Positions 1 through 64,000 of a stretch of 64,000 nucleotides of DNA are shown one piece after another; within the stretch, counting starts at the first letter, position 1; every line of letters starts with the position of its first letter. A program made the translations under genes and the position numbers. Origin of the DNA: Escherichia phage outra; sequence record MN850645.1; one strand, given 5' to 3'. Below the pieces are notes generated by a model. The model was not told the origin of the DNA and made no database searches. It saw only the letters and a list, made by a program, of their open reading frames with translations.

Positions 1-28
1 TCATCATCTGTAAGCATTTTCTTCCCCT

Positions 29-232
29 TTAGAATGGTAATCTTTGTATGTCACTTATCCCCACACCAAGAAGTCTAGCAATATCCTTATCTAAAAGCAA
101 CTCTTTTTGTTCTAAAATGTTAATCAGATCTCCTAATACTTCTTTAATGTCACGATCATTTTTAGCAACGTGACCACCTGCGGTATCAACTTTATCTTTA
201 AAAACAAAATAATGATCCATAATACCCTCCAT
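29..232 (-). CDS. hypothetical protein (67 aa; internal ATG at 220 has GGAGGG SD)
   Basis: track ORF co-oriented with neighbours; SD-like GGAGGG upstream of second ATG. Confidence 0.45.
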   Translation of the reverse strand: MEGIMDHYFVFKDKVDTAGGHVAKNDRDIKEVLGDLINILEQKELLLDKDIARLLGVGISDIQRLPF

Positions 233-258
233 ACAAATAAAGGAGGCTTTCGCCTCCT
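231..258 (-). terminator. rho-independent terminator
   Basis: perfect 7-bp GC stem AGGAGGC/GCCTCCT with 4-nt loop at 241-258 just 3' of ATPase stop, T-rich tail on minus strand. Confidence 0.55.
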
Positions 259-266
259 TTTATCAC

Positions 267-1427
267 TTAGTAAGAACGACCACCAAACACATACTCTGTG
301 TAGTTTTTACGTTCTTTGTTTTTAATAACAACTTCAATGTTGTTACCTTTATCATCGGTGAACATAAAGTGATAACCGTCACCGCCCATTGTACGGATGT
401 GTTTTTCATCATACGTCAGCAAGATACGGTCTACACCCCAGTAGTAGTCACCTTCTTCGTCTTTATCTTCTACGGTAACGACTCCTTCCATTTCAGGAAG
501 ATGCTCTTCTCCTAGCTTATGGTCTACAGCTACAACATAACGATTACCGCTAAACAAACCCTGTGCTGTCATACCGTCAATATCGGTATCTGCCGAAACA
601 TCTCCTGTACGATCTACACCGTTAACTTTCAGAAGTTTAACTTCTTTTGCAGCATAGCGGTGTTCAGTAATACTGATACCCATTAATGCAAGTGCATCAG
701 AGAATTTGTCATTAGGGTAACGGTTAAGTTCTTCTACTAATGACTGAACAATATCAAAGTTCAAGTCCACGGACAGATTATAAAGCGTTTCAAAATCTGG
801 TAAAAAGGCTTTGTTCTCCAGATTTTTAGCCAGATAATCATCCATAGTAGCTTTAGGTAGTTTCTTATAGCTAAAGCTGTAGAAAATACGGCTAGGGCGA
901 TTACGCAAAAATTCTGATACATAACCATCATTTTTAGTCAATACAAACAGCTTGTCATAGCCACCAACACCATCCAGCAGGGTAAGCAAACCATCCTGTG
1001 CATCTTTTTCAGCATACAGTTTATCAAATTCATCGATCATAATCATCACAGGTTGTGTGATTTTAGACATAAAATTGATAAAGCCTTCACCATTAAAAGC
1101 ACTACCGATAGAAATAGTAGGAATACCCATTTCACGAAGAGCAGAAGACAGCATTTTAGCTTGCAAAGTTTTACCGCTACCCTTCGTACCCTCAAGGAGA
1201 ACACCTGTGTTTTTACCTTTGCGGCTAAGGAACGTCTTGATAATACGTTCTGATTTATCATCAGTATCACCGTATGTTACTGAAGGGACTTCCATATCGT
1301 TTTTAGGATACAGGAAGAACTCGCCACTTTGAGTAACACCTACACCAAAAGTTCCTGCTGGAATTTCTTCAATATCTGTACCAGACTTCTGACGCAGGAA
1401 GATTTGATTGCCGAATACTGTAAACAT
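267..1427 (-). CDS. AAA+ family ATPase (paralogue 1)
   Basis: Walker A GTKGSGKT, Walker B IMIDEFDK, sensor/Arg region RPSR; SD AGAGGAG before ATG; paralogous to 15995-17122. Confidence 0.8.
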   Translation of the reverse strand: MFTVFGNQIFLRQKSGTDIEEIPAGTFGVGVTQSGEFFLYPKNDMEVPSVTYGDTDDKSERIIKTFLSRKGKNTGVLLEGTKGSGKTLQAKMLSSALREMGIPTISIGSAFNGEGFINFMSKITQPVMIMIDEFDKLYAEKDAQDGLLTLLDGVGGYDKLFVLTKNDGYVSEFLRNRPSRIFYSFSYKKLPKATMDDYLAKNLENKAFLPDFETLYNLSVDLNFDIVQSLVEELNRYPNDKFSDALALMGISITEHRYAAKEVKLLKVNGVDRTGDVSADTDIDGMTAQGLFSGNRYVVAVDHKLGEEHLPEMEGVVTVEDKDEEGDYYWGVDRILLTYDEKHIRTMGGDGYHFMFTDDKGNNIEVVIKNKERKNYTEYVFGGRSY

Positions 1428-1447
1428 AGTTTTCTCCTCTATTTAAT

Positions 1448-1918
1448 TTAGTCAGATTCCCAAATGTTGTCTTTCTTAACCCACATTCGTTGATTATCTG
1501 AACCTCTATAACGTTTCGTTGTTGGTTGAGTCATATCATACTTACCATCTATTACTATGTCAACCAGTTTTTTAATTTTCTCTGGAATTTCTTCAAAAAG
1601 ATATCCTGTATATAAGACAATATCTTTTTTGTTTCTAAAACAATCTCTTACCTTCTCAAGAACATACTCTACAGTGTCAATGTTCTCTTTGTCAAGAGGT
1701 TCACCACCTAAAACTGTTAATCCTTTAATGAAAGGTCGAGATAAATCTTTCAAGATAAGATCTAATGTTTCAGTAGTGAACTCTTGTCCGTAGTTATACG
1801 ACCAGGCTTTCTGGTTAAAGCAGCCACGGCAACCGTGGCTACAACCGCTCACCCACAAAGAGCATCTTACACCATCACCGTTGAGCATGTCAACAGGTTC
1901 ATATCCGGCGTAATTCAA
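1448..1918 (-). CDS. nrdG: anaerobic ribonucleotide reductase activating protein (radical SAM)
   Basis: CSHGCRGC radical-SAM cysteine motif, GGEP motif, 156 aa, directly downstream of nrdD. Confidence 0.85.
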   Translation of the reverse strand: MNYAGYEPVDMLNGDGVRCSLWVSGCSHGCRGCFNQKAWSYNYGQEFTTETLDLILKDLSRPFIKGLTVLGGEPLDKENIDTVEYVLEKVRDCFRNKKDIVLYTGYLFEEIPEKIKKLVDIVIDGKYDMTQPTTKRYRGSDNQRMWVKKDNIWESD

Positions 1919-3714
1919 AAATGTTTCTCCCTTTCTAATACCTCTTGCATTTTACCTTTATTATAAGGGCGAGAGTTAGGGGCAGACAGGTATCCTGACA
2001 CTCTTCTGATTACAGATATAGATTCTTCCTCATGATTGCCACAACTTGGACACTCGAAGCCTTTAGCTGTTGCCTTAAATTCACCATGAAAACCACATTT
2101 GAAACACTGATCTACAGGTTGGTTCACGCCAAAATAAGGAATTTTGTTGTAGGCATAATCTACAAGGGTTTCCAGTGCTTGCAAGTTATTTTTAAGGTTT
2201 GGTGTTTCTACATAGCCTATGTTCCCACCATTACTGATTTGTGCAAAACCTTCCTCATAATCCCACTTTTGGAACGGGGTAGTGTGCATCCACACAGGTT
2301 GATGGAAAGAGTTTGTCAAGTAGTCACGATCAATAGAACCAGGATAGCGATCATTTAATGCTTTGGCAAATTTATAACACAAGGATTCTGCTGGTGTTCC
2401 ATACAAACTAAAAGCTAAACCAGAACGTTCTTTAAATGTGCCACAGATATCCTTCATATATTGAAGGATGTTTTTACCCATTGCTTTTGGATTGGTGTTA
2501 CCTGGGTATAAAATCTCCATAGCTTCTGCTAAACCTACATAACCGATACTAATAGAGGCATAACCACCTTCGAATAGCTTACCAATCTCTTCATTAGCTT
2601 CTAGTCGAGCTAAAGCCCCTTCCATAAACAATGTAGGGTTTTGAGATGCTTTGGTATGTCTAATACGGTTAACACGTAGCATATGTGCCTTATACGCCAT
2701 CTCCATATGTTGTTCCAACAGTTCAGTAAATAAGATGCCCTTTTCACGGGACTCTGCTGCAATGATAGGTAAGTTTAAAGAAACTACGCCTAAGTTGAAA
2801 CGACCATCATATTTTTCACCTTGCTCTGTTGCATAGTATGACAAGAAGCTACGGCAACCCATGCTTGTGACGCGACCATCTGAAGATCCTGTAACTTCTT
2901 TGTTTAAAGGTACAGAGATAAAATCAGGATAAATGCGTTCAGCACAACACTCCATTGCCAGTTGCTTCAAATCATAATTTGGATCGCCAGCTTTCATGTT
3001 AACACCATCTTCCAAGAAGAAGATAACTTTAGGAAACACAGGAGTTACCCTATCTTTTCCCAATCCTTGTTTGTGCACCATTAGGTAGTTTTTAGTGATC
3101 ATTCTACCAAAAGCAGAGGTATCCAAACCTAAACTAATTGTTATAAAAGGTGACTGACCATTTACACTCATTAGAGTGTTCACCTGGTAGATTAAAGTTT
3201 GCATTGCATCATAGACCTGTTTATCTACCATACGCATAGCAATATCATAATCGCCAACATCGGCATATATTTTATTAAAACTTGCTTTAACGTATTGACT
3301 AAGCCCAGTATCAACATGTGCACAAGTTTGTCCACCATATTGGCTAGAAGCTACTGCTTGAATAATTTGAGTTAGGACAGTAGTCGCTACACCGATAGAT
3401 TTTGGTTTTTCAATATGTGCATTACCAATACGGAAACCGTTCTCAAGCATATCTTGGTAATTTACCAGGCAACAATTAGTTAAAGGTGAGAGTAAATAAT
3501 CTAAATCGTGAATGTGACCATACCCACTTTTATGCCATTCTGCCAGATCTTCCGGTAAAATATGGGTCATTGCCATGTGCTTGCTTAGGATACCTGCTAG
3601 TAAGTCTCGGTGAGTATTAACAATCATTGCAGGTTTGTTTGCATTTTCACGAGTAAATTCTTCGGATGTTTGTTCGAGGAATCCGATTACATCCTCATAT
3701 AGTTTTTGGGTCAT
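1915..3714 (-). CDS. nrdD: anaerobic ribonucleoside-triphosphate reductase (class III)
   Basis: C-terminal Zn ribbon CFKCG...CPSCG and glycyl-radical motif RVSGYLS; start moved to ATG 3714 with GGAGGA SD because track start 3744 lies inside a terminator hairpin. Confidence 0.85.
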   Translation of the reverse strand: MTQKLYEDVIGFLEQTSEEFTRENANKPAMIVNTHRDLLAGILSKHMAMTHILPEDLAEWHKSGYGHIHDLDYLLSPLTNCCLVNYQDMLENGFRIGNAHIEKPKSIGVATTVLTQIIQAVASSQYGGQTCAHVDTGLSQYVKASFNKIYADVGDYDIAMRMVDKQVYDAMQTLIYQVNTLMSVNGQSPFITISLGLDTSAFGRMITKNYLMVHKQGLGKDRVTPVFPKVIFFLEDGVNMKAGDPNYDLKQLAMECCAERIYPDFISVPLNKEVTGSSDGRVTSMGCRSFLSYYATEQGEKYDGRFNLGVVSLNLPIIAAESREKGILFTELLEQHMEMAYKAHMLRVNRIRHTKASQNPTLFMEGALARLEANEEIGKLFEGGYASISIGYVGLAEAMEILYPGNTNPKAMGKNILQYMKDICGTFKERSGLAFSLYGTPAESLCYKFAKALNDRYPGSIDRDYLTNSFHQPVWMHTTPFQKWDYEEGFAQISNGGNIGYVETPNLKNNLQALETLVDYAYNKIPYFGVNQPVDQCFKCGFHGEFKATAKGFECPSCGNHEEESISVIRRVSGYLSAPNSRPYNKGKMQEVLEREKHF

Positions 3715-3720
3715 TAATCC

Positions 3721-3754
3721 TCCGTGGAAAATAAAAGCCAGCATTAAGCTGGCT
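3721..3754 (-). terminator. rho-independent terminator
   Basis: stem AGCCAGC/GCTGGCT (3736-3754) followed on minus strand by TTTATTTTCC. Confidence 0.5.
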
Positions 3755-3803
3755 TTAGGGTGGATCTTTATTTTAAATCTTTTTCGTAAGATTGTCCTTG
3801 ATC

Positions 3804-4754
3804 TTAGTCAAGGTTTTTGGTAATACGTGTACAACCATCAGAAGTCAAACCGTCAACTTGAGTTTCCCAAGTGCCATGAATATTTCGGAACAATGTTGTT
3901 ACACCTTTTGGTTCATTAATAATGATTGCCATAACAAGTTTAGGATCGATAACAGACATAATCTTTTCCTCAATACCCTCTGTAATAACATTATTACGCA
4001 CAATATTAATTACATCTTCTTGTACAGAAAGGGTACTTACGTTCTTAAGAGTATATACCTGCTGCGTAGTGTAAATGATACGAACATAACTTACAGAACG
4101 AGTAGGCACAGGTTTACGCGGTCGGCGAAAACGTGGTTTTGGTGAAGATTCAGTCTTACTTTCATTTTTTGAATAATACTCCTCAAACAGTTTAGTAAAT
4201 GTTTTTACATCAACTACAAACCGATCTTTCCTATATGGAGAATTCTTATGTGCACCATTAATACCACTGTTTTCATCGAAGAAAGTAATGTTTTCTTCAG
4301 TTGAATATGTTAGATAATGGTCTGCATCTTTCCAATGTGGTTGTGGACAATGCGGATTACAAACGGAAAGCAGATAACTAATATCTTCTTCCGTTGCACT
4401 AGTATCCAGGAAACACGTATTGTGCACAGTCAGTTGTACTTTTGCAACCATATCCATTTCTTTATCCTCGTTGGCAAGATATTCAGTACGAATAATTTCC
4501 AGAAAACCTTCAGGTGTTACTTCCATAAATGTGTATTCAGGGTGAAGTTCCATATATTCAAATCCACAACCATCTAATTGCTGTAGGAAGTTAGGATAGA
4601 AGAACAAGTCATTAACACTATGAATCAGATCATTGATTTCTGCTTCAGATGTGTAACCAAAACTTTTGTGAATTGCTTCATTAAGAATATGCAGGATACC
4701 CATCTCTTCTGCTGCTTTTTTAACTTCCAGTTTATTAGCGTAAAATGCAATCAT
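3804..4754 (-). CDS. hypothetical protein (316 aa)
   Basis: long ORF in operon orientation, no recognisable motif. Confidence 0.6.
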   Translation of the reverse strand: MIAFYANKLEVKKAAEEMGILHILNEAIHKSFGYTSEAEINDLIHSVNDLFFYPNFLQQLDGCGFEYMELHPEYTFMEVTPEGFLEIIRTEYLANEDKEMDMVAKVQLTVHNTCFLDTSATEEDISYLLSVCNPHCPQPHWKDADHYLTYSTEENITFFDENSGINGAHKNSPYRKDRFVVDVKTFTKLFEEYYSKNESKTESSPKPRFRRPRKPVPTRSVSYVRIIYTTQQVYTLKNVSTLSVQEDVINIVRNNVITEGIEEKIMSVIDPKLVMAIIINEPKGVTTLFRNIHGTWETQVDGLTSDGCTRITKNLD

Positions 4755-4771
4755 TATGTTCTCCTTCTAAA

Positions 4772-5206
4772 TTAGTTTAAAATTTCTTTGGCAATGGTAG
4801 AAGCAAGTTTTCCATCATATTGATTAGGATACTCTGCTTTAAGGTGTTTCATCATATCTGGCATTTTCTTGCCTGTCAAGGCAAATTCTTCAGCAATCGC
4901 TCGAAGGTCATCTTCAGATAGCATTTCTGGCAAATATTTTTCCAGAGTGGTGATATCACGCATAGCTCGCTCACATTTGCTAATGGAAGCATTAACTTTC
5001 TTAAGTGAGTCTAGCTCCTCTTTAGCGTGTGCAATACCAATCTTAACAATGTTAATCATAATATCATCTTCTGATTTATTTAGATTTGCCTTTTGAGTAC
5101 GCGCAAGGTCAAACTCACCAATAATATTAGTTAACAAAGCAAAAGCACCCTTATCGGTTGTACGTGCTAAGATACGATCTGCTTTCATTTGTGTCACAAT
5201 AGACAT
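4772..5206 (-). CDS. GatB/YqeY-domain protein
   Basis: LEKYLPEMLSEDDLRAIAEE and ADGKLASTIAKEIL resemble YqeY signature blocks; 144 aa as in YqeY. Confidence 0.65.
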   Translation of the reverse strand: MSIVTQMKADRILARTTDKGAFALLTNIIGEFDLARTQKANLNKSEDDIMINIVKIGIAHAKEELDSLKKVNASISKCERAMRDITTLEKYLPEMLSEDDLRAIAEEFALTGKKMPDMMKHLKAEYPNQYDGKLASTIAKEILN

Positions 5207-5218
5207 TCTATTCTCCTC

Positions 5219-5791
5219 TTATTTGCTAATGCTTTGAGTCTTGTTTACAACACGGTTTATTGCCAGTGAAGCCCTAGGCTCTGCAATACCTGTTGCATAG
5301 ATATAAGGATGACCTTTTGGAGACTCCCTCATACCGAATGAACCTAATTCTAAACCATATTCATCCTCTACGTCAACCCCAATATTAGTGGGTACTAAAT
5401 ATGTTTTAACTCCATAATAAGTAGAGAAGAAACAGCGCATAGAGTTAGCATACTCTTCAATTGTAGCATCAGGGTAGAACTCAATCAACTCCAATTTCAA
5501 GAAAATATTAAAATGGGTATCATCTAAATTTTCTTCTGTGCGGTAACATGGTGTTAGTGCCATATACGGATTACCTACTGCAAATTCAAAACCATCCTTC
5601 TCCATTTGCAGGAAAGATTGTTCTGCACTAGCTACATAGTATTTACCGTTAGGATGCCCTAATGGGCGATCCTCTTTATTTTCTGGTAGTGTATACGCCA
5701 GTATATCAGCATCCACGAGATATGGAACTTCCAACATTTGTGCAAATCGACCATAGTAATCAATAGCTTGAGCTATTACTGCAACATTCAT
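5219..5791 (-). CDS. hypothetical protein (190 aa)
   Basis: ORF in operon orientation. Confidence 0.55.
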   Translation of the reverse strand: MNVAVIAQAIDYYGRFAQMLEVPYLVDADILAYTLPENKEDRPLGHPNGKYYVASAEQSFLQMEKDGFEFAVGNPYMALTPCYRTEENLDDTHFNIFLKLELIEFYPDATIEEYANSMRCFFSTYYGVKTYLVPTNIGVDVEDEYGLELGSFGMRESPKGHPYIYATGIAEPRASLAINRVVNKTQSISK

Positions 5792-6039
5792 GATCGACCT
5801 CCATTGCGGAATGCACGTTTAGTAATGTTTGACATAGTGATCAAATCTTGAAGCGTCATACCAGGAAAATGCTGTTCAAGAACACCTTCAACAGCGCCTA
5901 CAATATCTGATAACTCAATAAGTTGCATCAGCTTGCAATCTTGATCAATAGCATCTTGAAGTTCATAAAGCTCTTCTTGAATCTTAGCAACAGAACCATA
6001 TTCCTCTTTGCTAATCTCCTTCAAATGATACCCTGCCAC
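5788..6039 (-). CDS. small all-alpha protein, possibly MazG-like NTP pyrophosphohydrolase
   Basis: EELYELQDAI...LIELSDIVGAVEGVLE pattern loosely resembles MazG/HisE EExxE...ELxDv motif; 4-nt overlap with downstream gene. Confidence 0.35.
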   Translation of the reverse strand: MAGYHLKEISKEEYGSVAKIQEELYELQDAIDQDCKLMQLIELSDIVGAVEGVLEQHFPGMTLQDLITMSNITKRAFRNGGRS

Positions 6040-6051
6040 TTTAACCCCCCC

Positions 6052-7788
6052 TTAGTTTACCAGTTTATTTATATCTGGTAAAAGATTTATTTCACCTAAG
6101 AAATCACCTTCACCTTCCTCTAGCCAACTCTCATATGCTTGTGCATGATTATAGTTACCATCAAAAGAATCTGCAACAAATTTTTCTACAGTTTTTCGAG
6201 ATGTGCCAGCGCCAAATACACCAAGTTTAATACCATTGATCGGTAAAGTGGTACTTGTGGGTACTTTCTCTGTTGCAACACGGTTGATATCTATAATCTC
6301 CTGTACGGTTGTGTTCCATTGTAAGCATTTAACACAACGGGTATGCGCTACATACAGTAGGTTTCGCTCTGCCTCTTCCAGTCCTACCCATTCACCAGTC
6401 TTTTTATCATAGTTGGAAGGAAAATCATTAGCAACAATAACCTGATCCCACTCCAAACCTTTAGACTTGTGTGCTGTAGTCAGTGTGACTTTTGCTGTAG
6501 GAGAATTTCTATGCGTTCTAAGTGTATGTGCTATAGTGTTTGCCTTACCAGAAACTACGATGTTTAACAAGCGTTTAGCATCTGGATCAGCCTCTGCACA
6601 CTCAACAAATTCATCCCAGTCTGCGTAAGGTAATACAGTTTCATGTTTTACTTTCTCAATATCTCCTCTCCGAAGAGCATTAACACTATCTACCATAGAG
6701 ATAAAATCCCTGGTATCTACGTTAATAATAATTTCTTCCCCATCTGCAATACGATCCATTGCCTCCATAAGCAAGGTTAAATTCTTGCGAAAGATGATAG
6801 TGTAAGGTTTTGTATAGTCTACAACATCTGATTTGTAGCTACCTACTACAGTATCAAAACCTTTACCAACCAAAGGATGACGCAAAGGTTCTTTATCGCT
6901 TAAAATCATATTGGCAATGTTTGCCACTTTGGGGCCAAAACGGAAGCAAGCAGTTAATGGAAGCTCTGCCCCATATGTAGAGGTTTCCTTCATCATATTT
7001 TGGCTTCCACGGAACTGGTAGATGCTCTGATATTCGTCACCCACCACTACTACTTGTTTTGCAGATTTAGCATTTCGCAGAATAGACAAGAATGCAGGGT
7101 TAACATCCTGGAATTCATCACCAAAAATAATATCATAACCAAGATCAGCACCAGATAATTCAAACAATTTTACATAGGTGTCATGCGTCATCAAAGTATC
7201 TGTGTTAGGATCGATGCGCTCTCGCCACAATTGTTTTGCATACTTAACTACTTCTGTAATTAGTTTGTGTTCGTTAATACCTTTTCTTTTAATATCTGCA
7301 AGATGTACACTAGGAAAATGTTTACGGCTGATAAAAGGATCATCCGAAAATTCAAACTTACCTACGGTTTGCTTGATCATTAAACCGATCATAGCACGAG
7401 TTAAAAGTGTTTTCCCTCGTTTATCAATAAGATTATTAATCTTAAATTTCTTTGCTATCTCACTACCTGTACCTGCAACGTTAACATACTGTCCTTCTGG
7501 TCGTGACAGTTTTGCACGTAAACGATGATCCAGGAATTGATAGCAAATAGAATGCAATGTACGGCATTCTACATTTAGTGGCATCTTACGTCGTGCTTCT
7601 TCTGCCATGCTTTTATTGAAAGCTAAGTAAAGAATGCGATCTTCTGTACTGTTAGCCAGCAAATAAAGTGTTGACGTTTTGCCTGATCCAGATTTAGCTT
7701 GGATAGTTAAAAAGCGATGGTCTGGAAAAGCCTCCTTAATAGCTGTCTGCTCTTCTGTTGGAGTGAAGCTCAACTCTTTCTTAGCCAT
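6052..7788 (-). CDS. UvrD/Rep-like superfamily-1 DNA helicase
   Basis: Walker A AKSGSGKTST, motif II FGDEFQDVN, C-terminal VAHTR; start set to ATG 7788 with GAGAGG SD (track start 7827 is TTG). Confidence 0.8.
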   Translation of the reverse strand: MAKKELSFTPTEEQTAIKEAFPDHRFLTIQAKSGSGKTSTLYLLANSTEDRILYLAFNKSMAEEARRKMPLNVECRTLHSICYQFLDHRLRAKLSRPEGQYVNVAGTGSEIAKKFKINNLIDKRGKTLLTRAMIGLMIKQTVGKFEFSDDPFISRKHFPSVHLADIKRKGINEHKLITEVVKYAKQLWRERIDPNTDTLMTHDTYVKLFELSGADLGYDIIFGDEFQDVNPAFLSILRNAKSAKQVVVVGDEYQSIYQFRGSQNMMKETSTYGAELPLTACFRFGPKVANIANMILSDKEPLRHPLVGKGFDTVVGSYKSDVVDYTKPYTIIFRKNLTLLMEAMDRIADGEEIIINVDTRDFISMVDSVNALRRGDIEKVKHETVLPYADWDEFVECAEADPDAKRLLNIVVSGKANTIAHTLRTHRNSPTAKVTLTTAHKSKGLEWDQVIVANDFPSNYDKKTGEWVGLEEAERNLLYVAHTRCVKCLQWNTTVQEIIDINRVATEKVPTSTTLPINGIKLGVFGAGTSRKTVEKFVADSFDGNYNHAQAYESWLEEGEGDFLGEINLLPDINKLVN

Positions 7789-7789
7789 T

Positions 7790-8266
7790 TCAACCTCTCT
7801 TAATTTGTTTAACAAGCATAGGAACAAAATCTCGTTTTAAAATTTGTTCAATAATGTGATCAGGTAGCTGTTGGAAATTATAATTAAATGCTACTGTCTC
7901 ACCTTTAGGTGTTTCTACCCGCACATATAACATGTTACGAAGTTTATCCACTTGTGCTGTATATTCTAAACCATGTAATTGATGCATTGCAAACATCAAA
8001 TCATCAGTTTCAGTTTGGAATCTATCATTTGCTTGCATCAAGGACAAGGTAAAAGGTAGATTTTCCCTAAGAGCCACCTTCTTAGGAACTAGTGAAGGAA
8101 AATACTCACCAATAACTTCCTGTGTAAGCTGGATACACTCTTTTTCAAGTTGGTTTTGTTCCTTGAGTTCACAAACACTTTTTTGTAAAGTGTTAACCTC
8201 TTTTTGCAAAGCTGCTAGTTGAGCACTTAACTTTCTTTTTTGATTACGACCAAAACGTTTAGACAT
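7790..8266 (-). CDS. hypothetical protein, predicted coiled-coil N-terminus
   Basis: ORF in operon orientation. Confidence 0.5.
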   Translation of the reverse strand: MSKRFGRNQKRKLSAQLAALQKEVNTLQKSVCELKEQNQLEKECIQLTQEVIGEYFPSLVPKKVALRENLPFTLSLMQANDRFQTETDDLMFAMHQLHGLEYTAQVDKLRNMLYVRVETPKGETVAFNYNFQQLPDHIIEQILKRDFVPMLVKQIKRG

Positions 8267-8275
8267 ATTTCCCCC

Positions 8276-8791
8276 CTAGTAAAACCCTTTAACAATCTGT
8301 ATTAACTCGGCACAACGGTTGACCAACTTTTCCTCATACAATACACGTTGTGGCATATGTTGTATAATATACTCCATTTGCTCATGCCATGTCCACTTCT
8401 CTTTTTTGTCTGGGATAACATCACTAGCACGAGAATTATCTTTTAATGTTTGTATAATCCAATTGCTTGGAAAGTGCTCTCCACCTTTCTTAAATGGTTT
8501 ATAGTGGCCTAGAGTAAATTGAGAATCCCCTGTTAGAGCACCCAATTTATTTAGATGGATAATCAAACTACGAAACACGTAGTATTCATAGATGTTATCC
8601 ACCGTATAGCAAGCATAATATTTCAAGATGCCCTTATCTCGCGGATACTTACCAACATCCAGATTGCACCAGTTAACATTTTCTGGATCATAGTGGTGTT
8701 CCTTAAGCCATATTTCTCTTTCATCAAAGTCTGGATATATTACCGCCCTGCTTACAGAGTCAACAAGTGGAGATTGAGCATCAAAAAACAT
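8276..8791 (-). CDS. hypothetical protein (171 aa)
   Basis: ORF in operon orientation. Confidence 0.5.
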   Translation of the reverse strand: MFFDAQSPLVDSVSRAVIYPDFDEREIWLKEHHYDPENVNWCNLDVGKYPRDKGILKYYACYTVDNIYEYYVFRSLIIHLNKLGALTGDSQFTLGHYKPFKKGGEHFPSNWIIQTLKDNSRASDVIPDKKEKWTWHEQMEYIIQHMPQRVLYEEKLVNRCAELIQIVKGFY

Positions 8792-8812
8792 TATATTTTC
8801 CTTATTGGTTTG

Positions 8813-9178
8813 TTAAACGTTTTCTAAATCTTTTAAGGCATTACCCAACGTTAGAACAATAACATCGTTTGCTGCCTCTTCCCCATTGATATTGGTGAAA
8901 TTTGGTGTGACAAAAGTAACCATATAAAACTCGTCCACCTGGAAGACAGCAATAACACCATCCATCTTAACATCTTGACGAAAGGAAAAACCAATCATCT
9001 TCTCTTGCAAAGGCATATCCCCTTCCTTCATTACCGCCAGGGAGTTTTCAGGAATGTTATATTTATCTGATCCGATGTAGATGTACGTAATGTTATCTTT
9101 ATCGTGATGATACAGGGTTGCTTTTTCCATATCTAAACCTGACAGATCAAATACGTTAATTTCTTGTGTAGTCTTCAT
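8813..9178 (-). CDS. hypothetical protein
   Basis: start moved to ATG 9178 preceded by GGGAGGA SD. Confidence 0.45.
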   Translation of the reverse strand: MKTTQEINVFDLSGLDMEKATLYHHDKDNITYIYIGSDKYNIPENSLAVMKEGDMPLQEKMIGFSFRQDVKMDGVIAVFQVDEFYMVTFVTPNFTNINGEEAANDVIVLTLGNALKDLENV

Positions 9179-9542
9179 AAATATCCTCCCAAATCCAATA
9201 ATCATCTGTGTAAGTAGGATGCCTTTTATCCCACTCTGCTCTAGCCCAAGCAACCGCTGCTACCAACACATCACCATGACAAGGTTGAGGTGCGCAGAAG
9301 CAAACTAAGTCTTTCCCTTCTAATTCTAACAAATCCTCAAGAGTGATTTTACCACAACGAATTTGTTCCCACAACCACTCTTTATATCTTTGTATAGTTG
9401 ACCCTCGTGGTTCATCATCCTTTAACTTAAAAGGATTTGCAAACTTTGAGGCTTTTAACCCCATATGAGGCATAGCTCTGCCAATGTAAACTGCACCTTC
9501 AGGTATTACTTTACCTAAGTGGTAAAAATTTAATACTTTCAT
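9156..9542 (-). CDS. hypothetical Cys/His-containing protein (CFCAPQPCHGD)
   Basis: track start 9566 is TTG; ATG at 9542 overlaps upstream stop (TAATATG). Confidence 0.45.
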   Translation of the reverse strand: MKVLNFYHLGKVIPEGAVYIGRAMPHMGLKASKFANPFKLKDDEPRGSTIQRYKEWLWEQIRCGKITLEDLLELEGKDLVCFCAPQPCHGDVLVAAVAWARAEWDKRHPTYTDDYWIWEDIYEDYTRN

Positions 9543-9543
9543 A

Positions 9544-9894
9544 TTAACCCAAACACATCTGTGCAATCAAGCCCTGTATAAATTTATTAGCTTCTTTACT
9601 GTCGTAGTCAGTCTCTTCTGGATATCCATCTTCATCGTACACAACTGTACCTTCAATATACCCTGCCTCAATTAAGGCGCGGATCATATCAAATTGCCAG
9701 CATGAGTTACCAAATGGACGTTTACCATTAAAACACTCTTCTTCTCTCCATAACGTAGAGAGTAGTTGTCGGAAATATTCCCGTACAGTGACAGTACCAA
9801 GATCTGAATCCTCAAACATAACATCCAGGGCATCAGGATTGCTTTTCTCTACGTAAGGAATATATTTAACACCATTAATAGTTACATCAAGCAT
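9544..9894 (-). CDS. hypothetical protein (116 aa)
   Basis: ORF in operon orientation. Confidence 0.5.
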   Translation of the reverse strand: MLDVTINGVKYIPYVEKSNPDALDVMFEDSDLGTVTVREYFRQLLSTLWREEECFNGKRPFGNSCWQFDMIRALIEAGYIEGTVVYDEDGYPEETDYDSKEANKFIQGLIAQMCLG

Positions 9895-10257
9895 TTATTT
9901 CTCCTTATCATCATATTCTAGGAACATATCTGCACGATATGCTTTACGCTCTTCAAACTTAGCAGGATCTACAACAATAAGCAATACAAGGTTAACATCT
10001 AAATACTTTTTAACAAATAGAAATAAATCTTTTCCACAGTTAAAACCTACACCAGTATAGGCATCCCCATATTGATCTACTGATTTAATCTTCTTACTAA
10101 CCGTACATTCTATGCTATTCTTTTCTTCTTGGTATAAGGCTTTCCCACCCCAATATGTAAAGAATTTAGTACCGTCAGCACCAAGTTTAAAACCTTCTGT
10201 TGCATGTCCAGCAAATGAAAGTAAACATAACCAAGTAATCATCAGGTACTTTAGCAT
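9895..10257 (-). CDS. putative secreted protein with signal peptide
   Basis: MLKYLMITWLCLLSFAGHA N-terminal hydrophobic signal; GGGTGG SD before ATG 10257. Confidence 0.5.
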   Translation of the reverse strand: MLKYLMITWLCLLSFAGHATEGFKLGADGTKFFTYWGGKALYQEEKNSIECTVSKKIKSVDQYGDAYTGVGFNCGKDLFLFVKKYLDVNLVLLIVVDPAKFEERKAYRADMFLEYDDKEK

Positions 10258-10258
10258 T

Positions 10259-10741
10259 TTAACCACCCAATTGCAAATGTTTAGAAAGAACAATATCCCA
10301 CTGATCACCACAACCATTATCTATGCGGAACATAATGTACGTATCATCTTCTTCTACGACATATAATACCTCATAGGAATTACAACAGCCTTCCCAATTT
10401 TTAACAGCCTCTGGTGTATGATGTGTAAGGATTTCATTACCATCATATGACCAAAACAAAGGGGTAAGGTTTTCGAAGGTCAGTGAAGTAGGGTTTACTT
10501 CATCTTTAACTGCTTCCTCATATTCTTTATGCGTTTGTACTGCTTTAGTTAGTGTACTCATGTCTATCTCCTTTTCTCCTTCTTGACTATGGAGGATAGC
10601 GAACTCTCTAAACTCCACCTCACGCCATGTTTTCAGGTAGTGCTTTATAATTTGATCAACATCTACCTGTTCAACGTTACTTTTCAAGCAATAGTAGTCA
10701 TGGTCTTCACCCATTCTACCCCATATGCTATACATTGTCAT
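10259..10741 (-). CDS. hypothetical protein (160 aa)
   Basis: ORF in operon orientation. Confidence 0.5.
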   Translation of the reverse strand: MTMYSIWGRMGEDHDYYCLKSNVEQVDVDQIIKHYLKTWREVEFREFAILHSQEGEKEIDMSTLTKAVQTHKEYEEAVKDEVNPTSLTFENLTPLFWSYDGNEILTHHTPEAVKNWEGCCNSYEVLYVVEEDDTYIMFRIDNGCGDQWDIVLSKHLQLGG

Positions 10742-11009
10742 CTGATTGATCCTTCACATTGTTCTTGGCATACACAGGAATAACATCATGGTGATCTTTA
10801 TTACTTTCGTCTGTTAAAGCCCAAAACAACTTACCTGCCGGATGTTTAAAGATGTAAGCAATAGGTTCCTCTTCCTGTGCTTCTTTGCTACGGATGCCAT
10901 CCCGCCAGGCAAGCCAAGTGTAGATCATCATCTCTTGACGTTCTTCTTCATTAGGCCACAGATGGGGTAGAAAGTTTTTATCAAACCATTGCTTAAACTC
11001 TTCAGTCAT
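10728..11009 (-). CDS. hypothetical protein (93 aa)
   Basis: ORF in operon orientation. Confidence 0.5.
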   Translation of the reverse strand: MTEEFKQWFDKNFLPHLWPNEEERQEMMIYTWLAWRDGIRSKEAQEEEPIAYIFKHPAGKLFWALTDESNKDHHDVIPVYAKNNVKDQSDDNV

Positions 11010-11064
11010 AATCTACTCCTTAGCGTACAAAGTTAACTTCTGCTTCTTTCAGCTTTGACACTTC

Positions 11065-11184
11065 TACATAACCACCATGATCATCTTTAATCCATTCTTT
11101 TCCTTTTCGGATGATAACAGGGTAGGTAGAGTGAGTAAGTTTAGGTACAGATCTTTTTGTTTTAGTGATAGAAATGTTTTGCAT
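11065..11184 (-). CDS. hypothetical small protein (39 aa)
   Basis: ATG preceded by AAGGAG SD in otherwise empty 235-bp gap. Confidence 0.3.
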
Positions 11185-11244
11185 AGTAGTCTCCTTAGTA
11201 AATTTTACATAGAATCTAGATTATTTAGTAGGTAGAGTCAATAA

Positions 11245-11511
11245 CTAATTACTGTTAGATCTGTACTCTGTCTTCCATTCACAATGGTAAACTTCAACAG
11301 GTTCTAACTTCCAGTGTTCAGGAACTAGTTCAGGACAATATCTACAAAAGAGAAATAGATAGATAACTAAGACAGGTATTAAATAGTAAAATGGTATACG
11401 ATCATAACCATACTTACGAGATAACATGTAGACATATAGATAGGGTATAACAATTAATCCTATAACTATAAGTAAGAAGAGAAGTATAAACCTTAGTGTA
11501 GTAACATCCAT
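11245..11511 (-). CDS. hypothetical membrane protein (88 aa)
   Basis: strongly hydrophobic N-terminal half. Confidence 0.5.
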   Translation of the reverse strand: MDVTTLRFILLFLLIVIGLIVIPYLYVYMLSRKYGYDRIPFYYLIPVLVIYLFLFCRYCPELVPEHWKLEPVEVYHCEWKTEYRSNSN

Positions 11512-11589
11512 AGTATTCTCCTATACAGTAATATACTCTGTTCCTGCCCCTCCATGAGTGACAGGAACAATATCTATAGAGAATACTAA

Positions 11590-11650
11590 CTCGCTTCGCT
11601 CGTCACCTTTCAGGTTTAGGGTAGCATGTTTTTCTGAAAAAGTCAATACT
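11590..11650. repeat. conserved intergenic element copy A (CTCGCTTCGCTCG ... TTAGGGTAGCATGTTTTT)
   Basis: near-identical 18-bp core and upstream CTCGCTnnCGCTCG block also present at 40282-40340. Confidence 0.6.
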
Positions 11651-11675
11651 CTCCACAAAACTTTACAAAATACTT

Positions 11676-11948
11676 TTACATAGGTACAACAGAGTCTGTT
11701 TTGAAGTCGTACATATGATTTACACCTGTGATTTTTGACATAGAGATTGCACGTTTAGCACCTGCAATTACCTGGTCTGTCTTCTTAATCTCTTCACGGA
11801 ACTTACGTACAGTTAAAGAGAAGAAACGATGATCCATCCATTGACGATTCACACGATCACGCTTGAAGTGACGGAAATCTTCAATCTGCTTATTGCGCAA
11901 TCGGCGCAGTACATGCAATAGTTGATAGTAAGGGTGTTTATTTTTCAT
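11676..11948 (-). CDS. hypothetical basic protein (90 aa)
   Basis: ORF in operon orientation. Confidence 0.5.
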   Translation of the reverse strand: MKNKHPYYQLLHVLRRLRNKQIEDFRHFKRDRVNRQWMDHRFFSLTVRKFREEIKKTDQVIAGAKRAISMSKITGVNHMYDFKTDSVVPM

Positions 11949-11951
11949 AAA

Positions 11952-12380
11952 TTATTCTCCAAATCGAAAATCGTCAATATCATCAAACCATACACAATGG
12001 CGAGTCCTTTCTTTTTCTGTTGCAGACATTGTTTCAACAGCTTTAGGACTAAGCACAACAGGAGTGTAACGAATAGGTCGTTCATAATAGTAGCCATACT
12101 TTTCTGTATTAGCTGCCTCAAAGACTTTACGGCGTTCTTCAAGATCTTCTATGGTGAATCCTACCATATAGCCATCATATTTGCTACCCCATCCTTCCTC
12201 GCTTTCAACAATCGGGATATAAAAGCCGTTACGCGTCCCTAACGCTGGTTTTTCTTGAGCCTGAAGGCAAGCCTCCCATCCTGCTTTAAAGACGTTATAG
12301 AGCGATTTACGCACGTTATGAGTGCCGCTTTCGCTTGCTGGATAGAGTTCATTAAATTTATCTTGGATTTGTTGTGTCAT
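11952..12380 (-). CDS. hypothetical protein (142 aa)
   Basis: ORF in operon orientation. Confidence 0.5.
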   Translation of the reverse strand: MTQQIQDKFNELYPASESGTHNVRKSLYNVFKAGWEACLQAQEKPALGTRNGFYIPIVESEEGWGSKYDGYMVGFTIEDLEERRKVFEAANTEKYGYYYERPIRYTPVVLSPKAVETMSATEKERTRHCVWFDDIDDFRFGE

Positions 12381-12523
12381 ACTCGCCCCTTAGTGATTAT
12401 TTGACCAGCTAAACAAATAGCTTGTAGTACAATAAAGAAGTAGCCTAATTTTACACTACCCAATACCCAGAATGCAATGTTTGCAAACAAACAAAAAGCA
12501 ATATTAAGTCTAAAGAATAACAT
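12377..12523 (-). CDS. hypothetical small membrane protein (48 aa)
   Basis: hand-translated; ATG abuts upstream stop (TAAATG), stop overlaps next ATG. Confidence 0.35.
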   Translation of the reverse strand: MLFFRLNIAFCLFANIAFWVLGSVKLGYFFIVLQAICLAGQIITKGRV

Positions 12524-12724
12524 TTAATCCCCTTCATATTTAGGTAAAGGCATATATGCCACAATAGGAGGGTAATCAAAGTGAAAATGATGGTTCACCA
12601 CAATAATCTTACCAGACATACTTTTATGCACTTCACAATACCCTTTTTCACCATCTTCCATTACCACCACATACTCACCTAGTGGGATATCGTATGGATC
12701 TTCTACTTTTACCCATTCTGTCAT
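12524..12724 (-). CDS. hypothetical protein (66 aa)
   Basis: ORF in operon orientation. Confidence 0.45.
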   Translation of the reverse strand: MTEWVKVEDPYDIPLGEYVVVMEDGEKGYCEVHKSMSGKIIVVNHHFHFDYPPIVAYMPLPKYEGD

Positions 12725-12990
12725 TTTGGAAATACCTCTTGTCCATCTTCATGCATTTGTAGTAAAGTTTCACAGATTTCATACACATCTTGGTATGTTA
12801 CAACTGAGAGATCAGATTCTTGATCTTCGACAAGCATAGCACAAAGAGCTTTAATGTCAATACCTTTACAATGTTCCGTAGCTACACGGTACATTTCACC
12901 ATCCTCCCAAACAATTGGTTGCGGGAGCAAAACATCTGTACCATCTTCACAAGTTACAATGTAGTCTGCAATATTATCACGAATTTTCAT
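12721..12990 (-). CDS. hypothetical protein (89 aa)
   Basis: 4-nt overlaps with both neighbours. Confidence 0.5.
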   Translation of the reverse strand: MKIRDNIADYIVTCEDGTDVLLPQPIVWEDGEMYRVATEHCKGIDIKALCAMLVEDQESDLSVVTYQDVYEICETLLQMHEDGQEVFPK

Positions 12991-13244
12991 TGTACTACCC
13001 CCTTAAATCCAGATGTACTGCCAGTTTTAACTTTTGCTTTAAGAGGTTCCAACTCTACCATAGGTGTTGCTACTTGTATAGGATTTTCCTCAACCTCATA
13101 AATATAATATTCATAATAAGCATACTTACCAATAGAGTGCAGATACTTAATTGCATGTTCAGGTGAATCTGCTTCAACATACCCCAAATCTTTTGTAGTG
13201 CGGCCTTCACAGTCGCCTTCTGTAGTTACGTGATAAAGTGTCAT
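12987..13244 (-). CDS. hypothetical protein (85 aa)
   Basis: 4-nt overlaps with both neighbours. Confidence 0.5.
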   Translation of the reverse strand: MTLYHVTTEGDCEGRTTKDLGYVEADSPEHAIKYLHSIGKYAYYEYYIYEVEENPIQVATPMVELEPLKAKVKTGSTSGFKGVVQ

Positions 13245-13564
13245 AAAACCTCCTTCTTGTTGGCTGCTTCAATCATAGCGTTAAGAGTCTCCATACCACT
13301 GTCAACTGCTTGAGCAATCTCTTGGAACACCGTTTTCTTAAAGATGTATAAAGATCCTGCCTGTAAGCGTTGCACACAGCATAAGATGGTTTGGTGATCC
13401 ATAACAAAATCACCATAAGCACAATCAATTTTCCCTGTGATTGGGTTGTCTCGTGAGCGAGGATCGTATTCTAATGTGATATGCGTTACACCAGGTAAAG
13501 TAACAAACTGACAACGGATATTGACACGTGGTGCAATTGACACGCTAAACAGACTGTTTGACAT
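13241..13564 (-). CDS. hypothetical protein (107 aa)
   Basis: GAGGAGG SD before ATG. Confidence 0.5.
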   Translation of the reverse strand: MSNSLFSVSIAPRVNIRCQFVTLPGVTHITLEYDPRSRDNPITGKIDCAYGDFVMDHQTILCCVQRLQAGSLYIFKKTVFQEIAQAVDSGMETLNAMIEAANKKEVL

Positions 13565-13566
13565 TT

Positions 13567-13711
13567 AAACCTCCTCATAGTAAGGTAAAGCCTTGATCAG
13601 TTGTTCTGAAGTGCCATTTTGCACCCACGTAACACCATTGTCAACAGAAACATACCCTTTTTTGTCAATAAATTTACGCAGACAGCCAGTGAACTTATTT
13701 TTGTAGATCAT
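13567..13711 (-). CDS. hypothetical small protein (48 aa)
   Basis: hand-translated; AAGGA SD before ATG. Confidence 0.35.
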
Positions 13712-13875
13712 TTCTTCTTTCCTTTTTGATTACACCCCCCATCACTCCCTTGCCAAACTTCCGATCTGAATTCCATCTCAAACCACTCACCACCGCAAAA
13801 ACGGTTATGTTCAACACGTCTATCTTCCTTCATTGCTTCTTTAGCTTCGATAGAAGTTAGTTCGATGTTTTGCAT
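13708..13875 (-). CDS. hypothetical small protein (55 aa)
   Basis: start moved to ATG 13875 preceded by AAAGGAGAAA SD; first gene of minus block. Confidence 0.45.
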   Translation of the reverse strand: MQNIELTSIEAKEAMKEDRRVEHNRFCGGEWFEMEFRSEVWQGSDGGCNQKGKKK

Positions 13876-13993
13876 TTGTTTTTCTCCTTTCATTTGGTAT
13901 GCGCTAATCTTAACAAAATAAAAATGTATGTCAATACTTGATTTGAAATTAGTTTCTGGTACTCTGTGGGTATCGTAACAAAAGAGGTTAGAT

Positions 13994-14284
13994 ATGAACA
14001 TCACACTAGCAACTAAGAATATTACAGAAACTTTTGATGGTTTTGGCATTATTATTGCTGTTCATGGGCATAACGAAAAATGGTTAGCCTCTTTTGAAGA
14101 GGACAAAGAACGCAATGTACGTTTGAATGCACCAATCAAAGTTTTACACCAGGTAGGTGAGAATAAGAAACAATGGAGATCATACAAAGAGTGGAACATT
14201 ACGAACGAGTTAATACACAAACTTGACAAAGTGATAAACATGTTCGACAATGCACCAAGCAGTGCAAAACGTGTTTTACTATAA
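13994..14284 (+). CDS. hypothetical protein (96 aa)
   Basis: first gene of plus block after divergent intergenic region. Confidence 0.5.
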   Translation: MNITLATKNITETFDGFGIIIAVHGHNEKWLASFEEDKERNVRLNAPIKVLHQVGENKKQWRSYKEWNITNELIHKLDKVINMFDNAPSSAKRVLL

Positions 14285-14295
14285 AGGAGAGTGAT

Positions 14296-14649
14296 ATGAA
14301 AATTGTACACGATGAAATTCAATTTGAAGAGAGTGATCTTCTTGATCTGGATGTGACACTAAGTAAACTGATCTACAACGCACTTTCTGCATATCGTGCA
14401 AAAGTGATAGCCACAAACAATGTTAAAATTCCTAGCGGGTTACTTCGTCGGATGTACCCACACGCTAAAGGTGACTATCTACCTTATATGGAAGAACGAG
14501 CAGCAGAACACTGGTTAGAAATTCTTGAAAAAATGGAGTCCTCTTTTAAGGATTCAACTCCACCTGAAGAAGTTAATGAAAAACAACGGCAAGAGCGTTT
14601 AGAAGGTCGTATTTTGTTTGCTAAGTATTTCCATAATTTGTGGAGCTAA
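14296..14649 (+). CDS. hypothetical protein (117 aa)
   Basis: AAGGAG SD before ATG. Confidence 0.5.
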   Translation: MKIVHDEIQFEESDLLDLDVTLSKLIYNALSAYRAKVIATNNVKIPSGLLRRMYPHAKGDYLPYMEERAAEHWLEILEKMESSFKDSTPPEEVNEKQRQERLEGRILFAKYFHNLWS

Positions 14650-14747
14650 ACATATCTGGTAAAATCACTTATATGTTCTTAGTATACTTGTGTAAAGAAG
14701 TTATCTAACAGGTGTTGAGTGGACTATTAAATTAGGAGGGCTTTAAT

Positions 14748-15086
14748 ATGTTTAGTAAAGAAATGAGAGAAGTAATTGCCACTTTGGTAGTTGATCATGG
14801 TGTTGAAGTTGAGCGTCACGTTTGGAACGATGAACCTCCTTTCTTCGATTTGGCATCACGAGCTAAAAGTCATATGCACCTGCTGGAAGACGGTAATGAG
14901 TTTGTTCTCCGTATGCGTTATGATCGAGAGTTTCGAATTCCGCTTGACACTGAACCAGATGGTGTAGTAATGTGGTTGGCAGAACATTTCGCATACGATG
15001 CACTACATGGAAGAAGTTTTGGTAATGAGCGTTGGGATGCCATTTGTCGTAAGCATAATATTGAACCAGAGTACGGAGTTTTATAA
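14748..15086 (+). CDS. hypothetical protein (112 aa)
   Basis: AGGAGG SD before ATG. Confidence 0.5.
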   Translation: MFSKEMREVIATLVVDHGVEVERHVWNDEPPFFDLASRAKSHMHLLEDGNEFVLRMRYDREFRIPLDTEPDGVVMWLAEHFAYDALHGRSFGNERWDAICRKHNIEPEYGVL

Positions 15087-15337
15087 TGTTAAGTATCAAA
15101 CCTAAAATGATAACAGCAGATGAAGCAGACTTTATTTTCAAATGTGGACGTGTATGGAGAGAATTCACAAAAGGGAATGAAGTGGTTGTTGTTGTCGAAC
15201 ACAAGATATCTATCCAGGATCTGTTTGGACAATATGTTGATGTTATTAAATTAGGTATTGACAAGGGTTTAGTTGAGGTGTTAACATTAGATCAAGTTGA
15301 AGCAGAGCACCTCGATAAAGTGGTGGTTGAATTTTAA
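15086..15337 (+). CDS. hypothetical protein (83 aa)
   Basis: start overlaps upstream stop. Confidence 0.5.
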   Translation: MLSIKPKMITADEADFIFKCGRVWREFTKGNEVVVVVEHKISIQDLFGQYVDVIKLGIDKGLVEVLTLDQVEAEHLDKVVVEF

Positions 15338-15357
15338 AATACAGACGGGAGAAAGGT

Positions 15358-15531
15358 ATGAGTTTCTTTGTTACAGTATTTATGGCTATCTGGATTGTAG
15401 TCTCACTCGTTCTTTTCCTGGTGGGTTGTCTGGAAGAGATTAAGAAAGCGGTTATTTGCGGTTTCTTTGGCTTTATTATCTCTCCTGCCTGGATGTGGTT
15501 CTTCATTATGATTGGTTTCCTTAAAAGGTAA
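15358..15531 (+). CDS. hypothetical small membrane protein (57 aa)
   Basis: hand-translated; GGGAGAAAGG SD; hydrophobic. Confidence 0.4.
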   Translation: MSFFVTVFMAIWIVVSLVLFLVGCLEEIKKAVICGFFGFIISPAWMWFFIMIGFLKR

Positions 15532-15545
15532 GTGAGGAATAAAGA

Positions 15546-15983
15546 ATGAGTAAAACAAACGCAATCGCAGATAAAGCAACGGATGTACTTCTGAACATGG
15601 TTAACGTCACTATTCAAACAATGAGTGATGTTGTAGAGTTTGGAAAACAACAAATTCCAGAAGTAATCCATCAACTATTAGTGTGGAAAGCAGTATCCGC
15701 AGGTTTATGGCAACTTTTTAGTATTTGCTTTATGTTTATTACTTTTATTGCTGTGCGGAACCTCGTAAAAGCAATTAAAGATAAAGAATGCCTGTGGTCA
15801 CGAGATCGCTATGGTGAAGTATCTGCTTTACCTATTGTTGGCCTTGTTGTCTGTGCTTTCTTTTTCTTTTTAGGATTTGTTATTTTCTTTTCGAATTTTG
15901 ATTGGCTAAAAATCATTATTGCACCAAAAGTGTATCTGATTGAATTTGCTGCTGATTTAATTCGTTCATCTCAACAAAAATAA
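15546..15983 (+). CDS. hypothetical membrane protein (145 aa)
   Basis: two long hydrophobic segments. Confidence 0.5.
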   Translation: MSKTNAIADKATDVLLNMVNVTIQTMSDVVEFGKQQIPEVIHQLLVWKAVSAGLWQLFSICFMFITFIAVRNLVKAIKDKECLWSRDRYGEVSALPIVGLVVCAFFFFLGFVIFFSNFDWLKIIIAPKVYLIEFAADLIRSSQQK

Positions 15984-15994
15984 AAGGGGTTAAA

Positions 15995-17122
15995 ATGAAA
16001 TACACGATTTATGGTGATATTGTAAGTGTAAATAAAGATATGGGCGTGGAATCTAACTATCTTCCACCTGGATTCTATACTGTTAGTCGTGATCCCCTTG
16101 GCAATTATTTTTTAAGCCGTGGTAATCTGACAGGTGTACCTGATGTTCTGTATGGTGAAACAGAAAAACGAGCAAATCACGTTATCCGTACATTCCATCG
16201 CCGGAGTGCACAAGGTAAAAATACAGGATTGCTTCTGACAGGAACTAAGGGTAGTGGTAAAACTATGTTAGCCAAACTCATTAGTCGTGACCTTGTAGAA
16301 GAAGGTATTCCAACTATTATGGTTACTCAAGCCTACAGCGATGCTAATTTCATTGAACTTATTAGCAAGATCACCGACAAAGCAGTGATTATTTTTGACG
16401 AGTTTGATAAAGTGTATGAGAAGAAACAAGATCAAGAAGCACTTCTCACTTTGTTAGATGGTACTGGCAGTGGTAATAAACTGTTTATTCTAACTAAAAA
16501 CAGTGGCTTTATCTCTGAATTCTTTCTAAATCGTCCTAGTCGTGTGTTTTATAATTTTAATTATGATAAAATCTCACTAGAAACTATGATTGACTATTTA
16601 GATAAAAACCTGGATAACAAAGCACACTTTGATAATTTCCAAAGGCTTTGGGATGTAAGTTTAGAGTTGTCCTTTGATGTGATCCAAGGTATAGTAGAAG
16701 AACTTAATTTCTACCCTGATTTATCCTTTAAAGAATGCATCTCTATGATGGGCGTTTCTTTGGGTGGTGGTAATAAGTGGGATATCAGCAGCGTTGTTAT
16801 TAATGGGAAACTTCAGAAAGTTAGCTGGGTATCTAGTTGGCATAACTTCACACCTGCAATCTTTTTAGGTGGCTCGTGCACACTAGACGTGTACTTGTCA
16901 TCTCCAAGTGATGCAGACTCTAAAGAAGCCCTTGCTAATAGCTCTTACGTGGTTTTTGATGATGAAGGAGATGCTCGAATTCCATTGAATGCGACAAAAA
17001 TGAAAGCAGATCTTATTACAGGCGGTAAAATCGTTGTGTTTAGTGATGATCCAGAAGATTCTTTCCGTATTGTTCTGGAACCAACTATCACCAATGGTGC
17101 AACTTTGGCAAGCGTGTTTTAA
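15995..17122 (+). CDS. AAA+ family ATPase (paralogue 2)
   Basis: Walker A GTKGSGKT, Walker B IIFDEFDK, NRPSR; collinear similarity to 267-1427 product. Confidence 0.8.
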   Translation: MKYTIYGDIVSVNKDMGVESNYLPPGFYTVSRDPLGNYFLSRGNLTGVPDVLYGETEKRANHVIRTFHRRSAQGKNTGLLLTGTKGSGKTMLAKLISRDLVEEGIPTIMVTQAYSDANFIELISKITDKAVIIFDEFDKVYEKKQDQEALLTLLDGTGSGNKLFILTKNSGFISEFFLNRPSRVFYNFNYDKISLETMIDYLDKNLDNKAHFDNFQRLWDVSLELSFDVIQGIVEELNFYPDLSFKECISMMGVSLGGGNKWDISSVVINGKLQKVSWVSSWHNFTPAIFLGGSCTLDVYLSSPSDADSKEALANSSYVVFDDEGDARIPLNATKMKADLITGGKIVVFSDDPEDSFRIVLEPTITNGATLASVF

Positions 17123-17140
17123 GTAAGCCAGCAAATAAAA

Positions 17141-17164
17141 ACCCGCTCCGGCGGGTTTTCTTGT
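17141..17164 (+). terminator. rho-independent terminator
   Basis: ACCCGC-TCCG-GCGGGT stem-loop followed by TTTTCTTGT. Confidence 0.7.
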
Positions 17165-17196
17165 ATTGATGCCAGATTTAATAAGAGGAGTAATAG

Positions 17197-18369
17197 ATGA
17201 CAGCACCAAAATCATGGGAACAATATAAAGAAGAATTAACACCCCTTGCTAAAAATCGCAATATTCAAATCCTGGGTTATGTTGGTGAATGGAAAGGGAA
17301 CAAGACTAAACTTAAGCTATCTTGCCCTAAACATGGAGAGTGGAACACCACGAACATTAATGATTTTAAGAAGGGACGTGGTTGTCCTATCTGTTCTGGT
17401 AAGAAGCCGTTAACATGGGAAACAGAATTGCCGATCTTGGAAGAGATAGCACAGAAGAGGGGGTATCAGGTGTTAGGGTACGTGGGAGAATGGAAAGGGA
17501 ATAAAACAAAACTTGATTTGTTGTGTCATTGTGGTAATAAATGGGATACTACAAGTATTAACAATTTTAAACGTGGTAGCGGTTGTCCACAATGTAAGAG
17601 GGAGAGACAAACAATGTCCGACGATCAACATATTGCAGATTTCTTTTCTACAGGGGAATTTAAGGAAGGCACTATCTTCACCAATACAGGGAAACGTAAC
17701 AAGCGTGATGCAGTATGGATGGTTGAGTGTCCTGTTTGCTCCCATGATGAATATGTTCAAGCAGGTGTTTGTGATGGTAAATTTTACTCTGCAGGACATA
17801 ACCTTAAACAAGGGTATATTCCGTGTCGTTGTGGGAACTATCAGTATACAGAAGACCAGATCACCTATAGGGTAAAAAAGGAAGTAGAAGGGAAAGGGTA
17901 TGTCTGGGTAGATTGGATTACCAAACCCTCTTCTATAGGTAAGTTTAAATATCTTTGTCTTGTGCATGGTGAGCAGATAGGGAGTGCTCGTAATTTATTA
18001 AGCCTCGGTCAAGGTTGTCCACAGTGTGCTGGTCATAATCAACAGCAATTATATATTAATATTGTTAAAGATAATGATATTATAGTTGCTCTTAAGTTTG
18101 GTATATCTAAAGATAGCGATAGACGATTAAACGGTCAAAATAGCCGTAATCTGTTTTTTATGGGGCGTATTTGTTTATATGATTTTAGCACAGTGAAACA
18201 ATGTAGGGCTGCTGAAAGAGCTATAAAGAAAAAATTAAAAACTGGTATTTTAACGGCAAGAGAGTTGAAAGATGGTTATACAGAAACAGTAAGTGTTTCT
18301 GATTTGGAAAATCTTCAAAAAATTATTACACAATATGGTGGCAAATTAGTATACAGTAAGGAGATGTAA
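17197..18369 (+). CDS. Zn-ribbon-repeat protein with C-terminal T5orf172/GIY-YIG-like domain
   Basis: three repeats of about 40 aa each ending in CxxC (GCPICSG, GCPQCKR, GCPQCAG); C-terminal LYINIV...ALKFGISKDSDRRL resembles T5orf172/MUG113 motif; AAGAGGAG SD. Confidence 0.5.
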   Translation: MTAPKSWEQYKEELTPLAKNRNIQILGYVGEWKGNKTKLKLSCPKHGEWNTTNINDFKKGRGCPICSGKKPLTWETELPILEEIAQKRGYQVLGYVGEWKGNKTKLDLLCHCGNKWDTTSINNFKRGSGCPQCKRERQTMSDDQHIADFFSTGEFKEGTIFTNTGKRNKRDAVWMVECPVCSHDEYVQAGVCDGKFYSAGHNLKQGYIPCRCGNYQYTEDQITYRVKKEVEGKGYVWVDWITKPSSIGKFKYLCLVHGEQIGSARNLLSLGQGCPQCAGHNQQQLYINIVKDNDIIVALKFGISKDSDRRLNGQNSRNLFFMGRICLYDFSTVKQCRAAERAIKKKLKTGILTARELKDGYTETVSVSDLENLQKIITQYGGKLVYSKEM

Positions 18370-18921
18370 ATGCGGATTACTGATAAGTATGTGTTCTTCT
18401 TCTCGGCAAAAGATGAATTTAGCAACTGGTATCTATCATCTTTTATTGAACCTTTAGCTCCCAAGTATAATAATTCTATTACAAGTTCTGTTGAATTTAC
18501 TTGTGTGGAACAATATATGATGTGGAGAAAAGCATGTTTGTTTTATGATTACAACATTGCATCTTCTATTTTAACCGGAGATCTAAGATATACAGGAGAA
18601 AAAGAACAGGCATATTATAAGCGACTAGGTAGATTAGTTAAAGATTACGATGAAGCTACTTGGACTTCTTTACGGGAGAAGATTGTCAAGCGTGGTTTGT
18701 ATCTTAAATACACACAAAATGAAGATCTCAAAAATAAACTTATCGCTTACGCAGATAAGGAGTTCGTAGAGGCAAGCCCTTATGATTCTATTTATGGTAT
18801 CAAAATGGGAATGTGGGATCGTGATGTGGAAAATAAGGACTGTTGGAAAGGACAAAATCTTTTAGGAAAATGGCATACAGACCTTGCTGTTTATCTAAAA
18901 GCACAATCTGATATTTCCTGA
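18370..18921 (+). CDS. NADAR-family (YbiA-like, DUF1768) protein
   Basis: FFFS..DEFSNW, EQYMMWRKA and FVEASPYDSIYGIKMG blocks match the YbiA/NADAR pattern; ATG overlaps upstream stop (TAAATG). Confidence 0.65.
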   Translation: MRITDKYVFFFSAKDEFSNWYLSSFIEPLAPKYNNSITSSVEFTCVEQYMMWRKACLFYDYNIASSILTGDLRYTGEKEQAYYKRLGRLVKDYDEATWTSLREKIVKRGLYLKYTQNEDLKNKLIAYADKEFVEASPYDSIYGIKMGMWDRDVENKDCWKGQNLLGKWHTDLAVYLKAQSDIS

Positions 18922-19136
18922 TATTTTGAAAATTTTTATTTTTATAAAAAGGGGTGTGGGTTTCATGTACGGAAATCCACCCTCTGAATAATATATCCAG
19001 AGTAAATATTATTCTGTACTCTGTTAATAAAGTATTTAATTTGTTTGTTTGACTATGGTATCTGATCTTTAAAAGGCATACTATCTCTTAACTACTACTT
19101 ATAACAGAACAGTAAAATCATTTTTATAAAAAGGAC

Positions 19137-19340
19137 AAAATTATTTAAAGTTTTTACAGATTTTTGGGTACAAATTTTGAAAATGAAAAGTTCAAGTTTG
19201 GTCAAAATTATTTAAAGTTTTTGTACGTATTTCTATCCAGATTTTGAAAATGAAAACTTCAATTTTTTAAAAATTCCCCAGTTTATTTAAAGTTTTTTTG
19301 CCTTTTTCCGTAGAAAAATCAAAAATGAAAAGTTCAATTT
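19137..19340. repeat. three tandem imperfect direct repeats of about 67 bp
   Basis: each unit contains TTATTTAAAGTTTTT ... GAAAATGAAAAGTTCAA. Confidence 0.7.
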
Positions 19341-19363
19341 CGTGTTTTTATGGGTGTGCGTAT

Positions 19364-19472
19364 GATAATCATTTTCATTTGTAAATGAGAATCATTATCA
19401 TTTAAGTATGTAAGTGATAATCATTCTCAGTAAGAGAATGAGAATCATTAGCAAATGAGAATTTTCTCATTT
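19364..19472. promoter_or_regulatory. cluster of Fur-box-like palindromes (AATGAGAATCATTATCA etc.)
   Basis: 19384-19400 matches 14/15 of the E. coli Fur consensus core ATGATAATCATTATC; further GATAATCATTCTC-type palindromes at 19416-19472. Confidence 0.5.
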
Positions 19473-19734
19473 AGAGAATAACGCGCAGGGGCGGTGTTTG
19501 TCTCGCGCTCCCGTGTCCCCTCGCCATACAATAAGAATAGCATAACCAACAACAAAAGCAAGCGATTATTTTTATCTTTACATTTCTTTACAAATTTATT
19601 TTAGACGAGCTACCGGCGATCAACCTTCCAACCAGTAGTGCCCTGGTATGTTAGCCCCGCCTTTACGCCGTGGGGGTGGCGCTTCCTCTTCTGTATGTAA
19701 AACAGTATAAGCCCGATCCCTGGGCTTGTCAAGA

Positions 19735-20001
19735 TTATTTTTTGTTTTCTTGCCAGGATAGGACACCTAGCCAAAAATACATGTCGCCCCGCGCCCCTGG
19801 CGGGATCTTGCTTTCCCCGCCGCCACTGCAAGCCCATAGATAACCATTTGCGAACGTATCAAAATGATCTATTTCTTCCACCTTATGATCGCCCAGGTTG
19901 AGAACGGTTTCAACCTTTAAGCCCGTTGCGCTTGCTACCTGGTGCACCGTGCCGCCTTGCCAGCCTAATGAGTGCATGAGGTGTAAAGTAGTATTTGTCA
20001 T
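19735..20001 (-). CDS. hypothetical protein (88 aa), GC-rich, divergent from island
   Basis: ATG 20001 with AAGGG SD; possible minus-strand promoter TTGCTA-18-TATTAT at 20049-20078. Confidence 0.45.
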   Translation of the reverse strand: MTNTTLHLMHSLGWQGGTVHQVASATGLKVETVLNLGDHKVEEIDHFDTFANGYLWACSGGGESKIPPGARGDMYFWLGVLSWQENKK

Positions 20002-20112
20002 GGTATCGCCCTTTCTTTGATGTGCGCCCTGGTTGGCGCGGTAGAAAGATAATAGCCCCTTTCCTTTATAGATAGCAAGCAAAAAAGAAATGAAAAAAGA
20101 TTAAAAAAGGGG

Positions 20113-20141
20113 TTGACGTTCCTCACCTGGTAGCGTATTAT
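20113..20141 (+). promoter_or_regulatory. sigma70-like promoter
   Basis: -35 TTGACG 20113-18, 17-bp spacer, -10 TATTAT 20136-41. Confidence 0.55.
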
Positions 20142-20268
20142 TCATCTTGTCGAGGGGGGCGAGGCACAACGACAATAAACAAAAGGAGGGCGCAATGCAG
20201 GACGGGCAAAGGTGAGGATCTCCACAATCCACCGTCACAATAACATTACTTATAAAAGGTTGATAACG

Positions 20269-20364
20269 ATGATCAAGAAAGAAAACAGCTTGACGGTTGG
20301 AACGATTAACGCTATCATTCTAGCCGTTCCATTTTGGATTGTAGTAGCGGTTATTATCTTTTAA
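20269..20364 (+). CDS. hypothetical membrane peptide (31 aa)
   Basis: hand-translated; hydrophobic; weak SD. Confidence 0.25.
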   Translation: MIKKENSLTVGTINAIILAVPFWIVVAVIIF

Positions 20365-20372
20365 AAATATTC

Positions 20373-20428
20373 TTGACAACGTTTTTTAATCTGATAAGAT
20401 GTATCACATAGGGCGGCAATAGTGCCGC
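20373..20428 (+). promoter_or_regulatory. sigma70-like promoter plus type-B leader hairpin
   Basis: -35 TTGACA 20373-78, -10 TAAGAT 20395-400, hairpin GCGGCA-ATAG-TGCCGC 20413-28. Confidence 0.6.
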
Positions 20429-20452
20429 TCATAACAGAAGAGAGAAATAATC

Positions 20453-20725
20453 ATGGCATCATATAGCGCATCAATGATCGTAGCTGGCATCACTGGTAAA
20501 CCTATGCGCGGTGGCGGATCTTTCGCTAACATCAATATTGATGGGCGTTTATCCCTGGATGCAGCGATCACCGTGGCACGGGAAACATTTAAAAAAGAAT
20601 GTAATTTCAATAAACAAGATTATCTCGGCTTCGTTATTGAAAAAACCGCGCGCTTTGTGGATTATAAAAGCCCGAAAATGATCGACACTACACTAAAAGC
20701 GCAAGATGTAGCGTTTTTGCTTTAA
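20453..20725 (+). CDS. hypothetical protein (90 aa)
   Basis: ORF downstream of promoter/hairpin cassette; host-like codons. Confidence 0.55.
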   Translation: MASYSASMIVAGITGKPMRGGGSFANINIDGRLSLDAAITVARETFKKECNFNKQDYLGFVIEKTARFVDYKSPKMIDTTLKAQDVAFLL

Positions 20726-20728
20726 GGC

Positions 20729-20789
20729 TTGACACTTAAAAATAATTTTGTAATATATACCACATAAGGCGGGGAAATGGTTTCCCGCC
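20729..20789 (+). promoter_or_regulatory. sigma70-like promoter plus type-A leader hairpin
   Basis: -35 TTGACA 20729-34, -10 TAATAT 20751-56, hairpin GGCGGGGAAA-TGG-TTTCCCGCC 20768-89. Confidence 0.6.
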
Positions 20790-20811
20790 AAATCAAAGAA
20801 AGGGTAATGCA

Positions 20812-21174
20812 ATGAGCAAGCAAATCAATACTATCATGTTAAACCTGGTATCTTTCCGCGACGACGTGAAAAATCTTCCACGTGATGCAGTGGATGCACG
20901 GATCGAAAGCTATCGCTCACAGATCGCAACGCTACCGCTAAAACGTGATCAACATGCCGCTAATATGATGCTTAATGCTATGCTTAAAAAGATGATTCAA
21001 TGTGATCTTACCCTGGCTTATGAATATGCTGGCGATCTCTTTGTAACATATAGCAAGCCCGTACCAGGTATGAGCACAACCGAAGAATTGCATGCCTTAA
21101 ATCTGCGACAAGATGCATGGGATAACATGCGCCGTGTTATGGTATGGGTAGAAAGCGGTAAAATTTACGAATAA
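20812..21174 (+). CDS. hypothetical protein (120 aa)
   Basis: AAAGGG SD; downstream of cassette. Confidence 0.55.
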   Translation: MSKQINTIMLNLVSFRDDVKNLPRDAVDARIESYRSQIATLPLKRDQHAANMMLNAMLKKMIQCDLTLAYEYAGDLFVTYSKPVPGMSTTEELHALNLRQDAWDNMRRVMVWVESGKIYE

Positions 21175-21180
21175 AAACGG

Positions 21181-21234
21181 TTAACATTGCACTAAAACCT
21201 GATAAGCTATCTTAAAGCGGGAACTATTCCCGCT
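21181..21234 (+). promoter_or_regulatory. weak promoter-like sequence plus leader hairpin variant
   Basis: TTAACA-16-TAAGCT, hairpin AGCGGGAA-CTA-TTCCCGCT 21216-34. Confidence 0.35.
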
Positions 21235-21252
21235 TACATAGGATAAAACTTT

Positions 21253-21402
21253 ATGAAACAATATGTAATGAGTATTCACACCAAAAACGGCGCTACTGTT
21301 ACAACTCCGGCACGGTTTGCACTTGTAAACCGTTGCAAGAGACTAAAACGAGAGTTAAAAAATAACCGTGCAACGGGCTGCTTTAAACGCTGGGGAGGAT
21401 AA
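21253..21402 (+). CDS. hypothetical small protein (49 aa)
   Basis: hand-translated. Confidence 0.4.
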   Translation: MKQYVMSIHTKNGATVTTPARFALVNRCKRLKRELKNNRATGCFKRWGG

Positions 21403-21404
21403 TC

Positions 21405-21677
21405 TTGTTTTTTCTAAAAGTTTTTGATAATGTGATCGCTTTTGAACATGCTACAACGTTCAACCTGGCGAGATACGCTATCAGGTTTAAAGATAATGTT
21501 TATCCCCGTGCTGGTGGCGGTTACACTATCTTTAATCATCGTAACGCTCAATTAACAGATATAACGAATCCAGATCCTGGAGTGTATCGCATAGGCTGGC
21601 TACCGTCAAAAGACGCGGCAAGCATGTTTAAGGTGTGTAAACTACTAACAGAAGAGGCGAACGAACATGGGGCGTGA
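21405..21677 (+). CDS. hypothetical protein (90 aa), TTG start
   Basis: GGAGGA SD before TTG. Confidence 0.45.
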   Translation: MFFLKVFDNVIAFEHATTFNLARYAIRFKDNVYPRAGGGYTIFNHRNAQLTDITNPDPGVYRIGWLPSKDAASMFKVCKLLTEEANEHGA

Positions 21678-22221
21678 ATATGTGATCCAGTCATGGGTAA
21701 AGCATGACGCTAATGATCCGCGCATAATACCAGATGACATGATCGATCACATGGTAGGGTACAGCGGGGAGCAGATAGGGAATCGAGCGGCAAAGAGCAA
21801 CGGGCACACAAAGACGCGATCCGTTCGCCCTGGTTGGCTGGCAAATGGTAACGCTGACATTGCAAGCGCCGCAGATCCAAGCGATGACGCTAAAAATAAT
21901 CCCTTATATAGCATTGATCCGGCTTTTAAGGTGTTAGAAGAGTATCCCGCTAAATTAGCCGCACTAGATAAGGCATACGAAGAAAAGCGCATGGCATGGA
22001 CTGTATACAACACCGCTAAAATGGTGCTAGATGCAAAATTGATTAAAGCCCAGGAGAAGATCAATAAACTTGTTGCAGTAGCGCAAGAGGAAGACCAGGA
22101 CGACCAGGAGGAAGAGGAAGAAATCATGCCTACCCTGGAAGAGGAAGAGATCCAGCCATACATGCCGACGGAAGAGGAAAAAAGACAAGCCCTAAAAAAT
22201 TATGAAAATTGCATTGTGTAA
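21667..22221 (+). CDS. hypothetical protein with acidic C-terminal tail (184 aa)
   Basis: ORF; C-terminus QEEDQDDQEEEEE. Confidence 0.5.
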   Translation: MGREYVIQSWVKHDANDPRIIPDDMIDHMVGYSGEQIGNRAAKSNGHTKTRSVRPGWLANGNADIASAADPSDDAKNNPLYSIDPAFKVLEEYPAKLAALDKAYEEKRMAWTVYNTAKMVLDAKLIKAQEKINKLVAVAQEEDQDDQEEEEEIMPTLEEEEIQPYMPTEEEKRQALKNYENCIV

Positions 22222-22224
22222 GGC

Positions 22225-22280
22225 TTGACATATGCAAATAAGCCCCGTAATATGTACCACATAAAGCGGGGCAACGCCCC
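22225..22280 (+). promoter_or_regulatory. sigma70-like promoter plus short GC hairpin
   Basis: -35 TTGACA 22225-30, -10 TAATAT 22248-53, hairpin GGGGC-AAC-GCCCC 22268-80. Confidence 0.5.
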
Positions 22281-22302
22281 ATAAAGTGAAATAAAAAATC
22301 AC

Positions 22303-22330
22303 TTGACACCTGAAATCAGTAAGCTATAAT
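22303..22330 (+). promoter_or_regulatory. consensus sigma70 promoter
   Basis: -35 TTGACA 22303-08, 16-bp spacer, -10 TATAAT 22325-30. Confidence 0.65.
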
Positions 22331-22367
22331 GCTTATATAGATTGAAACATTACTAAGGAATAAAAGC

Positions 22368-22547
22368 ATGGCTATTATTGCAAAAACTGAGATCGTAGGT
22401 TTAGATTCTATCATCCTGGCATATGAGGAAGCTGTAGAAATGTATGTGGTTTCCTATGGTGATTATATCCGTGAATATAAATCTATTGATCTAGCTTTTG
22501 AATGCTATATTCGCCAGGTCAATAAAGCATATGATGATTATCGTTAA
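22368..22547 (+). CDS. hypothetical small protein (59 aa)
   Basis: hand-translated; AAGGA SD. Confidence 0.45.
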   Translation: MAIIAKTEIVGLDSIILAYEEAVEMYVVSYGDYIREYKSIDLAFECYIRQVNKAYDDYR

Positions 22548-22566
22548 AAGTTTTAGTCTTGTGCTA

Positions 22567-22595
22567 TTGACAACGAACGATAGTACAAGCATAAT
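22567..22595 (+). promoter_or_regulatory. sigma70-like promoter
   Basis: -35 TTGACA 22567-72, 17-bp spacer, -10 CATAAT 22590-95. Confidence 0.5.
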
Positions 22596-22642
22596 AACTT
22601 TTATCGGGAATACTCCTAACTAATCAAAAGAGATTAAAGACT

Positions 22643-23008
22643 ATGGCTAAAAATATCAATGTTTCTGCTTATGCTACCCTGGCTAACACTGCTAAAATTG
22701 AACTATCTAGCATTGAAGCGGTACATATTAGCGCCCGTCGCTGGTTTCAAAAGTCTTATGGTAACACTTATTTCTCTTTGATGGTTGACGTTGAGATCGG
22801 CGGTAAACTGATCGAAGTCGTTAACGTTCCGTTTCACTATGGCTACGGGGATCATTTTGATACCGTTGCCCTAGAAGAGTTTAGCAAGGTTATCAACCTG
22901 GAAGGTAAAGAGTTTTCAAATTATGCCTACCTTTCCCGTTTTTGCCGTGATAATGGGATCGCTGTATACAGTCATGCAAGCGATGTTAAACGTAAAAAAG
23001 ATTTATAA
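22643..23008 (+). CDS. hypothetical protein (121 aa)
   Basis: ORF downstream of promoter. Confidence 0.55.
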   Translation: MAKNINVSAYATLANTAKIELSSIEAVHISARRWFQKSYGNTYFSLMVDVEIGGKLIEVVNVPFHYGYGDHFDTVALEEFSKVINLEGKEFSNYAYLSRFCRDNGIAVYSHASDVKRKKDL

Positions 23009-23014
23009 AAAGCA

Positions 23015-23079
23015 TTGACAGCACGAATAAAAAGCGTAAAATGTTTCATATCAGGACGGGGAACGAAGTAACACCCCGT
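23015..23079 (+). promoter_or_regulatory. sigma70-like promoter plus hairpin (no ORF immediately downstream)
   Basis: -35 TTGACA 23015-20, -10 TAAAAT 23037-42, hairpin ACGGGG...CCCCGT 23056-79. Confidence 0.45.
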
Positions 23080-23128
23080 TAAGTAGCCCAGGAGTAAGGC
23101 ACACGAAAAACTCCCCTGATAAAATAGT

Positions 23129-23186
23129 TTGACAATGGTTTCTAATAACGTATAATACTTACATCGAGAGCGGGAACACTTCCCGC
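23129..23186 (+). promoter_or_regulatory. consensus sigma70 promoter plus leader hairpin
   Basis: -35 TTGACA 23129-34, -10 TATAAT 23151-56, hairpin GCGGGAA-CAC-TTCCCGC 23170-86. Confidence 0.65.
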
Positions 23187-23211
23187 CTCACTGAAAAAAG
23201 AGATTAACATC

Positions 23212-23451
23212 ATGGCTAAATCTAAAATGTTCTTAGGTCACAAAAACAAAACTCATTGGAATGTAAGCCTTTGGATCAACAACGATGAAGGTTTTTATAA
23301 TCTTGCGCGTGAATTTATCGCAGCTAACACCAATAAGAATGACGCAGCGCGTGATATGATGTTATTTCTTGAAAGTATGGATCAAGATAAAACGCCAGAC
23401 GGTTACAAGTTCAGTAAAACCGCGATCCGTGCCGCTATGGTTGGAATGTAA
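23212..23451 (+). CDS. hypothetical protein (79 aa)
   Basis: ORF downstream of cassette. Confidence 0.55.
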   Translation: MAKSKMFLGHKNKTHWNVSLWINNDEGFYNLAREFIAANTNKNDAARDMMLFLESMDQDKTPDGYKFSKTAIRAAMVGM

Positions 23452-23546
23452 AGGAGACATAAAAATGAAACATCGTTCGACCTATCTCACAAAACGTTTT
23501 AGCTTAGATCATAAATTGGGCTATTACGGAAGAAATAGAAAATAAT

Positions 23547-23606
23547 TTGACAACGTTTTAAATTAGTGTAAGATATATCACATAGGGCGGGAAATGGTTT
23601 CCCGCC
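23547..23606 (+). promoter_or_regulatory. sigma70-like promoter plus type-A leader hairpin
   Basis: -35 TTGACA 23547-52, -10 TAAGAT 23569-74, hairpin GGCGGGAAA-TGG-TTTCCCGCC 23586-606. Confidence 0.65.
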
Positions 23607-23628
23607 AAATCAAAGAAAGGTTATCATT

Positions 23629-23856
23629 ATGGCTATCATTATTGTTCGCGTATCCGGTACGGTTGGAAGCTCCCAGGTAGTAGCAGTTATCACCGAGAAG
23701 AAAGGGGATGATCTTCACTCTTCCTTGAATAGCTGGGCGGTAGCTAACTTCGGGCAATGGTCGAGCGTTGAGTACATCGAATCCTACCAGGTGCCAACGA
23801 TTAGCCTAACCGATCTAAATGTTGATCGCTTGTTGTGCCTGGATGGATTAAACTAA
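23629..23856 (+). CDS. hypothetical protein (75 aa)
   Basis: ORF downstream of cassette. Confidence 0.55.
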   Translation: MAIIIVRVSGTVGSSQVVAVITEKKGDDLHSSLNSWAVANFGQWSSVEYIESYQVPTISLTDLNVDRLLCLDGLN

Positions 23857-23864
23857 AAATAATC

Positions 23865-23920
23865 TTGACAAGATAACTAAAATCAGTAAAATGTAATGCA
23901 TAGGGCGGCAATAGTGCCGC
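23865..23920 (+). promoter_or_regulatory. sigma70-like promoter plus type-B leader hairpin
   Basis: -35 TTGACA 23865-70, -10 TAAAAT 23887-92, hairpin GCGGCA-ATAG-TGCCGC 23905-20. Confidence 0.6.
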
Positions 23921-23943
23921 TCCTAGTGAGAGAGATTATCAAA

Positions 23944-24156
23944 ATGGCTAATATCCGCACACTGTTAAAAAATGCAAAACAAGTTTTATTTTCTGATCAC
24001 GATCATTTTAATAAAGATATTACAGGCGTGAAGAATATCAAAGAGGTAAAAAGTGTTATGGGTATCTATTGCAATATGAAGCGAGTAGGCACATTTGGTG
24101 ATAAAGTATTATATCAGGCAGGTGACTACAATTTTACTTTGACAATTATCAACTAA
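23944..24156 (+). CDS. hypothetical protein (70 aa)
   Basis: start moved to ATG 23944 (track start 23896 lies inside promoter/hairpin). Confidence 0.5.
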   Translation: MANIRTLLKNAKQVLFSDHDHFNKDITGVKNIKEVKSVMGIYCNMKRVGTFGDKVLYQAGDYNFTLTIIN

Positions 24157-24167
24157 GGGATCACAAA

Positions 24168-24326
24168 ATGAAAACTTGCCAATGTGGTAAAAAGTCTATC
24201 TCTGGTTTAAAACGTGGCGTTGCTCTTTGTCAATATCACTATAACGCTCAAACGTGGGGTAAGCAGTGGGCGGATCAGGTGGAAGAGGCAAAGAAAGAAA
24301 ATATAAAAGTAGTTGCAAAGAAATAA
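24168..24326 (+). CDS. small Zn-ribbon-like protein (52 aa)
   Basis: hand-translated; CQCG...CQYH motif. Confidence 0.4.
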   Translation: MKTCQCGKKSISGLKRGVALCQYHYNAQTWGKQWADQVEEAKKENIKVVAKK

Positions 24327-24373
24327 AAATAGAGTAAACTGTATTCATCAAGGCGGTGGAATAGCTCACCGCC
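24313..24373 (+). promoter_or_regulatory. promoter-like sequence plus leader hairpin variant
   Basis: TTGCAA-16-TAAACT, hairpin GGCGGTG...CACCGCC 24352-73. Confidence 0.4.
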
Positions 24374-24397
24374 TAACAAAGAGAAGAGGAAAACATC

Positions 24398-24568
24398 ATG
24401 ATCACTTTCGCTACCCGTGAAGCCGCTCGCAACGTTGCACGTAAAGTTAATGCCGCCAACCTGGGCGCTACGCTTAAAGCCCCGGTAAAAGATGAATCAG
24501 GTAAATGGATCTTTCCTGGTCTGCGTCACGCTGATAAGCTGGGAACATTAACGTTAAAAAATAAATAA
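24398..24568 (+). CDS. hypothetical small protein (56 aa)
   Basis: hand-translated; GAGGA SD. Confidence 0.45.
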   Translation: MITFATREAARNVARKVNAANLGATLKAPVKDESGKWIFPGLRHADKLGTLTLKNK

Positions 24569-24575
24569 TATCCGC

Positions 24576-24634
24576 TTGACAGTAGCATGGTTTATAAGTA
24601 AAGTAACAACAACGGCGGGAAATGGTTTCCCGCC
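24576..24634 (+). promoter_or_regulatory. sigma70-like promoter plus type-A leader hairpin
   Basis: -35 TTGACA 24576-81, -10 TAAAGT 24599-604, hairpin GGCGGGAAA-TGG-TTTCCCGCC 24614-34. Confidence 0.55.
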
Positions 24635-24654
24635 ATCAATAAAGAGATAAGATT

Positions 24655-25014
24655 ATGAAATCAGTAAAAGCAATCAAAACTTACATTGTATCGGCTATTT
24701 CTTTTGAAGGTACTACAACCGAAAAAGAAAAAATCACCGAACTGATGCGCCGTTTTAATTCTGAATACTGGTATCCCGATAATCAAAAACGTTACAATTA
24801 TAACGTGATCAAGGCGATAGCCTCATGGTTACAAGGTTTACCGTCAGACATTAACATTGCCTTTGATTATAACGAGATTGATCATTTATTAATTGAATGG
24901 AAGTACATAAAAGAAACAAGCAAAGAAACAACCGTTACCCGTGAGCGGGAAAATTATTGGTTATATATTGCAAGCATGATCGTAATCCTGGCAAAACAGC
25001 ATAACGTGGCGTAA
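24655..25014 (+). CDS. hypothetical protein (119 aa)
   Basis: ORF downstream of cassette. Confidence 0.55.
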   Translation: MKSVKAIKTYIVSAISFEGTTTEKEKITELMRRFNSEYWYPDNQKRYNYNVIKAIASWLQGLPSDINIAFDYNEIDHLLIEWKYIKETSKETTVTRERENYWLYIASMIVILAKQHNVA

Positions 25015-25029
25015 TTAAGAGGAAGAAAC

Positions 25030-25167
25030 ATGAACGCATCACAGCAGATCGAAAAATTCAACCGCAGCAAGGCGCGTAAAGATTGGAACGAAGAGATCAC
25101 CAAAAAAGGCGACAAGCGGAACAAAACAAAAAGAGATCGCAGCACAAAAAGATACTGGAACGAATAA
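25030..25167 (+). CDS. hypothetical small basic protein (45 aa)
   Basis: hand-translated; GAGGA SD; Lys/Arg-rich. Confidence 0.4.
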   Translation: MNASQQIEKFNRSKARKDWNEEITKKGDKRNKTKRDRSTKRYWNE

Positions 25168-25174
25168 CAAAAAA

Positions 25175-25196
25175 GGGCGCAATAAGCGCCCTTTTA
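25175..25196 (+). terminator. rho-independent terminator
   Basis: GGGCGC-AATAA-GCGCCC stem-loop followed by TTTT. Confidence 0.65.
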
Positions 25197-25286
25197 GCTT
25201 ATATAGGGGCTTGTTACCCATAGGCAATGGTAACGCCAGGGCAAGCCTATAAATCAACGTTAGACGGCTTTACAGGAGCTTTAAAA

Positions 25287-25469
25287 ATGAGATTAGAAGA
25301 AATAAGCAAGGCACTAGACCAGGAGCAAAGGTTATGCGCCCGATATCGTGATCAATATGGCTTCATAACTAGCGGCGTGATCCTGGGGATGGAAGGCAAT
25401 AAGATTTTTATTGACACGTTGAAAAACGTTGTATATAGTGACAATATAATCTCAATAAAACATATATGA
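25287..25469 (+). CDS. hypothetical small protein (60 aa)
   Basis: start moved to ATG 25287 with AGGAG SD. Confidence 0.4.
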   Translation: MRLEEISKALDQEQRLCARYRDQYGFITSGVILGMEGNKIFIDTLKNVVYSDNIISIKHI

Positions 25470-25477
25470 GGCAAGAA

Positions 25478-25879
25478 ATGAAAAACTTATTGATCGCTGG
25501 TTTAATCTCTTTTGGCATGGTTGGAACATCTAGCGCGGCGATATCCTCCACAGTAGCAGAATTAAGCGCCGTTGATGCAATGGAAAACGTCATGCTTATT
25601 AATAATGCGATCCCCGATGAAATCATGGAGGATTCACACATGATCGCTTATGGTGCTGTTACACAACTAACGGCAAAAATAGATAAATCTATTGTTAATG
25701 GCTTAAATGAAGATGTACCATGTGAAATTATTACCAGTGTGCTGACTACTCAAAATTTTACGCCGTGGTTAAAAAGTATTCAAAAAGTACACAGTACAGC
25801 CGCAGATCGTAGCAATGAAAAACTAGTGTCAGCACTTGCAACGTATACCCTAGCAAAATGCACTGAGATAAAAGATTGA
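25478..25879 (+). CDS. putative secreted/periplasmic protein
   Basis: MKNLLIAGLISFGMVGTSSA signal-peptide-like N-terminus; GAGG SD. Confidence 0.5.
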   Translation: MKNLLIAGLISFGMVGTSSAAISSTVAELSAVDAMENVMLINNAIPDEIMEDSHMIAYGAVTQLTAKIDKSIVNGLNEDVPCEIITSVLTTQNFTPWLKSIQKVHSTAADRSNEKLVSALATYTLAKCTEIKD

Positions 25880-25904
25880 CAACATAGAAAGCACGTTATA
25901 AGAT
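25876..25904 (+). promoter_or_regulatory. sigma70-like promoter
   Basis: -35 TTGACA 25876-81, 17-bp spacer, -10 TAAGAT 25899-904. Confidence 0.5.
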
Positions 25905-25926
25905 ACACACAACAAAGGAGAACTAC

Positions 25927-26229
25927 ATGAACGGCATAGCTAAAACGTTTTTTCTTTTTTCTGGTGTAAATGATCCATCAATAAAAGTCGATAGTGTAAA
26001 AGAAAAAAATACTATCACCGCTAAATTGTTTCAAGATGAAACAAATAACGTGCTAATCATTAATCTTAAAGAAGTAACGAAAGGTTATTATACTATTGCT
26101 TACCATGCGATCTATCATGCTGGTACTGGTGAGGAAGTGCAAACAAGCAACAACGAAAGCGCGGCGCTACCTGGTGATCTGGTGCTGGGCGTTATCAGTT
26201 TAATTGTCAATGATTTTTTTAAGGAGTAA
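25927..26229 (+). CDS. hypothetical protein (100 aa)
   Basis: AAAGGAG SD. Confidence 0.55.
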   Translation: MNGIAKTFFLFSGVNDPSIKVDSVKEKNTITAKLFQDETNNVLIINLKEVTKGYYTIAYHAIYHAGTGEEVQTSNNESAALPGDLVLGVISLIVNDFFKE

Positions 26230-26233
26230 AACC

Positions 26234-26329
26234 ATGCCCTATTTACATTTATTTTTCGGTATCTTATTAACAGGATCTTTTTTCTTCTGTATGCTTGTTT
26301 CTATTGTAAACCACGTTTTAAGACATTAA
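26234..26329 (+). CDS. hypothetical membrane peptide (31 aa)
   Basis: hand-translated; AAGGAG SD; hydrophobic. Confidence 0.35.
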   Translation: MPYLHLFFGILLTGSFFFCMLVSIVNHVLRH

Positions 26330-26338
26330 GGAAACAGC

Positions 26339-26458
26339 ATGAAAATTATTCCCGTACAATATAGCGTAATAAATCCAGCATATGAGGAAGGAAGGAAAAC
26401 AAGCATGGCTTTATGTTGTATTGCTACTATAGCCATGTTGTTATACATTGTGTTTTAA
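26339..26458 (+). CDS. hypothetical membrane peptide (39 aa)
   Basis: hand-translated; AAGGAA SD; hydrophobic C-terminus. Confidence 0.35.
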   Translation: MKIIPVQYSVINPAYEEGRKTSMALCCIATIAMLLYIVF

Positions 26459-26487
26459 TAGGTTTTATAGTTGTACGCTTTAAAGGC

Positions 26488-26516
26488 TTGACAATTTTTT
26501 GTTATGCTTTAAACTA
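26488..26516 (+). promoter_or_regulatory. promoter-like sequence (good -35, weak -10)
   Basis: -35 TTGACA 26488-93; -10 candidate weak. Confidence 0.3.
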
Positions 26517-26558
26517 TATCTTGAAAACGGCAAAGGCCGCAAACAAAAGGGTAAAATT

Positions 26559-26882
26559 ATGAAATCTGTGATCGGTGTTTATTTGGATAACTCTGATTTT
26601 TTCTATCATCGCGCGCGTTTACTTGATGCTATTGAAATGATAGAATCAGGCTTTAAAGAGTATCGCCTTGCACATGATGACCTGGAAGCATTACAGGGCA
26701 ATAGTGTTTTTACATTGCAAGCGAAAGCACTATGCAAAAGCCGGATCGAGATTGCAAGTAAAAAGATAGAGCGCGGCATGTCCTGGTTGCGCACCGCAGA
26801 AATCAACATGGGGCAATGGTACGGCGAAAACTTAGAAAATAAACATGCTTTTGTCAATGTAGAAAATATTGAAGATTATTGA
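26559..26882 (+). CDS. hypothetical protein (107 aa)
   Basis: start moved to ATG 26559. Confidence 0.5.
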   Translation: MKSVIGVYLDNSDFFYHRARLLDAIEMIESGFKEYRLAHDDLEALQGNSVFTLQAKALCKSRIEIASKKIERGMSWLRTAEINMGQWYGENLENKHAFVNVENIEDY

Positions 26883-26944
26883 TTGACAGCACACCGAACG
26901 GGGAGTATATTGTATCTCATAGAGCGGGGAAATGGTTTCCCCGC
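26883..26944 (+). promoter_or_regulatory. sigma70-like promoter plus type-A leader hairpin
   Basis: -35 TTGACA 26883-88, -10 TATATT 26906-11, hairpin GCGGGGAAA-TGG-TTTCCCCGC 26924-44. Confidence 0.6.
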
Positions 26945-26964
26945 CTTAAAAGAAGAGATAAGCT

Positions 26965-27249
26965 ATGAAGATCACAAAAGCACTTTCCAACTATGCAGCA
27001 CGTCGCGGCTTATGTTTAACCGTTGAAAACCTGGGGAAAGAAGATTTTTTGTGCTTTTGGGAGCTTGAGAATGATAATGAGTGGATCTTCTCTTATTCTA
27101 TCTGCGAAGATCAAAACGGTTGTTTATTAGCCTGGCGCGGTAATATCTATCTACCGGAAGAAATCAAAGAAGAATTACCAGGCACGATCATGACTGAGAA
27201 ACAGCTTAAGGAAGTGATCAATTTTGTAGGGCAAAACATTAAAAAATAA
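26965..27249 (+). CDS. hypothetical protein (94 aa)
   Basis: ORF downstream of cassette. Confidence 0.55.
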   Translation: MKITKALSNYAARRGLCLTVENLGKEDFLCFWELENDNEWIFSYSICEDQNGCLLAWRGNIYLPEEIKEELPGTIMTEKQLKEVINFVGQNIKK

Positions 27250-27250
27250 T

Positions 27251-27307
27251 TTGACACTAGGCAAACAACGTAGTAAAGTTTATCACATAGGGCGGCAATA
27301 GTGCCGC
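27251..27307 (+). promoter_or_regulatory. sigma70-like promoter plus type-B leader hairpin
   Basis: -35 TTGACA 27251-56, -10 TAAAGT 27274-79, hairpin GCGGCA-ATAG-TGCCGC 27292-307; leader nearly identical to 20401-20452. Confidence 0.6.
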
Positions 27308-27330
27308 TCATAACAGAAGAGAAACAAATC

Positions 27331-27501
27331 ATGATCCCAACTATGTTTTATGTATCGCGCAAAGGTCACAATATTTTTTGGTCTGAAGATTTAAATGAAG
27401 CCATGACGTTTGCCCGTGATCGTGTCGCTATCGGTGGCGTTAACATTACCGTAACCGATGAAAATGGCATTGAATACTATAACGGCGACGATGAAGAGTA
27501 A
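27331..27501 (+). CDS. hypothetical small protein (56 aa)
   Basis: start moved to ATG 27331 (track start inside hairpin). Confidence 0.5.
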   Translation: MIPTMFYVSRKGHNIFWSEDLNEAMTFARDRVAIGGVNITVTDENGIEYYNGDDEE

Positions 27502-27508
27502 TTAATGA

Positions 27509-27529
27509 GGCGGGGGAATATTCCCCGCC
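27509..27529 (+). promoter_or_regulatory. intercistronic leader-type hairpin
   Basis: GGCGGGGGAA-TA-TTCCCCGCC between two ORFs without a recognisable promoter. Confidence 0.45.
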
Positions 27530-27548
27530 GTCAATAAAGAGGTAAATC

Positions 27549-27818
27549 ATGAAAATATCATTGGACGTTGCAATCAAGGCCATCGAATCCGGTTACACCC
27601 TGGTAAAAGATGATAAGGCTAAAATAGTGCATCATGTTAACAAGGAAACAGGCGAAAGCATGATCACATATAAAGCCGCCTACTTTCTCCAATCAGTAGC
27701 AGATCCGCGCGTACAACGCCAGGTTACGGCGGCTATTGCTAAAAAAGTATGTGCTTTACAGGGTACAAGTTTTAACGAGATCGCCCCGTGTTTTGACTGG
27801 TCGAGCTTGAAAAAATAG
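27549..27818 (+). CDS. hypothetical protein (89 aa)
   Basis: GAGG SD. Confidence 0.55.
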   Translation: MKISLDVAIKAIESGYTLVKDDKAKIVHHVNKETGESMITYKAAYFLQSVADPRVQRQVTAAIAKKVCALQGTSFNEIAPCFDWSSLKK

Positions 27819-27819
27819 T

Positions 27820-27847
27820 TTGACAATATGCGGTTATCTGGTAAAGT
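27820..27847 (+). promoter_or_regulatory. sigma70-like promoter (degenerate hairpin follows)
   Basis: -35 TTGACA 27820-25, -10 TAAAGT 27842-47. Confidence 0.5.
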
Positions 27848-27899
27848 GTACGACATAGGGCGGGGCAATAAGGCAACGCCCACTAATGAGGGTAAAATC

Positions 27900-28004
27900 A
27901 TGTTAGAGAAAATTTTCACGGTTGTAGTAGTGGGCCTGGCGTTATCGGTTGGAGTGATTGCAACTATGGCTAACATGATCCTATCTTCCCACGGTATTGG
28001 ATAA
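27900..28004 (+). CDS. hypothetical membrane peptide (34 aa)
   Basis: hand-translated; GAGGG SD; hydrophobic. Confidence 0.35.
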   Translation: MLEKIFTVVVVGLALSVGVIATMANMILSSHGIG

Positions 28005-28014
28005 GGTGAATCAA

Positions 28015-28230
28015 ATGATCACGAATAAGACAGGTAAAACAGAATTTTTACGCGGCTTGCAAATTGGTAAACCTGAAATATGGCATTGCACTAAATCCGC
28101 GCATAATGAGATGAAAGACTTTACCGCCACGTTACAACGTGTTAAAATATCTATTACGCAGAAAAAAGCCTTATTAGTAGTAGAAAACGAGATACCGCAA
28201 ACCATTATTATTGTCGAGCGTACAGCATGA
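28015..28230 (+). CDS. hypothetical protein (71 aa)
   Basis: start moved to ATG 28015 with AAGGTG SD. Confidence 0.45.
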   Translation: MITNKTGKTEFLRGLQIGKPEIWHCTKSAHNEMKDFTATLQRVKISITQKKALLVVENEIPQTIIIVERTA

Positions 28231-28613
28231 AAACTGAAATCATTATTGAAATCATCAACGGTTATAAAGAAGCCTTTATTTTTGCTGAATCAGCCAGGGA
28301 TCATGAAGGTAATTTTGTAAACGACATGACTGACTATGATTTTTCAGATCAAGCCCATCAGCGGATCATTCATGACGTAGCGGCTTATTGTGATGCCAAT
28401 GATGCTGCTATCTCTGAGGCAATGAGCGACGGCGCAACAGCAAACCAGATCGGGAATGACTTACATTTCACCCGTAACGGTCACGGCGTAGGCTTTTGGG
28501 ATCGCCCTGAAATATACACTACTAACACCGCCAACCGCCTAACAAATGCAGCTAAATTAATGCCATCGGTGCATGCTTACATTGGTGAAGATAATTTGAT
28601 TTATATTGAATAA
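28227..28613 (+). CDS. hypothetical protein (128 aa)
   Basis: 4-nt overlap with upstream gene. Confidence 0.55.
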   Translation: MKTEIIIEIINGYKEAFIFAESARDHEGNFVNDMTDYDFSDQAHQRIIHDVAAYCDANDAAISEAMSDGATANQIGNDLHFTRNGHGVGFWDRPEIYTTNTANRLTNAAKLMPSVHAYIGEDNLIYIE

Positions 28614-28619
28614 AAAGTA

Positions 28620-28678
28620 TTGACACCGATCCCCGATATGTTATTATTTACCACGTAGGCGGGAAATGGTTTCCCGCC
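28620..28678 (+). promoter_or_regulatory. sigma70-like promoter plus type-A leader hairpin
   Basis: -35 TTGACA 28620-25, -10 TATTAT 28642-47, hairpin GGCGGGAAA-TGG-TTTCCCGCC 28658-78. Confidence 0.65.
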
Positions 28679-28702
28679 AGGTAATCAAAAAAGGTAAATA
28701 CT

Positions 28703-29092
28703 ATGCGCAACCTGGTTTCTGTTTCTAACGTTGAAAAATTTCAATCCTTGCAGGGTATCGTTAACAACGTAGCGCCTTTTCTAGTCAATGGCTTGATTGC
28801 AAAGATGAAAAATAAACATCATGCAGCATGGTCTGCTTACTGCTTTGATAATGATGAAAAAGCGGCTGAAATGATGTTAAATATGCTGTTAGATAGTGTA
28901 GAATCATCTTTACCGGAAAACATCGCAGAAGAGATCACCTATCGTTATAATATGGCGATCACCTATCAGGAGGTTGCGCAATTCAATATGATGGACGATG
29001 ACGAACAACAGGATCAGGAAATGTTTTGGGAATATGCAGATCGTCAATCGGCTTTTGATGAAAAGTTAGCGATGTATTATAACGAATATTAA
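28703..29092 (+). CDS. hypothetical acidic protein (129 aa)
   Basis: AAAGG SD; downstream of cassette. Confidence 0.55.
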   Translation: MRNLVSVSNVEKFQSLQGIVNNVAPFLVNGLIAKMKNKHHAAWSAYCFDNDEKAAEMMLNMLLDSVESSLPENIAEEITYRYNMAITYQEVAQFNMMDDDEQQDQEMFWEYADRQSAFDEKLAMYYNEY

Positions 29093-29108
29093 TACACGGT
29101 AAAAGAAA

Positions 29109-29133
29109 GGGGCGCACTAAGCGCCCTTTTTTG
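29109..29133 (+). terminator. rho-independent terminator
   Basis: GGGGCGC-ACTA-AGCGCCC stem-loop followed by TTTTTTG. Confidence 0.7.
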
Positions 29134-29477
29134 TATTCTTTTTCACGATGGAAGTAACACGTAAAGAATAAACGTAAGAGGTGGCGTAAAACAGCCTAAA
29201 ACCGATTATAACCGCTTAAACAAGGTAGTAATGACTAATCACCTTGCCAGGATGAAAAAGCTGTTATAAAGCTATCTAGAGCGTTTAAAGCACATAGGAA
29301 ATAATTTGCTTTTTATCTTGCCTTTTATCCTGCTTTTGATTATTATTATGGAACGGGCGGCACCTGGGGACAGGGGAAGATAATCACCGGAAGATCCCGC
29401 TATATATTAATAGCTAATACCTATCAAACAACAAAACATCAAAGGAATAAACTATCAAATCTTTACAATCCTACCTA

Positions 29478-29537
29478 TTGACACAGGATCACCCTTATAC
29501 TAATATGTATCCCGTAGGGCGGGAAATGGTTTCCCGC
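29478..29537 (+). promoter_or_regulatory. sigma70-like promoter plus type-A leader hairpin
   Basis: -35 TTGACA 29478-83, 17-bp spacer, -10 TAATAT 29501-06, hairpin GCGGGAAA-TGG-TTTCCCGC 29519-37. Confidence 0.65.
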
Positions 29538-29556
29538 TTGATATAGGAATCATACC

Positions 29557-29790
29557 ATGATCGAACAAATTAAAAGCACTACACCAAATGTTAACGGCAA
29601 TGTTTCACACTTTATCGGTGATAATGAAAGGGGCACACCATACGCCGCCGTAACCGTGCAACCTAACGGGGATTATTGGTTTACCGTGTACGGATCATAC
29701 TCTTTCGGACGCCCGGCACATGATAAGATCTTGCAAGCGGTTAAACCTGCGGGGAAGAATATCACAGTAGAAAAATTCTATGAAAAATAA
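29557..29790 (+). CDS. hypothetical protein (77 aa)
   Basis: ORF downstream of cassette. Confidence 0.55.
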   Translation: MIEQIKSTTPNVNGNVSHFIGDNERGTPYAAVTVQPNGDYWFTVYGSYSFGRPAHDKILQAVKPAGKNITVEKFYEK

Positions 29791-29865
29791 CTTGCTTTAT
29801 AGCCTCTGTTAATTTATAGTTATCGTGTAGGGCAAACAATTTTAAACGGTAAACGAGGAATCACC

Positions 29866-30249
29866 ATGAGCAATATCATCAACCTGGCAGCGACTGTAAA
29901 CGGTAAAGATTTTAACGGCGCTGTAGATCATGATCCTATGTGGTGCTTATCAGTGTTTAAAGGTGACTTGGTTGAAGTTAGAACAACCGAAGGTTATAGC
30001 GACGATTATAAATGCGAGATTCATTTACACAACTGGTACACGGGTAAAACTTATGCGCTGAATCATGCGTTTATCGGCAAGGTTGAATATAGGGAAATGA
30101 TCGACGAAGAAACGGGGCAAGATTTTAGCGATTATGTTTATATTCGTTCCGAGACATTAGCCGAACGTTTGATCGAGAAAATGAAAGCAAAAAATAAAAT
30201 TAATTTAGCTCATTGGATTGATATAACAAACGATCCTGCTTATCAGTAA
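29866..30249 (+). CDS. hypothetical protein (127 aa)
   Basis: GAGGAA SD. Confidence 0.55.
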   Translation: MSNIINLAATVNGKDFNGAVDHDPMWCLSVFKGDLVEVRTTEGYSDDYKCEIHLHNWYTGKTYALNHAFIGKVEYREMIDEETGQDFSDYVYIRSETLAERLIEKMKAKNKINLAHWIDITNDPAYQ

Positions 30250-30263
30250 ATAACATTTCAAAC

Positions 30264-30292
30264 AAGGGCGCTTATTGCGCCCTTTCTTTTTA
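30264..30292 (+). terminator. rho-independent terminator (end of island)
   Basis: AGGGCGC-TTATT-GCGCCCT stem-loop followed by TTCTTTTT. Confidence 0.7.
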
Positions 30293-30496
30293 CCTAAATA
30301 AAGATGATAGCTTTTACCTATCAAAAACGTTCACCGAAAAAAGTGAATAGATCGCGGTATCGAGCTAATCAGGGAGCAGATGAACAACCATACCATGAAG
30401 ATCATAAGGCGCTTACAACGGCTTTTAGACCGCTTATTTTTAATTTCTTCATGCAACTATCTGGCAAAAACAGCCTTTTTCTTGTCTTTCCTCTTA

Positions 30497-30570
30497 AATG
30501 ATAATCATTCTTATTTATAGCTGATTATTTATGCAATAAACTGCATAATGCAATAATGATAATCATTCTT
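30497..30570. promoter_or_regulatory. two Fur-box-like sites (AAATGATAATCATTCTTA; AATAATGATAATCATTCTT)
   Basis: GATAATCATT core shared with Fur consensus. Confidence 0.45.
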
Positions 30571-31424
30571 AACTTATGACCATCTAACCTATAAAATAAT
30601 AAGCTATCTAACTAAATTAAAACTAATTATCTCACCTTTATTTATAACTTACTGTTACTATCTCATTGATAACCTTATATTAAACAACAATAACTAATAT
30701 AAATCATTACTAAGCTAAATATAATCTATCTAACCTTTAAAACTATAACTATAATCTATCGAATTGTTGCACAAAGTAACTATTAAATTGTTAGTAACAT
30801 TGCTAAATAATTAATATCCTATCTATTTATGATCTAATCTTTACCTTCCTATTTATTACCTAAATAACCATTTCATATAGTAATTATTTCATACAATAAC
30901 TATAACAAGAAACATAATTCGCAAGCGTATCATTAGCAGCCTATGCCGGACACATAGGCGGCTAATAATAACGCAACTACACACCCCACATAATAACCAT
31001 CACCGATAGTTATTATTTGTGCTTATGTAGCTTGCAACAATTGCAAGCGCAACAATATACTAAGGTATATTGTATCCCTTACATTGTTGCGGTGCGTTAT
31101 TATTAGCTAATGTTTAGAACATTGGCTATAATATAAGCTGCATATAATAAGCTATTCAATAATAAACATCGTGAATAATGACATTGATGATCATAATGCG
31201 CCACCCTCCAGGGGGCGCTATGTGAACACAAAGAAATCTTTCTTATCAAGAAAATATTATCACTATTGCGCAAAATTATTTACATCTGAATAGATGATTT
31301 TTCATACTATTATTGTTATTTGTTGAGCATAGTTATAGCCTATTTGTTGAGCCTACTTTCTTAAAAGCGCAATAAATCAGAATTATCTTGATTTTTAGTG
31401 CGTTTTATAGTATAGAAAATATGC

Positions 31425-31443
31425 AAATGATAATCATTATCAG
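31425..31443. promoter_or_regulatory. near-consensus Fur box (AATGATAATCATTATC)
   Basis: 16 contiguous bases identical to positions 4-19 of E. coli Fur consensus GATAATGATAATCATTATC. Confidence 0.55.
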
Positions 31444-31607
31444 CTATCTTCCACGGGTAGCACTATTTCACGCCAGATCATTTCATTTGGCAAGGTGTAT
31501 ATAGATGTTTAGACTTGCCAAGTTATTGATTTACTTAGAATTTATCTATTTTGTTGTGAGTAGTACCTTTCTTGCTTAGAAAATAATCAAAAGTCTTATA
31601 AGTCATT

Positions 31608-31640
31608 GAATGATAATACAAATGATAATTATTCTCATTG
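31608..31640. promoter_or_regulatory. Fur-box-like tandem site (TGAATGATAATACAAATGATAATTATTCTCATTG)
   Basis: repeated GATAAT hexamers and palindromic half-sites. Confidence 0.4.
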
Positions 31641-31998
31641 ATATTTGAGGGGGACGGTCGGCAGAAATCGGGGGGTGCTGAAAATCGCGTTAAGCACCTC
31701 TCGCAAGCGAGCAGTATTTTGCGGCAAGTTATTGATATTATTGGCTTTACGCTTATGAAAAGGGGGTGTGTCGAAATAAAGCGGGTATACCGGAAAATTT
31801 TTGTGGCATAGATATTTATTTGTCTATATTATGTACAAAGGGGTGTGTTAAAAATATTAGGTATATATAGAATAATTGATAGGGAAATCCTATACTAATC
31901 CCTCCATTAATGATGTTTCTATGTTACTGTTCTTGTAATAGATGAAAAGACGCTGTATGATGTGTGGCATGAAACGTAAACTTATAAAGGAGTCTGAT

Positions 31999-32376
31999 AT
32001 GTGTGTTCCTCTTAGCAGTCCACTGCTGTTAGAATTTTATAAAGCATGGATGCAAGATCATTCCTCAATGCATCGTGAGAATGTTGGTTTGTGTATTTGC
32101 CTTATGGATTATCTGGCAACCACTATGTCAAAGAAAAAACCTACGCGAGAAGATATAGAACATTTCAAGATGGTTCGTAGTAAAACGCTGGAAGAGATGA
32201 AATTGCAATTCACGTGTGCTGGGCTATCCTCCTTCCTGCCCTTTAATGATGATCTTCTGTGTTATGAAGATGAAGGTAAGAAACATTCTTGCCATACTAA
32301 CCCAGAGAGATTGCAGTGGGTGAAAGATCGTATTGCCGATTCGTGTTTGGTGTTAGGGGGTGACAATGAAAAGTAA
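31999..32376 (+). CDS. paralogue-family protein A1 (Cys/His-rich, 125 aa)
   Basis: AAGGAG SD before ATG 31999; shares S..LL.FY..W, GLC.CL.DY, QFTCAGL..LPFN, CHTN..RLQWV..RI.D with three downstream paralogues. Confidence 0.6.
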   Translation: MCVPLSSPLLLEFYKAWMQDHSSMHRENVGLCICLMDYLATTMSKKKPTREDIEHFKMVRSKTLEEMKLQFTCAGLSSFLPFNDDLLCYEDEGKKHSCHTNPERLQWVKDRIADSCLVLGGDNEK

Positions 32377-32734
32377 TATTCCGTTGAGTAGTGCAGCTTT
32401 AATACGATTCTATAAAGCATGGATTGCCAACCATCCGGCAATGAATCGCACAACGAGTGGCTTGTGTGGTTGTCTGGTAGATTATGTAGATGATTTTGTT
32501 GGTGAGGTAACTAGAGAAGAAGATAAAAGATGGCGTGATCGTTTGTTGGATAGTTTGAAATACGAAATGAGGAAACAATTTACATGTGCAGGACTGGACT
32601 ACAATCTTCCGTTCAATGCAGATTGCATGGATTACCTTTCAGAATGTATAGACTTGGCGTGTCATACCAACACGTTACGTCTTCAATGGGTGAAAAACAG
32701 AATCGAAGATGCAAATAATGCTTGCATTGAATAG
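32360..32734 (+). CDS. paralogue-family protein A2 (124 aa)
   Basis: same conserved blocks as A1. Confidence 0.6.
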   Translation: MTMKSNIPLSSAALIRFYKAWIANHPAMNRTTSGLCGCLVDYVDDFVGEVTREEDKRWRDRLLDSLKYEMRKQFTCAGLDYNLPFNADCMDYLSECIDLACHTNTLRLQWVKNRIEDANNACIE

Positions 32735-32804
32735 AAATGCCTGTACACTGTGTTCCATAAGATATGCAATATCGCGCATAACAAACTACTAATGAGAGGT
32801 GTAA

Positions 32805-33263
32805 ATGAAAACTGTATCTTTGTATCTTGCTAACACGGAGCGTGTACATAATCTTGTAAAAGAATGTGGTGTGAGTGTTCAATTTAACACAGGAAAGCCT
32901 TCTGTGGTGATAGGCAGTGAGATGTGTGTTATTGATTTCATCAATGAATATTTTCGTGGGAAGCCTATTGCTCGTCACTTCATCCGAGAAATGCGAGATG
33001 TACAACAGGATTATGAATTCTACCCAGAAATTTGTGAACGCTATGAAACTATTCTTAGTTCTGTAGAAGATCCAGATACCAGTGAAACAGGTGCTTCCCA
33101 CTTACTGTGGATGTTGAATGAAATTCAGGATGGGTGTAATGGTATGTCTGAAACCAAACGCCATCGTTGGCTAGGTTATATTCAGGGTGTTATGGTTATG
33201 AAAAACCTTATTACAGTGAATGACGAACGTAATGCTACACGCCCCGTCTTTAATGGAGCATAA
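32805..33263 (+). CDS. hypothetical protein (152 aa)
   Basis: GAGAGG SD. Confidence 0.55.
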   Translation: MKTVSLYLANTERVHNLVKECGVSVQFNTGKPSVVIGSEMCVIDFINEYFRGKPIARHFIREMRDVQQDYEFYPEICERYETILSSVEDPDTSETGASHLLWMLNEIQDGCNGMSETKRHRWLGYIQGVMVMKNLITVNDERNATRPVFNGA

Positions 33264-33264
33264 C

Positions 33265-33480
33265 ATGAAAAGGATTCAGGTGTGTATTGAAAATAATTGT
33301 GGTTATCTGGGGTTGACACACGTTGCTTTCCCTCTTATATTAGATGCTGATATCGCTTACAGCGGAGTTGCTTATGTGTCATTCAAGACAATGAGCCAAG
33401 TACCTGGCTGGAAGTGGGAAGTAGTTGATGTTGTTGAAGGAGAAGATTATGTTTTCCTTCCACACGAATATACTGTTTAA
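33265..33480 (+). CDS. hypothetical protein (71 aa)
   Basis: start moved to ATG 33265. Confidence 0.45.
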   Translation: MKRIQVCIENNCGYLGLTHVAFPLILDADIAYSGVAYVSFKTMSQVPGWKWEVVDVVEGEDYVFLPHEYTV

Positions 33481-33495
33481 AGAGAGGAAAAGAAG

Positions 33496-33672
33496 ATGGA
33501 TAAACAAACTACTGTGTACTTAGTAACAAAGAATACCCCAGGCTGGAGCCAATGCAGCACTGTCCCTTACAAGATCTGTGCAACATTAGAACTAGCACAA
33601 CGTGCAGAAGCAGAAGTGAATGCCATGCAATACAGCTATGGTGAAATCATTCCTTTTACTCTTGAACAATAA
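33496..33672 (+). CDS. hypothetical small protein (58 aa)
   Basis: hand-translated; GAGAGGAAAAG SD. Confidence 0.4.
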   Translation: MDKQTTVYLVTKNTPGWSQCSTVPYKICATLELAQRAEAEVNAMQYSYGEIIPFTLEQ

Positions 33673-33683
33673 GGAGTTGTGTA

Positions 33684-34136
33684 ATGTTTGAAATTGGTAA
33701 AGTGTATCGTTTTAAAAACCCATCTTATATCCGTAAGTTTGCTAACATGTCTGAGTGCAATAGCAGGATTGCTTCTTTTTTAGGTGATTCCTATTTTCGT
33801 GTATTAGATGTGGATGATTGGTATGGTGTCACTGCTTTGCAATCCTTAGCAGGAGAACAAGAAATTATCGCTCAAAATGAAGGAGACTTTCTTCAGTGTT
33901 ACACGTTGCTTGCAAAAAGTGAGTTTGAGTATTTTGTAGAAGTCTTAGAGGAAGCACCAAAAAGTAAACACGAAGAGAAATACCTGCTTGTAGTGGATGG
34001 AGTTCCGATCATGGAAACCATCTCCCGTGAGGAAGTTGAAAAAGAGGCGAAACGTTACAAGCTGGATCGTACACAGAGTGTAGTTGAAGTCTATTCTCTT
34101 GTTGGTGTTGCAGATATTAGTGTGAACATCGTATAA
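33684..34136 (+). CDS. hypothetical protein (150 aa)
   Basis: AAGGAG SD. Confidence 0.55.
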   Translation: MFEIGKVYRFKNPSYIRKFANMSECNSRIASFLGDSYFRVLDVDDWYGVTALQSLAGEQEIIAQNEGDFLQCYTLLAKSEFEYFVEVLEEAPKSKHEEKYLLVVDGVPIMETISREEVEKEAKRYKLDRTQSVVEVYSLVGVADISVNIV

Positions 34137-34139
34137 TAT

Positions 34140-34352
34140 ATGTGTAATGACAGATACATTCTTCGTGTATCTGATAAGTCTCCTATGTTTGACTGGCGGG
34201 GCTGGTGGCTACTAGCTCCGATGCAAGGTCTGACAGACGTGGAAAAGGAGGCTTATGTGTATACAAAAGAAGAGATAGAAGATAGTCTTTATTTGACAGA
34301 TAACATTAAGAATGGTATCTTTGAGTGTAAATTGAAAGGAGAGGAAGAATGA
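34140..34352 (+). CDS. hypothetical protein (70 aa)
   Basis: ORF in operon. Confidence 0.45.
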   Translation: MCNDRYILRVSDKSPMFDWRGWWLLAPMQGLTDVEKEAYVYTKEEIEDSLYLTDNIKNGIFECKLKGEEE

Positions 34353-34648
34353 CTGTTACAGAAAAACTGCGTTGTATTGCAAAGCAAAGTGGAGAAGGTT
34401 TATGGTTTCCTATTGAGGAAATTATTCAGGACTGTTATGATCAGGCTAAGACTGGCAAATATTCCAAAGCATTTAAACCATCTGTTTTCGGTTTGGATGA
34501 CTATCCAAAAAATGAACAAGCAAAGAAACGACAAGTTGATTTGATTGATCTTGCTATGGAAGCACTACGAGAGCATGGACTTAGTAAGGTGTATGCTTTA
34601 AACACCAAAGAGGGCTTTGTAGATTCAGTGATCGTAGACTGGTATTAA
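34349..34648 (+). CDS. hypothetical protein (99 aa)
   Basis: 4-nt overlap; GGAGAGGAAG SD. Confidence 0.5.
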   Translation: MTVTEKLRCIAKQSGEGLWFPIEEIIQDCYDQAKTGKYSKAFKPSVFGLDDYPKNEQAKKRQVDLIDLAMEALREHGLSKVYALNTKEGFVDSVIVDWY

Positions 34649-34657
34649 GGAGAAGTC

Positions 34658-35026
34658 ATGCAAGAGAATACTAAAGTGTGTAGCATGAAAAGCAGCCCCT
34701 ATTTGCTACAATTTTATGCGTGGTGGTTAGAACAAGAAGATACAAACTTTAGCAAAAAGCATTATGGTCTTTGCACGTGTCTTGTAGACTTCTTATACAA
34801 TATTGCTTGGATAAAAGATGTTGAGAATGTAGCAAACCTCCAATCCTCTGTACGAGAGGAAATGAAGGAACAATTTAAGAAAGCGGGTTTGAACCATTTA
34901 CATCCGTTTAATACGGATTTCTCGCACTACTTTACGGAAACAGAGTTAGGCATTGCACACCTTAATAAAGAACGTGTACAATGGGTGATTGATCGTATTC
35001 GTGATATGGAGGAATACAATGGTTAA
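34658..35026 (+). CDS. paralogue-family protein A3 (122 aa)
   Basis: YLLQFYAWW, GLCTCLVDF, HPFN, RVQWVIDRIRD blocks. Confidence 0.6.
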   Translation: MQENTKVCSMKSSPYLLQFYAWWLEQEDTNFSKKHYGLCTCLVDFLYNIAWIKDVENVANLQSSVREEMKEQFKKAGLNHLHPFNTDFSHYFTETELGIAHLNKERVQWVIDRIRDMEEYNG

Positions 35027-35237
35027 GTTTAAAACTTTCTGTGCAATCACTGTTTGTCTTATTCTTGCATACGTGTTATTCTCTGGTATCGTTCGTTTAG
35101 GTGAGTATATGGCAAGAGAAGCTCGTGAAAGTGCAGCTAAAAAAGAACAGTGTATTGTGTTCAAGCATCAAAGAGATGCTGAAAAGTTTCTCGCACTTGA
35201 TTGCAATCGTTATGTATCTTATCAAATGTATGAGTAA
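35019..35237 (+). CDS. small membrane-anchored protein (72 aa), paralogue of 39728-39952
   Basis: start moved to ATG 35019 with GGAGGA SD; shares KE.CI..KH...AE.FL...CN.Y motif. Confidence 0.5.
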   Translation: MVKFKTFCAITVCLILAYVLFSGIVRLGEYMAREARESAAKKEQCIVFKHQRDAEKFLALDCNRYVSYQMYE

Positions 35238-35246
35238 GGAGGGTTT

Positions 35247-35471
35247 ATGGTAAAACGTCTGGAATGGGATGCGTGTACTGCTCACGCTTGTCACTGTGAT
35301 ATTGTTGAAGATCCTAATGGAGAAATGGTGTATTATGAAGATTACGAAGCATTGCATAATGCTGTGATCGCTTTACTGGATGATATTAGCTCACGCTATC
35401 CAGGACAACAGTTTACGTGTCCACATATTCAACTGTTAGCCAAACTTACGGAGTATCCAAGTGTTCCATAA
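35247..35471 (+). CDS. hypothetical Cys/His protein (74 aa), shares CDIV.DP.G motif with 40604-40876
   Basis: AAGGAGGG SD. Confidence 0.5.
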   Translation: MVKRLEWDACTAHACHCDIVEDPNGEMVYYEDYEALHNAVIALLDDISSRYPGQQFTCPHIQLLAKLTEYPSVP

Positions 35472-35472
35472 T

Positions 35473-35640
35473 ATGGGTGTCCCTGAACAACTCCTCTTTA
35501 TTGTAGGACTAGTAGGCTTATTGGCGGCTGGCGCTAAAGCCGCTTCTCACACGCATCACATAATGTTAAGATTTCTATTCCTGCTCCCTTCTATCCTCGT
35601 GTTATTAGTCATACTGATCGATAATATTTTGCACAATTAA
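35473..35640 (+). CDS. hypothetical membrane protein (55 aa)
   Basis: hand-translated; no SD (TAATATG coupling). Confidence 0.3.
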   Translation: MGVPEQLLFIVGLVGLLAAGAKAASHTHHIMLRFLFLLPSILVLLVILIDNILHN

Positions 35641-35649
35641 GGAGAGGTT

Positions 35650-36234
35650 ATGAGTAAAATTATACCAAGCAGTTATGAATTATTGCAGTTTTATGTCTAT
35701 TATATAGACTGGGTTACTAGATCGAATGTTAAAGACAATGCGATGTTTAGTAAAAACATCTGTTTAACAGAAAGTATCTTCCGTTACTGGCACACAGGCA
35801 GAAAGTGTACACACAGTGAAGCTATGCGCATTGTAGGAGAATATCTGGAGCAATTGCAAAAAGCAGAGTTACCTGTCCTTCACCCATTCAACGAATCTAA
35901 AGAAGAATTAGAACAAGAGTGTAGAGAAGGTAAGTGCCATTTGAATGAAAAACGTATCGAATGGGTGAGGCAACGTTTAGCCGATACAGGAAAGCCTCCT
36001 AGTGACTCTGACTATACGTGGTATGATGTAGAGGGTTTAGTTCAAGGTTTTGAGGCTTGTGCTATAGATAATACCAACTTTGCCAAAGTTTTATGCGAGG
36101 CTTATGATCTGGCAGATAAAATCCGAAATCAAGGATGGAAACAAGAGCATAAAGAATCATATGAACGTCTTGACAAGATTTTCAAACAGATCTATTCTAA
36201 CCACAAAGAGATGTTCCAAATGGAGGATGTGTAA
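35650..36234 (+). CDS. paralogue-family protein A4 with C-terminal extension (194 aa)
   Basis: ELLQFYVYY, HPFN, CHLNEKRIEWVRQRLAD blocks; AAGGAGAGG SD. Confidence 0.6.
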   Translation: MSKIIPSSYELLQFYVYYIDWVTRSNVKDNAMFSKNICLTESIFRYWHTGRKCTHSEAMRIVGEYLEQLQKAELPVLHPFNESKEELEQECREGKCHLNEKRIEWVRQRLADTGKPPSDSDYTWYDVEGLVQGFEACAIDNTNFAKVLCEAYDLADKIRNQGWKQEHKESYERLDKIFKQIYSNHKEMFQMEDV

Positions 36235-36917
36235 TGAAAGAGATTATGTTTGAAGGTCATCGTTACGAAGTTCCAGACAATGCAAATTTCATGGCTCGTG
36301 ATATCACTGGAGATGTGTTCTGGTTTGAAGATGAACCTGTGTTTTCGAACAAACACTGGTTTTCACAACAATCTTCTTCGGAAAATATGACTTTTGGTTA
36401 TGTAGAACCTAAAGTACGTTGCAAAGCAGCTTCTTCTTTGGTAAAAATTTCCCAAGATGACCAAGAAAATACTCAAGATGTTGTTAGTGCGCTACTGAAG
36501 TACATTGCAGAACTTGAGAAGAAAATTAAAGAAGCAGAAACTAAGGTGGAAGCACGATCAGCAATCATCGAAGCTATGTCTGAACGTATTTTAGAACTAG
36601 AAGATTTGTGTGGAGAGGCTTATCAAGTGGTTGGTGCACTGGCTTGTGAAGCACAAATGTTTGAAACTTCAGAACAAGTTTCACATATGTTAGATAATTT
36701 GAGTGAATGTAAAATGATTCATGATGATGTGTTACCATTTTGTTGCAATGTTAACAAAACAGAGCAAACACAAGATTCAGAAACAGTTTATGTTCCGCTA
36801 ATGTGTGTTCCAGATCATCTAAAAGGTGTATTCTCTTGTAAATGGTCGCTGTTGAGCGTTACTAATTGTGGTGAAAACTATTCTGCTAACATTGAATTGC
36901 TAAAACACGTTAAATAA
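36234..36917 (+). CDS. hypothetical protein (227 aa)
   Basis: ATG overlaps upstream stop. Confidence 0.55.
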   Translation: MKEIMFEGHRYEVPDNANFMARDITGDVFWFEDEPVFSNKHWFSQQSSSENMTFGYVEPKVRCKAASSLVKISQDDQENTQDVVSALLKYIAELEKKIKEAETKVEARSAIIEAMSERILELEDLCGEAYQVVGALACEAQMFETSEQVSHMLDNLSECKMIHDDVLPFCCNVNKTEQTQDSETVYVPLMCVPDHLKGVFSCKWSLLSVTNCGENYSANIELLKHVK

Positions 36918-36927
36918 GGAGAGTAAG

Positions 36928-37332
36928 ATGTGGTCTGTTAAAATCAAATATAATGCACAGTATTATGGTGGACAACCTTATGAAGTTGTTATTTGTGACT
37001 GTATCTCTAAAGAAGTTGCACAGCTTTGTGGCACTGGTGTTAGTGAAGCTATGAACAAAATGCATAACTCGACTGTGCGTTACCTGGATCAAGATATTCC
37101 AGAAGATGTAAATGATTATGGTTACGAAATTATTTACAGTGAAGGTAAGAAGCTCTCTATTGAAGATGCACTTAAAGCACTACCTGCTATGTGCAATCCA
37201 ACACCAGAAGCAGTTAAAAAGATTTTACCAGAATCCAACCCCGATGAATATGCTGCTATGGTTGCTTCAGACATGTGGAATCTCTGTCGAGAAACTATGA
37301 TTAAAAATCTGGTGGAAATGGCGCATGAGTAA
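36928..37332 (+). CDS. hypothetical protein (134 aa)
   Basis: AAGGAGAG SD. Confidence 0.55.
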   Translation: MWSVKIKYNAQYYGGQPYEVVICDCISKEVAQLCGTGVSEAMNKMHNSTVRYLDQDIPEDVNDYGYEIIYSEGKKLSIEDALKALPAMCNPTPEAVKKILPESNPDEYAAMVASDMWNLCRETMIKNLVEMAHE

Positions 37333-37543
37333 AACGCACTTTATACATCCATTTGATCCAAAGAACAAGGCGGTTATACACCGCCGTTGGACTGAAACGC
37401 GCATTACAAAATGTCCTGTGCCAGCAGCAGAGGAATATAACAAAACATATAAAGCAGAATTTGTGGAGTACACCTTTGTGAATAACAAAGGGAAAGAGGT
37501 TTATGTTCCAGAATACTGCCTTTGGATAAAATGGGAGGAATAA
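37325..37543 (+). CDS. hypothetical protein (72 aa)
   Basis: overlapping start. Confidence 0.45.
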   Translation: MSKTHFIHPFDPKNKAVIHRRWTETRITKCPVPAAEEYNKTYKAEFVEYTFVNNKGKEVYVPEYCLWIKWEE

Positions 37544-37710
37544 TGCAAACATTTTTTATCGACAAGTTCAATAAAAATATGAACACGTGGATGGCAACAT
37601 TCACTATGCAATTTGCATCGTTTAAAGAAGCTCAAGAATGGTGCGATCAACACAAGGATTTTGATTTTTACTATCAAATCAATCCGAATCTCTCTCCAGA
37701 GGAGAAATAA
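37543..37710 (+). CDS. hypothetical small protein (55 aa)
   Basis: start moved to ATG 37543 with GGAGGA SD. Confidence 0.45.
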   Translation: MQTFFIDKFNKNMNTWMATFTMQFASFKEAQEWCDQHKDFDFYYQINPNLSPEEK

Positions 37711-37711
37711 T

Positions 37712-38056
37712 ATGTTGGCTGATATTGAAATCCTTATGTACCGACAAGGTATGATCAAAATGTGGCTAGATTCTTTTAGCAACATATACTGCACAGTGCG
37801 ATCAGCAGAGGAGCGTAAAACGCTTATTTTATCTGCTATTGTTGATAAACAACGTTTCTTCAAAGAAGTTTTGCAAACAGGCTTCTCCGATGCAGGAGTA
37901 GAAATTGCAACTCTTAGTCTTGGGGTGCTGTCTTACTTGGAATCCGTTGTTTTATATGTCTTCTCTTTAGAAGAACACTTGCAATTTGAAGCATTAAAAC
38001 TTATCTTAGATGCTGCAATTGACATAGAACAAAATCGAATTGATTCTTTTGAATAA
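37712..38056 (+). CDS. hypothetical protein (114 aa)
   Basis: start moved to ATG 37712 with AGAGGAG SD. Confidence 0.5.
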   Translation: MLADIEILMYRQGMIKMWLDSFSNIYCTVRSAEERKTLILSAIVDKQRFFKEVLQTGFSDAGVEIATLSLGVLSYLESVVLYVFSLEEHLQFEALKLILDAAIDIEQNRIDSFE

Positions 38057-38072
38057 AAATAAGGAGGAAACT

Positions 38073-38531
38073 ATGCAAGAGGTTAAACATTATCCACATG
38101 GTCGTAGTTTTGTAGCTGTATGGCATGTTCCTGCTCGTAATGAACTATTTTGTGCATCTTTTCATTACAAAGATGGACAATATTTCACCTATGACGAGAC
38201 AATGGATGATTTTATCCCAGAGTGCGATCACGGGTATACACCAATGTTCTTTAAACGTATGAAAGCTCGTTTCTTCGTTACAGATGTTGATGGTGAACCT
38301 ACTTGGCATATCGAAGAAGATTGGCAAGATTCTGTAGATATTAAAGAAGCCCCAGAATGGGCTACATTACTGGTACACGTCAAAACCCCTACTCTTGACG
38401 TTATGGCGTGGGTTAATCATGATGATACCCATTACCAATACATAAATGGTAGCACAGAGATTTCTGGTGAGATTATTGGTCGTTGGAAGCCTACGAATCA
38501 GGTTGCCATTGTCGGGTATAAGACAGTATAA
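38073..38531 (+). CDS. hypothetical protein (152 aa)
   Basis: start moved to ATG 38073 with AAGGAGGA SD. Confidence 0.55.
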   Translation: MQEVKHYPHGRSFVAVWHVPARNELFCASFHYKDGQYFTYDETMDDFIPECDHGYTPMFFKRMKARFFVTDVDGEPTWHIEEDWQDSVDIKEAPEWATLLVHVKTPTLDVMAWVNHDDTHYQYINGSTEISGEIIGRWKPTNQVAIVGYKTV

Positions 38532-38532
38532 T

Positions 38533-38727
38533 ATGAAAAATAGTGTAGACTGGGATGATTTATCCGATTTTGAAAAATGGTTCTTAGGTAGTGGTTGTTA
38601 TGCAGATGGGGATCTCGAAAGAGATCCTTCTGGAAATTACACTATGCCATTAACCCAAGGTTTTTATGAGTGCTGGTGCGCAGCACAAAACAACGTACTG
38701 AATAAGGAGACAACACAATGCAATTAA
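38533..38727 (+). CDS. hypothetical small protein (64 aa)
   Basis: start moved to ATG 38533. Confidence 0.4.
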   Translation: MKNSVDWDDLSDFEKWFLGSGCYADGDLERDPSGNYTMPLTQGFYECWCAAQNNVLNKETTQCN

Positions 38728-38957
38728 ACATCGGACAACCAATTTTTGATGCAGATACTGGTCAATATGCAGTGATTGTTGCTCGTATGAGCGGTGATGA
38801 CCTTATTGTTTCAGAACTACTCGGATCAGATCCGCAACTGCGCGTAGTATGTGACCTATATCTTCGAGACGAAAGTGATCGCATTGCACTGAAAGAAGAT
38901 GGTATGCTCTACTACACCTGGACTAGAGATCCTGGGGTAACGGAGGTAGAGGTATAA
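38718..38957 (+). CDS. hypothetical protein (79 aa)
   Basis: AAGGAGA SD. Confidence 0.5.
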   Translation: MQLNIGQPIFDADTGQYAVIVARMSGDDLIVSELLGSDPQLRVVCDLYLRDESDRIALKEDGMLYYTWTRDPGVTEVEV

Positions 38958-39256
38958 TGGTAAGGAATAGGGGTTTACATAAAAGAAGACACCTTACTTA
39001 CTGGCATCGTAAAGTACATGAACCTGTATCAAAGAAAGAATGGCAATATCTGCCTTATGGGAAGGAGCGAAGAAAGTATTTGTTAGCTCATTTAAGGGTA
39101 CATGGTTCTCTTCCTGTTAACAGTAAGTGGCAATTGCAAACAGCTTATGACGAAGATATGAAATATCTGTTAAAGAGAGGCATTATTTGCCTTGTTAAGA
39201 TAGGACGATGGAAATCTCGTCAATCTTATATCGTACTTAAACAGGAGAAACGATGA
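38957..39256 (+). CDS. hypothetical basic protein (99 aa)
   Basis: GGAGGTAGAGG SD. Confidence 0.5.
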   Translation: MVRNRGLHKRRHLTYWHRKVHEPVSKKEWQYLPYGKERRKYLLAHLRVHGSLPVNSKWQLQTAYDEDMKYLLKRGIICLVKIGRWKSRQSYIVLKQEKR

Positions 39257-39504
39257 ATATCAAAGATGTTGTAGCATACGTAGAAGATGAAGTTAAAAAC
39301 CATACAAGTTTACTGAAAGTAATGGTTGTGGTTAAAGATGGTATTGGACAAGTAAACGTACAACATGTCTTATCTGACACTGTATATAATGTGTTTGAAT
39401 GTAAAGAAACACCTCATGGAGTACGTGTGGTTTATATTGATAACAATTTCAAAGAATGTGTGAGACATACCTTAGAAAATGAACTAAGGATCACAATCTT
39501 ATGA
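39253..39504 (+). CDS. hypothetical protein (83 aa)
   Basis: 4-nt overlap. Confidence 0.5.
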   Translation: MNIKDVVAYVEDEVKNHTSLLKVMVVVKDGIGQVNVQHVLSDTVYNVFECKETPHGVRVVYIDNNFKECVRHTLENELRITIL

Positions 39505-39674
39505 GTTATTATGTTGTACCTTATGCCAATAAGTGGAGAGTAAGAGAAACTTGTTTTCTATTCTCCTGGTGGGCTACGTTCGGAGATGGTTGTGGAAATG
39601 ATACAGGAAAGCCTGTAGAGTACGACACAAAAGAAGAATGTGAACAGTGGATAAAATTAACACAAAGATGTTGA
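39501..39674 (+). CDS. hypothetical small Cys-containing protein (57 aa)
   Basis: hand-translated; ATGA overlap. Confidence 0.35.
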   Translation: MSYYVVPYANKWRVRETCFLFSWWATFGDGCGNDTGKPVEYDTKEECEQWIKLTQRC

Positions 39675-39727
39675 CACGATCTTAACTTCTTGTTAGTATC
39701 AATGTGTACTAACGATAAGGAGGGTTT

Positions 39728-39952
39728 ATGAAGTCTGTAAACAAGTTGCAACAATTTTTGTTATCAACAGCAATCTTTTTGCTTTTGTTAATTGGTATTC
39801 TGTATGGTGCATCTAACTTATACAATCTACATAATGATGTAGAACAGAATAAAGAGAAGTGCATCATTCTAAAACACAAGAAACAAGCAGAAGATTTCTT
39901 AAAGAATAAGTGTTACAACTACATTGATTATGAGGAGACAAACAATGATTAA
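39728..39952 (+). CDS. small membrane-anchored protein (74 aa), paralogue of 35019-35237
   Basis: AAGGAGGG SD; hydrophobic N-terminus; shared C-terminal motif. Confidence 0.55.
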   Translation: MKSVNKLQQFLLSTAIFLLLLIGILYGASNLYNLHNDVEQNKEKCIILKHKKQAEDFLKNKCYNYIDYEETNND

Positions 39953-40187
39953 AGAATTAGGTATGCGAGTATACAGTGAGTGGACTCCAAGCAATGGCCC
40001 AGGAGTTGTTGCAGCTAAATGTATCAATGGTCGTATTGAGTACCTGGAAGGGTATGAAGATAATGAAGAGTTAGTAGATTATGCTAAATCTTTTATTGAA
40101 GATGATACAGACTTTATTGTATTATATGATACAGGAGAGTTAGAGTATGGATATGATGGAGATGGGGATATCTTTGAACTTCAATAA
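39945..40187 (+). CDS. hypothetical acidic protein (80 aa)
   Basis: start moved to ATG 39945 with GAGGAG SD. Confidence 0.45.
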   Translation: MIKELGMRVYSEWTPSNGPGVVAAKCINGRIEYLEGYEDNEELVDYAKSFIEDDTDFIVLYDTGELEYGYDGDGDIFELQ

Positions 40188-40281
40188 GAGTAGTAAGTAA
40201 GGTATAAAGAGTATATAGTTAGTTATAGAGTTAGTAACATTACATATACTCTTTCCATGTATAACATGGAATATTCTCTAC

Positions 40282-40340
40282 CTCGCTATCGCTCGGTATA
40301 TAAGATTAGGGTAGCATGTTTTTTACGAAAAGTAAAACTG
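40282..40340. repeat. conserved intergenic element copy B (CTCGCTATCGCTCGG ... TTAGGGTAGCATGTTTTTT)
   Basis: 18-bp core identical to 11616-11633. Confidence 0.6.
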
Positions 40341-40394
40341 TTTATACCGATTGATAGCAGGTTTTTAATAGATTCTATCTATGAGGAGTAGAAA

Positions 40395-40613
40395 GTGTAC
40401 AAATTATATAAAGGAAAAGATAAGTTTACGGGTAATACATCTGGTTTCTATGTAACACCACGTGGCGTTGCTGTATTTGACTGGATTCCTGGTACTCCAG
40501 ATCGTGAAATGATCTCTCTTGTAAAACTGTCGGAACAAGAGTACACTTACGGTGACATTACAACATTCTATTCTCGTGCAGAAAATCCAAAACTGATTGC
40601 GGAGTGGGAATAA
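40395..40613 (+). CDS. hypothetical protein (72 aa), GTG start
   Basis: GAGGAG SD 6 nt before GTG. Confidence 0.5.
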   Translation: MYKLYKGKDKFTGNTSGFYVTPRGVAVFDWIPGTPDREMISLVKLSEQEYTYGDITTFYSRAENPKLIAEWE

Positions 40614-40876
40614 TGGTTACACGATATGATTTAGAGGTGTACAGCCAAGGTGCTGCTGGTCAATGTGATATTGTACCAGATCCAGAAGGAGACTATGTTC
40701 TTCTTGCTGATTACAATAAGCTAGAAGAAAGGCTTCGGGCTGTGTATGCTAAAGAGAACAAAACAATCTGTCCTTATTGCAGTGGAATGGGTTGGGTGGT
40801 TGCAGATGTTGGACAAATGTATGAATGTGTACCTTGTAAAACCACAGGCTTTATTGAAAAGGATACTGACAAATGA
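40604..40876 (+). CDS. small Zn-ribbon protein (90 aa)
   Basis: CPYCSG...CVPCK pair of CxxC motifs; N-terminus shares CDIVPDPEG motif with 35247-35471. Confidence 0.5.
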   Translation: MGIMVTRYDLEVYSQGAAGQCDIVPDPEGDYVLLADYNKLEERLRAVYAKENKTICPYCSGMGWVVADVGQMYECVPCKTTGFIEKDTDK

Positions 40877-41121
40877 CTGTAGCAGATAAAATGAGAGAAC
40901 TGGCAGAAAACGCAGAACTTAACAAAGCAAAAGAGAGTTTACAAAGCATCTACGCGTATATTGAAAGAGCAGCTAAAGATGGAGACAGAGAAGCTGCTAT
41001 ATACACGCTTTATCCAACTTTCGTAAAAGTTAGCTTGGATGCTGAAGGTTTTTCAACTTTTATTGATACAGAAACATCTCATTACGATGAAAACTTTACT
41101 CGAATAGTTATTCGATGGTAA
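40873..41121 (+). CDS. hypothetical protein (82 aa)
   Basis: 4-nt overlap. Confidence 0.5.
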   Translation: MTVADKMRELAENAELNKAKESLQSIYAYIERAAKDGDREAAIYTLYPTFVKVSLDAEGFSTFIDTETSHYDENFTRIVIRW

Positions 41122-41226
41122 ATTTCTGATATTTATGCGCCCTGGCTACCTGGGCGTAATAAATTCAGCTTATATTTGATCCGCGCCTTCGGCGCTTAGG
41201 CAAAGCCACGCCACATAGGAGAGTTT

Positions 41227-41637
41227 ATGTTCAAATGGTTAAAAGGGTTTCTAACATCTTTGGCAGAACCTAAGCAAGATGTTATTAAAAGCTCTATCAC
41301 AGGAAAACCGCTTGTTATAGTTACAGGCGGCTTTGGTCATGGGTTTTCTCTTAAACAAACAGATATAGGTTTACAGGGATGCTTGATTAGCTTTAGAATC
41401 ACTCAATTAGGAGATAATAGACAAACAATCTTAGACCTTTTCAATGGGGAATTTGATGATTATTTATCTAAGAGTGGTAAAGAACGTCTGATCGAACATA
41501 TAAAACACCGCTATGAGCATGGTGGTTACTACTTAGATACAAAACGTAATGCACAAGGTGATCTTGACATAGTTCGTATAGCGTGGGATAATGAATTTAA
41601 AACTAAACTTGGTAAACTTCTGGAGGAGTTATGGTAA
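41227..41637 (+). CDS. hypothetical protein (136 aa)
   Basis: AGGAGAG SD. Confidence 0.55.
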   Translation: MFKWLKGFLTSLAEPKQDVIKSSITGKPLVIVTGGFGHGFSLKQTDIGLQGCLISFRITQLGDNRQTILDLFNGEFDDYLSKSGKERLIEHIKHRYEHGGYYLDTKRNAQGDLDIVRIAWDNEFKTKLGKLLEELW

Positions 41638-41813
41638 ATATTAAAACAGGTGATATTGTACGTCTTGCCAGTGAAGAAATGTTAATGACTGTAATGGTAT
41701 CTACCTATGATACTTGCGAAGTGGTATGGTTTGATGTTAATGAACAACTACAGAAAGCTACATTTGATAAACGTATGCTTCGTAAAGTTGAAGAAGTGAA
41801 GGAGGAAGAATAA
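41631..41813 (+). CDS. hypothetical protein (60 aa)
   Basis: overlapping start. Confidence 0.45.
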   Translation: MVNIKTGDIVRLASEEMLMTVMVSTYDTCEVVWFDVNEQLQKATFDKRMLRKVEEVKEEE

Positions 41814-41814
41814 T

Positions 41815-42027
41815 ATGACAATGTTGCTTCGTATGTTTGTGTTTCTTATGTTCTGGATTATCGTTGGTAACGGTATTGTATTTTTGATTTTTCCTGAAGT
41901 AATGACAGGTAATGAAAATAAGGCAGTGCCTTACATTATGCTTATCGGTTACGGTATTGGTACACTTGGATTACTGTTTGCTGACTGGTTAGTCAATACC
42001 TTGTTCTCTAAGTACAGGAACAACTAA
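41815..42027 (+). CDS. hypothetical membrane protein (70 aa)
   Basis: two hydrophobic helices; GGAGGAAG SD. Confidence 0.5.
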   Translation: MTMLLRMFVFLMFWIIVGNGIVFLIFPEVMTGNENKAVPYIMLIGYGIGTLGLLFADWLVNTLFSKYRNN

Positions 42028-42028
42028 T

Positions 42029-42301
42029 ATGTCGGAAAAATTACCTAATGTTTTCTTTTGTTTTGTAGATTGTGTTACACAAGAAATTATAGTTGACGAA
42101 GAAGGTATGTTTACTTATTTTGCATCTGAAGAAGAGGCAAAACTATCAGCTATGAAATGTATAAGCCAATTGTCAGTACCTGCTGTCAACAGGTTCGGTA
42201 TTGCACAGGTGTATAAAACAGTAACAGAGTTTACACCAGATCGAAAACTAACTTTTCTTAACGTTCACTTTGTTTGTAAGTTTAGTGAACTACGACATTA
42301 A
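42029..42301 (+). CDS. hypothetical protein (90 aa)
   Basis: ORF in operon. Confidence 0.5.
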   Translation: MSEKLPNVFFCFVDCVTQEIIVDEEGMFTYFASEEEAKLSAMKCISQLSVPAVNRFGIAQVYKTVTEFTPDRKLTFLNVHFVCKFSELRH

Positions 42302-42314
42302 AGCAGGAGTAAAA

Positions 42315-42914
42315 ATGAAAGAATATTGGAGTGGTGAGAAGGGCTTACTAAAGCCAGGAATGCTTTTGCGAGTAAAGAACATGTTGATCACACAAGATTA
42401 CATAATGCCTAATCCTGGAGCATTAGTAGAATTCCTTACTGCGCGAGATCAACCTGGGGTTGGTGAAATGTGGATTGTAACGTGGATATCTCTCGATAGT
42501 AAATTGCGCGTTGCTCCTATTGACCCAAAACACCTAGAATCTCCTTACGCCAGTATTGATCCTCGGATCATAGATTTGGCTAGAGTTTATAAGGCTAGGA
42601 CTGGTGTAGAATTAGATGTAGAAATTTTAAATCAATGTATTGACTTCTTACCTGAAAAAGTGCATAATGCACAACAAGAAGATAGCAGTTTAGAAGTTAT
42701 TCTTCTGAATGATGGGATGTTCTCTGGTTTGGCATCTGTAGATTTTCCAATAACATTAAGATTGTTACCTGGAGAATACGTACTGGATGAAGATACTATT
42801 GCTATATCCTCTAAAATTTTAGAACTCATTCCAGGTGCAAGGTGTGTTGGTGATACATCTTCCTTGCTGTTTACTCTGAATGAAGAAGCCATTATAGTTA
42901 AAAAGGAGAAGTAA
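42315..42914 (+). CDS. hypothetical protein (199 aa)
   Basis: start moved to ATG 42315 with AGGAG SD. Confidence 0.55.
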   Translation: MKEYWSGEKGLLKPGMLLRVKNMLITQDYIMPNPGALVEFLTARDQPGVGEMWIVTWISLDSKLRVAPIDPKHLESPYASIDPRIIDLARVYKARTGVELDVEILNQCIDFLPEKVHNAQQEDSSLEVILLNDGMFSGLASVDFPITLRLLPGEYVLDEDTIAISSKILELIPGARCVGDTSSLLFTLNEEAIIVKKEK

Positions 42915-43019
42915 ATGATGACGTTTATTGTTGGTGTTGTTGTTGGTTATTTTGGTCACAAGTACCAAGATGTTATCATCGCTAAAGTTGACGAAGTAAT
43001 CGAAAAATTTAAACACTAA
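42915..43019 (+). CDS. hypothetical membrane peptide (34 aa)
   Basis: hand-translated; AAGGAGAAG SD. Confidence 0.35.
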   Translation: MMTFIVGVVVGYFGHKYQDVIIAKVDEVIEKFKH

Positions 43020-43070
43020 TTTTCTAAAAGGCTGTACTATTGTGCAGCCTATCTTTCAAAGGAGAGTAAA

Positions 43071-43244
43071 ATGTTCAAAGATACCAATTATAAATGTGTA
43101 CATTGTGGTAAATCTTTTGGTGATCACCAAGCTAAAACATTCAATTGTCCACGAAAAGGGCGAGGTAGCTTTAAAGGTTTTAATCCATCCCACGTTTATT
43201 CTCCCAACTACGAGAAACCAGAAGAAGAAAAATTTGTAATCTGA
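43071..43244 (+). CDS. small Zn-ribbon-like protein (57 aa)
   Basis: hand-translated; AAAGGAGAG SD; CVHCGK...NCPRKG. Confidence 0.45.
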   Translation: MFKDTNYKCVHCGKSFGDHQAKTFNCPRKGRGSFKGFNPSHVYSPNYEKPEEEKFVI

Positions 43245-43253
43245 GGAGGCAAT

Positions 43254-43541
43254 ATGGAACTAGTGCAAGAAGTTTATGAAAAACTGAAAGAAGAGAATCT
43301 TGATTGGCCTGAACATGCTCTTATTGTCGTCAAAGATACTAATGGTGAAATAAAATTCTCAAGTGTAAGTGAAGATGATGTTGTCTTAAGTCCTACAGGA
43401 TATTATATGAGAGGTGTTACGTGTCTATTCAACACCAAAGTGTATCCTGAAATTAAACTTAGTTACGGTGAACCTGATCATCCAGAAATCGTTACACGTA
43501 ATGAATATGAAAATTATTATTTTGCTCGTGAAAGCAAATAA
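43254..43541 (+). CDS. hypothetical protein (95 aa)
   Basis: GAGGAGG SD. Confidence 0.55.
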   Translation: MELVQEVYEKLKEENLDWPEHALIVVKDTNGEIKFSSVSEDDVVLSPTGYYMRGVTCLFNTKVYPEIKLSYGEPDHPEIVTRNEYENYYFARESK

Positions 43542-43549
43542 GGAAAACT

Positions 43550-43873
43550 ATGCAAAAAATAAACACTGGTTCTCGTCCTAAACAGAAGCAAACAAAAGCA
43601 AGGGTATCTTATGTTGACAACTCTTGTTATAATTTCAAAAATGTTAAAGAAGTTATCATTGATGAAAAAGAAGGTTTGATTCACATTTCATCTGAACGTT
43701 TGAAAGGTAGTGTTACTCTTCGTGAGAATGTATCTATACCTATGAAAGTTGTGGCTACACTCTGTGTTGATAAACCAGATGTTGTTAACTACTATGTGTT
43801 CCGTGATAGTTGTATTTCATTACATAATAAGATTTTTAAATCTTCGCACGTTAAAACAAAACACATTGTATAA
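43550..43873 (+). CDS. hypothetical protein (107 aa)
   Basis: AAGGAAA SD. Confidence 0.55.
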   Translation: MQKINTGSRPKQKQTKARVSYVDNSCYNFKNVKEVIIDEKEGLIHISSERLKGSVTLRENVSIPMKVVATLCVDKPDVVNYYVFRDSCISLHNKIFKSSHVKTKHIV

Positions 43874-43880
43874 CACATAA

Positions 43881-43904
43881 ACCCGCTTCGGCGGGTTTTC
43901 TTGT
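43881..43904 (+). terminator. rho-independent terminator
   Basis: ACCCGC-TTCG-GCGGGT stem-loop followed by TTTTCTTGT. Confidence 0.7.
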
Positions 43905-43958
43905 ATGTGTGTTCTTTATTTGTTATAAGTATTCTTAGCATAAACAATAGGAGGTATT

Positions 43959-44180
43959 ATGTCTGTAGTTGTAGAAGGTAGTATTGGTTTCTTAGTAGAT
44001 AACCCTCACCCTTTCGTGGTTAAGGTTCATATTCAAGAAAAGGTAAGCAACAATACGTGGTTGTGCTTGTTAGATAGTAAGATACACTCTTATACAGAGG
44101 TTTATCTTCACACTTGGCAAATTGGTACGATAACAGCAGAGGATGAATTGATAATTGAATTATATGAACGAGATCTATAG
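43959..44180 (+). CDS. hypothetical protein (73 aa)
   Basis: AGGAGG SD. Confidence 0.5.
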   Translation: MSVVVEGSIGFLVDNPHPFVVKVHIQEKVSNNTWLCLLDSKIHSYTEVYLHTWQIGTITAEDELIIELYERDL

Positions 44181-44261
44181 ATGACTTTACTAGAGAGTAT
44201 CGTAGTGTTAATCATCTTTATCATTGTTGTCATAGGATATTTTACAGAAGACTAAAATAAA

Positions 44262-44292
44262 GCCCCTAGAAGCGATTCTAGGGGCTTTTGTT
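44262..44292. terminator. bidirectional rho-independent terminator at strand switch
   Basis: 8-bp stem GCCCCTAG/CTAGGGGC with T-runs on both sides; lies between convergent gene blocks. Confidence 0.6.
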
Positions 44293-44355
44293 TGCATTAG
44301 ATAGGGAAACGTATTACTAAAATAAAAAGTGCGTTAGAATGCGTTACAGGAGGTT

Positions 44356-44613
44356 TTAAGAATGCATAAAATCTTCTTCAGGGCAGGTTGAGAGATAAGA
44401 GATGCACGTTGGGACAACAACAACATTATCTTTAAGGTTTGCAACCAAGCCTTTTGTAATTCCAGCCACTGCCCCGTTAATATCTGCTTGACGGATACCA
44501 AAACCTTGTTGTGCGGATAGATAACAAAATCCCTCACCTTTCTGTTGATTATTATTGAAGTAATAAACGTAGTGCATCATAAAATGGTCTTTAACGATTT
44601 GTTCTGTGGTCAT
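44356..44613 (-). CDS. hypothetical protein (85 aa)
   Basis: GGAGAA SD. Confidence 0.5.
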   Translation of the reverse strand: MTTEQIVKDHFMMHYVYYFNNNQQKGEGFCYLSAQQGFGIRQADINGAVAGITKGLVANLKDNVVVVPTCISYLSTCPEEDFMHS

Positions 44614-44621
44614 AATATTCT

Positions 44622-44647
44622 CCTATAAGAAAAGGGGCTTTCGCCCC
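44622..44647 (-). terminator. rho-independent terminator
   Basis: GGGGC-TTTC-GCCCC stem-loop 3' of Sir2-like gene. Confidence 0.5.
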
Positions 44648-44657
44648 CTTGGTCAAG

Positions 44658-45470
44658 TTACTTAGTCAAATGATCTTCTATCATTTTTATGAAAGCAGGA
44701 TTGCTAAAAGCCTCTGCTGCCTTTTCTCTATAAACAAAGACTCCTCTATCTTCGTAAAGAAGAGTTTCTTCGTAATTAATTCCTGGGTTAACAACAATCA
44801 TTTTTGTACCCATATTAAGTGCAGGAAATAATTCCCAATTAAAATTGATAACTTGGTTTGAACATCCTACTACAACAACCAAATCTTGCATGGTCAGAGT
44901 ATCAAACAAGTAAGCCATATCTGCATACAAAGGTGCAGCCTCGCCAAAAAATACAACATTAGGCTTCACCCAGTTATAATCATCTATGTTTATACTATTG
45001 TAACCAATGTCTACCAGTGTTTTGTAATCTCCAGGATGCATACGGTAAACTACTTCAGGAAGATACCCGTGCACGTGAATAACAGAATCCCTGTCCACAC
45101 CTGCTCGCTCTAGTAGATCATCAACGTTTGTTGTCAAGTTTACTACTTGGTTAGGATATTCCTTAAACCACTTTGCTATTTGAATATGTGCAGCATTAGG
45201 TTGTACATCTTTAAGCTCAACACGTCTTTTGTTATAAAATTCGTGTGTTTTGGCATACAAATCCATACCGTTCTCGTCTACACCACCGACCACTGGAAGA
45301 TCTGGAGATGTTCTAACACGATAACCTGCTTGGAAAGCTCCAATATCGCAGACCTCTTCTAAATCATATTCTTCCCATAAGGCACGACCACTATCTGTGT
45401 CTGTTCGGAATGTTCGAATCCCACTGTCTGCACTTAAACCTGCGCCACTAACAAAAATTACTCTTCGCAT
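44658..45470 (-). CDS. Sir2-family (sirtuin-like) NAD-dependent protein
   Basis: N-terminal GAGLSADSGIRTFR, NAAH...TTNVDDLLERAG...IHVHG, VVFFGE blocks match sirtuin motifs; no CxxC...CxxC Zn ribbon seen. Confidence 0.7.
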   Translation of the reverse strand: MRRVIFVSGAGLSADSGIRTFRTDTDSGRALWEEYDLEEVCDIGAFQAGYRVRTSPDLPVVGGVDENGMDLYAKTHEFYNKRRVELKDVQPNAAHIQIAKWFKEYPNQVVNLTTNVDDLLERAGVDRDSVIHVHGYLPEVVYRMHPGDYKTLVDIGYNSINIDDYNWVKPNVVFFGEAAPLYADMAYLFDTLTMQDLVVVVGCSNQVINFNWELFPALNMGTKMIVVNPGINYEETLLYEDRGVFVYREKAAEAFSNPAFIKMIEDHLTK

Positions 45471-46012
45471 TCAATATCCTCTTCGTAATCATCATCCCAA
45501 GAAGATGCGTCGTAACGCTCTTCCTCTTCGAAATCCCAATTAATTTCTACTCCAAAATCTAAAAACAATTTAACAATGTTTTCTGTAGAATAGTATTTAT
45601 CATAAGCGTTAGCTAGTTCCCAATACTTGTCACTCAATTTTTTATAAATAGGATCATTATAGTCATAATCTACTTTATAACCATAGTCATACATCTCTTG
45701 TTCAGCTTTAAGCATAGCTTCTGGTGTAAGAAGATTAGGGAACGGACGATTTCTTTCTTTTAACTTAGAAGCGATCCAGTTTGCAACATTCGCCACTTCA
45801 CCATCTCGATTATCACCTAAACAACTTGCATAATCTCCATCTTGGTAAGTGCCTAAATCCCCACTAACTTCATGTACAATACTTGAATACGATCCACACG
45901 TTTCACAATCTGAAAAAGTGTCTACTGTTGTAATATCAATAGATAAAACTGGTAAAGCCATAGCTTCTTTCACACAAGCCTCCTCATATAATAACATATC
46001 ATCAAAACCCAT
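45458..46012 (-). CDS. hypothetical acidic protein (about 184 aa; start uncertain)
   Basis: track start 46027 is TTG; ATG 46012 has GGAGGA SD. Confidence 0.45.
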   Translation of the reverse strand: MGFDDMLLYEEACVKEAMALPVLSIDITTVDTFSDCETCGSYSSIVHEVSGDLGTYQDGDYASCLGDNRDGEVANVANWIASKLKERNRPFPNLLTPEAMLKAEQEMYDYGYKVDYDYNDPIYKKLSDKYWELANAYDKYYSTENIVKLFLDFGVEINWDFEEEERYDASSWDDDYEEDIECEE

Positions 46013-46020
46013 ATATCCTC

Positions 46021-46049
46021 CACACAAATAAAGCCCCTGATTGGGGCTT
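46021..46049 (-). terminator. rho-independent terminator or attenuator
   Basis: AAGCCCC-TGATT-GGGGCTT stem-loop plus T-rich tail on minus strand. Confidence 0.5.
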
Positions 46050-46066
46050 TGGTTAAGTTTTACGGA

Positions 46067-46675
46067 TTATACCAGACTTTTAAGGTACTTGTCAAGGGCT
46101 TCTTGATCACCTTGACAAACATAGCAACGGAAATCTTGAGCCGAGGGTTCTTTGTCCTCGTCCCAATCCCAATAAACAGTACCTTTATAACGTGAACCTG
46201 GGAACTCGAAATATGCTGTATGAGTGATATGATGTGGGCCACCCCAAAACTGTATAAAAGTAAATTGAGGATATGCTGCTTTAACTGTATTTTCAAACCA
46301 AGTTTTACGATCTAATGCTTCGTTTATAAAATAAGCATGGCGTTCCATTTCATCCCAGTTTTTCCAAACGCATTTTTCATCCAGAGAAAAAACAAAATCT
46401 TCACTGTTGAATTCATCTGTATCTTCCAAAATATCATAATCATGTGCACTAGGTATCCACCATCCAGCTTCTAATAGTGCTTTCACGGGTACAAAACCTT
46501 TTTCAGCATATTGATCAAATTCTTTTACTCTACGTACAGTGCAGTATTCATCTTCACCACCAATGTCCAGCAGACAAGCACCTTTGCGTCTTGCTGCAAG
46601 ACCATGTGTATCAAAAACTACAACACTACCTTCACCATCTTCACGATCTACTTGATATGCAACTTTTTGAGTCAT
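46067..46675 (-). CDS. hypothetical protein (202 aa)
   Basis: ORF in operon orientation. Confidence 0.55.
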   Translation of the reverse strand: MTQKVAYQVDREDGEGSVVVFDTHGLAARRKGACLLDIGGEDEYCTVRRVKEFDQYAEKGFVPVKALLEAGWWIPSAHDYDILEDTDEFNSEDFVFSLDEKCVWKNWDEMERHAYFINEALDRKTWFENTVKAAYPQFTFIQFWGGPHHITHTAYFEFPGSRYKGTVYWDWDEDKEPSAQDFRCYVCQGDQEALDKYLKSLV

Positions 46676-46676
46676 A

Positions 46677-46799
46677 TTACCCCCAATGTATATGGGAAAT
46701 TAACCAAAAGATAAATTCCCAAAAACACCAACCAAGAAAAGTTAATGGAATTATAAAAGCTATCAGAGCAGTCTTCCAGCCTTTCCACAATGTTTCCAT
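46677..46799 (-). CDS. hypothetical membrane peptide (40 aa)
   Basis: hand-translated; GGAGGAAT SD; Trp-rich hydrophobic. Confidence 0.35.
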   Translation of the reverse strand: METLWKGWKTALIAFIIPLTFLGWCFWEFIFWLISHIHWG

Positions 46800-47788
46800 T
46801 ATTCCTCCATACATTTAAGAATATGTGCAATGACAGGTATAGTCCAACCGTTGCCTAACATCTTATATGCTTGTGTGTTACTACTCACTTTAAAGTAATC
46901 ATCTGGAACACCTTGTAAGCGGCAACACTCTTTAACCGTTAACTTTCTATAATGTACGCCTTCACTCAATTTTTCAAAGGCATCTAGATATCTTCCAGGT
47001 GGAATGTAGGCTAATAGTACGTCTTTCGGCACAGTCGTGAGGCAACGAGTTTTTTCACTGTCCTGAACTTCCAAACAATGTACCAAACGATCAGTTTTAG
47101 ATGTACTACGTTTGCCATTTTCATTAATTCTACGCCCATATATTGCTGCCGGATAAAAAACCAGTTGTCTGCGACTCTTTTCAAAATACTGTTCTATATT
47201 ACCACCTTTGGCATAATTTGCATCTATGCAATAAGCCTTATCTCTGTCTACGATACTATCATCTTCAATGATATCTTGCAACACTTCATTGGTAATATCC
47301 CAAGGTTTTATTTCCCAATTGCACCAGTATAAACGTTGTCTATTCTGTGCCGTGAAATCTGCGGAGTTAATGAACACGGGATCAACACCTAAGTAACTTG
47401 TGATCACGTTTTCCCACTCCACCTTCATCTTAACGTTCTCAAGCATGAACTTAACATTAGGGTTAAACTTTTTAATATGTTCAAGAATTTCAACATATTC
47501 AAAGAACAGTTTAGATCGCGGATCTTGAAAGTTCAAACCCTTACCAGAAGAAGAGAAGCCTTGGCACGGGCTACCACCTAACAAAAGATCAATTTCTCCC
47601 CACGGGATATCCCATTCTCTCCATTTTGTAACATCACCTAACTGAATAATATCTGGAAAATTTGCTTGGCTTTCGGCTATGGCAAATTTGTCTAATTCTG
47701 AAGCATAATATGTATCTACTTCAATACCTGCACTTTTTAGCGCAAGCATTCCTCCTGACATACCATCAAAAAGACTTAAAACTTTCAT
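46799..47788 (-). CDS. DNA (cytosine-5)-methyltransferase
   Basis: motif I LFDGMSGG, motif IV GGSPCQGFS, ENV motif. Confidence 0.85.
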   Translation of the reverse strand: MKVLSLFDGMSGGMLALKSAGIEVDTYYASELDKFAIAESQANFPDIIQLGDVTKWREWDIPWGEIDLLLGGSPCQGFSSSGKGLNFQDPRSKLFFEYVEILEHIKKFNPNVKFMLENVKMKVEWENVITSYLGVDPVFINSADFTAQNRQRLYWCNWEIKPWDITNEVLQDIIEDDSIVDRDKAYCIDANYAKGGNIEQYFEKSRRQLVFYPAAIYGRRINENGKRSTSKTDRLVHCLEVQDSEKTRCLTTVPKDVLLAYIPPGRYLDAFEKLSEGVHYRKLTVKECCRLQGVPDDYFKVSSNTQAYKMLGNGWTIPVIAHILKCMEE

Positions 47789-47790
47789 TA

Positions 47791-48201
47791 TTACTTCTTC
47801 TCCTTAACACTAGCTGGTAATTCTGCCTTGAGGCAGAAGTTTAAACGGTAAGCCTCATTCTCATTTAAAAGTACAGATTCACACGATAACCAGAACAAGA
47901 GATCCTCAATACCAGGGCTGTTAAGCCAACAGTGCAGAAGAGAATGTTGTTCTATATCAATGTAATTTAGTAACAAGGCTTGTAAGGCGTAACTAGTTCC
48001 CGTCGTTTTTGCTTTTTCAAGGATGATATCGTGTTTACTAACAACTTTCTTCTTAAGACCAAACCATTTATTAACAACAACAGTCTCCTCTTGTAGTTGT
48101 TTTCTTATTTTCTCACATTCTTTAACTACAATCTGCATCTTATCCACTGCCGATTGAAGTTGTTCTTTTGTTGGGTTTACAAAATAATCACTATAATACA
48201 T
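47791..48201 (-). CDS. hypothetical protein (136 aa)
   Basis: ORF in operon orientation. Confidence 0.5.
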   Translation of the reverse strand: MYYSDYFVNPTKEQLQSAVDKMQIVVKECEKIRKQLQEETVVVNKWFGLKKKVVSKHDIILEKAKTTGTSYALQALLLNYIDIEQHSLLHCWLNSPGIEDLLFWLSCESVLLNENEAYRLNFCLKAELPASVKEKK

Positions 48202-48253
48202 GCTAATCTCCTCTTCTGTTTTTCTGTAGTTTATTCGAAAAAACTGGTGTTGT

Positions 48254-48279
48254 CAACAAAAAACCCGCCGAAGCGGGTT
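48254..48279 (-). terminator. rho-independent terminator
   Basis: AACCCGC-CGAA-GCGGGTT stem-loop, TTTTGTTG tail on minus strand. Confidence 0.65.
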
Positions 48280-48283
48280 TATA

Positions 48284-48541
48284 TTATTCTACAGGAACTT
48301 CTTCACCAAGAGAAACTTCTAAACGGAATGCTTTACTTTCAATACACTCACTACCTTTTAGAAAATCAAATTGCACTATAGACTGACTTAATAGAATAGA
48401 TAGGATCACATCGCAATCTTCACTAGGGGCTAGATGTTTGTATTCTTCCTTCAAGGTAACATCATAAAAACATAAATCCCCTACTCCTAGTTCATCCCAT
48501 CCTTCCCACGCATCTACAAAGTTAAACTCTAAACCTTTCAT
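48284..48541 (-). CDS. hypothetical acidic protein (85 aa)
   Basis: ORF in operon orientation. Confidence 0.5.
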   Translation of the reverse strand: MKGLEFNFVDAWEGWDELGVGDLCFYDVTLKEEYKHLAPSEDCDVILSILLSQSIVQFDFLKGSECIESKAFRLEVSLGEEVPVE

Positions 48542-49062
48542 ACAACCTCCTCGTAGTTGTTATTGTGTTTTACTGTCTCAACATACAATAAAGATTCCAT
48601 CTGTAATACATTACCAGAAATAATAAACCCATAAGCCATTTCAGATGTGTCTATATCATATGCCCCGTCTTCCGGTTTAGCAAAGTGTAAAACTATTTCA
48701 TCCGGGTTTTCTTCATCCCATATTTTAGAAATTTTCCGAACCAGAATGTTAGCTAAGATAGTTGACATTCGGGATAAAGCTGTATCCTCATATCTTTTAA
48801 AACCTAGCCAATAGAGATTAAGAATTTCTACTTCTTCTTGTGTTAAGTTTTTGTCTAAAGTAATCAGATCTGTAGAGCACGGCGTTTTTGTTGAACCCAC
48901 TGTTACAAAACCTGGAGTGTTATGAAAAACAATCTTAACTTTATCACGTATAAAGTTTAAACCTTGTGCCTCAACTATATATTGTATTGTAGGTACAATA
49001 TCGTTTGTTACATCAATAAAACTATCTTTAATGACGCTTATATTATTTCTGGACAAGACCAT
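48538..49062 (-). CDS. hypothetical protein (174 aa)
   Basis: 4-nt overlap. Confidence 0.5.
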   Translation of the reverse strand: MVLSRNNISVIKDSFIDVTNDIVPTIQYIVEAQGLNFIRDKVKIVFHNTPGFVTVGSTKTPCSTDLITLDKNLTQEEVEILNLYWLGFKRYEDTALSRMSTILANILVRKISKIWDEENPDEIVLHFAKPEDGAYDIDTSEMAYGFIISGNVLQMESLLYVETVKHNNNYEEVV

Positions 49063-49621
49063 TCTCCTCTAAGATAGGCTTAATAAATTCGAAAATTTGT
49101 TTTTTACTTTTACCTCGAATATTAAAACAAGGAACATTAAACTTTTTAGCCAACATCCAAGCTGTTCTTGTACCACCTAAAGGATCTCCATTTTTATCTG
49201 TATTTGCACAAGCTAAAAGAAAACAAGATGGTTTTGGATTCTCAAGATCTCTTCCAAGAACTTGGTGGATATTTCTTTGATGTAATTTTTTAGCACCTTG
49301 AGATAATCTGTCCCAAGCTGGATGCAATTCTTTTGCATATTGCAAGGTTAAAGCATAGTTTACACTATCTGGTCTATCAAGAACAATAACCTCTCCCTCT
49401 ATCTCATTACCTTTAAACGAGAGCCAAGGAATGTATATTTCTTTCTTTGTATTGTTCCCACTATCATATACCCCGCATTCAAATGCGGAATCTGCACCTC
49501 CTGCTTTACCAGATCGCAAAATGAACCATGTAGATAACCATTTTGCAACAGATACCATAGTATCCCACTCTTCGTCTGTAATATCTCTGCTACCAACACC
49601 TGTGTAGAATAAATCGCTCAT
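49043..49621 (-). CDS. DprA/Smf-like (SLOG Rossmann-fold) protein
   Basis: YTGVGSRDITDEE ... SGKAGGADSAFECG resembles DprA GxGSR / GGAxGxD blocks; start moved to ATG 49621 with AAGGAGAAAACC SD. Confidence 0.4.
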   Translation of the reverse strand: MSDLFYTGVGSRDITDEEWDTMVSVAKWLSTWFILRSGKAGGADSAFECGVYDSGNNTKKEIYIPWLSFKGNEIEGEVIVLDRPDSVNYALTLQYAKELHPAWDRLSQGAKKLHQRNIHQVLGRDLENPKPSCFLLACANTDKNGDPLGGTRTAWMLAKKFNVPCFNIRGKSKKQIFEFIKPILEENGLVQK

Positions 49622-49631
49622 GGTTTTCTCC

Positions 49632-49952
49632 TTAACAAGTAATATTGGGAGTAACAATAGGATTAACAATTGGAGTAATAGGGTACGTAAACCAAGGGCT
49701 TCCAATTTCCCAAGGATAATAAGGTCTACGAGGATCATATGGAGGAGTTACTTCAGGCTTTTTCCAAATCTCCGCTAGTTGTTTCTTCCATTTATCCCTT
49801 GCTGTCTCATTATCTTCATCCAACTGTTCATCATTATCTTTTATTTCTGGTTTTGGAAATAAAAGCTCTTTGACTAACTCAACATCTTCCGTCTCAATAG
49901 TAGTTTCTTTCGTAAGTTCTCCTACTGTTTCTTTAATTGTGATTTTATACAT
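49632..49952 (-). CDS. hypothetical Pro-rich protein (106 aa)
   Basis: ORF in operon orientation. Confidence 0.45.
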   Translation of the reverse strand: MYKITIKETVGELTKETTIETEDVELVKELLFPKPEIKDNDEQLDEDNETARDKWKKQLAEIWKKPEVTPPYDPRRPYYPWEIGSPWFTYPITPIVNPIVTPNITC

Positions 49953-50698
49953 TAGTCCTCCTCTAAAGTAGAATAAAATTGTAACGTATTTGAATCATCA
50001 AAATATGCAAAGGTTAAATTACCATTGAAGCAAGATCCTGTGTCCATATATACCCTATTACTGCTAATTACAGGTTTAGGAACATAAGAATGCCCGTGAA
50101 ATACATAATCTACTCCTGAGACTCTAGGAAGAAGAATCCCTTCAAGTGCGCAATCTATCATATCACGATCCCACATTAAAGATTCTGTGAATCGAGAAAC
50201 TTGCTCTTTATTCATATTCAAACAAAATGGCAAAACTTCTGTCACTGGTAAATGTTCCAAAACTGAAGGATACCCACCGTGAATAAAGCCTAGTTTCATA
50301 TTACGATAATTGACAACAAGTACAACAGGTAAATCTTCTAGCATCAAAGCAAGAGCAGTTGCACCCTCTTCTCCACACTCGTCTAGAACTGTATGGCCTC
50401 CGTTCTGAAACCAACATTCGTAATATCGTCTATCACCTTCTAGCAACCCTTTAATCATCATATCTTCATGATTTCCACGAATACCATAACGATTTAGCTT
50501 TCTGGTGAATTCAACAACACAACGAAAATTCTGCTTGCCGCGATCTGTAAGATCTCCTAAAGATACAACAACATCTTGATCTCGGATACCTAAAGTATTA
50601 ACACCTTTCTGGTACAAATCAAAGCAACCATGTAAATCACCAATAATAAACAGGTCTTGATCATCTTTTACACTAATTTCTTGATATACTAGCATCAA
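49952..50698 (-). CDS. Ser/Thr protein phosphatase (calcineurin-like metallophosphoesterase)
   Basis: GDLHG, GDLTDRG, GNHE motifs. Confidence 0.85.
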   Translation of the reverse strand: MMLVYQEISVKDDQDLFIIGDLHGCFDLYQKGVNTLGIRDQDVVVSLGDLTDRGKQNFRCVVEFTRKLNRYGIRGNHEDMMIKGLLEGDRRYYECWFQNGGHTVLDECGEEGATALALMLEDLPVVLVVNYRNMKLGFIHGGYPSVLEHLPVTEVLPFCLNMNKEQVSRFTESLMWDRDMIDCALEGILLPRVSGVDYVFHGHSYVPKPVISSNRVYMDTGSCFNGNLTFAYFDDSNTLQFYSTLEED

Positions 50699-51021
50699 CT
50701 CTCCTCAAAATCCATAAGTATAAAGATATTAACTTTACCTTCTATATTATGTTCTACAACAAGATCTGCAAATTCTTTGTAGGCTTTTTCTTCTATTTGT
50801 TCAATGTGAGACGCTACATCTTTGTATATAGCGTCACCATCTACTTTAACAAGGAGGAATAGAGATCTCACTTCAATCTCTTTATTTTTACGGGGTAGAA
50901 AATCGACGGCTTCTTGTATACGCCAGCCGAGATACCCTGGAGTCCTTTGAATATCCTCCAAATGACTTTCTAAGATTTCCCTTCCTTTGTCTATTAAAGC
51001 CTGTTCTGTCGTTATTTTCAT
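50695..51021 (-). CDS. hypothetical protein (108 aa)
   Basis: 4-nt overlap. Confidence 0.5.
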   Translation of the reverse strand: MKITTEQALIDKGREILESHLEDIQRTPGYLGWRIQEAVDFLPRKNKEIEVRSLFLLVKVDGDAIYKDVASHIEQIEEKAYKEFADLVVEHNIEGKVNIFILMDFEES

Positions 51022-51031
51022 CCCCTTCTCC

Positions 51032-51604
51032 TTAATGTGTTAATGAAACTGCATAACTAAACACAGGTTCAGATATTACATCGGCTACAGTAATAAAAAC
51101 GTCTTCGTCTTGAGTTGTTTCTACACGACATACAGTTACACCATTCACCACGAATTCAACGCAATGTGGAATATCTTCACAAACGAAGGTAGTGTAAGTA
51201 ACACCCAAAGCATCATACAAAGATTTAACAGTGTTTGCAAGTGTCGCAGTTTCTTCTTTTTCTGAGACAATGAATGCTGTAACAATAAGATTGTTTGCAT
51301 AGTTTAGACTGTCCTCTATAGCCAATGATTTACAAGGTAGTAATGCAAAATATTTACCTGGTTTAATCAGACCTGCTTCCCATTGATTCAAAATTGCCTG
51401 GGATGGTTTAGTAATATAAAACAGATTTTCACTTGGGTTATCAATATTACTTCTGGCGATACAACGTGAAGGATTATTAATATCAAATACATGATCAAAA
51501 TCTACACAAACAGGTAAACTGAAAGGTGTGAATTTTTTATCTAATAATCCTATGGCTGATAATATGTTTGCTGTGCTTATCTTCCCGTTAAAAGCTAAAC
51601 GCAT
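51032..51604 (-). CDS. hypothetical protein (190 aa)
   Basis: ORF in operon orientation. Confidence 0.5.
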   Translation of the reverse strand: MRLAFNGKISTANILSAIGLLDKKFTPFSLPVCVDFDHVFDINNPSRCIARSNIDNPSENLFYITKPSQAILNQWEAGLIKPGKYFALLPCKSLAIEDSLNYANNLIVTAFIVSEKEETATLANTVKSLYDALGVTYTTFVCEDIPHCVEFVVNGVTVCRVETTQDEDVFITVADVISEPVFSYAVSLTH

Positions 51605-51615
51605 ATTTAACTCCT

Positions 51616-51819
51616 TTAACTAGCAACCGTAACTTCCGAACTTTCTTCTTTCGTGCTGTCTACGATATGCCTGGTGGCAATATACGAGACTTGCCAGTTA
51701 CCATCTGGTGTAGTCTCAATAAGTACCCTATCTACTTCGAGAAAATGCAAAAATTCAACCATCGCTCGCTTCGATAGGAATTGTTTTTTAACAGTCTCCT
51801 CAAAAGATTGAACTGCCAT
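51616..51819 (-). CDS. hypothetical protein (67 aa)
   Basis: ORF in operon orientation. Confidence 0.45.
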   Translation of the reverse strand: MAVQSFEETVKKQFLSKRAMVEFLHFLEVDRVLIETTPDGNWQVSYIATRHIVDSTKEESSEVTVAS

Positions 51820-51828
51820 GTTTCCTCC

Positions 51829-52491
51829 TTATTTAATATTCAATTTTGCACAAAGACGTTGTACCGCTTTGGCATCGAACAAACTCCCACGAATAGTTCT
51901 CTTTCCTGATTCATTCAGATGCTTTGCAATCGTCATATATGGCGTTTTACAAGCTCTGTATGCAACTAAAGAATCTTTTAAAGAAAGCGCAAACTCTCTT
52001 GAGCGTTTTGCTTCTTCCGTTTTCGTATAATCTGTTCTTTTGTATTTAGGGTTTGCTGCACCAAGAAGCGTTCCCTTCGCTTTTGCTACCTTAAGGCTCT
52101 TCTTAACACGATCAGATATTGCACGAGCCTCTTCTTCTGCCAGAACTGCTAAAATATTTATTATCATATTTTCAGCGGAGGGCATAGTTGCTATTCGTAC
52201 ATTAATCATCTCTAACAAGGTTGCAACAGAAGCTGTGTTACGTCCCAGACGGTCAACCTTAGCAACAACAAGTGTAGCACCTGTTTCCTTGCAAAGATTA
52301 ACAGCTTTTACAAGCTCTCTACGTTGCTTCCAATCACCTTTACCAGAATAAAACTCTGCAAAGCTACCTACAATAGTATAATTTTCTTGTGAATCCAGGA
52401 AGCGTTGGATATCTGCTTCCTGTGATTCTATACCATACTGGTTGCCTTGTTGTTTCTTCTTAGAAAGTCGATGATACAGTACAAACTTCAT
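51829..52491 (-). CDS. serine recombinase (resolvase/invertase family)
   Basis: N-terminal YHRLSKKKQ (catalytic Ser), VDRLGRN motif, C-terminal HTH-like region; 220 aa. Confidence 0.75.
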   Translation of the reverse strand: MKFVLYHRLSKKKQQGNQYGIESQEADIQRFLDSQENYTIVGSFAEFYSGKGDWKQRRELVKAVNLCKETGATLVVAKVDRLGRNTASVATLLEMINVRIATMPSAENMIINILAVLAEEEARAISDRVKKSLKVAKAKGTLLGAANPKYKRTDYTKTEEAKRSREFALSLKDSLVAYRACKTPYMTIAKHLNESGKRTIRGSLFDAKAVQRLCAKLNIK

Positions 52492-52548
52492 AATACCCTC
52501 CTGTTCTGTTGCAGGAAGTATGCACTACCTTAATGTTAAAGTCAACAG

Positions 52549-52752
52549 TTAAGTAGTGGTAATATCATCTTCTTGAATATCAGGGTCAACTTCTGCAAAG
52601 ATAGCCTCTACAGGAATTTCTTCACCTGCTATTCTAGAAAGAAGCACTGAACCAATAGCTTTTGCGTGTTCTTCGGATTCCGCATAAACATTAGTTCCTG
52701 TGTCTTTTTTCTTAGTTTCGTTAAAATATACCAGATAGTAATTGTATGCCAT
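52549..52752 (-). CDS. hypothetical acidic protein (67 aa)
   Basis: ORF in operon orientation. Confidence 0.45.
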   Translation of the reverse strand: MAYNYYLVYFNETKKKDTGTNVYAESEEHAKAIGSVLLSRIAGEEIPVEAIFAEVDPDIQEDDITTT

Positions 52753-53003
52753 TATTCATCCCAATCGTTGTTGCGAGCACTTTCAAGAACCTTGACAACT
52801 TCTGCGTACTCTACAGCTAAACCAGCACACACTTCAGCTTGTTTTGCAATTGCTTGCTTAAAGAACATAGCGATTGCAACACTCTGTGTTGTGTGAATGT
52901 TATCTGCTTTAGTTGATACATGAAGATCAAAATCTTCTTCATCAAAGGTGAGTTCCATAGTAACAATAAATTTCTCGGTCATAAAAATGCTCCTCTTAAA
53001 CAA
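52752..53003 (-). CDS. hypothetical protein (83 aa)
   Basis: ORF in operon orientation. Confidence 0.45.
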   Translation of the reverse strand: MFKRSIFMTEKFIVTMELTFDEEDFDLHVSTKADNIHTTQSVAIAMFFKQAIAKQAEVCAGLAVEYAEVVKVLESARNNDWDE

Positions 53004-53505
53004 AATAGAAAGGTTGAGTTAAACCCAGCCTGTTTTTTGGGTCGTAGACGTACCAAGCATATGCTGTCTTATCAGTACCACCTGCAACAAAAGATGGTCG
53101 TTCAGAAAGAACAATCAAATTTGTTGGTGGATTCTGTTTATGGAATTCCCTTCGTTTAATAGACTCTAGGAACCCAAGACGCAACAAGTATATGCAAACG
53201 TCTGCTTCTTTTAAGCTCTTTTGCAAGAACTCAAGTGCAAGTCTGAATGGTGGATTTGTGATTATAATATCCGGCTTAGTATGCCATTCGTGGTTAAAAT
53301 AATCCTTCCCTTCTTCTAACTCACAATATTCTGATCCTTCTGGAAAATGTTGATAAATTGCAGCAGCAGCGCCTTTACACGGTTCTGCAAAAATAAAACC
53401 TTCTTCTTTAAGGTTATTAAAATCTATTACACTAAATAATGCATTTATACATTTTTGTGGAGTAGGATAGTAATCAGTCGGTGGACGATCATACTTATTT
53501 GCCAC
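52996..53505 (-). CDS. small amino-methyltransferase-like protein (putative phage Dam-type N6-adenine MTase)
   Basis: FAEPCKGAAAA (SAM-binding-like) and IITNPPF (NPPF catalytic motif); 169 aa. Confidence 0.5.
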   Translation of the reverse strand: MANKYDRPPTDYYPTPQKCINALFSVIDFNNLKEEGFIFAEPCKGAAAAIYQHFPEGSEYCELEEGKDYFNHEWHTKPDIIITNPPFRLALEFLQKSLKEADVCIYLLRLGFLESIKRREFHKQNPPTNLIVLSERPSFVAGGTDKTAYAWYVYDPKNRLGLTQPFYFV

Positions 53506-53923
53506 TACTTAAAATCTCCTCTTTTGTGATTTCAGGGTCTTCTTCAAAAACCATAATATCTCTTAAGAACGTTAATTCTTCCATAGATACTGGTATTGTA
53601 TCTTCTTCTGTTTTTCGTTTACATAAATCGTCAAGAAAGTTTTTAAAGTTTTCTGACAAATCGTAAAATTTCAACAGTTGATAATCACAGGAGGAGATCC
53701 TACCCAGTTCTAACATTCTTTCTAAGATATTTTCTGTGTTGCCATACAGCACACGAACTTCTCCGAAAGGGTTGACTGAATATTGTGAAGTTCTGAACCA
53801 TCCCTTTTTAGATACAGTGTAACGCTGTTCTGCTAAACTTTCAATAAAATTTTTAGCTCTTTTACAGTTTTGTTCTAAAGAGTAGTAGGCTTTTTCTACA
53901 AAGGTTACAGGTACTGGTAACAT
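53495..53923 (-). CDS. hypothetical protein (142 aa)
   Basis: AGGAGGAG SD. Confidence 0.5.
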   Translation of the reverse strand: MLPVPVTFVEKAYYSLEQNCKRAKNFIESLAEQRYTVSKKGWFRTSQYSVNPFGEVRVLYGNTENILERMLELGRISSCDYQLLKFYDLSENFKNFLDDLCKRKTEEDTIPVSMEELTFLRDIMVFEEDPEITKEEILSSGK

Positions 53924-53964
53924 ATCTCCTCCTAATAACCCCCTTGCGGGGGGTTTATACTAGA

Positions 53965-54618
53965 TTAATTATCAGAGGACACTTTATCAAGTTTTTCAGA
54001 GACTGTCAATACTTTTTCTTGTGATTCTTTCATTTCTGCTAAAATACTTTCAGCTTCATCACTATCAGGATCACCAGTCAACAGCATACTAATTAGTTGC
54101 TCCTTGCTGAAGTTCAGAATATCTTCCGCTGTTAACTCCAGTTGTTCTTCGATCTCTTCGATAAAAGTTTCACCGCCTGAAAAAGCATCTCGCAGTTTTG
54201 CAACTTCCATCGCTTCTTCTGGGGTTGCCCCAGCGTCTAAAGCTGCTAAAGCAAAATCTGCCCCACTACCAACAGCATAATAATCTTCAGTTAAAGGATA
54301 TGCTCGCGTTGGATTGTTACCCTCGTGCATATAAATTTTACCATCTGGGTGAACAACTAATGCCACAAACTCTTCATCTTCTTTATCAGGATCTGACTGG
54401 ATCACCAAACCTGGGATTGTCTCTTGTGCTGCTTGGCATTGTAAGTTTTGTTCGAACCAAGAAAAGAAAGTCAGGATAGAAGACAGACGTCCTGCACCAC
54501 CAACAAGGTAATCCCCAATTTTACGCACTTTCTTGAAATTTAAAGTGTCTACACGACTACCTACTGTTACTTTACCGTCAGACAGAATTTTGTTACGTGT
54601 TGCAATAATTGTTGTCAT
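53965..54618 (-). CDS. HslV-like proteasome-family Ntn hydrolase
   Basis: N-terminal MTTII (Thr directly after Met), KKVRK, GGAG, YYAVGSGADFALAALDAG blocks align with HslV; extra acidic C-terminal tail of about 50 aa. Confidence 0.6.
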   Translation of the reverse strand: MTTIIATRNKILSDGKVTVGSRVDTLNFKKVRKIGDYLVGGAGRLSSILTFFSWFEQNLQCQAAQETIPGLVIQSDPDKEDEEFVALVVHPDGKIYMHEGNNPTRAYPLTEDYYAVGSGADFALAALDAGATPEEAMEVAKLRDAFSGGETFIEEIEEQLELTAEDILNFSKEQLISMLLTGDPDSDEAESILAEMKESQEKVLTVSEKLDKVSSDN

Positions 54619-55109
54619 TGTACTTCCTCCTGTAGTGTTTTAAGGACTGCTTTACCACCGCTTACATATTTACGGAGGTAATCAATAGCTCTTAGTGTTT
54701 CTTTATCCACAAGAATTTTATTAGTTCTTGTTAGTGGATGATTTAGTAAATCACTGCAATTTCTTACTAACATAGATTTCTTGTGAAAGATACTGCTAAG
54801 AAAAAGAAGTTTAGAATCTTCTTCATCAATCAGGAGTAATTCTGAATTAGACCCAGCTATATTTATTATACACTCAAACAAGCCTTCTTGACTATCAGAT
54901 AATTCCTGGTAATATTTAGTTAGCCAATCCTCGCCTTTTAACCAACTAAAAAACATCTGAACTTTTTGCAAAGTTGTCATGTTCTCTAAACGAAGAGATA
55001 TCTCTTTTTCAATCTTGTCAATATAAATCTGTCTAAACTCATTCGGCTTAACTAAGCCAGCTTGATAGCATTCATCAATACCATTGCGATCAATCTCAAT
55101 TAGCGTCAT
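54615..55109 (-). CDS. hypothetical protein (164 aa)
   Basis: 4-nt overlap with HslV-like gene. Confidence 0.5.
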   Translation of the reverse strand: MTLIEIDRNGIDECYQAGLVKPNEFRQIYIDKIEKEISLRLENMTTLQKVQMFFSWLKGEDWLTKYYQELSDSQEGLFECIINIAGSNSELLLIDEEDSKLLFLSSIFHKKSMLVRNCSDLLNHPLTRTNKILVDKETLRAIDYLRKYVSGGKAVLKTLQEEVQ

Positions 55110-55145
55110 TTAACCTCCATAACAGGCATCCTTGCCTTGTAATTA

Positions 55146-55898
55146 TTAATATACTTCCGTGATGAACTGAGACAAACGGGAACGTTGGTTATCAGCAGTT
55201 GTCATTTCAACATAACCAATAAAATCCACAATAGCTTCCCTTTCTCCTTCTTCATTAATAGGAACAACACGATCTAACAAATCACCTAACCCGTTAGCTC
55301 TTCGTTTAATTGCATATGTTTGATTAATATCACCCATAATGACAATACGTGTATTAAGACCTGCTCGCTCAAGGAGAAGTTTTACTGTATTTGGTGACAT
55401 AAGTTGAACTTCATCAATAAGAATAATGCTGTTATCCCACGTAGCACCTAGTGCATAGTTTGGAATATTAAGTTCAATTTTGCCACTTGCAATATCGTTT
55501 TCCAATTTATTTGCAGTCATAAACTGTTGGAAAATTCTTTTAGTTGATTCGTAGTGTGCTGCTAGTTTATCAGTCTTATCTCCAGATAAGAAACCAATTT
55601 GATCATCACCTACTTCTGTCGGGTTTTTAAGGAAAATCAACTTTCTGAAATCACCAGCTTTAAGCATTTGCAATGCTTTCCATAGTGCTGTTGTCGTTTT
55701 TCCTGTTCCTGCTGGGGCGTTAACAATGGTTAAATCATTCCAAACCATGCTTCTTACAATAGCTTCTTGATTCCCAACAGGGGTAAATTCATCAAGACGG
55801 TAATCATCATTTCCTACTGCTTTAGCCGCATAACGACTGGCACGTTTGTCATCATTGGCTGCTGATTGACGACGAGCCTTTGCGGTTTTATTTCCCAT
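55146..55898 (-). CDS. phoH: PhoH-family ATPase
   Basis: Walker A NAPAGTGKTT, Walker B ILIDEVQ, IVIMGDINQ; AAGGAG SD. Confidence 0.85.
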   Translation of the reverse strand: MGNKTAKARRQSAANDDKRASRYAAKAVGNDDYRLDEFTPVGNQEAIVRSMVWNDLTIVNAPAGTGKTTTALWKALQMLKAGDFRKLIFLKNPTEVGDDQIGFLSGDKTDKLAAHYESTKRIFQQFMTANKLENDIASGKIELNIPNYALGATWDNSIILIDEVQLMSPNTVKLLLERAGLNTRIVIMGDINQTYAIKRRANGLGDLLDRVVPINEEGEREAIVDFIGYVEMTTADNQRSRLSQFITEVY

Positions 55899-55915
55899 GT
55901 TTGCACTCCTTATAA

Positions 55916-55934
55916 AAGGGGCTTTCGCCCCTTT
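55916..55934 (-). terminator. rho-independent terminator or attenuator
   Basis: AAGGGGC-TTTC-GCCCCTT stem-loop between lysozyme and phoH. Confidence 0.45.
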
Positions 55935-55936
55935 GT

Positions 55937-56437
55937 TTAGTTATAAGCGTCTAATGTTCCAGTTTTAAGCACCTGAATTACACGCTCTGCGCGATTAGGC
56001 GTTTGGCGATACCATTTACTTTTACGTAAATTTATAGAGGCTTGAGTATAATATGAATTACTCACTAAAGTCAAGCTATTTTTGAAAGATTCTGCACCTT
56101 TCAACCCCATTTGAAATACCATATTAATAATAGCCATTTTACGATTAGGACTTACTTTATCGTAAATAGGAGATAATATGGTACTTGAATGGATTTGTTG
56201 TATCGCTTTCTTTACATCACTTTCAAAGATTCTTCTAGCTTCCGCTTCAGTAATAACTCCATTGGTTTTTCTACCTACTAAGTTATCAAGAATGCGTATA
56301 GCTTCTGCTTTATCTTTGAGTTTTGTCAGAAGGTGTCCAATACCAACTGTCCAATACCCTTCGGTATCAGGATATACAGTTAGCTTTAGTCCTTCATCAA
56401 AACGTAACATATCAAACACATCAACTACTTTAGCCAT
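55937..56437 (-). CDS. T4-type lysozyme (GH24 endolysin)
   Basis: MLRFDEGLKLTVYPDTEGYWTVGIGHLL matches the T4 lysozyme catalytic region (Glu, Asp, Thr); 166 aa. Confidence 0.9.
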   Translation of the reverse strand: MAKVVDVFDMLRFDEGLKLTVYPDTEGYWTVGIGHLLTKLKDKAEAIRILDNLVGRKTNGVITEAEARRIFESDVKKAIQQIHSSTILSPIYDKVSPNRKMAIINMVFQMGLKGAESFKNSLTLVSNSYYTQASINLRKSKWYRQTPNRAERVIQVLKTGTLDAYN

Positions 56438-56449
56438 GTTTTCCTTATA

Positions 56450-56593
56450 TTAGTCGCCCTCCCCATGATCTAGCTCTTGAAACAGTAGGTGTTCAGGAGA
56501 CATTTCACGTTTAGGCTTCGTCTTTTTAGTTTGGGACTTAAGCTCTGTTGCCAAAGCACGAGAAAAGATCTTACGTTTCTGTTTACCTTTCAT
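56450..56593 (-). CDS. hypothetical small basic protein (47 aa)
   Basis: hand-translated; GGAG SD. Confidence 0.3.
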   Translation of the reverse strand: MKGKQKRKIFSRALATELKSQTKKTKPKREMSPEHLLFQELDHGEGD

Positions 56594-56597
56594 ATTG

Positions 56598-56864
56598 TTA
56601 CTCCGCAATCTGAGCCATGAATTCACGTAGTTCAGAAAAACCTCCTACGTGGGTTAGCTGTTCACCATCTTCCACAAAAATTTGAGGAAATGTGCGTGGT
56701 AGAACACCTGTTTTCTCTAAAACCAGATTCTGAATCTGATCTAAAGAATAGTCTTCATCTAAGGTAAGGTATTTAAAATCCTGTTCACGCTGTTCTAGTA
56801 GAATCTTAGCGTTAGTGCAGAAAGGACAATTTGGTTTACCGTAGATAATAAAATTCATTTTCAC
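56598..56864 (-). CDS. glutaredoxin (T4 NrdC-like)
   Basis: YGKPNCPFC active-site CxxC, 88 aa, thioredoxin-fold length. Confidence 0.8.
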   Translation of the reverse strand: MKMNFIIYGKPNCPFCTNAKILLEQREQDFKYLTLDEDYSLDQIQNLVLEKTGVLPRTFPQIFVEDGEQLTHVGGFSELREFMAQIAE

Positions 56865-57691
56865 TCCTTGTTTAAAAGTATAGTTAAAGTTTTTACAATA
56901 CCGCTATCAACACTTCGCGGATTTAAAGTAGGATCTGTTTTTAAATAAGATGTTGCTGGTCTGACTGCTTTGGAATTATAGGTTGAAGCAGATACAGGAT
57001 TAACTGTAACAGACAAATCTATAACAAGAAATATCTTTCGTGCAAAATCATACCAAGAAATATAATCTGCACCTGCATAGTGTACAATTTTACTATTTAC
57101 ACCATCTTTTACAAGTTTAAAAATTGTTTCTGCAAGATCAGGTGCATAAGTAGGACATGATAAATGATCACATACTACATTAAATTCTTTTTGACCACCG
57201 TTGTAGCGTTCCAACATAGTTTTCAAAAAGTTATGTCCAAATTCACTATAAACAGAAGCTGTTCTGATAATAAGTGCTGTAGGACAAACTGCTTGTACTA
57301 AAGTTTCACCTAATTGTTTACTGTAACCGTAGGTGTTCAAGGGGTTTGTTTTACTCTCTTCTGTGCCAGCAACATGCCCATCAAAAACATAGTCTGTTGA
57401 AATATGTACAAACTGTATCAGTAAATCATTACATGCTTTGGCAATGTTTGTTGCACCGTATGCATTAACATTTATACAGGTGTTAACATCTTCTTCAGCT
57501 TTATCTACTGCCGTGTAAGCCGCACAATTCACAACAACATCAGGCACGTGCTGTACAAGACTATTCATAACATCTTTAAAGTTGGTAATGTCTATATCAC
57601 TTGCTTCAATCAAAATAACATCTTCGGGCGCAACTTTTGCCAAAGACTGTCCTAATTGACCTTTTGAACCAAAGATTAAAAATTTTGTCAA
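56861..57691 (-). CDS. rmlD: dTDP-4-dehydrorhamnose reductase
   Basis: N-terminal Rossmann FGSKGQLG, 276 aa, operon context after rmlC. Confidence 0.75.
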   Translation of the reverse strand: MTKFLIFGSKGQLGQSLAKVAPEDVILIEASDIDITNFKDVMNSLVQHVPDVVVNCAAYTAVDKAEEDVNTCINVNAYGATNIAKACNDLLIQFVHISTDYVFDGHVAGTEESKTNPLNTYGYSKQLGETLVQAVCPTALIIRTASVYSEFGHNFLKTMLERYNGGQKEFNVVCDHLSCPTYAPDLAETIFKLVKDGVNSKIVHYAGADYISWYDFARKIFLVIDLSVTVNPVSASTYNSKAVRPATSYLKTDPTLNPRSVDSGIVKTLTILLNKE

Positions 57692-58242
57692 AATATCATC
57701 TCCTTTAGTGTTTTGGCTTGCTGATCTTTTTGTGACAAGATAGGTTTAAAATTAATATCATTAAAGATTAAATCAAAACCCCAATCTACATTGATATCTG
57801 GATCATTCCACGCAAGACTACACTCGGAAGTCGGATCGTAATATTCTGTACATTTATATTCAAAATCAGCAATGTCGCTAATCACAACAAAACCATGAGC
57901 GAAACCAGGAGGAATCCAAAATTGTGTTTTATTCTTTTCAGATAAAAGAACACCTACCCATTCTCCAAATGTTGGACTACCAACCCTAATATCTACAGCA
58001 ACATCATAAACTTCACCACGAACACAACGTACTAACTTCCCTTGTGGGTTTTTCTTTTGAAAATGAAGCCCACGTAGAACTCCTCGAATAGAACGTGAGT
58101 GGTTATCCTGGACAAAGTTTTGTTTACCTATGTATTGATCATATAAAGCCTGATTAAAACTTTCTAAGAAAAAGCCACGTTCATCTCCGTAAACGTCAGG
58201 TTGAATGATCAACAAATCTTCGATTTTTGTTGCTTGAATCAT
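57688..58242 (-). CDS. rmlC: dTDP-4-dehydrorhamnose 3,5-epimerase
   Basis: 184 aa cupin-like, RGLHFQ motif, operon context. Confidence 0.75.
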   Translation of the reverse strand: MIQATKIEDLLIIQPDVYGDERGFFLESFNQALYDQYIGKQNFVQDNHSRSIRGVLRGLHFQKKNPQGKLVRCVRGEVYDVAVDIRVGSPTFGEWVGVLLSEKNKTQFWIPPGFAHGFVVISDIADFEYKCTEYYDPTSECSLAWNDPDINVDWGFDLIFNDINFKPILSQKDQQAKTLKEMIF

Positions 58243-58254
58243 TTAATCTCCCCT

Positions 58255-59124
58255 TTATTTTAATTTAAGTAAATACTTGCCGTAGTCTGTTTTACTTAAA
58301 ACCTCTCCAGAACTTTTTACGGAATCTAAAGTAATCCATTCATTTTTAAAAGCAATCTCTTCTAGGCATGCAACCTTCATACCTTGTTGCTTTTCTATTG
58401 CATGAACAAATTGAGATGCTTCCATAAGACTTTCATGTGTTCCTGTATCCAACCAAGTGAAACCTCTTCCTAGCTTACAGACACGTAAAGCCTTTTCTTT
58501 CCAGTACATCTCATTTATATCTGTGATCTCTAACTCCCCTCTAGCAGAAGGCTTAACGCTTTTAGCTTTCTGTATAACAGAATTATCGTAAAAGTACAAG
58601 CCTGTAATTGCATAGTTGCTTTTTGGTGCTTTTGGTTTTTCTTCAATACTTACCACTGTACCTTCAGAATCAAACTCAACAACACCAAACCTTTCAGGAT
58701 CATTTACGTGATACCCAAAAATATTAGCTCCACCATTCTTTTCAATATGTTCTCTAGCAGAATCTAAAATGCTACCAAAACTCTGACCAAAGAATAAATT
58801 ATCACCTAGAACAAGTGCTACAGAATCTTCACCAATAAAGCTCTCACCAATAATAAACGCTTCTGCTAAACCTTTTGGGCTGTCCTGTATTGCATACTGT
58901 AGGGAAACACCAAAAGAAGAACCATCACCTAAAAGATTTACAAAATTAATTTGATCTTCTGGTGTTGTAATTATTAGTATTTCCCTAATTCCAGAAAGCA
59001 TTAGGACAGAGAGTGGATAATAAATCATAGGTTTATCATAAATTGGTAATAGTTGTTTACTAACCCCTTTAGTAACTGGGTAAAGTCTTGTTCCACTACC
59101 ACCTGCTAAGATAATACCTTTCAT
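58255..59124 (-). CDS. rmlA: glucose-1-phosphate thymidylyltransferase
   Basis: [18 protein letters not shown] nucleotidyltransferase signature, 289 aa. Confidence 0.85.
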
Positions 59125-59132
59125 ACTCCTCC

Positions 59133-60122
59133 TTAAACTTTATTTTCCCACCACTCTTTGTTATCTACATACCAATCAATGGTTGAATAAAGTTTTTCTT
59201 CAAATGTGCCTTTAGCTTTCCACCCTAATTCCTTTTCAATCTTATAAGGATTCACTTCATATCTTAAATCATGCCCAGGCCTATCTGTAACCATCTCAAT
59301 GAGGCTACAAGCATCTGTTTCAGATGGATATACCGCATCCATATAATCGCAAATCATATAGATTACATCAATATTAGTTCTAGGGTTTCTGCTCCCAATA
59401 TTATATGTCTCTCCAGATTTGCCTTTAGTTACTACTAGGTGTAATGCTTCTGCGTGATCGTCAACGTATAACCAATCTCTTACTTGAAGACCATTGCCAT
59501 AAACAGGGATTGGTTTATTCATTAAGATATTTGTTATCGTCTTAGGTATTAGTTTTTCTGGATGATGATATGCTCCAAAATTATTTGAACAATTTGTTAT
59601 AACTGTCGGAATACCATAAGTACGATGCCACGCTCTTACCAAATGATCGCTTGCAGCTTTAGATGCAGCATATGGACTACTTGGTTTATAAGGATTCTGT
59701 TCTGTAAACGGATAATCCCCTTCTTCCATATCACCATACACTTCATCTGTTGAAATATGATGGAACATTTTAAGATTTGATTTATCTCCCATTAAACGAA
59801 CAGCTTCTAGAAGATTAAATGTCCCAACAATATTTGAATTTATAAAAACACTCGGTGATGCTATTGAATTATCTACGTGACTTTCTGCTGCAAGATGCAT
59901 TATATAATCTGGATTAACATCTGCCACAATCTTAGCAGTTAACTGTGCATTTGTCAAGTCAACACGACAAAACTTTACATTAGGTGTTTCTGATAAATTT
60001 CTAGGGTCTGAAGCGTAACCCCATTTATCTATAACGTAAATATCATTCTTAGTATTTTTAGCTAGGAAACGAACTACCGCACTTCCAATAAAGCCTAAAC
60101 CACCTGTTACTAAGTATTTCAT
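59133..60122 (-). CDS. rmlB: dTDP-glucose 4,6-dehydratase
   Basis: TGGLGFIGS Rossmann motif, YAASK (YxxxK) catalytic motif, 329 aa. Confidence 0.8.
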
Positions 60123-60316
60123 TTAGTCTCCTTCCAATTATTCCCTTCAGTAAAAATAATACCTTCATAAAACAACCATCTGGAACCTTTTTCAACAGGA
60201 ACAGGAAGCTCTTCTTCAGTAAAGTTATAAACCTCTCTAGCATCTTCTAAAAGTGATGCAAATGTTTTTGGACTTACTGTTACGCGAGGAGCATTGATCA
60301 GTTGATCTAGCATCAT
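60119..60316 (-). CDS. hypothetical protein (65 aa)
   Basis: start moved to ATG 60316 with AAGGAGGA SD. Confidence 0.4.
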   Translation of the reverse strand: MMLDQLINAPRVTVSPKTFASLLEDAREVYNFTEEELPVPVEKGSRWLFYEGIIFTEGNNWKETK

Positions 60317-60329
60317 TCTACTATCCTCC

Positions 60330-60656
60330 TTACCAAACGTGTTGAGAAATAATAGTTTCCGTTTCAATGTTATATTTTTCAAGAAGTTGTGCATAGGCTT
60401 CTTTTGCATTTTTATTTAGTTGCTCAAGATCTACAGCTACACTTCCTTCGCCACCTTCTAAATAAATGCCATATATGCAATAAGATTCATCAGCGTCATA
60501 GAAAGGAGAGATACGACTTAAATCAAGACCTTCTTGTAAGAACCAGTTAAAATCTCCATCAAATTCTTCTTCAATTCTAGGATCTTCTCCTACAGCTTCT
60601 TCCCATTTATTAAAAGGTGCGCCCTGTAACATACGCCATTCAATATTAGTTCCCAT
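60330..60656 (-). CDS. hypothetical acidic protein (108 aa)
   Basis: ORF in operon orientation. Confidence 0.5.
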   Translation of the reverse strand: MGTNIEWRMLQGAPFNKWEEAVGEDPRIEEEFDGDFNWFLQEGLDLSRISPFYDADESYCIYGIYLEGGEGSVAVDLEQLNKNAKEAYAQLLEKYNIETETIISQHVW

Positions 60657-60792
60657 TATCTTCCTCTTCTTCTTTTTCTTTAGTATGAACGAAACCTAGA
60701 CCGTTACAATTCCAACAAGGAATAAATTGTTCCATACTAACAATAAAATTCCCAGTACCCCCGCAGATAGGACAAATACTCACACCATCCAT
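60646..60792 (-). CDS. small Zn-ribbon protein (48 aa)
   Basis: hand-translated; CPICGG...CWNCNG. Confidence 0.35.
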   Translation of the reverse strand: MDGVSICPICGGTGNFIVSMEQFIPCWNCNGLGFVHTKEKEEEEDNGN

Positions 60793-60794
60793 TA

Positions 60795-61001
60795 TTAAAG
60801 CTCCTCAATCTTTTCTAACATCTGTTTTAACTCATTCTCTGTTAACAGAATTTCTGTGATACCATCGTAAGTTTCTACCATCAGAGTAAAACATTTTTCC
60901 CCATCCGAACACACAAAAGCACCACCTTCCTCTTCTGTTAAGTCAGAATTAATATCTACATCAACAAAATCAATCATCTTTTTCTCCTTTGATAATTTCA
61001 A
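60795..61001 (-). CDS. hypothetical acidic protein (68 aa)
   Basis: ORF in operon orientation. Confidence 0.45.
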   Translation of the reverse strand: MKLSKEKKMIDFVDVDINSDLTEEEGGAFVCSDGEKCFTLMVETYDGITEILLTENELKQMLEKIEEL

Positions 61002-61188
61002 ACTTGGCTACACCATTAACTATAATATGACCGCAAGACATAACTCCTAGCCAATGATCACCATTCTTTTTTAAACGTTTGCCGTAAACATCACAGAAAC
61101 CATTCTGTAATTCGGAAGCCTCGTAAGAGGCTCCCTTTTCGAAAACGTCTTTGAAGTCAGAAATTAATCCAACACAAAGTAGTTTCAT
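60970..61188 (-). CDS. hypothetical protein (72 aa)
   Basis: ORF in operon orientation. Confidence 0.45.
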   Translation of the reverse strand: MKLLCVGLISDFKDVFEKGASYEASELQNGFCDVYGKRLKKNGDHWLGVMSCGHIIVNGVAKFEIIKGEKDD

Positions 61189-62273
61189 TAAAAGTCTAAC
61201 TCCTCGTCATCACTTACATCTTTATTTGCTGAATTCAGTTTGTAAGCTGTAATTTGGATCTCCTGTGCTGCTGCTTGAATTTGATCTGGATTTAACCAAA
61301 CATCCATCCAAGGCAGTGGACTTTTCTTCGGTGCACGGAATTTGTGTTTCATTTTCAGTCTGCGATAGATAGGTGCAGCATTGAAGTAAACCCAAAGTTT
61401 GAACAACTCTGCGTTACCACCAACGATAACCCTTCCTTCACTAAACAGATAGTCACACCAATCTTCCTCTTGTCCAACTACCGTATCGAGAATTTCTGTC
61501 AGAACGTCGATATTGTCTTCGTATACTTTTCTCCAGACAGGATCTTTCAGCAGTGCATCAATAATAGCATAATCCATTTTAACGTGCAATAGTTCATCCA
61601 ACATAATTTTTTGAATGAGTTTAGCTGCACCTACAAACAATTGCTGCTCTGCTAAGGCAAATGTTGCAGCAAAAGAGGAGATGAACTGAATACCTTCCAG
61701 ACCGATAAGTGCAATCATTCCTTTCAGGATCAGTAGACGAAGGTTATCATCCTTCTCAATCAGACCTAGAGCATATTTATGTCCTGCCTCTGCCAGATCA
61801 CTCATTATCTCTTCAACTATACCCATCCTCTGGAAGATTCTTTCATTCTCCATGATCTGATCGATAACTTCATTTGGATTAGGGATACACTGACGAATAA
61901 TTTCAGAATATGTCAAAGCGTGTAAAACTTCCATTTCTGATTGCTTCATCATCATTGCACATGCTTCGTTGTTACTTAAAAATGGTGCAAACAAAGTGAT
62001 GATTGATTTAGCAAGTGAATCATTTTCCCATTGGAAAGATAGGTTTTTGATCATAACATCATAGTTGCTTTTAGAACAAGCTACGAAATCTTTTCGTGTC
62101 TGATCTAAGTTTACTTCGTTTTCATCCCAATCTTGCTGTTTTTGTAGTTTGTACAGACGATGCATTTCTGGGTATGTTACATTAATAGAATCAAAAATAC
62201 CTAACTGTTCGCCCAAAAATACAGGGTAGAAACCTTCTTTGTAAGTGTCGTTGTATAAATTAATTGCTGCCAT
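61188..62273 (-). CDS. nrdB: ribonucleotide reductase small (beta) subunit, class I
   Basis: di-iron ligand blocks EVLH and LEGIQFISSFAATFALAE...LDELLH, acidic C-terminal tail. Confidence 0.85.
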   Translation of the reverse strand: MAAINLYNDTYKEGFYPVFLGEQLGIFDSINVTYPEMHRLYKLQKQQDWDENEVNLDQTRKDFVACSKSNYDVMIKNLSFQWENDSLAKSIITLFAPFLSNNEACAMMMKQSEMEVLHALTYSEIIRQCIPNPNEVIDQIMENERIFQRMGIVEEIMSDLAEAGHKYALGLIEKDDNLRLLILKGMIALIGLEGIQFISSFAATFALAEQQLFVGAAKLIQKIMLDELLHVKMDYAIIDALLKDPVWRKVYEDNIDVLTEILDTVVGQEEDWCDYLFSEGRVIVGGNAELFKLWVYFNAAPIYRRLKMKHKFRAPKKSPLPWMDVWLNPDQIQAAAQEIQITAYKLNSANKDVSDDEELDF

Positions 62274-62595
62274 TTAAATCCTCCACAATATCACACATTG
62301 CTTTTATTGTATCAATGTGTTCTTTCTCCATACCATGCTCTATGTAAGCCTTCTCTAATGCGTTCCATACACTCTTTGTGAGTAGTACAGTAACTTCTCC
62401 CTCATATCTTGCCCTGGTTAAAGCATACCAGGTAGCTATGGGATCATTGGAAGCCCATATTTCAACACTGGAAAATTGAAAACCTGCAATATAATGACAA
62501 CACCAATCGAATGTAAAATCTTTACTATCTACCAGTGTATAATTGCCCCAACGCCTTTGTGGTGTTGCCCCAGGTAATACAACTAATGTAGGCAT
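62260..62595 (-). CDS. hypothetical protein (111 aa) between nrdA and nrdB
   Basis: start moved to ATG 62595 with AAGGAGGAAT SD. Confidence 0.45.
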   Translation of the reverse strand: MPTLVVLPGATPQRRWGNYTLVDSKDFTFDWCCHYIAGFQFSSVEIWASNDPIATWYALTRARYEGEVTVLLTKSVWNALEKAYIEHGMEKEHIDTIKAMCDIVEDLNGSN

Positions 62596-62636
62596 ATTCC
62601 TCCTTAAGAAATGGGGGACAAAGCCCCCTAGCTTCA

Positions 62637-64000
62637 TTACATCTTACAAGCCTCACAACCGGATTCTTCATCCTCTTGAGCGAGTGAGGTTGCTGATTTT
62701 GTTCGACTATTTAGATAGTACAAAGATTTACCACCAAGTTTTGCAAACTGAAGAATATATTGCATTTCTGATTTAATGGATAAACGACCACCTTCCATCT
62801 TAGAATAGTCAATCCACTTGTCACATGATGCACCTTGATCTAAGAATTTAGTCAACAGTCCATATGCTTCAGCCATATCTTTATCTGGCGTATCCCAAGC
62901 CGATTGGTAAATATCTTTTAGTTTATCGTAATCTGGCACAATAAACAGAACATTACCTTTTTGGCTTTGTTTATAAACTATAGTATCACGTACAGGATAC
63001 ACAGAGTTAGTCGTATTACTTACAAGACTACTGGACTCATTCGGAGCAATAGCTGCTAATACACTATTTCGGATACCGCCTTGTGCAATGATATCTTGTC
63101 GTAAACCTTCCCAATCCATTTTAAGTTTAAAATTGCCAATATCATCTACAGCTTTAGCGTAGGTGTCAATAGGCAACCATCCTTCAGGCCATTTGGTTTT
63201 ATGCATCCATTCTGCATTACCTTTCTCTTTTGCCAAACGAAGAGAAGCTCTTGCTAACCAATAATAATGTCTTTCTGCTAATTCGTGAATTAGTTTTTTG
63301 CCGTAAGGATCTGAATAAGTAACAAAATTACTTGCCAGATAATGTGCAAGGTTTGTAATACCTACACCGATAGACCTACGTGCTTTAGCAGTGATTTCGT
63401 TATGTTTAAACGGATACTGCATTGTTTCAATCACATTATCAATAGTTAGAACGGTATAATATGCAACATCTTCATATTCTTCTGGTGTAACACGACCAGC
63501 TACAATAGAAGACAGGAAGCATAATGCCAATTCTTGATCTTCTGTATTCTCACCTGTGAAAAGATCAGTCATATTGTGAAATGCTTTCGTAGGTAAGAAA
63601 ATTTCTTGGCACAAGTTTGACTGGTAAATAACATCCTTAAACGGAGTATGCTTATTAGCATTATCCGCAAAGAACATATAAATACGTCCTGTTTCTGCTC
63701 TTTGTGTAATAATTTCTGCCAGAAGATCTCTTGCTTTTACAAACTTCTTCTTAATTCGTTTGCGACTAACTTTTTCATATACTTCTTCAAACTCTTCCTC
63801 GCTTTTATAAAGCGCCTCATAGAGTTCTGGTGCTTCGTCATAACTGACTAGCATCCAATCTTTACCTTTTGCTGCACGTCGCAGGAAAGCATTGTTTACT
63901 ACAATAGAGTAATCAAGTTTATCTACTCGTTTTTCACTAACAGTAGTTGGGTTTTTCAAACGTACCAGATCTTCAAAATCAGGTTCTAATATTGTAAACG
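62637..64000 (-). CDS. nrdA: ribonucleotide reductase large (alpha) subunit, class I; 3' portion only, 5' end beyond window
   Basis: active-site SNLCQEI block and C-terminal ESGCEACKM tail; catalytic block lies only about 100 aa into the track ORF, so the N-terminal half must be outside the window. Confidence 0.85.
   Translation of the reverse strand, partial: FTILEPDFEDLVRLKNPTTVSEKRVDKLDYSIVVNNAFLRRAAKGKDWMLVSYDEAPELYEALYKSEEEFEEVYEKVSRKRIKKKFVKARDLLAEIITQRAETGRIYMFFADNANKHTPFKDVIYQSNLCQEIFLPTKAFHNMTDLFTGENTEDQELALCFLSSIVAGRVTPEEYEDVAYYTVLTIDNVIETMQYPFKHNEITAKARRSIGVGITNLAHYLASNFVTYSDPYGKKLIHELAERHYYWLARASLRLAKEKGNAEWMHKTKWPEGWLPIDTYAKAVDDIGNFKLKMDWEGLRQDIIAQGGIRNSVLAAIAPNESSSLVSNTTNSVYPVRDTIVYKQSQKGNVLFIVPDYDKLKDIYQSAWDTPDKDMAEAYGLLTKFLDQGASCDKWIDYSKMEGGRLSIKSEMQYILQFAKLGGKSLYYLNSRTKSATSLAQEDEESGCEACKM

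What the first reader, a model, noticed from the sequence alone, without database searches (positions are those of the whole stretch)
267..17122. Two diverged AAA+ ATPase paralogues encoded on opposite strands 14.5 kb apart
The 386-aa product of 267-1427 (minus) and the 375-aa product of 15995-17122 (plus) align along their whole length (GTKGSGKT, DEFDK, LTLLDG, NRPSR, ELNxYP). The fold is clear but the substrate is not; they are not obviously clamp loaders or HslU. A duplicated unfoldase or remodeller could pair with the HslV-like hydrolase at 53965, or act on host complexes.
Basis: partly seen in the sequence, partly recalled or inferred. Interest (0 to 1): 0.6.

Follow-up and report, generated by a model that had tools for sequence, protein, structure and literature searches.

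The report
Two phage classical-AAA ATPase paralogues
A phi92-like E. coli phage carries two old, diverged copies of an uncharacterised but very widespread phage-only ATPase of the Cdc48/FtsH/Bcs1 type; they are probably protein-remodelling motors, and nothing links them to the phage's HslV-like peptidase.

Summary
ORFs 267-1427(-) (386 aa) and 15995-17122(+) (375 aa) are intact paralogues. They share 47% identity over about 254 aa (E 1e-81), and every quoted motif is present. The "whole length" claim is only partly right: the C-terminal ~120 aa share 11% identity and can be linked only through an intermediate clade.

The window is a Justusliebigvirus (phi92-like), 99.5% identical to phage ESCO8. 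Both genes are already annotated there as "ATPase", "FtsH-like protease" or "hypothetical".

They belong to PHROG 2376, a large phage-restricted family with one uniform architecture, a fast-evolving C-domain and a conserved hydrophobic C-terminal tip. No member has been characterised.

Pairing with the HslV-like peptidase is not supported. The two distributions barely overlap outside this subfamily, there is no synteny, and a Vibrio phage with the HslV-like gene has no AAA of this family.

Verdict: a new member of a known kind, of modest interest.

The parts
267..1427 (-). ORF A: 386-aa classical-clade AAA ATPase (orthologue of phi92 gp190; PHROG 2376)
   Evidence: Intact ORF. PHROG 2376 E 4.8e-104 over the full length. 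Pfam AAA 1.2e-6. AF2 model pLDDT 87.7. The top 14 Foldseek PDB hits are all Bcs1, followed by FtsHi, NSF, Rpt and FtsH. At least 99% identical in 47 phage records.
1284..1427 (-). ORF A N-terminal small beta domain (aa 1-48)
   Evidence: Five predicted strands, pLDDT > 90. 25% identical to the equivalent domain in B.
1167..1190 (-). ORF A Walker A, GTKGSGKT
   Evidence: Translation verified. G80, G83, G85 and K86 are invariant in 76 family members.
1089..1097 (-). ORF A pore-loop-1 equivalent, F111-N-G113
   Evidence: The column is aromatic in 101 of 119 members and is followed by G (81) or D (31). It aligns with the MWFGE pore loop of p97-D2.
1029..1034 (-). ORF A Walker B, D132-E133
   Evidence: Invariant and verified by translation.
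888..902 (-). ORF A NRPSR: second region of homology with two arginines (R177, R180)
   Evidence: Both Arg residues are invariant. The motif aligns with the RPGR arginine fingers of p97-D2.
294..671 (-). ORF A C-terminal beta-rich domain (aa 253-378), fast-evolving
   Evidence: 39-50% identity among A orthologues, against 83-90% in the core. hhalign against clade C gives 95.6% probability.
270..305 (-). ORF A C-terminal tail, NYTEYVF+GGRSY
   Evidence: The family-wide aromatic/hydrophobic tail is followed here by a clade-A-specific extension of 4-6 aa.
239..260 (-). Terminator-like hairpin just after the ORF A stop codon
   Evidence: 9-bp stem with 5 GC pairs and a T-rich tail. This is a consensus match only; the total count in the region is not above chance.
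1535..1563 (-). Sigma-70-like promoter match (11 of 12) about 100 nt upstream of ORF A, inside nrdG
   Evidence: TTGACA-17-TATGAT. This is a consensus match only; promoter-like sites in the region are not enriched over shuffles.
15995..17122 (+). ORF B: 375-aa classical-clade AAA ATPase (PHROG 2376)
15995..16144 (+). ORF B N-terminal small beta domain (aa 1-50)
   Evidence: Five predicted strands.
16241..16264 (+). ORF B Walker A, GTKGSGKT
16334..16342 (+). ORF B pore-loop-1 equivalent, Y114-S-D116
   Evidence: The aromatic is kept. Gly is replaced by Asp, as in 31 of 119 members.
16397..16402 (+). ORF B Walker B, D135-E136
16529..16543 (+). ORF B NRPSR with R180 and R183
   Evidence: Invariant in 119 of 119 members. 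Aligned to the RPGR motif of p97-D2.
16760..17095 (+). ORF B C-terminal beta-rich domain (aa 256-367), fast-evolving
   Evidence: 33-68% identity among B orthologues, against 69-84% in the core. hhalign against clade C gives 93.3% probability.
17096..17119 (+). ORF B C-terminal tail, GATLASVF
   Evidence: Low pLDDT, so probably flexible. The tip is hydrophobic/aromatic, as in 214 of 250 family members.
17138..17159 (+). Terminator-like hairpin 16 nt after the ORF B stop codon
   Evidence: 9-bp stem with 5 GC pairs. Consensus match only.

Best explanation
Both genes encode catalytically competent members of a phage-specific subfamily (PHROG 2376) of the classical AAA clade, the clade of Cdc48/p97, NSF, FtsH, Bcs1, Pch2/TRIP13 and the proteasomal ATPases. 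The most likely mechanism is inferred from the clade. Each protein assembles into a ring and uses ATP hydrolysis at inter-subunit sites, with Walker A/B in cis and the two RPGR-type arginines in trans, to pull on or remodel a protein client through the central pore using the conserved pore-loop-1 aromatic. The small N-terminal beta domain and the fast-evolving C-terminal beta domain, with its flexible hydrophobic tip, would select the client or docking partner. The two copies come from an old duplication inside the Stephanstirmvirinae-like lineage. They have kept the motor and diverged almost completely in the N- and C-domains, so they most likely serve different clients or partners (sub- or neo-functionalisation). 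They are not a redundant pair and not obligate subunits of one complex. The genes sit in early and replication/nucleotide-metabolism regions and have no conserved operon partner. This points to a role in host takeover or in turnover of replication or recombination complexes, not in virion assembly. Shown here: paralogy, clade, motif integrity, architecture, distribution, and absence of linkage to the HslV-like gene. Inferred: ring formation, threading, the identity of clients, and the timing of expression. The confidence of 0.6 is for the whole statement: about 0.85 for the clade and paralogy part and about 0.5 for the protein-remodelling mechanism and sub-functionalisation.
For: Paralogy: E 1e-81.

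Clade assignment:
- The family profile against PDB sequences hits only classical AAA proteins: p97-D2 2.7e-13, VAT, AFG2, NVL, Rix7 and Bcs1. The alignment runs from Walker A to RPGR.
- Foldseek with model A gives Bcs1 for the top 14 hits, then FtsHi, NSF, Rpt, FtsH and Mpa.

Motifs:
- Walker A, Walker B DE, sensor-1 T167/N169, R180 and R183 are invariant.
- No conserved Arg sits at the sensor-2 position.
- The secondary structure shows no pre-sensor-1 hairpin or helix-2 insert.
- The pore-loop-1 aromatic is present in 101 of 119 members.

Family:
- The same four-part architecture appears in both models.
- 3,344 50%-identity clusters match at E <= 1e-30, nearly all 350-400 aa and matched over the full length.
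- Only 39 loci were found in 185,579 species genomes, almost all in MAGs.
- Full-length structural relatives occur only in phages.

Domain evolution:
- The C-domain evolves faster than the core.
- The C-terminal tip is hydrophobic in 86% of members, against a 35% background.

Duplication:
- Phapecoctavirus has one copy. Justusliebigvirus and Klebsiella phage phi1_175008 have two, and both copies are about 75% identical between these lineages.
- In the NJ tree A+C is sister to B+D, inside a clade that excludes the jumbo-phage homologues.

Context: early or small-gene regions in Bcp1 and 7-11, and the replication module in Staphylococcus phage CF1.
Against: - No member of the family has been characterised, so ring formation, ATPase activity and protein threading all rest on analogy.
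- The pore-loop-2 region is deleted by about 12 residues and pore loop 1 is shortened relative to p97-D2. ORF B has Asp where the canonical pore-loop Gly sits. A non-threading mode is therefore possible.
- Weak sub-threshold sequence hits to Hda, DnaC-like and IstB models exist.
- Support for the duplication node is weak (48-67% bootstrap, NJ only). Independent acquisition of copy A cannot be excluded.
- Promoter and terminator calls are consensus matches that are not enriched over shuffles.
Confidence: 0.6

Rival explanations
1. One or both ATPases are the dedicated unfoldase cap of the phage's HslV-like Ntn peptidase (53965-54618). Together they would form a phage-encoded HslUV- or proteasome-like protease, and the conserved hydrophobic C-terminal tail would act like the HslU C-terminus or an HbYX motif.
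For: Proteasomal ATPases (PAN, Mpa, Rpt, Cdc48) belong to the classical AAA clade and dock through C-terminal hydrophobic or aromatic tails (established knowledge). This family has a conserved hydrophobic C-terminal tip. The HslV-like protein starts MTTI and matches HslV models. All Stephanstirmvirinae carry both genes.
Against: The AAA family is present in 379 phage records, most from lineages with no detectable HslV-like gene (Herelleviridae, lactococcal 949-like phages, Sextaecvirus, Erwinia jumbo phages). Vibrio phage 1.187.O has the HslV-like gene but no family member at E <= 10. The genes are 37-53 kb apart, and no AAA gene sits near the HslV-like gene, whose conserved neighbour is a PhoH-like ATPase. 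Fuchs et al. found no co-occurring AAA+ for phage proteasome homologues. To my knowledge the E. coli host encodes HslU, which could serve the phage peptidase. The distribution argument uses single-sequence tblastn at E <= 1e-3, so very remote proteasome homologues could have been missed.
Confidence: 0.06
2. They are DNA-replication accessory ATPases, such as helicase loaders, clamp loaders or initiator-like factors, that act on DNA or on the replisome and not as protein unfoldases.
Against: Profile search against PDB returns only classical-clade proteins among its best 60 hits and no clamp loader or initiator among them. The RPGR double-arginine SRH is a classical-clade signature and is absent from clamp loaders (SRC motif) and from DnaA/DnaC. 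No sensor-2 Arg is present. No initiator-specific helix insert is seen after beta2. In most phages the gene is not in a replication module and has no conserved neighbour. A classical AAA that remodels replication or recombination proteins would still fall under the main explanation.
Confidence: 0.15
3. A and B are obligate partners that form a hetero-oligomeric ring, like Pex1/Pex6, Rpt1-6 or FtsHi/Ycf2, and are not independent motors.
For: Both keep all catalytic residues. The core is 52% identical. Both are strictly conserved in about 50 Justusliebigvirus genomes. To my knowledge paralogous classical AAA proteins often form hetero-hexamers.
Against: Phapecoctavirus, and most other phage lineages with the family, carry a single copy, so a homomeric assembly must be functional. 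The two genes are on opposite strands, and each is followed by its own terminator-like hairpin. Their N- and C-domains have diverged almost completely.
Confidence: 0.12

Closest known systems
Classical AAA clade ATPases, type II D2-like modules (p97/Cdc48 D2, VAT, AFG2/Drg1, NVL/Rix7)
   Same: These are the best sequence-profile matches (E 2.7e-13 to 1e-8). The alignment runs from Walker A through Walker B, the LLTxxDG helix and sensor 1 to the RPGR arginine fingers. Like them, the family has no sensor-2 Arg.
   Different: The phage proteins have a single AAA module of about 190 aa. Pore loop 2 is deleted and pore loop 1 is shortened. The N-terminal (about 45 aa, beta) and C-terminal (about 110 aa, beta) domains are unrelated, with no Pfam match. 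The family is phage-restricted.
Bcs1 (mitochondrial AAA translocase of the folded Rieske protein)
   Different: The phage proteins have no transmembrane anchor and no BCS1_N domain. The sequence profile ranks Bcs1 well below p97-D2 (E 1e-7). Bcs1 has no C-terminal beta domain. The oligomeric state is unknown here.
HslU (partner of HslV)
   Same: It is an AAA+ unfoldase with a C-terminal hydrophobic tail used for docking (established knowledge).
Clamp-loader and DnaC/DnaA-type AAA+ proteins
   Different: The phage proteins have no SRC motif, no sensor-2 Arg and no initiator-specific insert. They have a classical RPGR SRH instead.
PHROG 2376 'ATPase' (uncharacterised phage family, for example phi92 gp190, Bcp1_221, Salmonella 7-11 gp125, Staphylococcus CF1_0077)
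   Same: Both ORFs are full-length members (E 1e-104 and 1e-108).
   Different: Nothing differs in kind. The only special feature here is that one genome carries two diverged members.

Membership tests
Classical AAA clade | Walker A GxxGxGK[ST] and Walker B hhhhDE | tested here: met
   GTKGSGKT and I(I/M)(F/I)DEFDK are present in both ORFs and invariant in 119 members.
Classical AAA clade | Second region of homology: sensor-1 polar residue followed by two arginines (RPGR-type fingers) | tested here: met
   T167/N169 and R180/R183 (NRPSR; family consensus NRPGR) are invariant and align to the RPGR of p97.
Classical AAA clade | No sensor-2 arginine in the lid | tested here: met
   The only conserved Arg in the lid is R239 (90 of 119, absent in ORF B). 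It lies at the far end of the helix, not at the sensor-2 position, which reads F-D-[MV]-[LI]-Q.
Classical AAA clade | No pre-sensor-1 beta-hairpin, helix-2 insert or pre-sensor-2 insert | tested here: met
   The AF2 secondary structure shows only short loops at these positions.
Classical AAA clade | Pore loop 1 with an aromatic-hydrophobic-Gly motif between beta2 and alpha2 | tested here: inconclusive
   An aromatic is present in 101 of 119 members and Gly two residues later in 81 of 119 (ORF A has FNG, ORF B has YSD). The loop is about 3 residues shorter than in p97, and pore loop 2 is deleted.
Classical AAA clade | Closest solved structures and sequences are classical-clade members | tested here: met
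Classical AAA clade | Ring (usually hexamer) assembly and ATP-driven protein remodelling | not testable with these tools
   No multimer prediction or biochemistry was available.
HslU / HCLR clade | Pre-sensor-1 hairpin, I-domain insertion and sensor-2 Arg | tested here: not met
Clamp loader (gamma/tau, RFC, T4 gp44) | SRC arginine-finger motif, sensor-2 Arg (GDxR) and a C-terminal collar domain | tested here: not met
   There is no SRC motif, and the position equivalent to GDMR reads FDM(L/I). The C-domain is beta-rich, not a helical collar. No clamp loader appears among the best 60 profile-PDB hits.
DnaA/DnaC/IstB initiator clade | Initiator-specific helical insert after alpha2 and family models above cut-off | tested here: not met
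   NCBIfam Hda scores 29.8 bits against a 194.8 cut-off and IstB 19.9 against 200. No extra helix is seen in the models.
Bcs1 family | N-terminal TM anchor plus a BCS1_N domain (PF08740) | tested here: not met
   There is no BCS1_N hit in Pfam. The N-terminus is a soluble beta domain.
FtsH ('FtsH-like protease' / 'ATPase or Zn metalloprotease' in GenBank records) | C-terminal M41 zinc-protease domain (HEXXH) and TM helices | tested here: not met
   There is no Peptidase_M41 hit, and the C-domain is an unrelated beta domain. The GenBank names reflect only AAA-module similarity.
PHROG 2376 phage ATPase family | Full-length match to the family profile | tested here: met
   E 4.8e-104 (profile 2-359 of 363) and 6.6e-108 (1-357 of 363).

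The most novel reading that the evidence does not exclude
Probability: 0.1. Interest if true: 0.7.

Novelty: new member of a known kind. Interest (0 to 1): 0.3.

Why it matters
The pair itself is already in GenBank, in more than 50 phi92-like genomes, under vague or wrong names such as "FtsH-like protease" or "ATPase or Zn metalloprotease".

The useful result is the clean-up. These are single-module classical AAA motors of a very large, phage-restricted and wholly uncharacterised family. The family has more than 3,000 50%-identity clusters and spans Herelleviridae, Stephanstirmvirinae, jumbo phages, crAss-like phages and others. Its architecture is uniform, its specificity domain evolves fast, and its C-terminal docking-like tip is conserved.

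Classical AAA proteins remodel proteins. A motor this widespread in virulent phages therefore implies a common, still unknown step of infection that needs protein unfolding or disassembly.

The naturally duplicated and diverged pair, in genetically tractable E. coli phages (phi92, BASEL Bas61-63), would be a convenient entry point for finding the clients.

The work also removes an attractive but unsupported idea, a phage-encoded HslUV-like protease.

Tried and rejected
1. **Conserved operon partner.** I took 80 IMG/VR loci with 6-kb flanks and clustered all ORFs by all-against-all BLASTP. No neighbour family is shared by more than 5 of 17 locus clusters; the only one at 5 is a metallophosphatase-like protein. 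The top "families" were antisense ORFs inside the AAA gene.

2. **Adjacent small membrane protein as an anchor.** The 145-aa ORF upstream of B (15546-15983) has 2-3 TM segments. Jackhmmer linked it to membrane proteins downstream of the AAA gene in L087 and L089. Only 14 of 75 loci have a TM neighbour, no more than expected from the 17.6% background. Rejected.

3. **VWA/MoxR-like pairing.** One faint VWA_CoxE hit lies 2.4 kb downstream in L008 and is not seen elsewhere. Dropped.

4. **Defence or anti-defence family membership.** PADLOC and NCBIfam give only sub-threshold P-loop hits.

5. **STAND NTPase reading.** Pfam nSTAND3 scores just above cut-off for ORF B (29.3 against 27.2 bits). It was rejected because the SRH arginines, the profile-PDB hits and the fold matches are all classical AAA.

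6. **Copy A as a recent transfer from jumbo phages.** It is 47% identical to the CBB-like homologues, the same as to B. The A+C+jumbo grouping appeared in 0 of 60 bootstraps.

7. **Literature.** Searches on phAPEC8 and Justusliebigvirus ATPases, phage AAA+ anti-defence, and Bcs1-like phage ATPases found no functional study of this family.

8. **Fusions as Rosetta stones.** The longer family members carry only an intein or unannotated extensions.

9. **C-domain fold.** It could not be searched separately.
Full report
**What is there.**
The window is a Justusliebigvirus (Stephanstirmvirinae), a phi92/phAPEC8-like E. coli myovirus of about 148 kb. Its first 20 kb are 99.5% identical to phage vB_EcoM_ESCO8 and 97-98% identical to about 50 other isolates. 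ORF A (267-1427, minus strand, 386 aa) and ORF B (15995-17122, plus strand, 375 aa) are intact. GenBank records annotate them as "ATPase", "putative ATPase or Zn metalloprotease", "FtsH-like protease" or "hypothetical protein". ORF A is the orthologue of phi92 gp190.

BLASTP of A against B gives 47% identity over about 254 residues, E 1e-81. The alignment stops at about residue 255. By domain, identity is 25% in the N-domain, 52% in the ATPase core plus lid, and 11% in the C-domain. The C-domains are still homologous. Each matches the C-domain of an intermediate metagenomic clade C by hhalign (95.6% and 93.3% probability), although the direct A-B comparison is weak. The PHROG 2376 profile covers both proteins end to end, and the two AlphaFold models share the same layout. 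A family HMM finds exactly these two genes in the 64-kb window.

**Anatomy.**
Both AlphaFold2 models are confident, with mean pLDDT 88.3 for B and 87.7 for A. Each shows five parts:
- a five-stranded N-terminal beta domain (about aa 1-45);
- a long helix;
- the AAA alpha/beta domain and the helical lid (about aa 75-250);
- a beta-rich C-terminal domain (about aa 260-365);
- a short, low-confidence tail.

Across 119 family members the following are invariant: Walker A (GxKGSGKT), Walker B (DE), a Gln-x3-LTLLDG helix, sensor-1 T/N, two arginines in NRP(G/S)R, and an F-D pair and an Asn in the lid. No arginine is conserved at the sensor-2 position. The position equivalent to pore loop 1 is aromatic in 101 of 119 members and is followed two residues later by Gly (81) or Asp (31). 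A has F-N-G and B has Y-S-D. Relative to p97-D2, pore loop 1 is about 3 residues shorter and the pore-loop-2 segment is deleted.

**Clade.**
Three independent comparisons agree.
- A profile of 73 members searched against all PDB sequences returns only classical-clade AAA proteins among its best 60 hits: p97/Cdc48 D2 at 2.7e-13, then VAT, AFG2, NVL, Rix7 and Bcs1. The alignment runs from Walker A to the RPGR arginine fingers.
- Foldseek with model A gives Bcs1 for the top 14 hits, followed by FtsHi, NSF, Rpt subunits, FtsH and Mpa.

Together with the RPGR-type SRH, the missing sensor-2 Arg and the absence of clade-specific insertions, this places both proteins in the classical AAA clade. They are not clamp loaders, DnaC/DnaA-type loaders, HslU or STAND NTPases. 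The weak hits to those families are generic P-loop similarity far below curated cut-offs. The GenBank name "FtsH-like protease" is misleading because there is no M41 protease domain.

**The family.**
Both proteins belong to PHROG 2376. A profile search of 1.84 billion cluster representatives finds 8,860 relatives (E <= 1e-3), of which 3,344 score E <= 1e-30. Nearly all are 350-400 aa and match over their full length.

In isolated phages the family occurs in 379 records:
- Stephanstirmvirinae;
- Herelleviridae of Bacillus, Enterococcus and Lactobacillus;
- Staphylococcus Sextaecvirus;
- lactococcal 949-like phages;
- Salmonella 7-11;
- Aeromonas, Proteus and Acinetobacter phages;
- Erwinia, Pectobacterium, Xanthomonas and Agrobacterium jumbo phages;
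- crAss-like phages.

Only 39 loci were found in one genome for each of 185,579 bacterial and archaeal species, almost all on MAG contigs. The family is therefore essentially phage-restricted. No member with a known function turned up in the structure libraries or in the literature searches. One member carries a LAGLIDADG intein in the ATPase domain.

Two family-wide features were not noted before.
- The C-domain evolves much faster than the motor. Among orthologues it is 33-68% identical, against 69-90% for the core.
- The extreme C-terminus is hydrophobic in 214 of 250 members and aromatic in 132 of 250, against backgrounds of 35% and 11%. The penultimate residue is Ala in 101 of 250, giving a consensus ...A-F-COOH.

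Clade A appends 4-6 residues after this motif (NYTEYVF-GGRSY). Clade B has variants such as LASVF, LSLLY and FSKLF.

**Duplication.**
Phapecoctavirus (phAPEC8, ESCO13 and others) has one copy, of the B type at 64% identity. Justusliebigvirus and Klebsiella phage phi1_175008 have both copies, and A and B are each about 75% identical between these two lineages. Both copies therefore predate their split.

In neighbour-joining trees of the ATPase core, clade A groups with metagenomic clade C (62-70% bootstrap) and clade B groups with clade D (99-100%). A+B+C+D form a clade with 38-48% support (67% with P0030). Its next neighbour is the jumbo-phage clade (90%). A never groups with the jumbo-phage sequences (0 of 60 bootstraps). 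The topology favours an old duplication within this lineage followed by loss in Phapecoctavirus, but support is modest and the method is simple.

**Context.**
ORF B lies 1.7 kb downstream of a divergent intergenic region, after several small genes. A terminator-like hairpin follows it, and then a CapR/T5orf172 homing-endonuclease-like gene. ORF A ends the long leftward unit that contains UvrD, tRNA-synthetase-like genes and nrdD/nrdG. It also has a terminator-like hairpin after it, and an 11-of-12 sigma-70-like match sits about 100 nt upstream. These are consensus matches only and are not enriched over shuffles.

In other phages the gene sits among small early-type genes (Bcp1, 7-11) or inside the replication/recombination module (Staphylococcus CF1). 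Clustering of all ORFs within 6 kb in 80 IMG/VR loci found no conserved neighbour. An apparent link to small membrane proteins did not exceed background.

**The HslV-like hypothesis.**
The ORF at 53965-54618 is a real HslV/proteasome-beta homologue. It starts MTTI and matches Pfam Proteasome at 1.6e-5 and NCBIfam HslV at 2e-8, the latter below cut-off. Its homologues occur in 171 phage records: Stephanstirmvirinae and Vibrio, Aeromonas, Shewanella and Caulobacter phages. Outside Stephanstirmvirinae this set barely overlaps the AAA family's distribution. None of the roughly 170 Gram-positive phage records with the AAA has an HslV-like hit.

I fetched the complete genome of Vibrio phage 1.187.O. 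It has the HslV-like gene in the same arrangement as the window: PhoH-like gene, small ORF, HslV-like gene. The family HMM finds nothing in it at E <= 10. Fuchs, Alva and Lupas (PMC8665760) likewise reported no co-occurring AAA+ for phage proteasome homologues. The pairing idea is not supported as a general function. A lineage-specific interaction cannot be excluded without a multimer prediction or an experiment.

**Most likely mechanism.**
By membership of the classical clade and integrity of all catalytic residues, each protein most likely forms an ATP-driven ring that remodels or unfolds a protein client. Whether the ring is a hexamer or Bcs1-like heptamer is unknown. The N-domain and the fast-evolving C-domain plus tail would provide specificity or docking. 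The two paralogues most likely serve different clients. This is inference. The shortened pore loops leave room for a non-threading mode.

The rivals are:
- a replication-loader role (about 0.15);
- an obligate A/B hetero-ring (about 0.12);
- a dedicated HslV-like cap (about 0.06).

**Verdict.**
These are two diverged members of a known superfamily clade, already annotated in dozens of genomes, of unknown function. Novelty: new member of a known kind. The broader family is a worthwhile experimental target, but nothing here is categorically new.

Noticed in passing
window 53965-55898 (-); L090 13902-15780: The HslV-like Ntn hydrolase (217 aa, starts MTTI, with an acidic C-terminal extension of about 70 aa) overlaps a 164-aa ORF (54615-55109, PHROG 14834, function unknown) and is followed by a PhoH-like ATPase (55146-55898). 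The same order, PhoH-like gene, small ORF, Ntn hydrolase, is found in the distant Vibrio phage 1.187.O, whose hydrolase is 37% identical. The conserved ATPase neighbour of the peptidase is therefore PhoH-like, not AAA+.
   Followed up: partly
window 17197-18369 (+): A 390-aa ORF directly downstream of ORF B has three CapR-homology repeats, DUF723/DUF4379 zinc-finger-like hits and a weak T5orf172 (GIY-YIG-like) domain, so it looks like a homing endonuclease. The gene at this position differs in length between relatives (978 nt in EmilieFrey, 1173 nt in PHB05, where it is annotated 'endonuclease'), which suggests a mobile insertion.
   Followed up: partly
window 6052-7827 (-): The UvrD/Rep helicase is 591 aa here and 578 aa in EmilieFrey, but 924 aa in PHB05, and it is annotated 'intein-containing UvrD' in phage ZYD. 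The window therefore carries the intein-free allele of a gene that is invaded by an intein in close relatives.
   Followed up: no
P0223 (727-aa family member from the representatives search): A member of the AAA family carries a LAGLIDADG/Hom_end intein inserted in the ATPase domain.
   Followed up: partly
window 15546-15983 (+): The 145-aa ORF immediately upstream of ORF B (PHROG 3054, function unknown) has 2-3 predicted transmembrane segments. It shares a conserved 'QQIPEVIHQLL.WK' segment with orthologues. After jackhmmer iteration it also matches membrane proteins next to the AAA gene in two distant metagenomic loci (L087, L089). The association is not general (14 of 75 loci).
   Followed up: yes
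window 51829-52491 (-): A 220-aa ORF has an N-terminus that looks like a serine recombinase/resolvase (Y-x-R-x-S near residue 10). This is unexpected in a virulent myovirus and may be a homing or inversion element. It was judged by eye only.
   Followed up: no
window 3804-4754 (-): A 316-aa ORF between nrdD and the tRNA-synthetase-like genes matches PHROG 15930 'ribonucleotide reductase' (E 1e-178) but has no Pfam hit at E <= 0.01. The PHROG name may not reflect a real RNR function.
   Followed up: no
ORF B residue 239 (window 16709-16711) vs ORF A residue 236: A lid arginine conserved in 90 of 119 family members (ELNRYP in A) is Phe in ORF B (ELNFYP). This is one of the few differences between the paralogues at a conserved core position. 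Its significance is unknown.
   Followed up: no

Follow-up and report, generated by a model that had tools for sequence, protein, structure and literature searches.

A conserved intergenic repeat resembling a promoter with a mini-hairpin is shared by phi92-like phages and by islands in Klebsiella and Enterobacter

Results

Organization of the two intergenic copies

The DNA analyzed here is a 64,000-nucleotide stretch of Escherichia phage outra (MN850645.1; hereafter the window), which is 92-99% identical to Escherichia phage ESCO8, a phi92-like coliphage of the genus Justusliebigvirus. A preliminary description of the window had pointed to an intergenic element that is present twice, and this repeat is borne out by an identical 18-bp core. 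Specifically, the core TTAGGGTAGCATGTTTTT has exactly two matches in the window, at 11616-11633 and 40306-40323, both on the plus strand, and no third match was found there with up to three mismatches allowed. Two matches to the core were obtained in none of 100 shuffles, and a profile built from 22 relatives matches the window only at 11582-11653 (E=1.6e-18) and 40274-40343 (E=1.3e-13). Copy A lies between the minus-strand ORFs 11245-11511 and 11676-11948 and copy B between the plus-strand ORFs 39924-40187 and 40395-40613, as first described and in agreement with the ESCO8 annotation. The small flanking genes fall only into PHROG families of unknown function and have no Pfam match.

All other parts of the repeat listed in the preliminary description are likewise present. 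These include GAATACT in copy A and GAATATT in copy B, spacers of 13 nt and 10 nt, and the adjoining hairpins GTTCCTG..CAGGAAC at 11540-11568 and TTCCATGTATAACATGGAA at 40253-40271. The CTCGCT..CGCTCG motif is likewise present in both copies, as CTCGCTTCGCTCG at 11590-11602 and CTCGCTATCGCTCG at 40282-40295, but the difference between the two is a 1-nt indel (13 versus 14 nt) and not by the two substitutions that had been claimed. In addition, the element is longer than first described, extending to AGTCAA at 11641-11646, which is a -35 sequence on the other strand, and to AGTAAA at 40331-40336. Overall the repeat looks like a shared regulatory switch and not like a chance repeat. The features that we assign to it, all on the minus strand, are as follows.

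11641..11646, minus: copy A predicted -35, TTGACT, with TT.AC invariant in the alignment
11624-11640, minus: copy A spacer, 17 bp
11618..11626, minus: copy A predicted extended -10, TGC plus TACCCT (hexamer 11623-11618)
11617-11616, minus: copy A invariant AA after the -10
11605..11615, minus: copy A inverted repeat H1, ACCT-gaa-AGGT, straddling the predicted start
11610..11611, minus: copy A predicted start, G or A, 7-8 nt past the -10, placed by position rule
11588..11604, minus: copy A hairpin H2, with motif CGAGCGAAGCGAG at 11602-11590, mini-hairpin GCGAAGC, flanking tandem G.A pairs and a C-G pair
11512..11587, minus: copy A structured 5' leader, containing the hairpin 11568-11540 (GTTCCTG..CAGGAAC)
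11245..11511, minus: first gene past copy A, an 88-aa protein with two hydrophobic helices (membrane protein)
40331..40336, minus: copy B predicted -35, TTTACT
40308..40316, minus: copy B predicted extended -10, TGC plus TACCCT (hexamer 40313-40308), after a 17-bp spacer
40307-40306, minus: copy B AA, with the predicted start at about 40301
40279..40298, minus: copy B hairpin H2, with motif CGAGCGATAGCGAG at 40295-40282 and mini-hairpin GCGATAGC, closed by UACC/GGUA
40207..40271, minus: further hairpins H4 and H5 of the predicted copy B RNA
40270-40254, minus: H4, the CCATGT..ACATGG hairpin of the preliminary description
40253-40207, minus: H5, AGAGTATAT..ATATACTCT

Conservation in relatives

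The element is conserved far beyond this window. We gathered 33 distinct variants from a phage collection, IMG/VR, metagenomes and genomes. The phi92-like phages have three copies each; in ESCO8, the closest complete genome, they are located at 81958-82029 (plus), 53305-53374 (plus) and 13075-13147 (minus), the third of which (copy C) falls outside the window. Copies A and B are direct repeats while copy C is inverted and located in a divergent gap. All three are syntenic in every relative, with surroundings that showed no insertion or deletion polymorphism. In Justusliebigvirus and in Klebsiella and Citrobacter phages the A-type copy is sense, and the B-type copy is antisense in Justusliebigvirus, in ESCO13, in a 153-kb contig and in a Klebsiella phage. 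The positions and orientations of this cassette are conserved in three lineages.

The element was not found in 5,426 complete E. coli genomes searched with both its phage and its island versions. The genome collection gave 87 matches, mostly by chance, with a full promoter in only five of them, three of which are phage fragments. A literature search found no description of the motif or of promoters in the phi92-like group, and no published account of transcription or replication control in phi92, phAPEC8 and the Klebsiella Stephanstirmvirinae group.

A predicted sigma-70-type promoter on the minus strand

The pattern of conservation suggests that the minus strand of the element reads as a sigma-70-type promoter. 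A plus-strand promoter had been considered at first; from the invariant blocks of the 33 variants a promoter is indeed the best supported reading, but on the minus strand. The predicted -35 is TTGACT in 27 variants, TTTACT in four and TTGACA in two, and the B-type copies of two other lineages have TTGACT at this place. The spacer is free in sequence but keeps its length, with 17 bp in 26 variants and 18 bp in the other seven. TG is invariant in the TGn that precedes the -10 hexamer (30 TGC, two TGG and one TGA), as is the AA that follows it. All 33 variants have TACCCT, a count that is partly built in since the retrieval and tabulation patterns required this hexamer. The ESCO13 copy, which was recovered by BLAST without that requirement, still has TACCCT, and its single substitution within the 18-bp core is at the free n of TGn. 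TACCCT keeps T-12, A-11 and T-7 but equals the consensus -10 at only three of six positions. The predicted starts were placed with the position rule for sigma-70 starts, and a purine is present at the expected distance in the variant classes that were inspected by eye, untabulated. A generic promoter scan called neither copy A nor copy B. Two unrelated phage contigs contain TTGACA-N14-TGCTACCCTAA without the hairpin, adjoining ordinary extended -10 promoters, and a second, canonical promoter is located between the cassette and the first gene in the C-type copy and in the islands discussed below.

Reading the minus strand inverts the earlier claim that the element would drive antisense transcription at copy A. 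Copy A is co-oriented with its genes and copy B is the antisense one.

A covarying mini-hairpin downstream of the predicted start

After 9-14 variable nucleotides that follow the AA, all variants have the invariant motif CGAGCG-N(1-2)-AGCGAG, at about +8 to +25 from the predicted start. This motif folds as a GCGNAGC/GCGNNAGC mini-hairpin with tandem G.A pairs and a closing pair that covaries (C-G in 13 cases, A-U in six and other in three). In a helix test, 85% of cells were paired relative to 46-57% in slid controls, and none of 500 shuffles scored as high, although the variants are phylogenetically related so that shuffle statistics overstate significance here and elsewhere. The loop N's are the sole variable positions within the motif: GCGAAGC is present in 18 variants, GCGATAGC in nine, GCGCAGC in two, GCGAAAGC in two and GCGTAAGC and GCGAATGC in one each. 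The GCGNAGC/GCGNNAGC rule (two G-C pairs and a sheared G..A loop of 3-4 nt) holds for 32 of the 33, the exception being GCGAATGC. A published table of melting temperatures of stable DNA mini-hairpins lists five of the six loop variants, at 70-76.5 C; among them are GCGATAGC at 71 C and GCGAATGC, a stable GAAB loop, at 70 C. GCGCAGC lies outside that table, and it conforms to the GCGNAGC consensus and to the GCA loops that the review also names. Variation in loop length favors a hairpin over a duplex binding site, and the hairpin module may be a site for a protein, one of the options raised in the preliminary description.

Upstream of H2, the inverted repeat H1 is replaced in relatives by other stems, namely AACC/GGTT, ACCC/GGGT, AAAC/GTTT and AAACA/TGTTT. 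The summed best stems amount to 58, a value reached in none of 5000 shuffles, and the individual stems have 3-4 bp and are unstable by nearest-neighbor energy. H1 straddles the predicted start and thus cannot be part of an RNA made from the cassette promoter, and a role at the DNA level or in replication would suit its position no less well. Folded as single-stranded DNA, H1 and H2 gave nonsignificant nearest-neighbor z-scores (+0.6 to -1.5), which are uninformative and not negative given that neither GNA loops nor tandem G.A pairs are covered by the standard energy model. The case for the hairpin is therefore built on covariation and on the published mini-hairpin measurements.

Predicted transcripts from copies A and B

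Copy A would be a sense element that drives the 88-aa membrane-protein gene through a structured leader. In the predicted fold of this leader, GAATACT (11575-11588) takes part in a long-range helix with the Shine-Dalgarno region at 11512-11528; the fold from 11611 to 11509 has an energy of -33.3 kcal/mol (z=-3.84) that was equaled by none of 200 shuffles. The modeled leader would sequester the ribosome-binding site, an arrangement that resembles ordinary control of expression. An ORF of 88-89 aa is located at +101 to +113 in four of the five relatives examined, with matching distances in a Klebsiella phage, in Citrobacter phage Tr1 and in a metagenome relative (L079), and another relative (L065) has instead a 130-aa ORF with a matching end point.

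The antisense copy B plausibly starts an RNA of about 100 nt with three predicted hairpins (fold energy -27.1 kcal/mol, z=-3.5). A small RNA gene had been suggested for the repeat as a whole; this is plausible for copy B only, and on the minus strand. The end of this RNA would fall about 20 nt short of the stop codon (40187) of the convergent plus-strand gene. Of eight sequences compared for this structure, seven fold more stably as the sense than as the antisense strand. H4 is common to the satellite-like islands, where the convergent gene is absent, and on the plus strand it scores as a weak terminator for the upstream genes. A consensus structure of the copy B RNA and the island leaders recovered H4 alone, with little covariation. 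Known RNA families and tRNAs were considered and rejected, there being no Rfam 15 match at gathering score and no tRNA in the whole window, and only noise among Rfam matches at E<=1 around both copies.

The cassette in islands of Klebsiella, Enterobacter and Scandinavium

The cassette is also present in a family of chromosomal islands from K. michiganensis, E. hormaechei, K. aerogenes, Scandinavium and metagenomes. It was observed in ten of ten island loci examined, seven of them reached through a protein homolog and the remaining three through the motif search. Among the former seven, the distance from the integrase stop to the start of the -35 is no more than about 10 nt, and the cassette faces an operon coding for endonuclease VII-like and DUF5906 primase-like proteins. 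It lies within a non-coding stretch of about 1 kb that precedes the primase-like gene. Comparison of the islands with the phage showed no more than one weak methyltransferase-region match in any of three tested loci, and an IMG/VR search with an island protein returned the query contig only. Sharing of the cassette between phage and islands points to a candidate helper-satellite pair and suggests a route by which the island could sense infection.

Discussion

A proposed promoter class with a recognition hairpin

The explanation that we favor, and to which we give about an even chance of being right, is that these copies form a class of co-regulated promoters in which the promoter-proximal hairpin serves in cis as the site that a trans-acting factor recognizes, by analogy with ops, nut and qut. 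Host sigma-70 RNA polymerase would bind TTGACT, the 17-bp spacer and the extended -10 TGC-TACCCT, and would start about 7 nt past the -10. Within the first 25 nt or so it would transcribe the purine-rich CGAGCG-N(1-2)-AGCGAG, which could fold on the non-template DNA and in the nascent RNA into the GCGNAGC/GCGNNAGC mini-hairpin, to which tandem sheared G.A pairs and one or two Watson-Crick pairs would add length. The hairpin might act at the DNA or at the RNA level. A factor acting in trans, probably specified by the phage, would then contact the elongation complex at an early stage, or else the transcript's 5' end, and tag a small set of co-regulated transcripts. Among these, copy A would head the block running into the replication genes, copy C the block of prs, NAD-salvage and tRNA genes, and copy B would start a structured non-coding RNA antisense to the end of the early block. 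The satellite-like islands would have copied the cassette and so coupled their own expression to infection.

For the putative factor, our preferred guess is a role in antitermination or processivity. No intrinsic terminator was found downstream of copy A or copy B on the minus strand, so antitermination would have no obvious obstacle to overcome except Rho, and the element itself scores as an intrinsic terminator on neither strand. A phmmer search of all six-frame ESCO8 ORFs with E. coli RfaH and NusG, which has limited sensitivity and covered the phage only, found no homolog (best E=0.8). A basic 90-aa protein, whose gene adjoins copy A on the upstream side, was considered as the factor and set aside because of an uninformative fold; its confident model (pLDDT 90) has a helical hairpin and a small beta hairpin, and no PDB match at E<1 was found.

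Alternative explanations

The main rival, unlikely in our judgment, is that the copies are transcription-primed replication origins, in which a purine-rich 5' RNA would form an R-loop, with H1 and H2 holding the displaced strand open for primase-helicase entry or priming. Gene orientation would then be irrelevant, as is indeed suggested by a copy B that is antisense in every lineage examined, and the islands would carry the element as part of an origin, congruent with its place in the non-coding stretch before the primase-like gene. H1, lying over the predicted start, could form only in DNA; the loop variants are all stable as DNA, while r(GCGAAAGC) melts at 39 C; and the transcribed strand is strongly purine-rich, for example GAGCGAAGCGAGGGGAG. 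The documented natural homes of the mini-hairpin are the complementary-strand origins of G4, St-1 and alpha3, RSF1010 ssiA and the N4 promoters. Other observations count against this rival. GC skew in the phage mirrors the gene strand and shows no extra inflection at the three sites. An A+T-rich unwinding element is inconsistent among the copies, with about 45 bp of almost pure A/T (genome 37% G+C) located about 150 nt downstream of copy C and none after copy A. Copy A instead lies about 100 nt before a gene, with a leader that in the model sequesters the ribosome-binding site as in ordinary expression control, and for copy B it is the sense-strand RNA structure that is favored over the antisense.

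A second rival, to which we assign a similarly low likelihood, does away with the trans-acting factor. The element would be a constitutive early promoter of the ordinary sort, with a transcript that starts in a stem-loop protecting its 5' end, and its copies would persist by descent and recombination. A -35 together with an extended -10 should suffice for the host polymerase, and many canonical sigma-70 promoters of this phage are likewise followed within a few nucleotides of the start by a conserved GC hairpin, so that a promoter with a 5' hairpin appears to be the house style. However, a stabilizing hairpin needs structure only, whereas 11 motif positions, two non-Watson-Crick G.A pairs among them, stay unchanged from genus to genus and in the unrelated islands while adjoining positions drift, and the non-consensus CCC of the -10 and the AA that follows it are equally fixed. 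At least six unpaired nucleotides also precede H2, which is long for protection of a 5' end, and integrated islands would hardly be expected to keep an unregulated promoter facing their replication genes.

Very improbable is a duplex site for a recombinase, homing endonuclease or other protein, or a plus-strand promoter or small RNA: phage and islands each encode a serine recombinase or invertase, and the copies are arranged as direct and inverted repeats, but the gaps between conserved blocks vary (9-14 nt and 1-2 nt) in a manner incompatible with a rigid duplex site, the three sites are syntenic in all relatives with no insertion or deletion polymorphism seen, which leaves the homing or recombination target proposed at first unsupported, generic scans found no conserved -35/-10 pair or terminator on the plus strand, and Rfam and tRNA searches gave no match for a small RNA.

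Implications

A broader proposal, which we regard as possible but doubtful, is that the cassette represents a promoter-proximal control element of a new kind, in which a sigma-70 promoter is joined to a sequence-invariant non-template mini-hairpin. This hairpin would be read by a putative non-NusG factor of the Stephanstirmvirinae that reprograms RNA polymerase, or it would seed an R-loop or primase entry, and undescribed satellites of Klebsiella and Enterobacter would have copied it to detect or exploit their helper. The phages concerned (phi92, phAPEC8 and the Klebsiella Stephanstirmvirinae) are widely isolated for therapy, and the cassette provides three precise conserved control points per genome along with a mutable 13-nt hairpin that can serve as bait or in reporter fusions. 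Should the hairpin recruit a factor, the ops/RfaH principle, in which a non-template-strand hairpin is read, would also apply to a lytic phage and to a reader other than NusG. Should it seed replication, it would mark where these phages have their origins.

Comparison with known systems

The ops elements that recruit RfaH in Enterobacteria or UpxY in Bacteroides are non-template-strand hairpins (GGCGGTAGCGTG, CTGCGAAGCATA and ccgcgtagcgca). If the predicted promoter is accepted, the cassette resembles them as an element of the transcribed leader with a non-template mini-hairpin of the GCG-NN-AGC type, heading transcription units that are long or poorly translated, and in our own alignment the B-type motif AGCGATAGCGAG equals nine of the 12 positions of E. 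coli ops. In the 12-nt ops consensus GGCGGTAGnnTG, RfaH reads the flipped-out G5 and T6, and T11 is a pause signal. These bases are not conserved in the cassette, where the loop N's vary freely, positions 5-6 are A, AT, AA, TA or C, and position 11 is A. The CGA/GAG flanks with tandem G.A pairs also have no ops counterpart, the cassette element lies right at the promoter (+8 to +25), unlike ops, and a NusG-like protein was not found in the phage.

Lambda qut/Q at PR', nut boxB/N and HK022 put are cis elements within the first tens of nucleotides, heading more than one unit, that convert RNA polymerase or mark the transcript, boxB being a small hairpin with a GNRA-like loop. The cassette is similar to these antitermination sites in that it is a promoter-proximal cis element heading more than one phage unit. 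It differs from nut in that boxA (CGCTCTTA) was not seen on the sense strand by reading, and in having loops of 3-4 nt as opposed to five in boxB. The first 6 nt also lack a sigma-dependent pause element, no Q- or N-like protein is assigned, the sequence is unrelated to the lambdoid sites and no terminator is evident downstream.

The extraordinarily stable mini-hairpins d(GCGAAGC)/d(GCGNNAGC) of G4, St-1, alpha3, ssiA and N4 belong to the same GCGNAGC/GCGNNAGC class as the cassette loops except GCGAATGC, and they are likewise located at transcription or priming initiation sites in phages. However, those hairpins function in DNA that is single-stranded or extruded by supercoiling, where a primase or the giant polymerase of N4 reads them, whereas the cassette hairpin follows a sigma-70-type promoter in duplex DNA and no N4-like polymerase is in the phage annotation. 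T4 oriF and oriG (a middle promoter plus an unwinding element) and ColE1 (through RNA II) are transcription-primed R-loop origins, present in several copies per genome. They are like the cassette in combining a promoter with a downstream element in several copies that are oriented regardless of neighboring genes, but the cassette lacks a consistent A+T-rich unwinding element.

Finally, in regards to the islands, a parallel is offered by the P2 late promoters, which are activated by Ogr or P4 Delta and in which a shared element couples satellite expression to helper infection. The P2/P4 activator sites are upstream (TGT-N12-ACA at -55), whereas the cassette shares the core promoter and a downstream hairpin, and the helper-satellite link is one that we infer. 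In both cases a phage has a specialized promoter element in common with an unrelated integrative element whose host range is the same.

A conserved intergenic repeat in phi92-like phages

Over a 2-kb piece around the element the sequence matches Escherichia phage vB_EcoM_ESCO8 (OM386653; Stephanstirmvirinae, Justusliebigvirus, phi92-like) at 100% identity and 54 other records at 95-99%, and the whole window aligns to the reverse complement of ESCO8 ~29.6-93.6 kb at 92-99% identity. The 18-bp core TTAGGGTAGCATGTTTTT, which the preliminary description had reported in two copies, is present as two exact plus-strand matches; allowing up to three mismatches adds none in the window, and shuffled sequences never gave two. 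The neighbouring motifs and the two hairpins described with it were all found, and the placement of copy A between minus-strand genes and copy B among plus-strand genes agrees with the ESCO8 annotation.

Copies of the element
Copy A: core at 11616-11633, plus strand; 164-bp gap between minus-strand ORFs
Copy B: core at 40306-40323, plus strand; 207-bp gap between plus-strand ORFs
Copy C: ESCO8 13075-13147, opposite orientation, outside the window; divergent gap between the ribose-phosphate pyrophosphokinase gene and the next block

The repeated element is real and conserved. BLAST with 73 bp of copy A recovered it at 78-88% identity from Phapecoctavirus phages (ESCO13, phAPEC8 and others), Klebsiella phages phi1_175008 and KP13-26, Citrobacter phage Tr1, and phiWec181 and phiWec190, usually at 2-3 places per genome. 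Within the window, a profile from relatives matches copies A and B only.

A predicted extended -10 promoter on the minus strand

Pattern scans of IMG/VR, metagenomes and a genome collection supplied extra variants, and filtering left 33 distinct, full-length sequences that share one arrangement, here called the cassette.

Composition of the cassette, minus strand (33 variants)
Upstream: A/T-rich stretch in every variant
-35: TTGACT in 27, TTTACT in 4, TTGACA in 2
Spacer: 17 bp in 26, 18 bp in 7; sequence varies
TGn: n is C in 30, G in 2, A in 1
-10 hexamer: TACCCT in every variant, as demanded by the scan and tabulation patterns
After the -10: AA (AC in islands), then 9-14 variable nt
Downstream motif: CGAGCG, 1-2 variable nt, AGCGAG (TGCGAG in one variant)

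A fixed-length spacer of free sequence, a TG with a free third base, and retention of T-12, A-11 and T-7 are the signature of sigma-70 extended -10 promoters. Since the cassette has all of these, it is very probably such a promoter on the minus strand, and the plus-strand assignment made earlier was wrong. The constancy of TACCCT is independently confirmed only in ESCO13, the sole copy retrieved without requiring this hexamer, and the single core substitution of ESCO13 (TAGCAT to TACCAT) affects the unconstrained third base of TGn. A generic promoter scan called neither copy, because TACCCT matches the consensus at only three of six positions. Canonical promoters (TTGACA, 16/17 bp, TATAAT-like) are numerous in ESCO8, and the occurrence beside them of an odd, strictly conserved -10 indicates that the cassette is a separate promoter class. 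TTGACA-N14-TGCTACCCTAA lacking the downstream motif occurs beside ordinary extended -10 promoters on two unrelated IMG/VR phage contigs (L010 and L012, reverse-complement positions ~7111 and ~2945), and thus the TGC-TACCCT-AA form is not confined to Stephanstirmvirinae.

Two other repeats were observed. A second promoter-leader family on the window plus strand at ~20.3-30 kb (ESCO8 63.6-73.3 kb) comprises at least seven canonical TTGACA-16/17-TAnnAT promoters, each with a conserved G+C hairpin a few nt past the start (for example CGTAGGCGGGAAATGGTTTCCCGC and CATAGGGCGGCAATAGTGCCGCTC). Four copies of AATGATAATCATT(C/A)T.. (30497-30513, 30555-30571, 31426-31442 and 31621-31637) occupy a ~1.4-kb stretch without a convincing ORF, in the ORF-poor ~30520-31940 that corresponds to the unannotated ESCO8 gap 61161-62889. 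The repeat is an almost perfect core of the Fur box known from E. coli (GATAATGATAATCATTATC); the copies may serve as iron-responsive promoters or, in this lytic phage, as a decoy for Fur.

Hairpins at and after the predicted start

The downstream motif forms a mini-hairpin, H2, at ~+8 to +25 of the predicted transcript, a position that would place it both on the non-template strand and in nascent RNA. Pairing within the motif runs C-G, G.A, A.G, G-C, C-G and then the loop, with variability limited to the loop N's. Among 22 sequences the closing bases (before CGAGCG and after GCGAG) covary (C-G 13, A-U 6, other 3) and the next-but-one position never departs from standard pairing. Over all cells, 85% are paired, versus 46-57% with the partner slid, and 0/500 shuffles get as high as 85%. 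Hairpin z-scores under the standard energy model, which is blind to mini-hairpin stability, were not significant.

Loop variants of H2 (33 variants)
GCGAAGC: 18
GCGATAGC: 9
GCGCAGC: 2
GCGAAAGC: 2
GCGTAAGC: 1
GCGAATGC: 1

By sequence these loops fall within the 'mini-hairpin DNA' family GCGNAGC/GCGNNAGC. For five of the six, Tm values (76.5, 71.0, 76.5, 71.5 and 70.0 C) are listed in a 2026 review, which also discusses GCA loops and gives only 39 C for the RNA form r(GCGAAAGC).

H1, a weaker feature, is a 3-4-bp inverted repeat directly 3' of TACCCT-AA whose stems differ by lineage (ACCT/AGGT, AACC/GGTT, ACCC/GGGT, AAAC/GTTT, AAACA/TGTTT). The summed best stems reach 58 versus ~37 expected, with 0/5000 shuffles as high. 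Because H1 straddles the predicted start it would be absent from the RNA, and if real it would act as DNA.

Predicted transcripts of the three copies

Antisense transcription had been considered for copy A, should the element be a promoter, but on the minus-strand reading this copy points the same way as its genes. The predicted fold of its leader (11611 to 11509) has -33.3 kcal/mol (z = -3.8) and comprises H2, the GTTCCTG..CAGGAAC hairpin, and a long-range helix in which 11575-11588 (GAATACT, just after H2) pairs with the Shine-Dalgarno region at 11512-11528. The gene downstream encodes a predicted 88-aa two-helix membrane protein whose ribosome-binding site is thus predicted to be sequestered by post-H2 sequence, an arrangement suggestive of regulated translation of a small protein that may be toxic. 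Of five relatives examined, four (ESCO8, Tr1, L079 and the Klebsiella phage) carry an 88-89-aa ORF at +101 to +113.

Copy B is antisense to its neighbours, likewise in ESCO13, a 153-kb contig and the Klebsiella phage. Its predicted RNA (40301 to ~40200) contains three hairpins, H2, H4 and H5 (-27.1 kcal/mol, z = -3.5), and ends ~20 nt short of the convergent gene's stop codon; H4 also scores as a weak plus-strand terminator. Copy C is directed towards the prs, NAD-salvage and tRNA block, and a second promoter-like site lies inside its ~230-nt leader.

Directly upstream of copy A in all relatives is a very basic 90-aa protein (11676-11948, minus strand) with the invariant motif DFRHFKRDRVNRxW, modelled (pLDDT 90) as two long helices and a beta hairpin with no significant match in the PDB. 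PHROG and Pfam searches on the genes flanking the copies, and Rfam and tRNA searches, returned nothing useful.

The cassette in satellite-like islands

Three non-phage cassette loci encode integrases, an endonuclease VII-like protein and a DUF5906 primase-like protein; phage homology amounts to one weak methyltransferase-region match in one and none in the other two. Homologs of one of the proteins encoded there lie on chromosomes of Klebsiella michiganensis, Enterobacter hormaechei and K. aerogenes, and the seven loci fetched through them all have an identical layout.

Island layout, in order
Integrase (DUF6538-type)
Cassette: -35 starting at most ~10 nt from the integrase stop, -10 ~30 nt past it
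Non-coding stretch of ~750 nt with repeated (T)GTTCCTGT-like words
Canonical promoter
Operon: small ORFs, endonuclease VII-like protein, DUF5906 primase-like protein
HTH protein and resolvase

The islands (L241-L247 on these chromosomes; L030, L163, L168) are ~10 kb or more in size, and none was found in complete E. coli genomes. Their cassette (TTGACT or TTGACA, 18 bp, TGC-TACCCT-AC, then ..CGAGCGAAGCGAG) is closest to the C-type of Klebsiella-like phage contigs. H4 is common to the island leader and the phage B-type, and the islands have no convergent gene there; of eight B-type and island sequences, seven have a promoter-sense strand with a more stable fold than the complementary strand. 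Phages and unrelated islands keep the same positions invariant, an argument for the cassette being selected as one functional unit. The island family looks like an undescribed phage satellite. Satellite P4 couples itself to P2 late promoters, and by analogy the island cassette would fit a satellite coupled to a putative helper phage.

Possible mechanism and comparison with ops

A literature search found no published account of the motif or of promoters in this phage group. We favour a reading in which a trans-acting factor would recognize H2 in cis and target either the early elongation complex or the transcript. The chief alternative is a transcription-primed replication origin, for which H1 at the DNA level, the documented link of mini-hairpins to priming sites (2026 review), an orientation independent of genes and a site ahead of a primase-like gene all speak, but there is neither a skew signal nor a consistent unwinding element, and the copy A leader is clearly of expression type. 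An ordinary promoter followed by a protective 5' hairpin would accord with the house style of this phage, yet it leaves the sequence invariance, G.A pairs included, unexplained. A duplex site for a dimeric protein is disfavoured by the varying loop length of H2.

If a factor does recognize H2, processive antitermination would explain why copies B and C and the island cassette are followed by long stretches that are not translated, and would let transcription from copy B cross the early block in antisense; as generic scans show no evident terminator downstream, this step is guesswork.

The nearest known parallel is ops, whose hairpin on the non-template strand belongs to exactly the same GCG-N(N)-AGC class as H2 and is read by RfaH and Bacteroides UpxY proteins. 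The B-type motif agrees with E. coli ops at 9/12 positions; however, the cassette does not conserve the bases that RfaH reads, and a search of the phage turned up no NusG paralog, so that the cassette does not qualify as a member of the ops family. It is probably a variant of a promoter with a promoter-proximal regulatory hairpin, and its second home in satellite-like islands was unexpected.

Follow-up and report, generated by a model that had tools for sequence, protein, structure and literature searches.

The phage is a Justusliebigvirus, i.e., a phi92-like E. coli myovirus, and two genes lie side by side on the forward strand of the 64-kb window (the whole stretch of DNA that was analysed). 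They are here called ORF A and ORF B, the latter an orthologue of the anti-defence gene adfN, and reading the sequence confirmed their stated coordinates and lengths (Table 1). Both are intact, with dN/dS below 1, in all 13 related phages whose alleles were extracted for comparison, and are therefore regarded as real genes rather than chance open reading frames. No second copy of either was found in the window by tblastn. The neighbours of ORF B are the predicted nuclease ORF A, an AAA-ATPase gene and non-coding DNA. The terminator between the AAA-ATPase gene and ORF A has a 9 bp stem with five GC pairs, followed by a T-tract (RNA fold -16.9 kcal/mol, z -2.8), and is annotated as bidirectional in phage Paula and in the Phapecoctavirus Schickermooser. 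A promoter scan of the interval from this terminator to ORF A found no convincing sigma-70 promoter. The stem-loop downstream of ORF B was not called by the consensus terminator scan, and Rfam and tRNA scans around the locus found no RNA element.

Table 1. Features of the ORF A/ORF B locus (positions in the window).
Feature	Position	Strand	Evidence
Intrinsic terminator hairpin, between upstream AAA-ATPase gene and ORF A	17138..17159	+	Terminator scan
Shine-Dalgarno GAGGAG of ORF A, 6 nt before ATG	17185..17190	+	Sequence; RBS AGGAG annotated at the same place in phi92
ORF A, 390 aa, CapR zinc-finger array and T5orf172/GIY-YIG domain; phi92 gp222 orthologue; predicted homing-endonuclease-type	17197..18369	+	Pfam, PHROG, AF2
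Hypervariable block, coding sequence of zinc-finger array	17200..18015	.	Nucleotide diversity, 13 phages
Zinc-finger module 1, aa 4-69; ligands C43, H46, C63, C66	17206..17403	+	Module HMM, E 1e-40
39-nt direct repeat; second copy 17476-17514, 82% identical, 201-nt spacing = one module	17275..17313	+	Repeat search
Zinc-finger module 2, aa 71-136; C110, C112, C130, C133	17407..17604	+	Module HMM, E 6e-40
Divergent zinc module 3, aa ~139-215; C178, C181, C210, C212	17611..17841	+	One of four Pfam CapR stretches
Zinc-finger module 4, aa 216-280; C254, H257, C274, C277	17842..18036	+	Module HMM, E 5e-33
T5orf172/GIY-YIG-superfamily domain, aa 284-390; Y286, K300-F-G302, R310, E340, E363	18046..18366	+	
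Shine-Dalgarno AAGGAG of ORF B, within last ORF A codons	18358..18363	+	Sequence; 13/13 alleles; annotated RBS in phi92
ORF B, 183 aa, NADAR ADP-ribosylglycohydrolase, AdfN^Bas60 orthologue (anti-DarTG1)	18370..18921	+	Pfam NADAR; near-identity to bas60_0111
Stem-loop 3' of ORF B; possible terminator without canonical T-run	18950..18985	+	RNA fold -21 kcal/mol, z -2.6

ORF A matches Pfam CapR (PF21817) in four stretches (E 2.9e-43), with further matches to DUF723 and DUF4379, and these CapR/DUF723-type zinc fingers sit N-terminal to the T5orf172 domain. As a whole it matches PHROG 681, an 'endonuclease' family (E 9e-87), and its AF2 model (mean pLDDT 91, pTM 0.49) resembles a multi-domain 'beads on a string'. 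The GCPxC motif occurs three times (GCPIC at aa 62-66, GCPQC at aa 129-133 and aa 273-277), as the earlier note had counted, but the number of zinc modules is four by the Pfam CapR stretches. In the additional, divergent module (about aa 139-215) the motif is CPVC...CRC, and such a CxxC...CxC pattern is also that of PLE CapR (PMC8096241). Across 30 homologues, C130 and C133 of module 2, C178 and C212 of module 3, and C254, C274 and C277 of module 4 are invariant. The four modules are expected to read DNA.

The T5orf172 profile scores marginally on full-length ORF A (19.1 bits, below the cutoff of 20), and above the cutoff on the isolated C-terminal domain (21.1 bits); 10 of 15 homologues match it, with a best E of 1.4e-5. 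Y286, R310, E340 and E363 are invariant in the 30 homologues, and their order and the secondary structure suggest that they are the catalytic positions. Cleavage by the ICP1 nuclease Odn requires Arg and Glu residues to which an Arg and a Glu of ORF A correspond (PMC8263062). A Foldseek search of the full-length model against the PDB returned no significant match (best E 0.03, with a weak SLX1 match at rank 50). Because the beads-on-a-string model, with its pTM of 0.49, defeats global comparison, the search was repeated with the isolated C-terminal domain. This domain has the GIY-YIG fold. A profile of this domain detected no GIY-YIG entry among PDB sequences, and the relationship is thus detectable only through Pfam and the fold. 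The T5orf172/GIY-YIG-like C-terminus that had been proposed from the sequence is nevertheless upheld by the marginal isolated-domain match, the residues and the fold. The second motif is KFG instead of the YIG of the GIY-YIG nucleases I-TevI and SLX1, no sequence similarity to PDB entries is detectable, and the domain order is the reverse of that of I-TevI, the nuclease domain of ORF A being C-terminal. This domain would cut DNA, and ORF A is predicted to be a site-specific nuclease of the homing-endonuclease type; neither a cleavage site nor an 'empty site' lacking the endonuclease gene was found for it.

Repeated CapR-type zinc fingers followed by a C-terminal T5orf172 domain are shared with ICP1 gp174, gp165 and others (Netter, 2021, PMC8096241; Barth, Dunham and Seed, 2023, PMC10448857), and ORF A is 27.8% identical to an ICP1 CapR-domain T5orf172 protein over 82% of its length (tblastn). 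Both the architecture and the repeat recombination of this class have been described before (PMC10448857). In-frame, repeat-mediated indels of one module are about 200-230 nt in ORF A and 228 nt in ICP1 gp174. ORF A is present as a single copy per genome, fixed at one locus across two genera, whereas ICP1 carries 3-5 copies. ICP1 Odn (Gp88) has the T5orf172 nuclease domain in common with ORF A, E340 being the counterpart of its catalytic Glu by position, but binds DNA through a RepA_N domain in place of CapR fingers. PLE CapR, conversely, has the zinc-finger DNA-binding domain in common and has lost the nuclease domain. No counterparts of the Odn and CapR targets (PLE origin, capsid promoter) were identified for ORF A.

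The coding sequence of the zinc-finger array is hypervariable, which is the one modestly new observation here. Amongst the 13 phages, nucleotide diversity is 0.15-0.29 in the array and 0.01-0.04 in both flanks. The block has a dN of 0.186 and a dS of 0.554, compared with a dS of 0.08-0.12 in the flanks. Divergence in the array reaches 31% at the nucleotide level, while the NADAR protein is 97-100% identical and the genomes are otherwise ~97-99% identical. The alleles encode 325-467 aa and three to five modules: this phage and Bas62 have four, those of Antha and Bas61 lack exactly one module, and those of Bas60 and alia have one more. The 39-nt repeat pair, spaced by one module, is the likely substrate for this gain and loss. 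Simple diversifying selection was discarded because omega never exceeds 1 across ORF A (sliding-window Nei-Gojobori values of about 0.2-0.55; ~0.3 for the array, and 0.24-0.33 with the 13 alleles). The elevated dS is more in line with alleles that are ancient or were imported, or with local hypermutation. Recombination probably reshuffles the DNA-reading array between phages, with whole modules gained or lost between the 39-nt repeats, while the nuclease domain and both neighbouring genes remain nearly constant. A test of ORF A as a recombination boundary has no discriminating power here: left-flank and right-flank distances show no correlation (rho 0.03), but neither do those of adjoining halves within one flank (rho 0.12-0.16). 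Nor is the array the sole hypervariable island: a comparison with phi92 over 31.7 kb (median identity 97.3%) revealed about five divergent or unaligned patches, and the array is one among several mosaic spots.

ORF A sits at one fixed position in all of the ~61 Justusliebigvirus records and is syntenic in the sister genus Phapecoctavirus, while its homologues in Klebsiella, Serratia, Vibrio and T4-like phages are found in unrelated contexts. A fixed locus in two genera is unlike the patchy spread of an actively cycling selfish endonuclease, so ORF A may have been domesticated, a possibility we entertain tentatively. It could have become a sequence-specific regulator, in the manner of PLE CapR or of autorepression by I-TevI; alternatively, it could serve as a weapon nuclease that attacks rival phages or satellites, similar to ICP1 Odn. 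In either case the changing array would track changing targets. The intact state of all 13 alleles under the constraint noted above and the single copy in the window are in keeping with domestication, for which PLE CapR and ICP1 Odn are precedents within the CapR/T5orf172 family (PMC8096241, PMC8263062). The invariant catalytic residues, however, speak against a repressor that only binds DNA. Nor could a target, satellite or operator sequence be identified for a domesticated ORF A, and the sequence by itself cannot tell domestication from continued homing between alleles.

The latter leads to an account that we consider unlikely, in which ORF A is an active, allele-competing endonuclease whose own array sequence not only does the reading but is also the site of the contest. 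During mixed infection, it would cut rival alleles at or near the locus, and repair would copy the winner's array and co-convert adfN. Such competition would account for a raised divergence at both synonymous and non-synonymous sites that is sharply limited to the array, for the intactness of all alleles despite fixation, and for ORF A having remained next to adfN from a time before the two genera diverged. If true, adfN, an anti-defence gene, would be carried along by the nuclease, which would both spread and preserve it.

ORF B matches Pfam NADAR (PF08719) over aa 13-168 with 126 bits against a cutoff of 35.1 (E 2.3e-36), in agreement with the earlier assignment to this family. It is identical to bas60_0111 (AdfN^Bas60) at 180 of 183 residues (98.4%) and 99.5% identical to the proteins of Bas61 and Bas62, and the one to three substitutions that separate it from these three are all conservative. 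AdfN^Bas60 neutralises DarT1, rescues phages RB69, T5 and Bas25 on DarTG1 hosts, and is active when expressed ectopically in E. coli without other phage factors (Johannesman et al., 2025, Nat Commun, PMC11825919). The proposal that a phage NADAR acts as an anti-DarT factor is thus borne out by published experiments on a 98.4%-identical protein and, having already been demonstrated there, is not a new hypothesis. ORF B is the orthologue of that protein, with which it shares genus, locus and catalytic residues (BASEL Bas60, Bas61 and Bas62), and the literature on it suggests that ORF B has anti-DarT1 activity as well.

Comparison with PnNADAR (8BAU; ~30% identity, E 2.5e-12) showed that the NADAR catalytic residues are conserved, as are eight of the nine ADP-ribose-contact residues (E47, K54, K84, R88, W98, R102, E134 and D139 in ORF B); the ninth, W133, is replaced by Y142. 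The catalytic pair E47/K54, seven residues apart, corresponds to E43/K50 of PnNADAR. ORF B shares the fold family, the Glu-x6-Lys pair and the ADP-ribose-binding residues with PnNADAR and with DarG1 and DarT1-associated NADARs (Schuller et al., 2023, PMC11543638), but differs from the latter in lacking both a DarT partner and the basic N-terminal extension of DarG1. No DarT gene was found near it in the ORF list or by Pfam and PADLOC, and it is a phage-encoded orphan with no adjoining toxin. At the third catalytic position it has a YbiA-type Glu (E134), where DarT1-associated NADARs have Asp and T4-like phage NADARs have His. As the phage's orphan DarG1-like antitoxin, AdfN, ORF B would strip the ADP-ribose that host DarT1 places on phage DNA guanines, allowing replication to proceed in DarTG1-carrying E. 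coli.

It is quite improbable that ORF B is instead a YbiA/RibX-type N-glycosidase that disposes of reactive riboflavin-pathway intermediates, or an enzyme for some other small-molecule or RNA ADP-ribose conjugate, with anti-DarT1 as a side activity. In its favour, ORF B matches TIGR02464, 'riboflavin biosynthesis intermediates N-glycosidase', a domain-level equivalog, with 109.8 bits against a cutoff of 73.7, it has the YbiA-type Glu, and the BASEL annotation of its orthologue is 'putative YbiA-like N-glycosidase'. Against it, the near-identical AdfN^Bas60 directly neutralises DarT1 and rescues three phages (PMC11825919), ORF B is stand-alone and unfused with no rib genes amongst the neighbouring ORFs or annotations, and YbiA-subfamily NADARs are reported to de-ADP-ribosylate DNA as well (PMC11125620). 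Annotations of the NADAR within the genus vary between 'GTP cyclohydrolase II', 'YbiA-like N-glycosidase' and 'hypothetical', and could be updated to AdfN.

The stop codon of ORF A (TAA, 18367-18369) directly abuts the ATG of ORF B at 18370 with a 0-nt gap, in place of the stop/start overlap described in the earlier note, and the junction is kept in all 13 alleles. A strong Shine-Dalgarno sequence belonging to ORF B itself, AAGGAG, lies 6 nt ahead of this ATG. Amongst 53 NADAR loci in IMG/VR, an upstream ORF A homologue occurs only in four Stephanstirmvirinae loci; none of the 49 more distant phage loci has a comparable upstream gene, and the single CapR ORF found there is on the opposite strand and without a nuclease domain. 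In Phapecoctavirus, two small genes lie between the ORF A homologue and the NADAR, and the closest ORF A homologue outside the subfamily (KP2025) has no NADAR neighbour. The coupling to a nuclease, which the same note had singled out as unusual, is therefore not borne out as meaningful, the adjacency being restricted to Stephanstirmvirinae, AdfN^Bas60 being active alone and ORF B having its own AAGGAG. A two-protein module, in which the nuclease recognises or processes ADP-ribosylated or damaged DNA and works with the NADAR towards repair or anti-defence while translational coupling sets the stoichiometry, could be argued from the conserved TAA/ATG junction, the two hairpins that bracket the pair and the action of both proteins on DNA, but is very improbable in view of these three points (PMC11825919) and of an array so variable beside so constant a NADAR, which is hard to square with a shared substrate.

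We therefore consider it probable that this phi92-like coliphage carries two independent genes, for AdfN and a homing-endonuclease-type nuclease, next to each other within a single short transcription unit. What the analysis itself shows is the identity of the domains, the conservation of the catalytic residues, the near-identity to a tested protein, a hypervariable array and an adjacency confined to one lineage. Homing-endonuclease-type genes are known to settle beside useful genes (PMC10448857), and the adjacency and the TAA/ATG junction would represent ordinary tight packing inherited within Stephanstirmvirinae rather than a two-protein machine. Most of what the pair shows is ordinary and has an explanation already: the domain calls were correct, functional coupling is unsupported and novelty is low, since the literature contains both the anti-DarTG1 role, for a NADAR that is essentially the same protein, and a description of the class of zinc-finger/T5orf172 homing-endonuclease genes to which ORF A belongs. 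The main value of the analysis is negative, in that the pair needs no follow-up as a discovery. Justusliebigvirus nonetheless provides a set of naturally occurring alleles of a CapR-finger nuclease with three, four or five modules, and the availability of Bas60, Bas61 and Bas62 in the public BASEL collection makes it convenient for testing target specification by the array and any continued homing.

The two genes lie in a 4-kb region of phage outra that shares 99.9% identity with Escherichia phage vB_EcoM_ESCO8 and 95–99% with some 55 other phi92-like members of the genus Justusliebigvirus (subfamily Stephanstirmvirinae), including the BASEL phages Bas60 (PaulScherrer), Bas61 (EmilieFrey) and Bas62 (JohannJBalmer). 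In the records of these relatives, the first gene (ORF A) is labelled "endonuclease" or "hypothetical", and the second (ORF B) "putative YbiA-like N-glycosidase", "GTP cyclohydrolase II" or "hypothetical". The same coliphage locus occurs in the "Campylobacter phage" records A110a, A150 and B15 (MG065689, MG065639, MG065650; host C. jejuni), at 90–91% identity or, for B15, in a Phapecoctavirus-like form; a mislabelled host or a mistaken sample is the probable cause. The earlier description of the pair is confirmed with small corrections, one of which concerns the gene junction. The stop of ORF A had been said to overlap the start of ORF B, but ORF A ends in GAG ATG TAA and ORF B begins on the next base, so that the genes abut with neither spacer nor overlap. 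ORF A is preceded by a GAGGAG Shine-Dalgarno sequence six nt 5′ of its start; the 37 nt that separate ORF A from the upstream terminator, when scanned, yielded no convincing sigma-70 promoter. The AAA+ ATPase encoded upstream, labelled "FtsH-like protease" or "ATPase or Zn metalloprotease" in other records, is nearly invariant across the genus (99.6–100% protein identity, dN/dS 0.006); its only similarities are weak ones, to P-loops of the STAND, DnaC and clamp-loader types.

Features of the ORF A–ORF B locus and its surroundings (window coordinates)
Feature	Position	Strand	Description
AAA+ ATPase	15995–17122		375 aa, upstream of ORF A; PHROG 2376
Intrinsic terminator	17138–17159		between ATPase gene and ORF A
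ORF A	17197–18369	+	390 aa, as described earlier
Codon 323 of ORF A	18163–18165		Gly
Shine-Dalgarno of ORF B	18358–18363	+	AAGGAG, six nt 5′ of ATG
ORF B	18370–18921	+	183 aa, as described earlier
Stem-loop	18950–18985		stable, no T-run, 3′ of ORF B
Tandem repeat	19136–19266		67-nt unit ×2 (81% match)
Tandem repeat	19368–19429		29-nt unit ×2
G+C hairpins	19666–19681, 19788–19804		two of several
−35 boxes	20113, 20290, 20373, 20729		TTGACA/TTGACG

ORF B is a NADAR protein, as the earlier note had proposed: its Pfam NADAR match reaches 126 bits against a cutoff of 35.1, and it also scores above cutoff on TIGR02464 and matches PHROG 1017 and a PADLOC candidate family. Its sole sequence relative in the PDB is the NADAR domain protein 8BAU (E 2.5e-12). 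Nine ADP-ribose-contacting residues have been named in a Phytophthora NADAR (Schuller et al., 2023; PMC11543638), and with the two-residue offset of the 8BAU chain all nine land on the expected letters. ORF B keeps eight of them unchanged (E47, K54, K84, R88, W98, R102, E134, D139), while the ninth, a tryptophan, is replaced by Y142. Glu134 groups ORF B with the YbiA-type NADARs, and apart from the DarT1-associated NADARs, which have Asp at this position, and those of T4-like phages, which have His.

The suggested anti-DarT role proved to be correct but already tested. ORF B shares 180 of 183 residues with bas60_0111, and 99.5% identity with the Bas61 and Bas62 proteins. Named AdfN^Bas60 by Johannesman et al. 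(2025; PMC11825919), bas60_0111 needs no phage factor to neutralise the toxicity of DarT1 in E. coli. It enables RB69, T5 and Bas25 to plate again on hosts with DarTG1 but does not counter DarTG2; a knockout in the native phage was not reported (PMC11825919). With the role demonstrated for a near-identical protein, there is little new here. The published results and the residues compared here support a mechanism in which ORF B would hydrolyse the ADP-ribose attached by host DarT1 to guanines of phage DNA, and replication would thereby be restored.

ORF A combines an array of zinc fingers with a C-terminal nuclease domain. Pfam detects four stretches of CapR homology (E 2.9e-43), together with the CapR-related zinc fingers DUF723 and DUF4379, and PHROG 681 ("endonuclease") is matched at E 9e-87. 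Three repeats ending in GCPxC had been noted, and these are present (aa 4–69, 71–136 and 216–280), but the array has a fourth, divergent module at about aa 139–215 (CPVC...CRC). The T5orf172-like C-terminus also holds: in the full-length protein the match (aa 291–349) scores 19.1 bits, below the cutoff of 20, and the C-terminal 112 aa scanned alone score 21.1 bits, above threshold. T5orf172 is matched by 10 of 15 homologues. When 30 homologues with identities as low as 23% are aligned, zinc ligands C130, C133, C178, C212, C254, C274 and C277 are invariant, as are Y286, K300, G302, R310, Q314, E340, D359, G360, E363 and T364 of the C-terminal domain. The predicted full-length structure (pLDDT 91, pTM 0.49) has a beads-on-a-string appearance.

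The Vibrio satellite PLE repressor CapR and putative T5orf172 homing endonucleases of ICP1 served to define the CapR domain, a DNA-binding CxxC...CxC zinc finger (PMC8096241), and a conserved Glu is needed for T5orf172 nuclease activity in ICP1 Odn (PMC8263062). Proteins with repeated CapR/DUF723-type fingers followed by T5orf172 have been described as a class (Barth, Dunham & Seed, 2023; PMC10448857). From its domains, invariant catalytic residues and family precedent, we infer that the ORF A finger string may bind a long, allele-specific DNA site, close to which the GIY-YIG-type domain would nick or cut. Codon 323, just ahead of the third strand of the nuclease domain (FFM[G/E]RICLYDF), encodes Glu in all 12 other alleles compared; the column varies in distant homologues, so the Gly of the window allele is probably neutral.

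The array is hypervariable. Among 13 phages from which the ATPase, ORF A and NADAR genes were extracted, ORF A is intact in every allele but comes in lengths of 325, 329, 390–397 or 465–467 aa, corresponding to three, four or five modules. Protein identity to the window allele is 69–99.7% for ORF A, against 99.6–100% for the ATPase C-terminus and 97–100% for NADAR. Nucleotide diversity rises from 0.01–0.04 to 0.15–0.29 exactly from the ORF A start, and is back near 0.03 early in the nuclease domain.

Substitution rates by segment (Nei-Gojobori)
Segment	dN	dS	omega
ATPase C-terminus	0.0005	0.078	0.006
ORF A finger array	0.186	0.554	0.33
ORF A nuclease domain	0.028	0.116	0.24
NADAR	0.007	0.12	0.058

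No 20-codon window in a sliding-window scan reached an omega above 1; the array pattern is thus one of deep silent and replacement divergence under continuing purifying selection. Exchange of old alleles or a locally raised mutation rate fits better than simple positive selection. The alleles are mosaic (KKP_3264 matches the window in module 1 and not elsewhere), and a 39-nt direct repeat, spaced at 201 nt or one module, is an obvious substrate for module gain and loss. This behaviour agrees with the account of the class by Barth et al., in which recombination between degenerate repeats of ICP1 gp174 removes one 228-bp unit in frame (PMC10448857). The array is not unique within the genome, as about five divergent patches are found in 31.7 kb compared with phi92 (median identity 97.3%). 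Genealogies across ORF A were uncorrelated, and equally so in adjacent control segments, making that comparison uninformative. ORF A could still be homing, be engaged in competition between alleles, or have taken on a domesticated role as regulator or weapon. The alleles are intact and the gene is fixed at a single locus in two genera, a pattern that tends to favour a retained function.

The pairing had been regarded as an unusual coupling. The order ATPase, terminator, ORF A, NADAR is constant in every Justusliebigvirus record seen, and in the sister genus Phapecoctavirus it recurs with two small genes between a 486-aa endonuclease and a 56% identical NADAR. However, among 53 IMG/VR NADAR loci, searched in six frames over 6-kb flanks with HMMs of ORF A and the nuclease domain, an upstream ORF A-like gene occurs only in four, all Stephanstirmvirinae; in one of the remaining 49, CapR fingers are encoded on the opposite strand by an ORF that lacks the nuclease domain. 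No NADAR was found near the ORF A homologue of Klebsiella phage KP2025 (46% identical), the closest full-length relative outside the subfamily. In the Seunavirus phages 4MG and SSE121, NADAR lies without a CapR gene in a replication/repair block. Directly 3′ of NADAR in these loci (4MG 4509–4946; SSE121 4522–4959) are genes for a small HNH endonuclease and an exonuclease, so that a nuclease of another type adjoins a NADAR in a second lineage; as both belong to a DNA replication/repair block, this neighbourhood may be coincidental. Confinement to the subfamily, the ability of AdfN^Bas60 to act alone and the strong Shine-Dalgarno sequence of ORF B argue against a functional two-protein unit. The two genes could be translationally coupled across TAA|ATG, but this is not needed, and the pairing is lineage-specific gene packing beside a homing-endonuclease-type gene.

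The stretch 3′ of NADAR is poor in ORFs and carries short tandem repeats, over which Rfam gave no match; the first is labelled only "repeat_region" in phages inny and alia. GC content changes abruptly, from 23–25% at 19000–19400 to 50–52% at 19600–20000 (remaining genome about 35–40%), and the GC-rich patch contains hairpins and a conserved small minus-strand gene homologous to phi92 gp224. A run of near-consensus sigma-70 promoters at 20113–20756, 5′ of a series of small plus-strand genes, suggests a block of early genes, each with a promoter of its own. In phi92, the large subunit of the anaerobic ribonucleotide reductase (8798–10876, equivalent to an early portion of the window) is annotated as split or spliced ("spliced variant", two-piece join). 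The HNH-fold protein gp200 is encoded nearby, a hint of additional intron or homing-endonuclease activity in this part of the genome.
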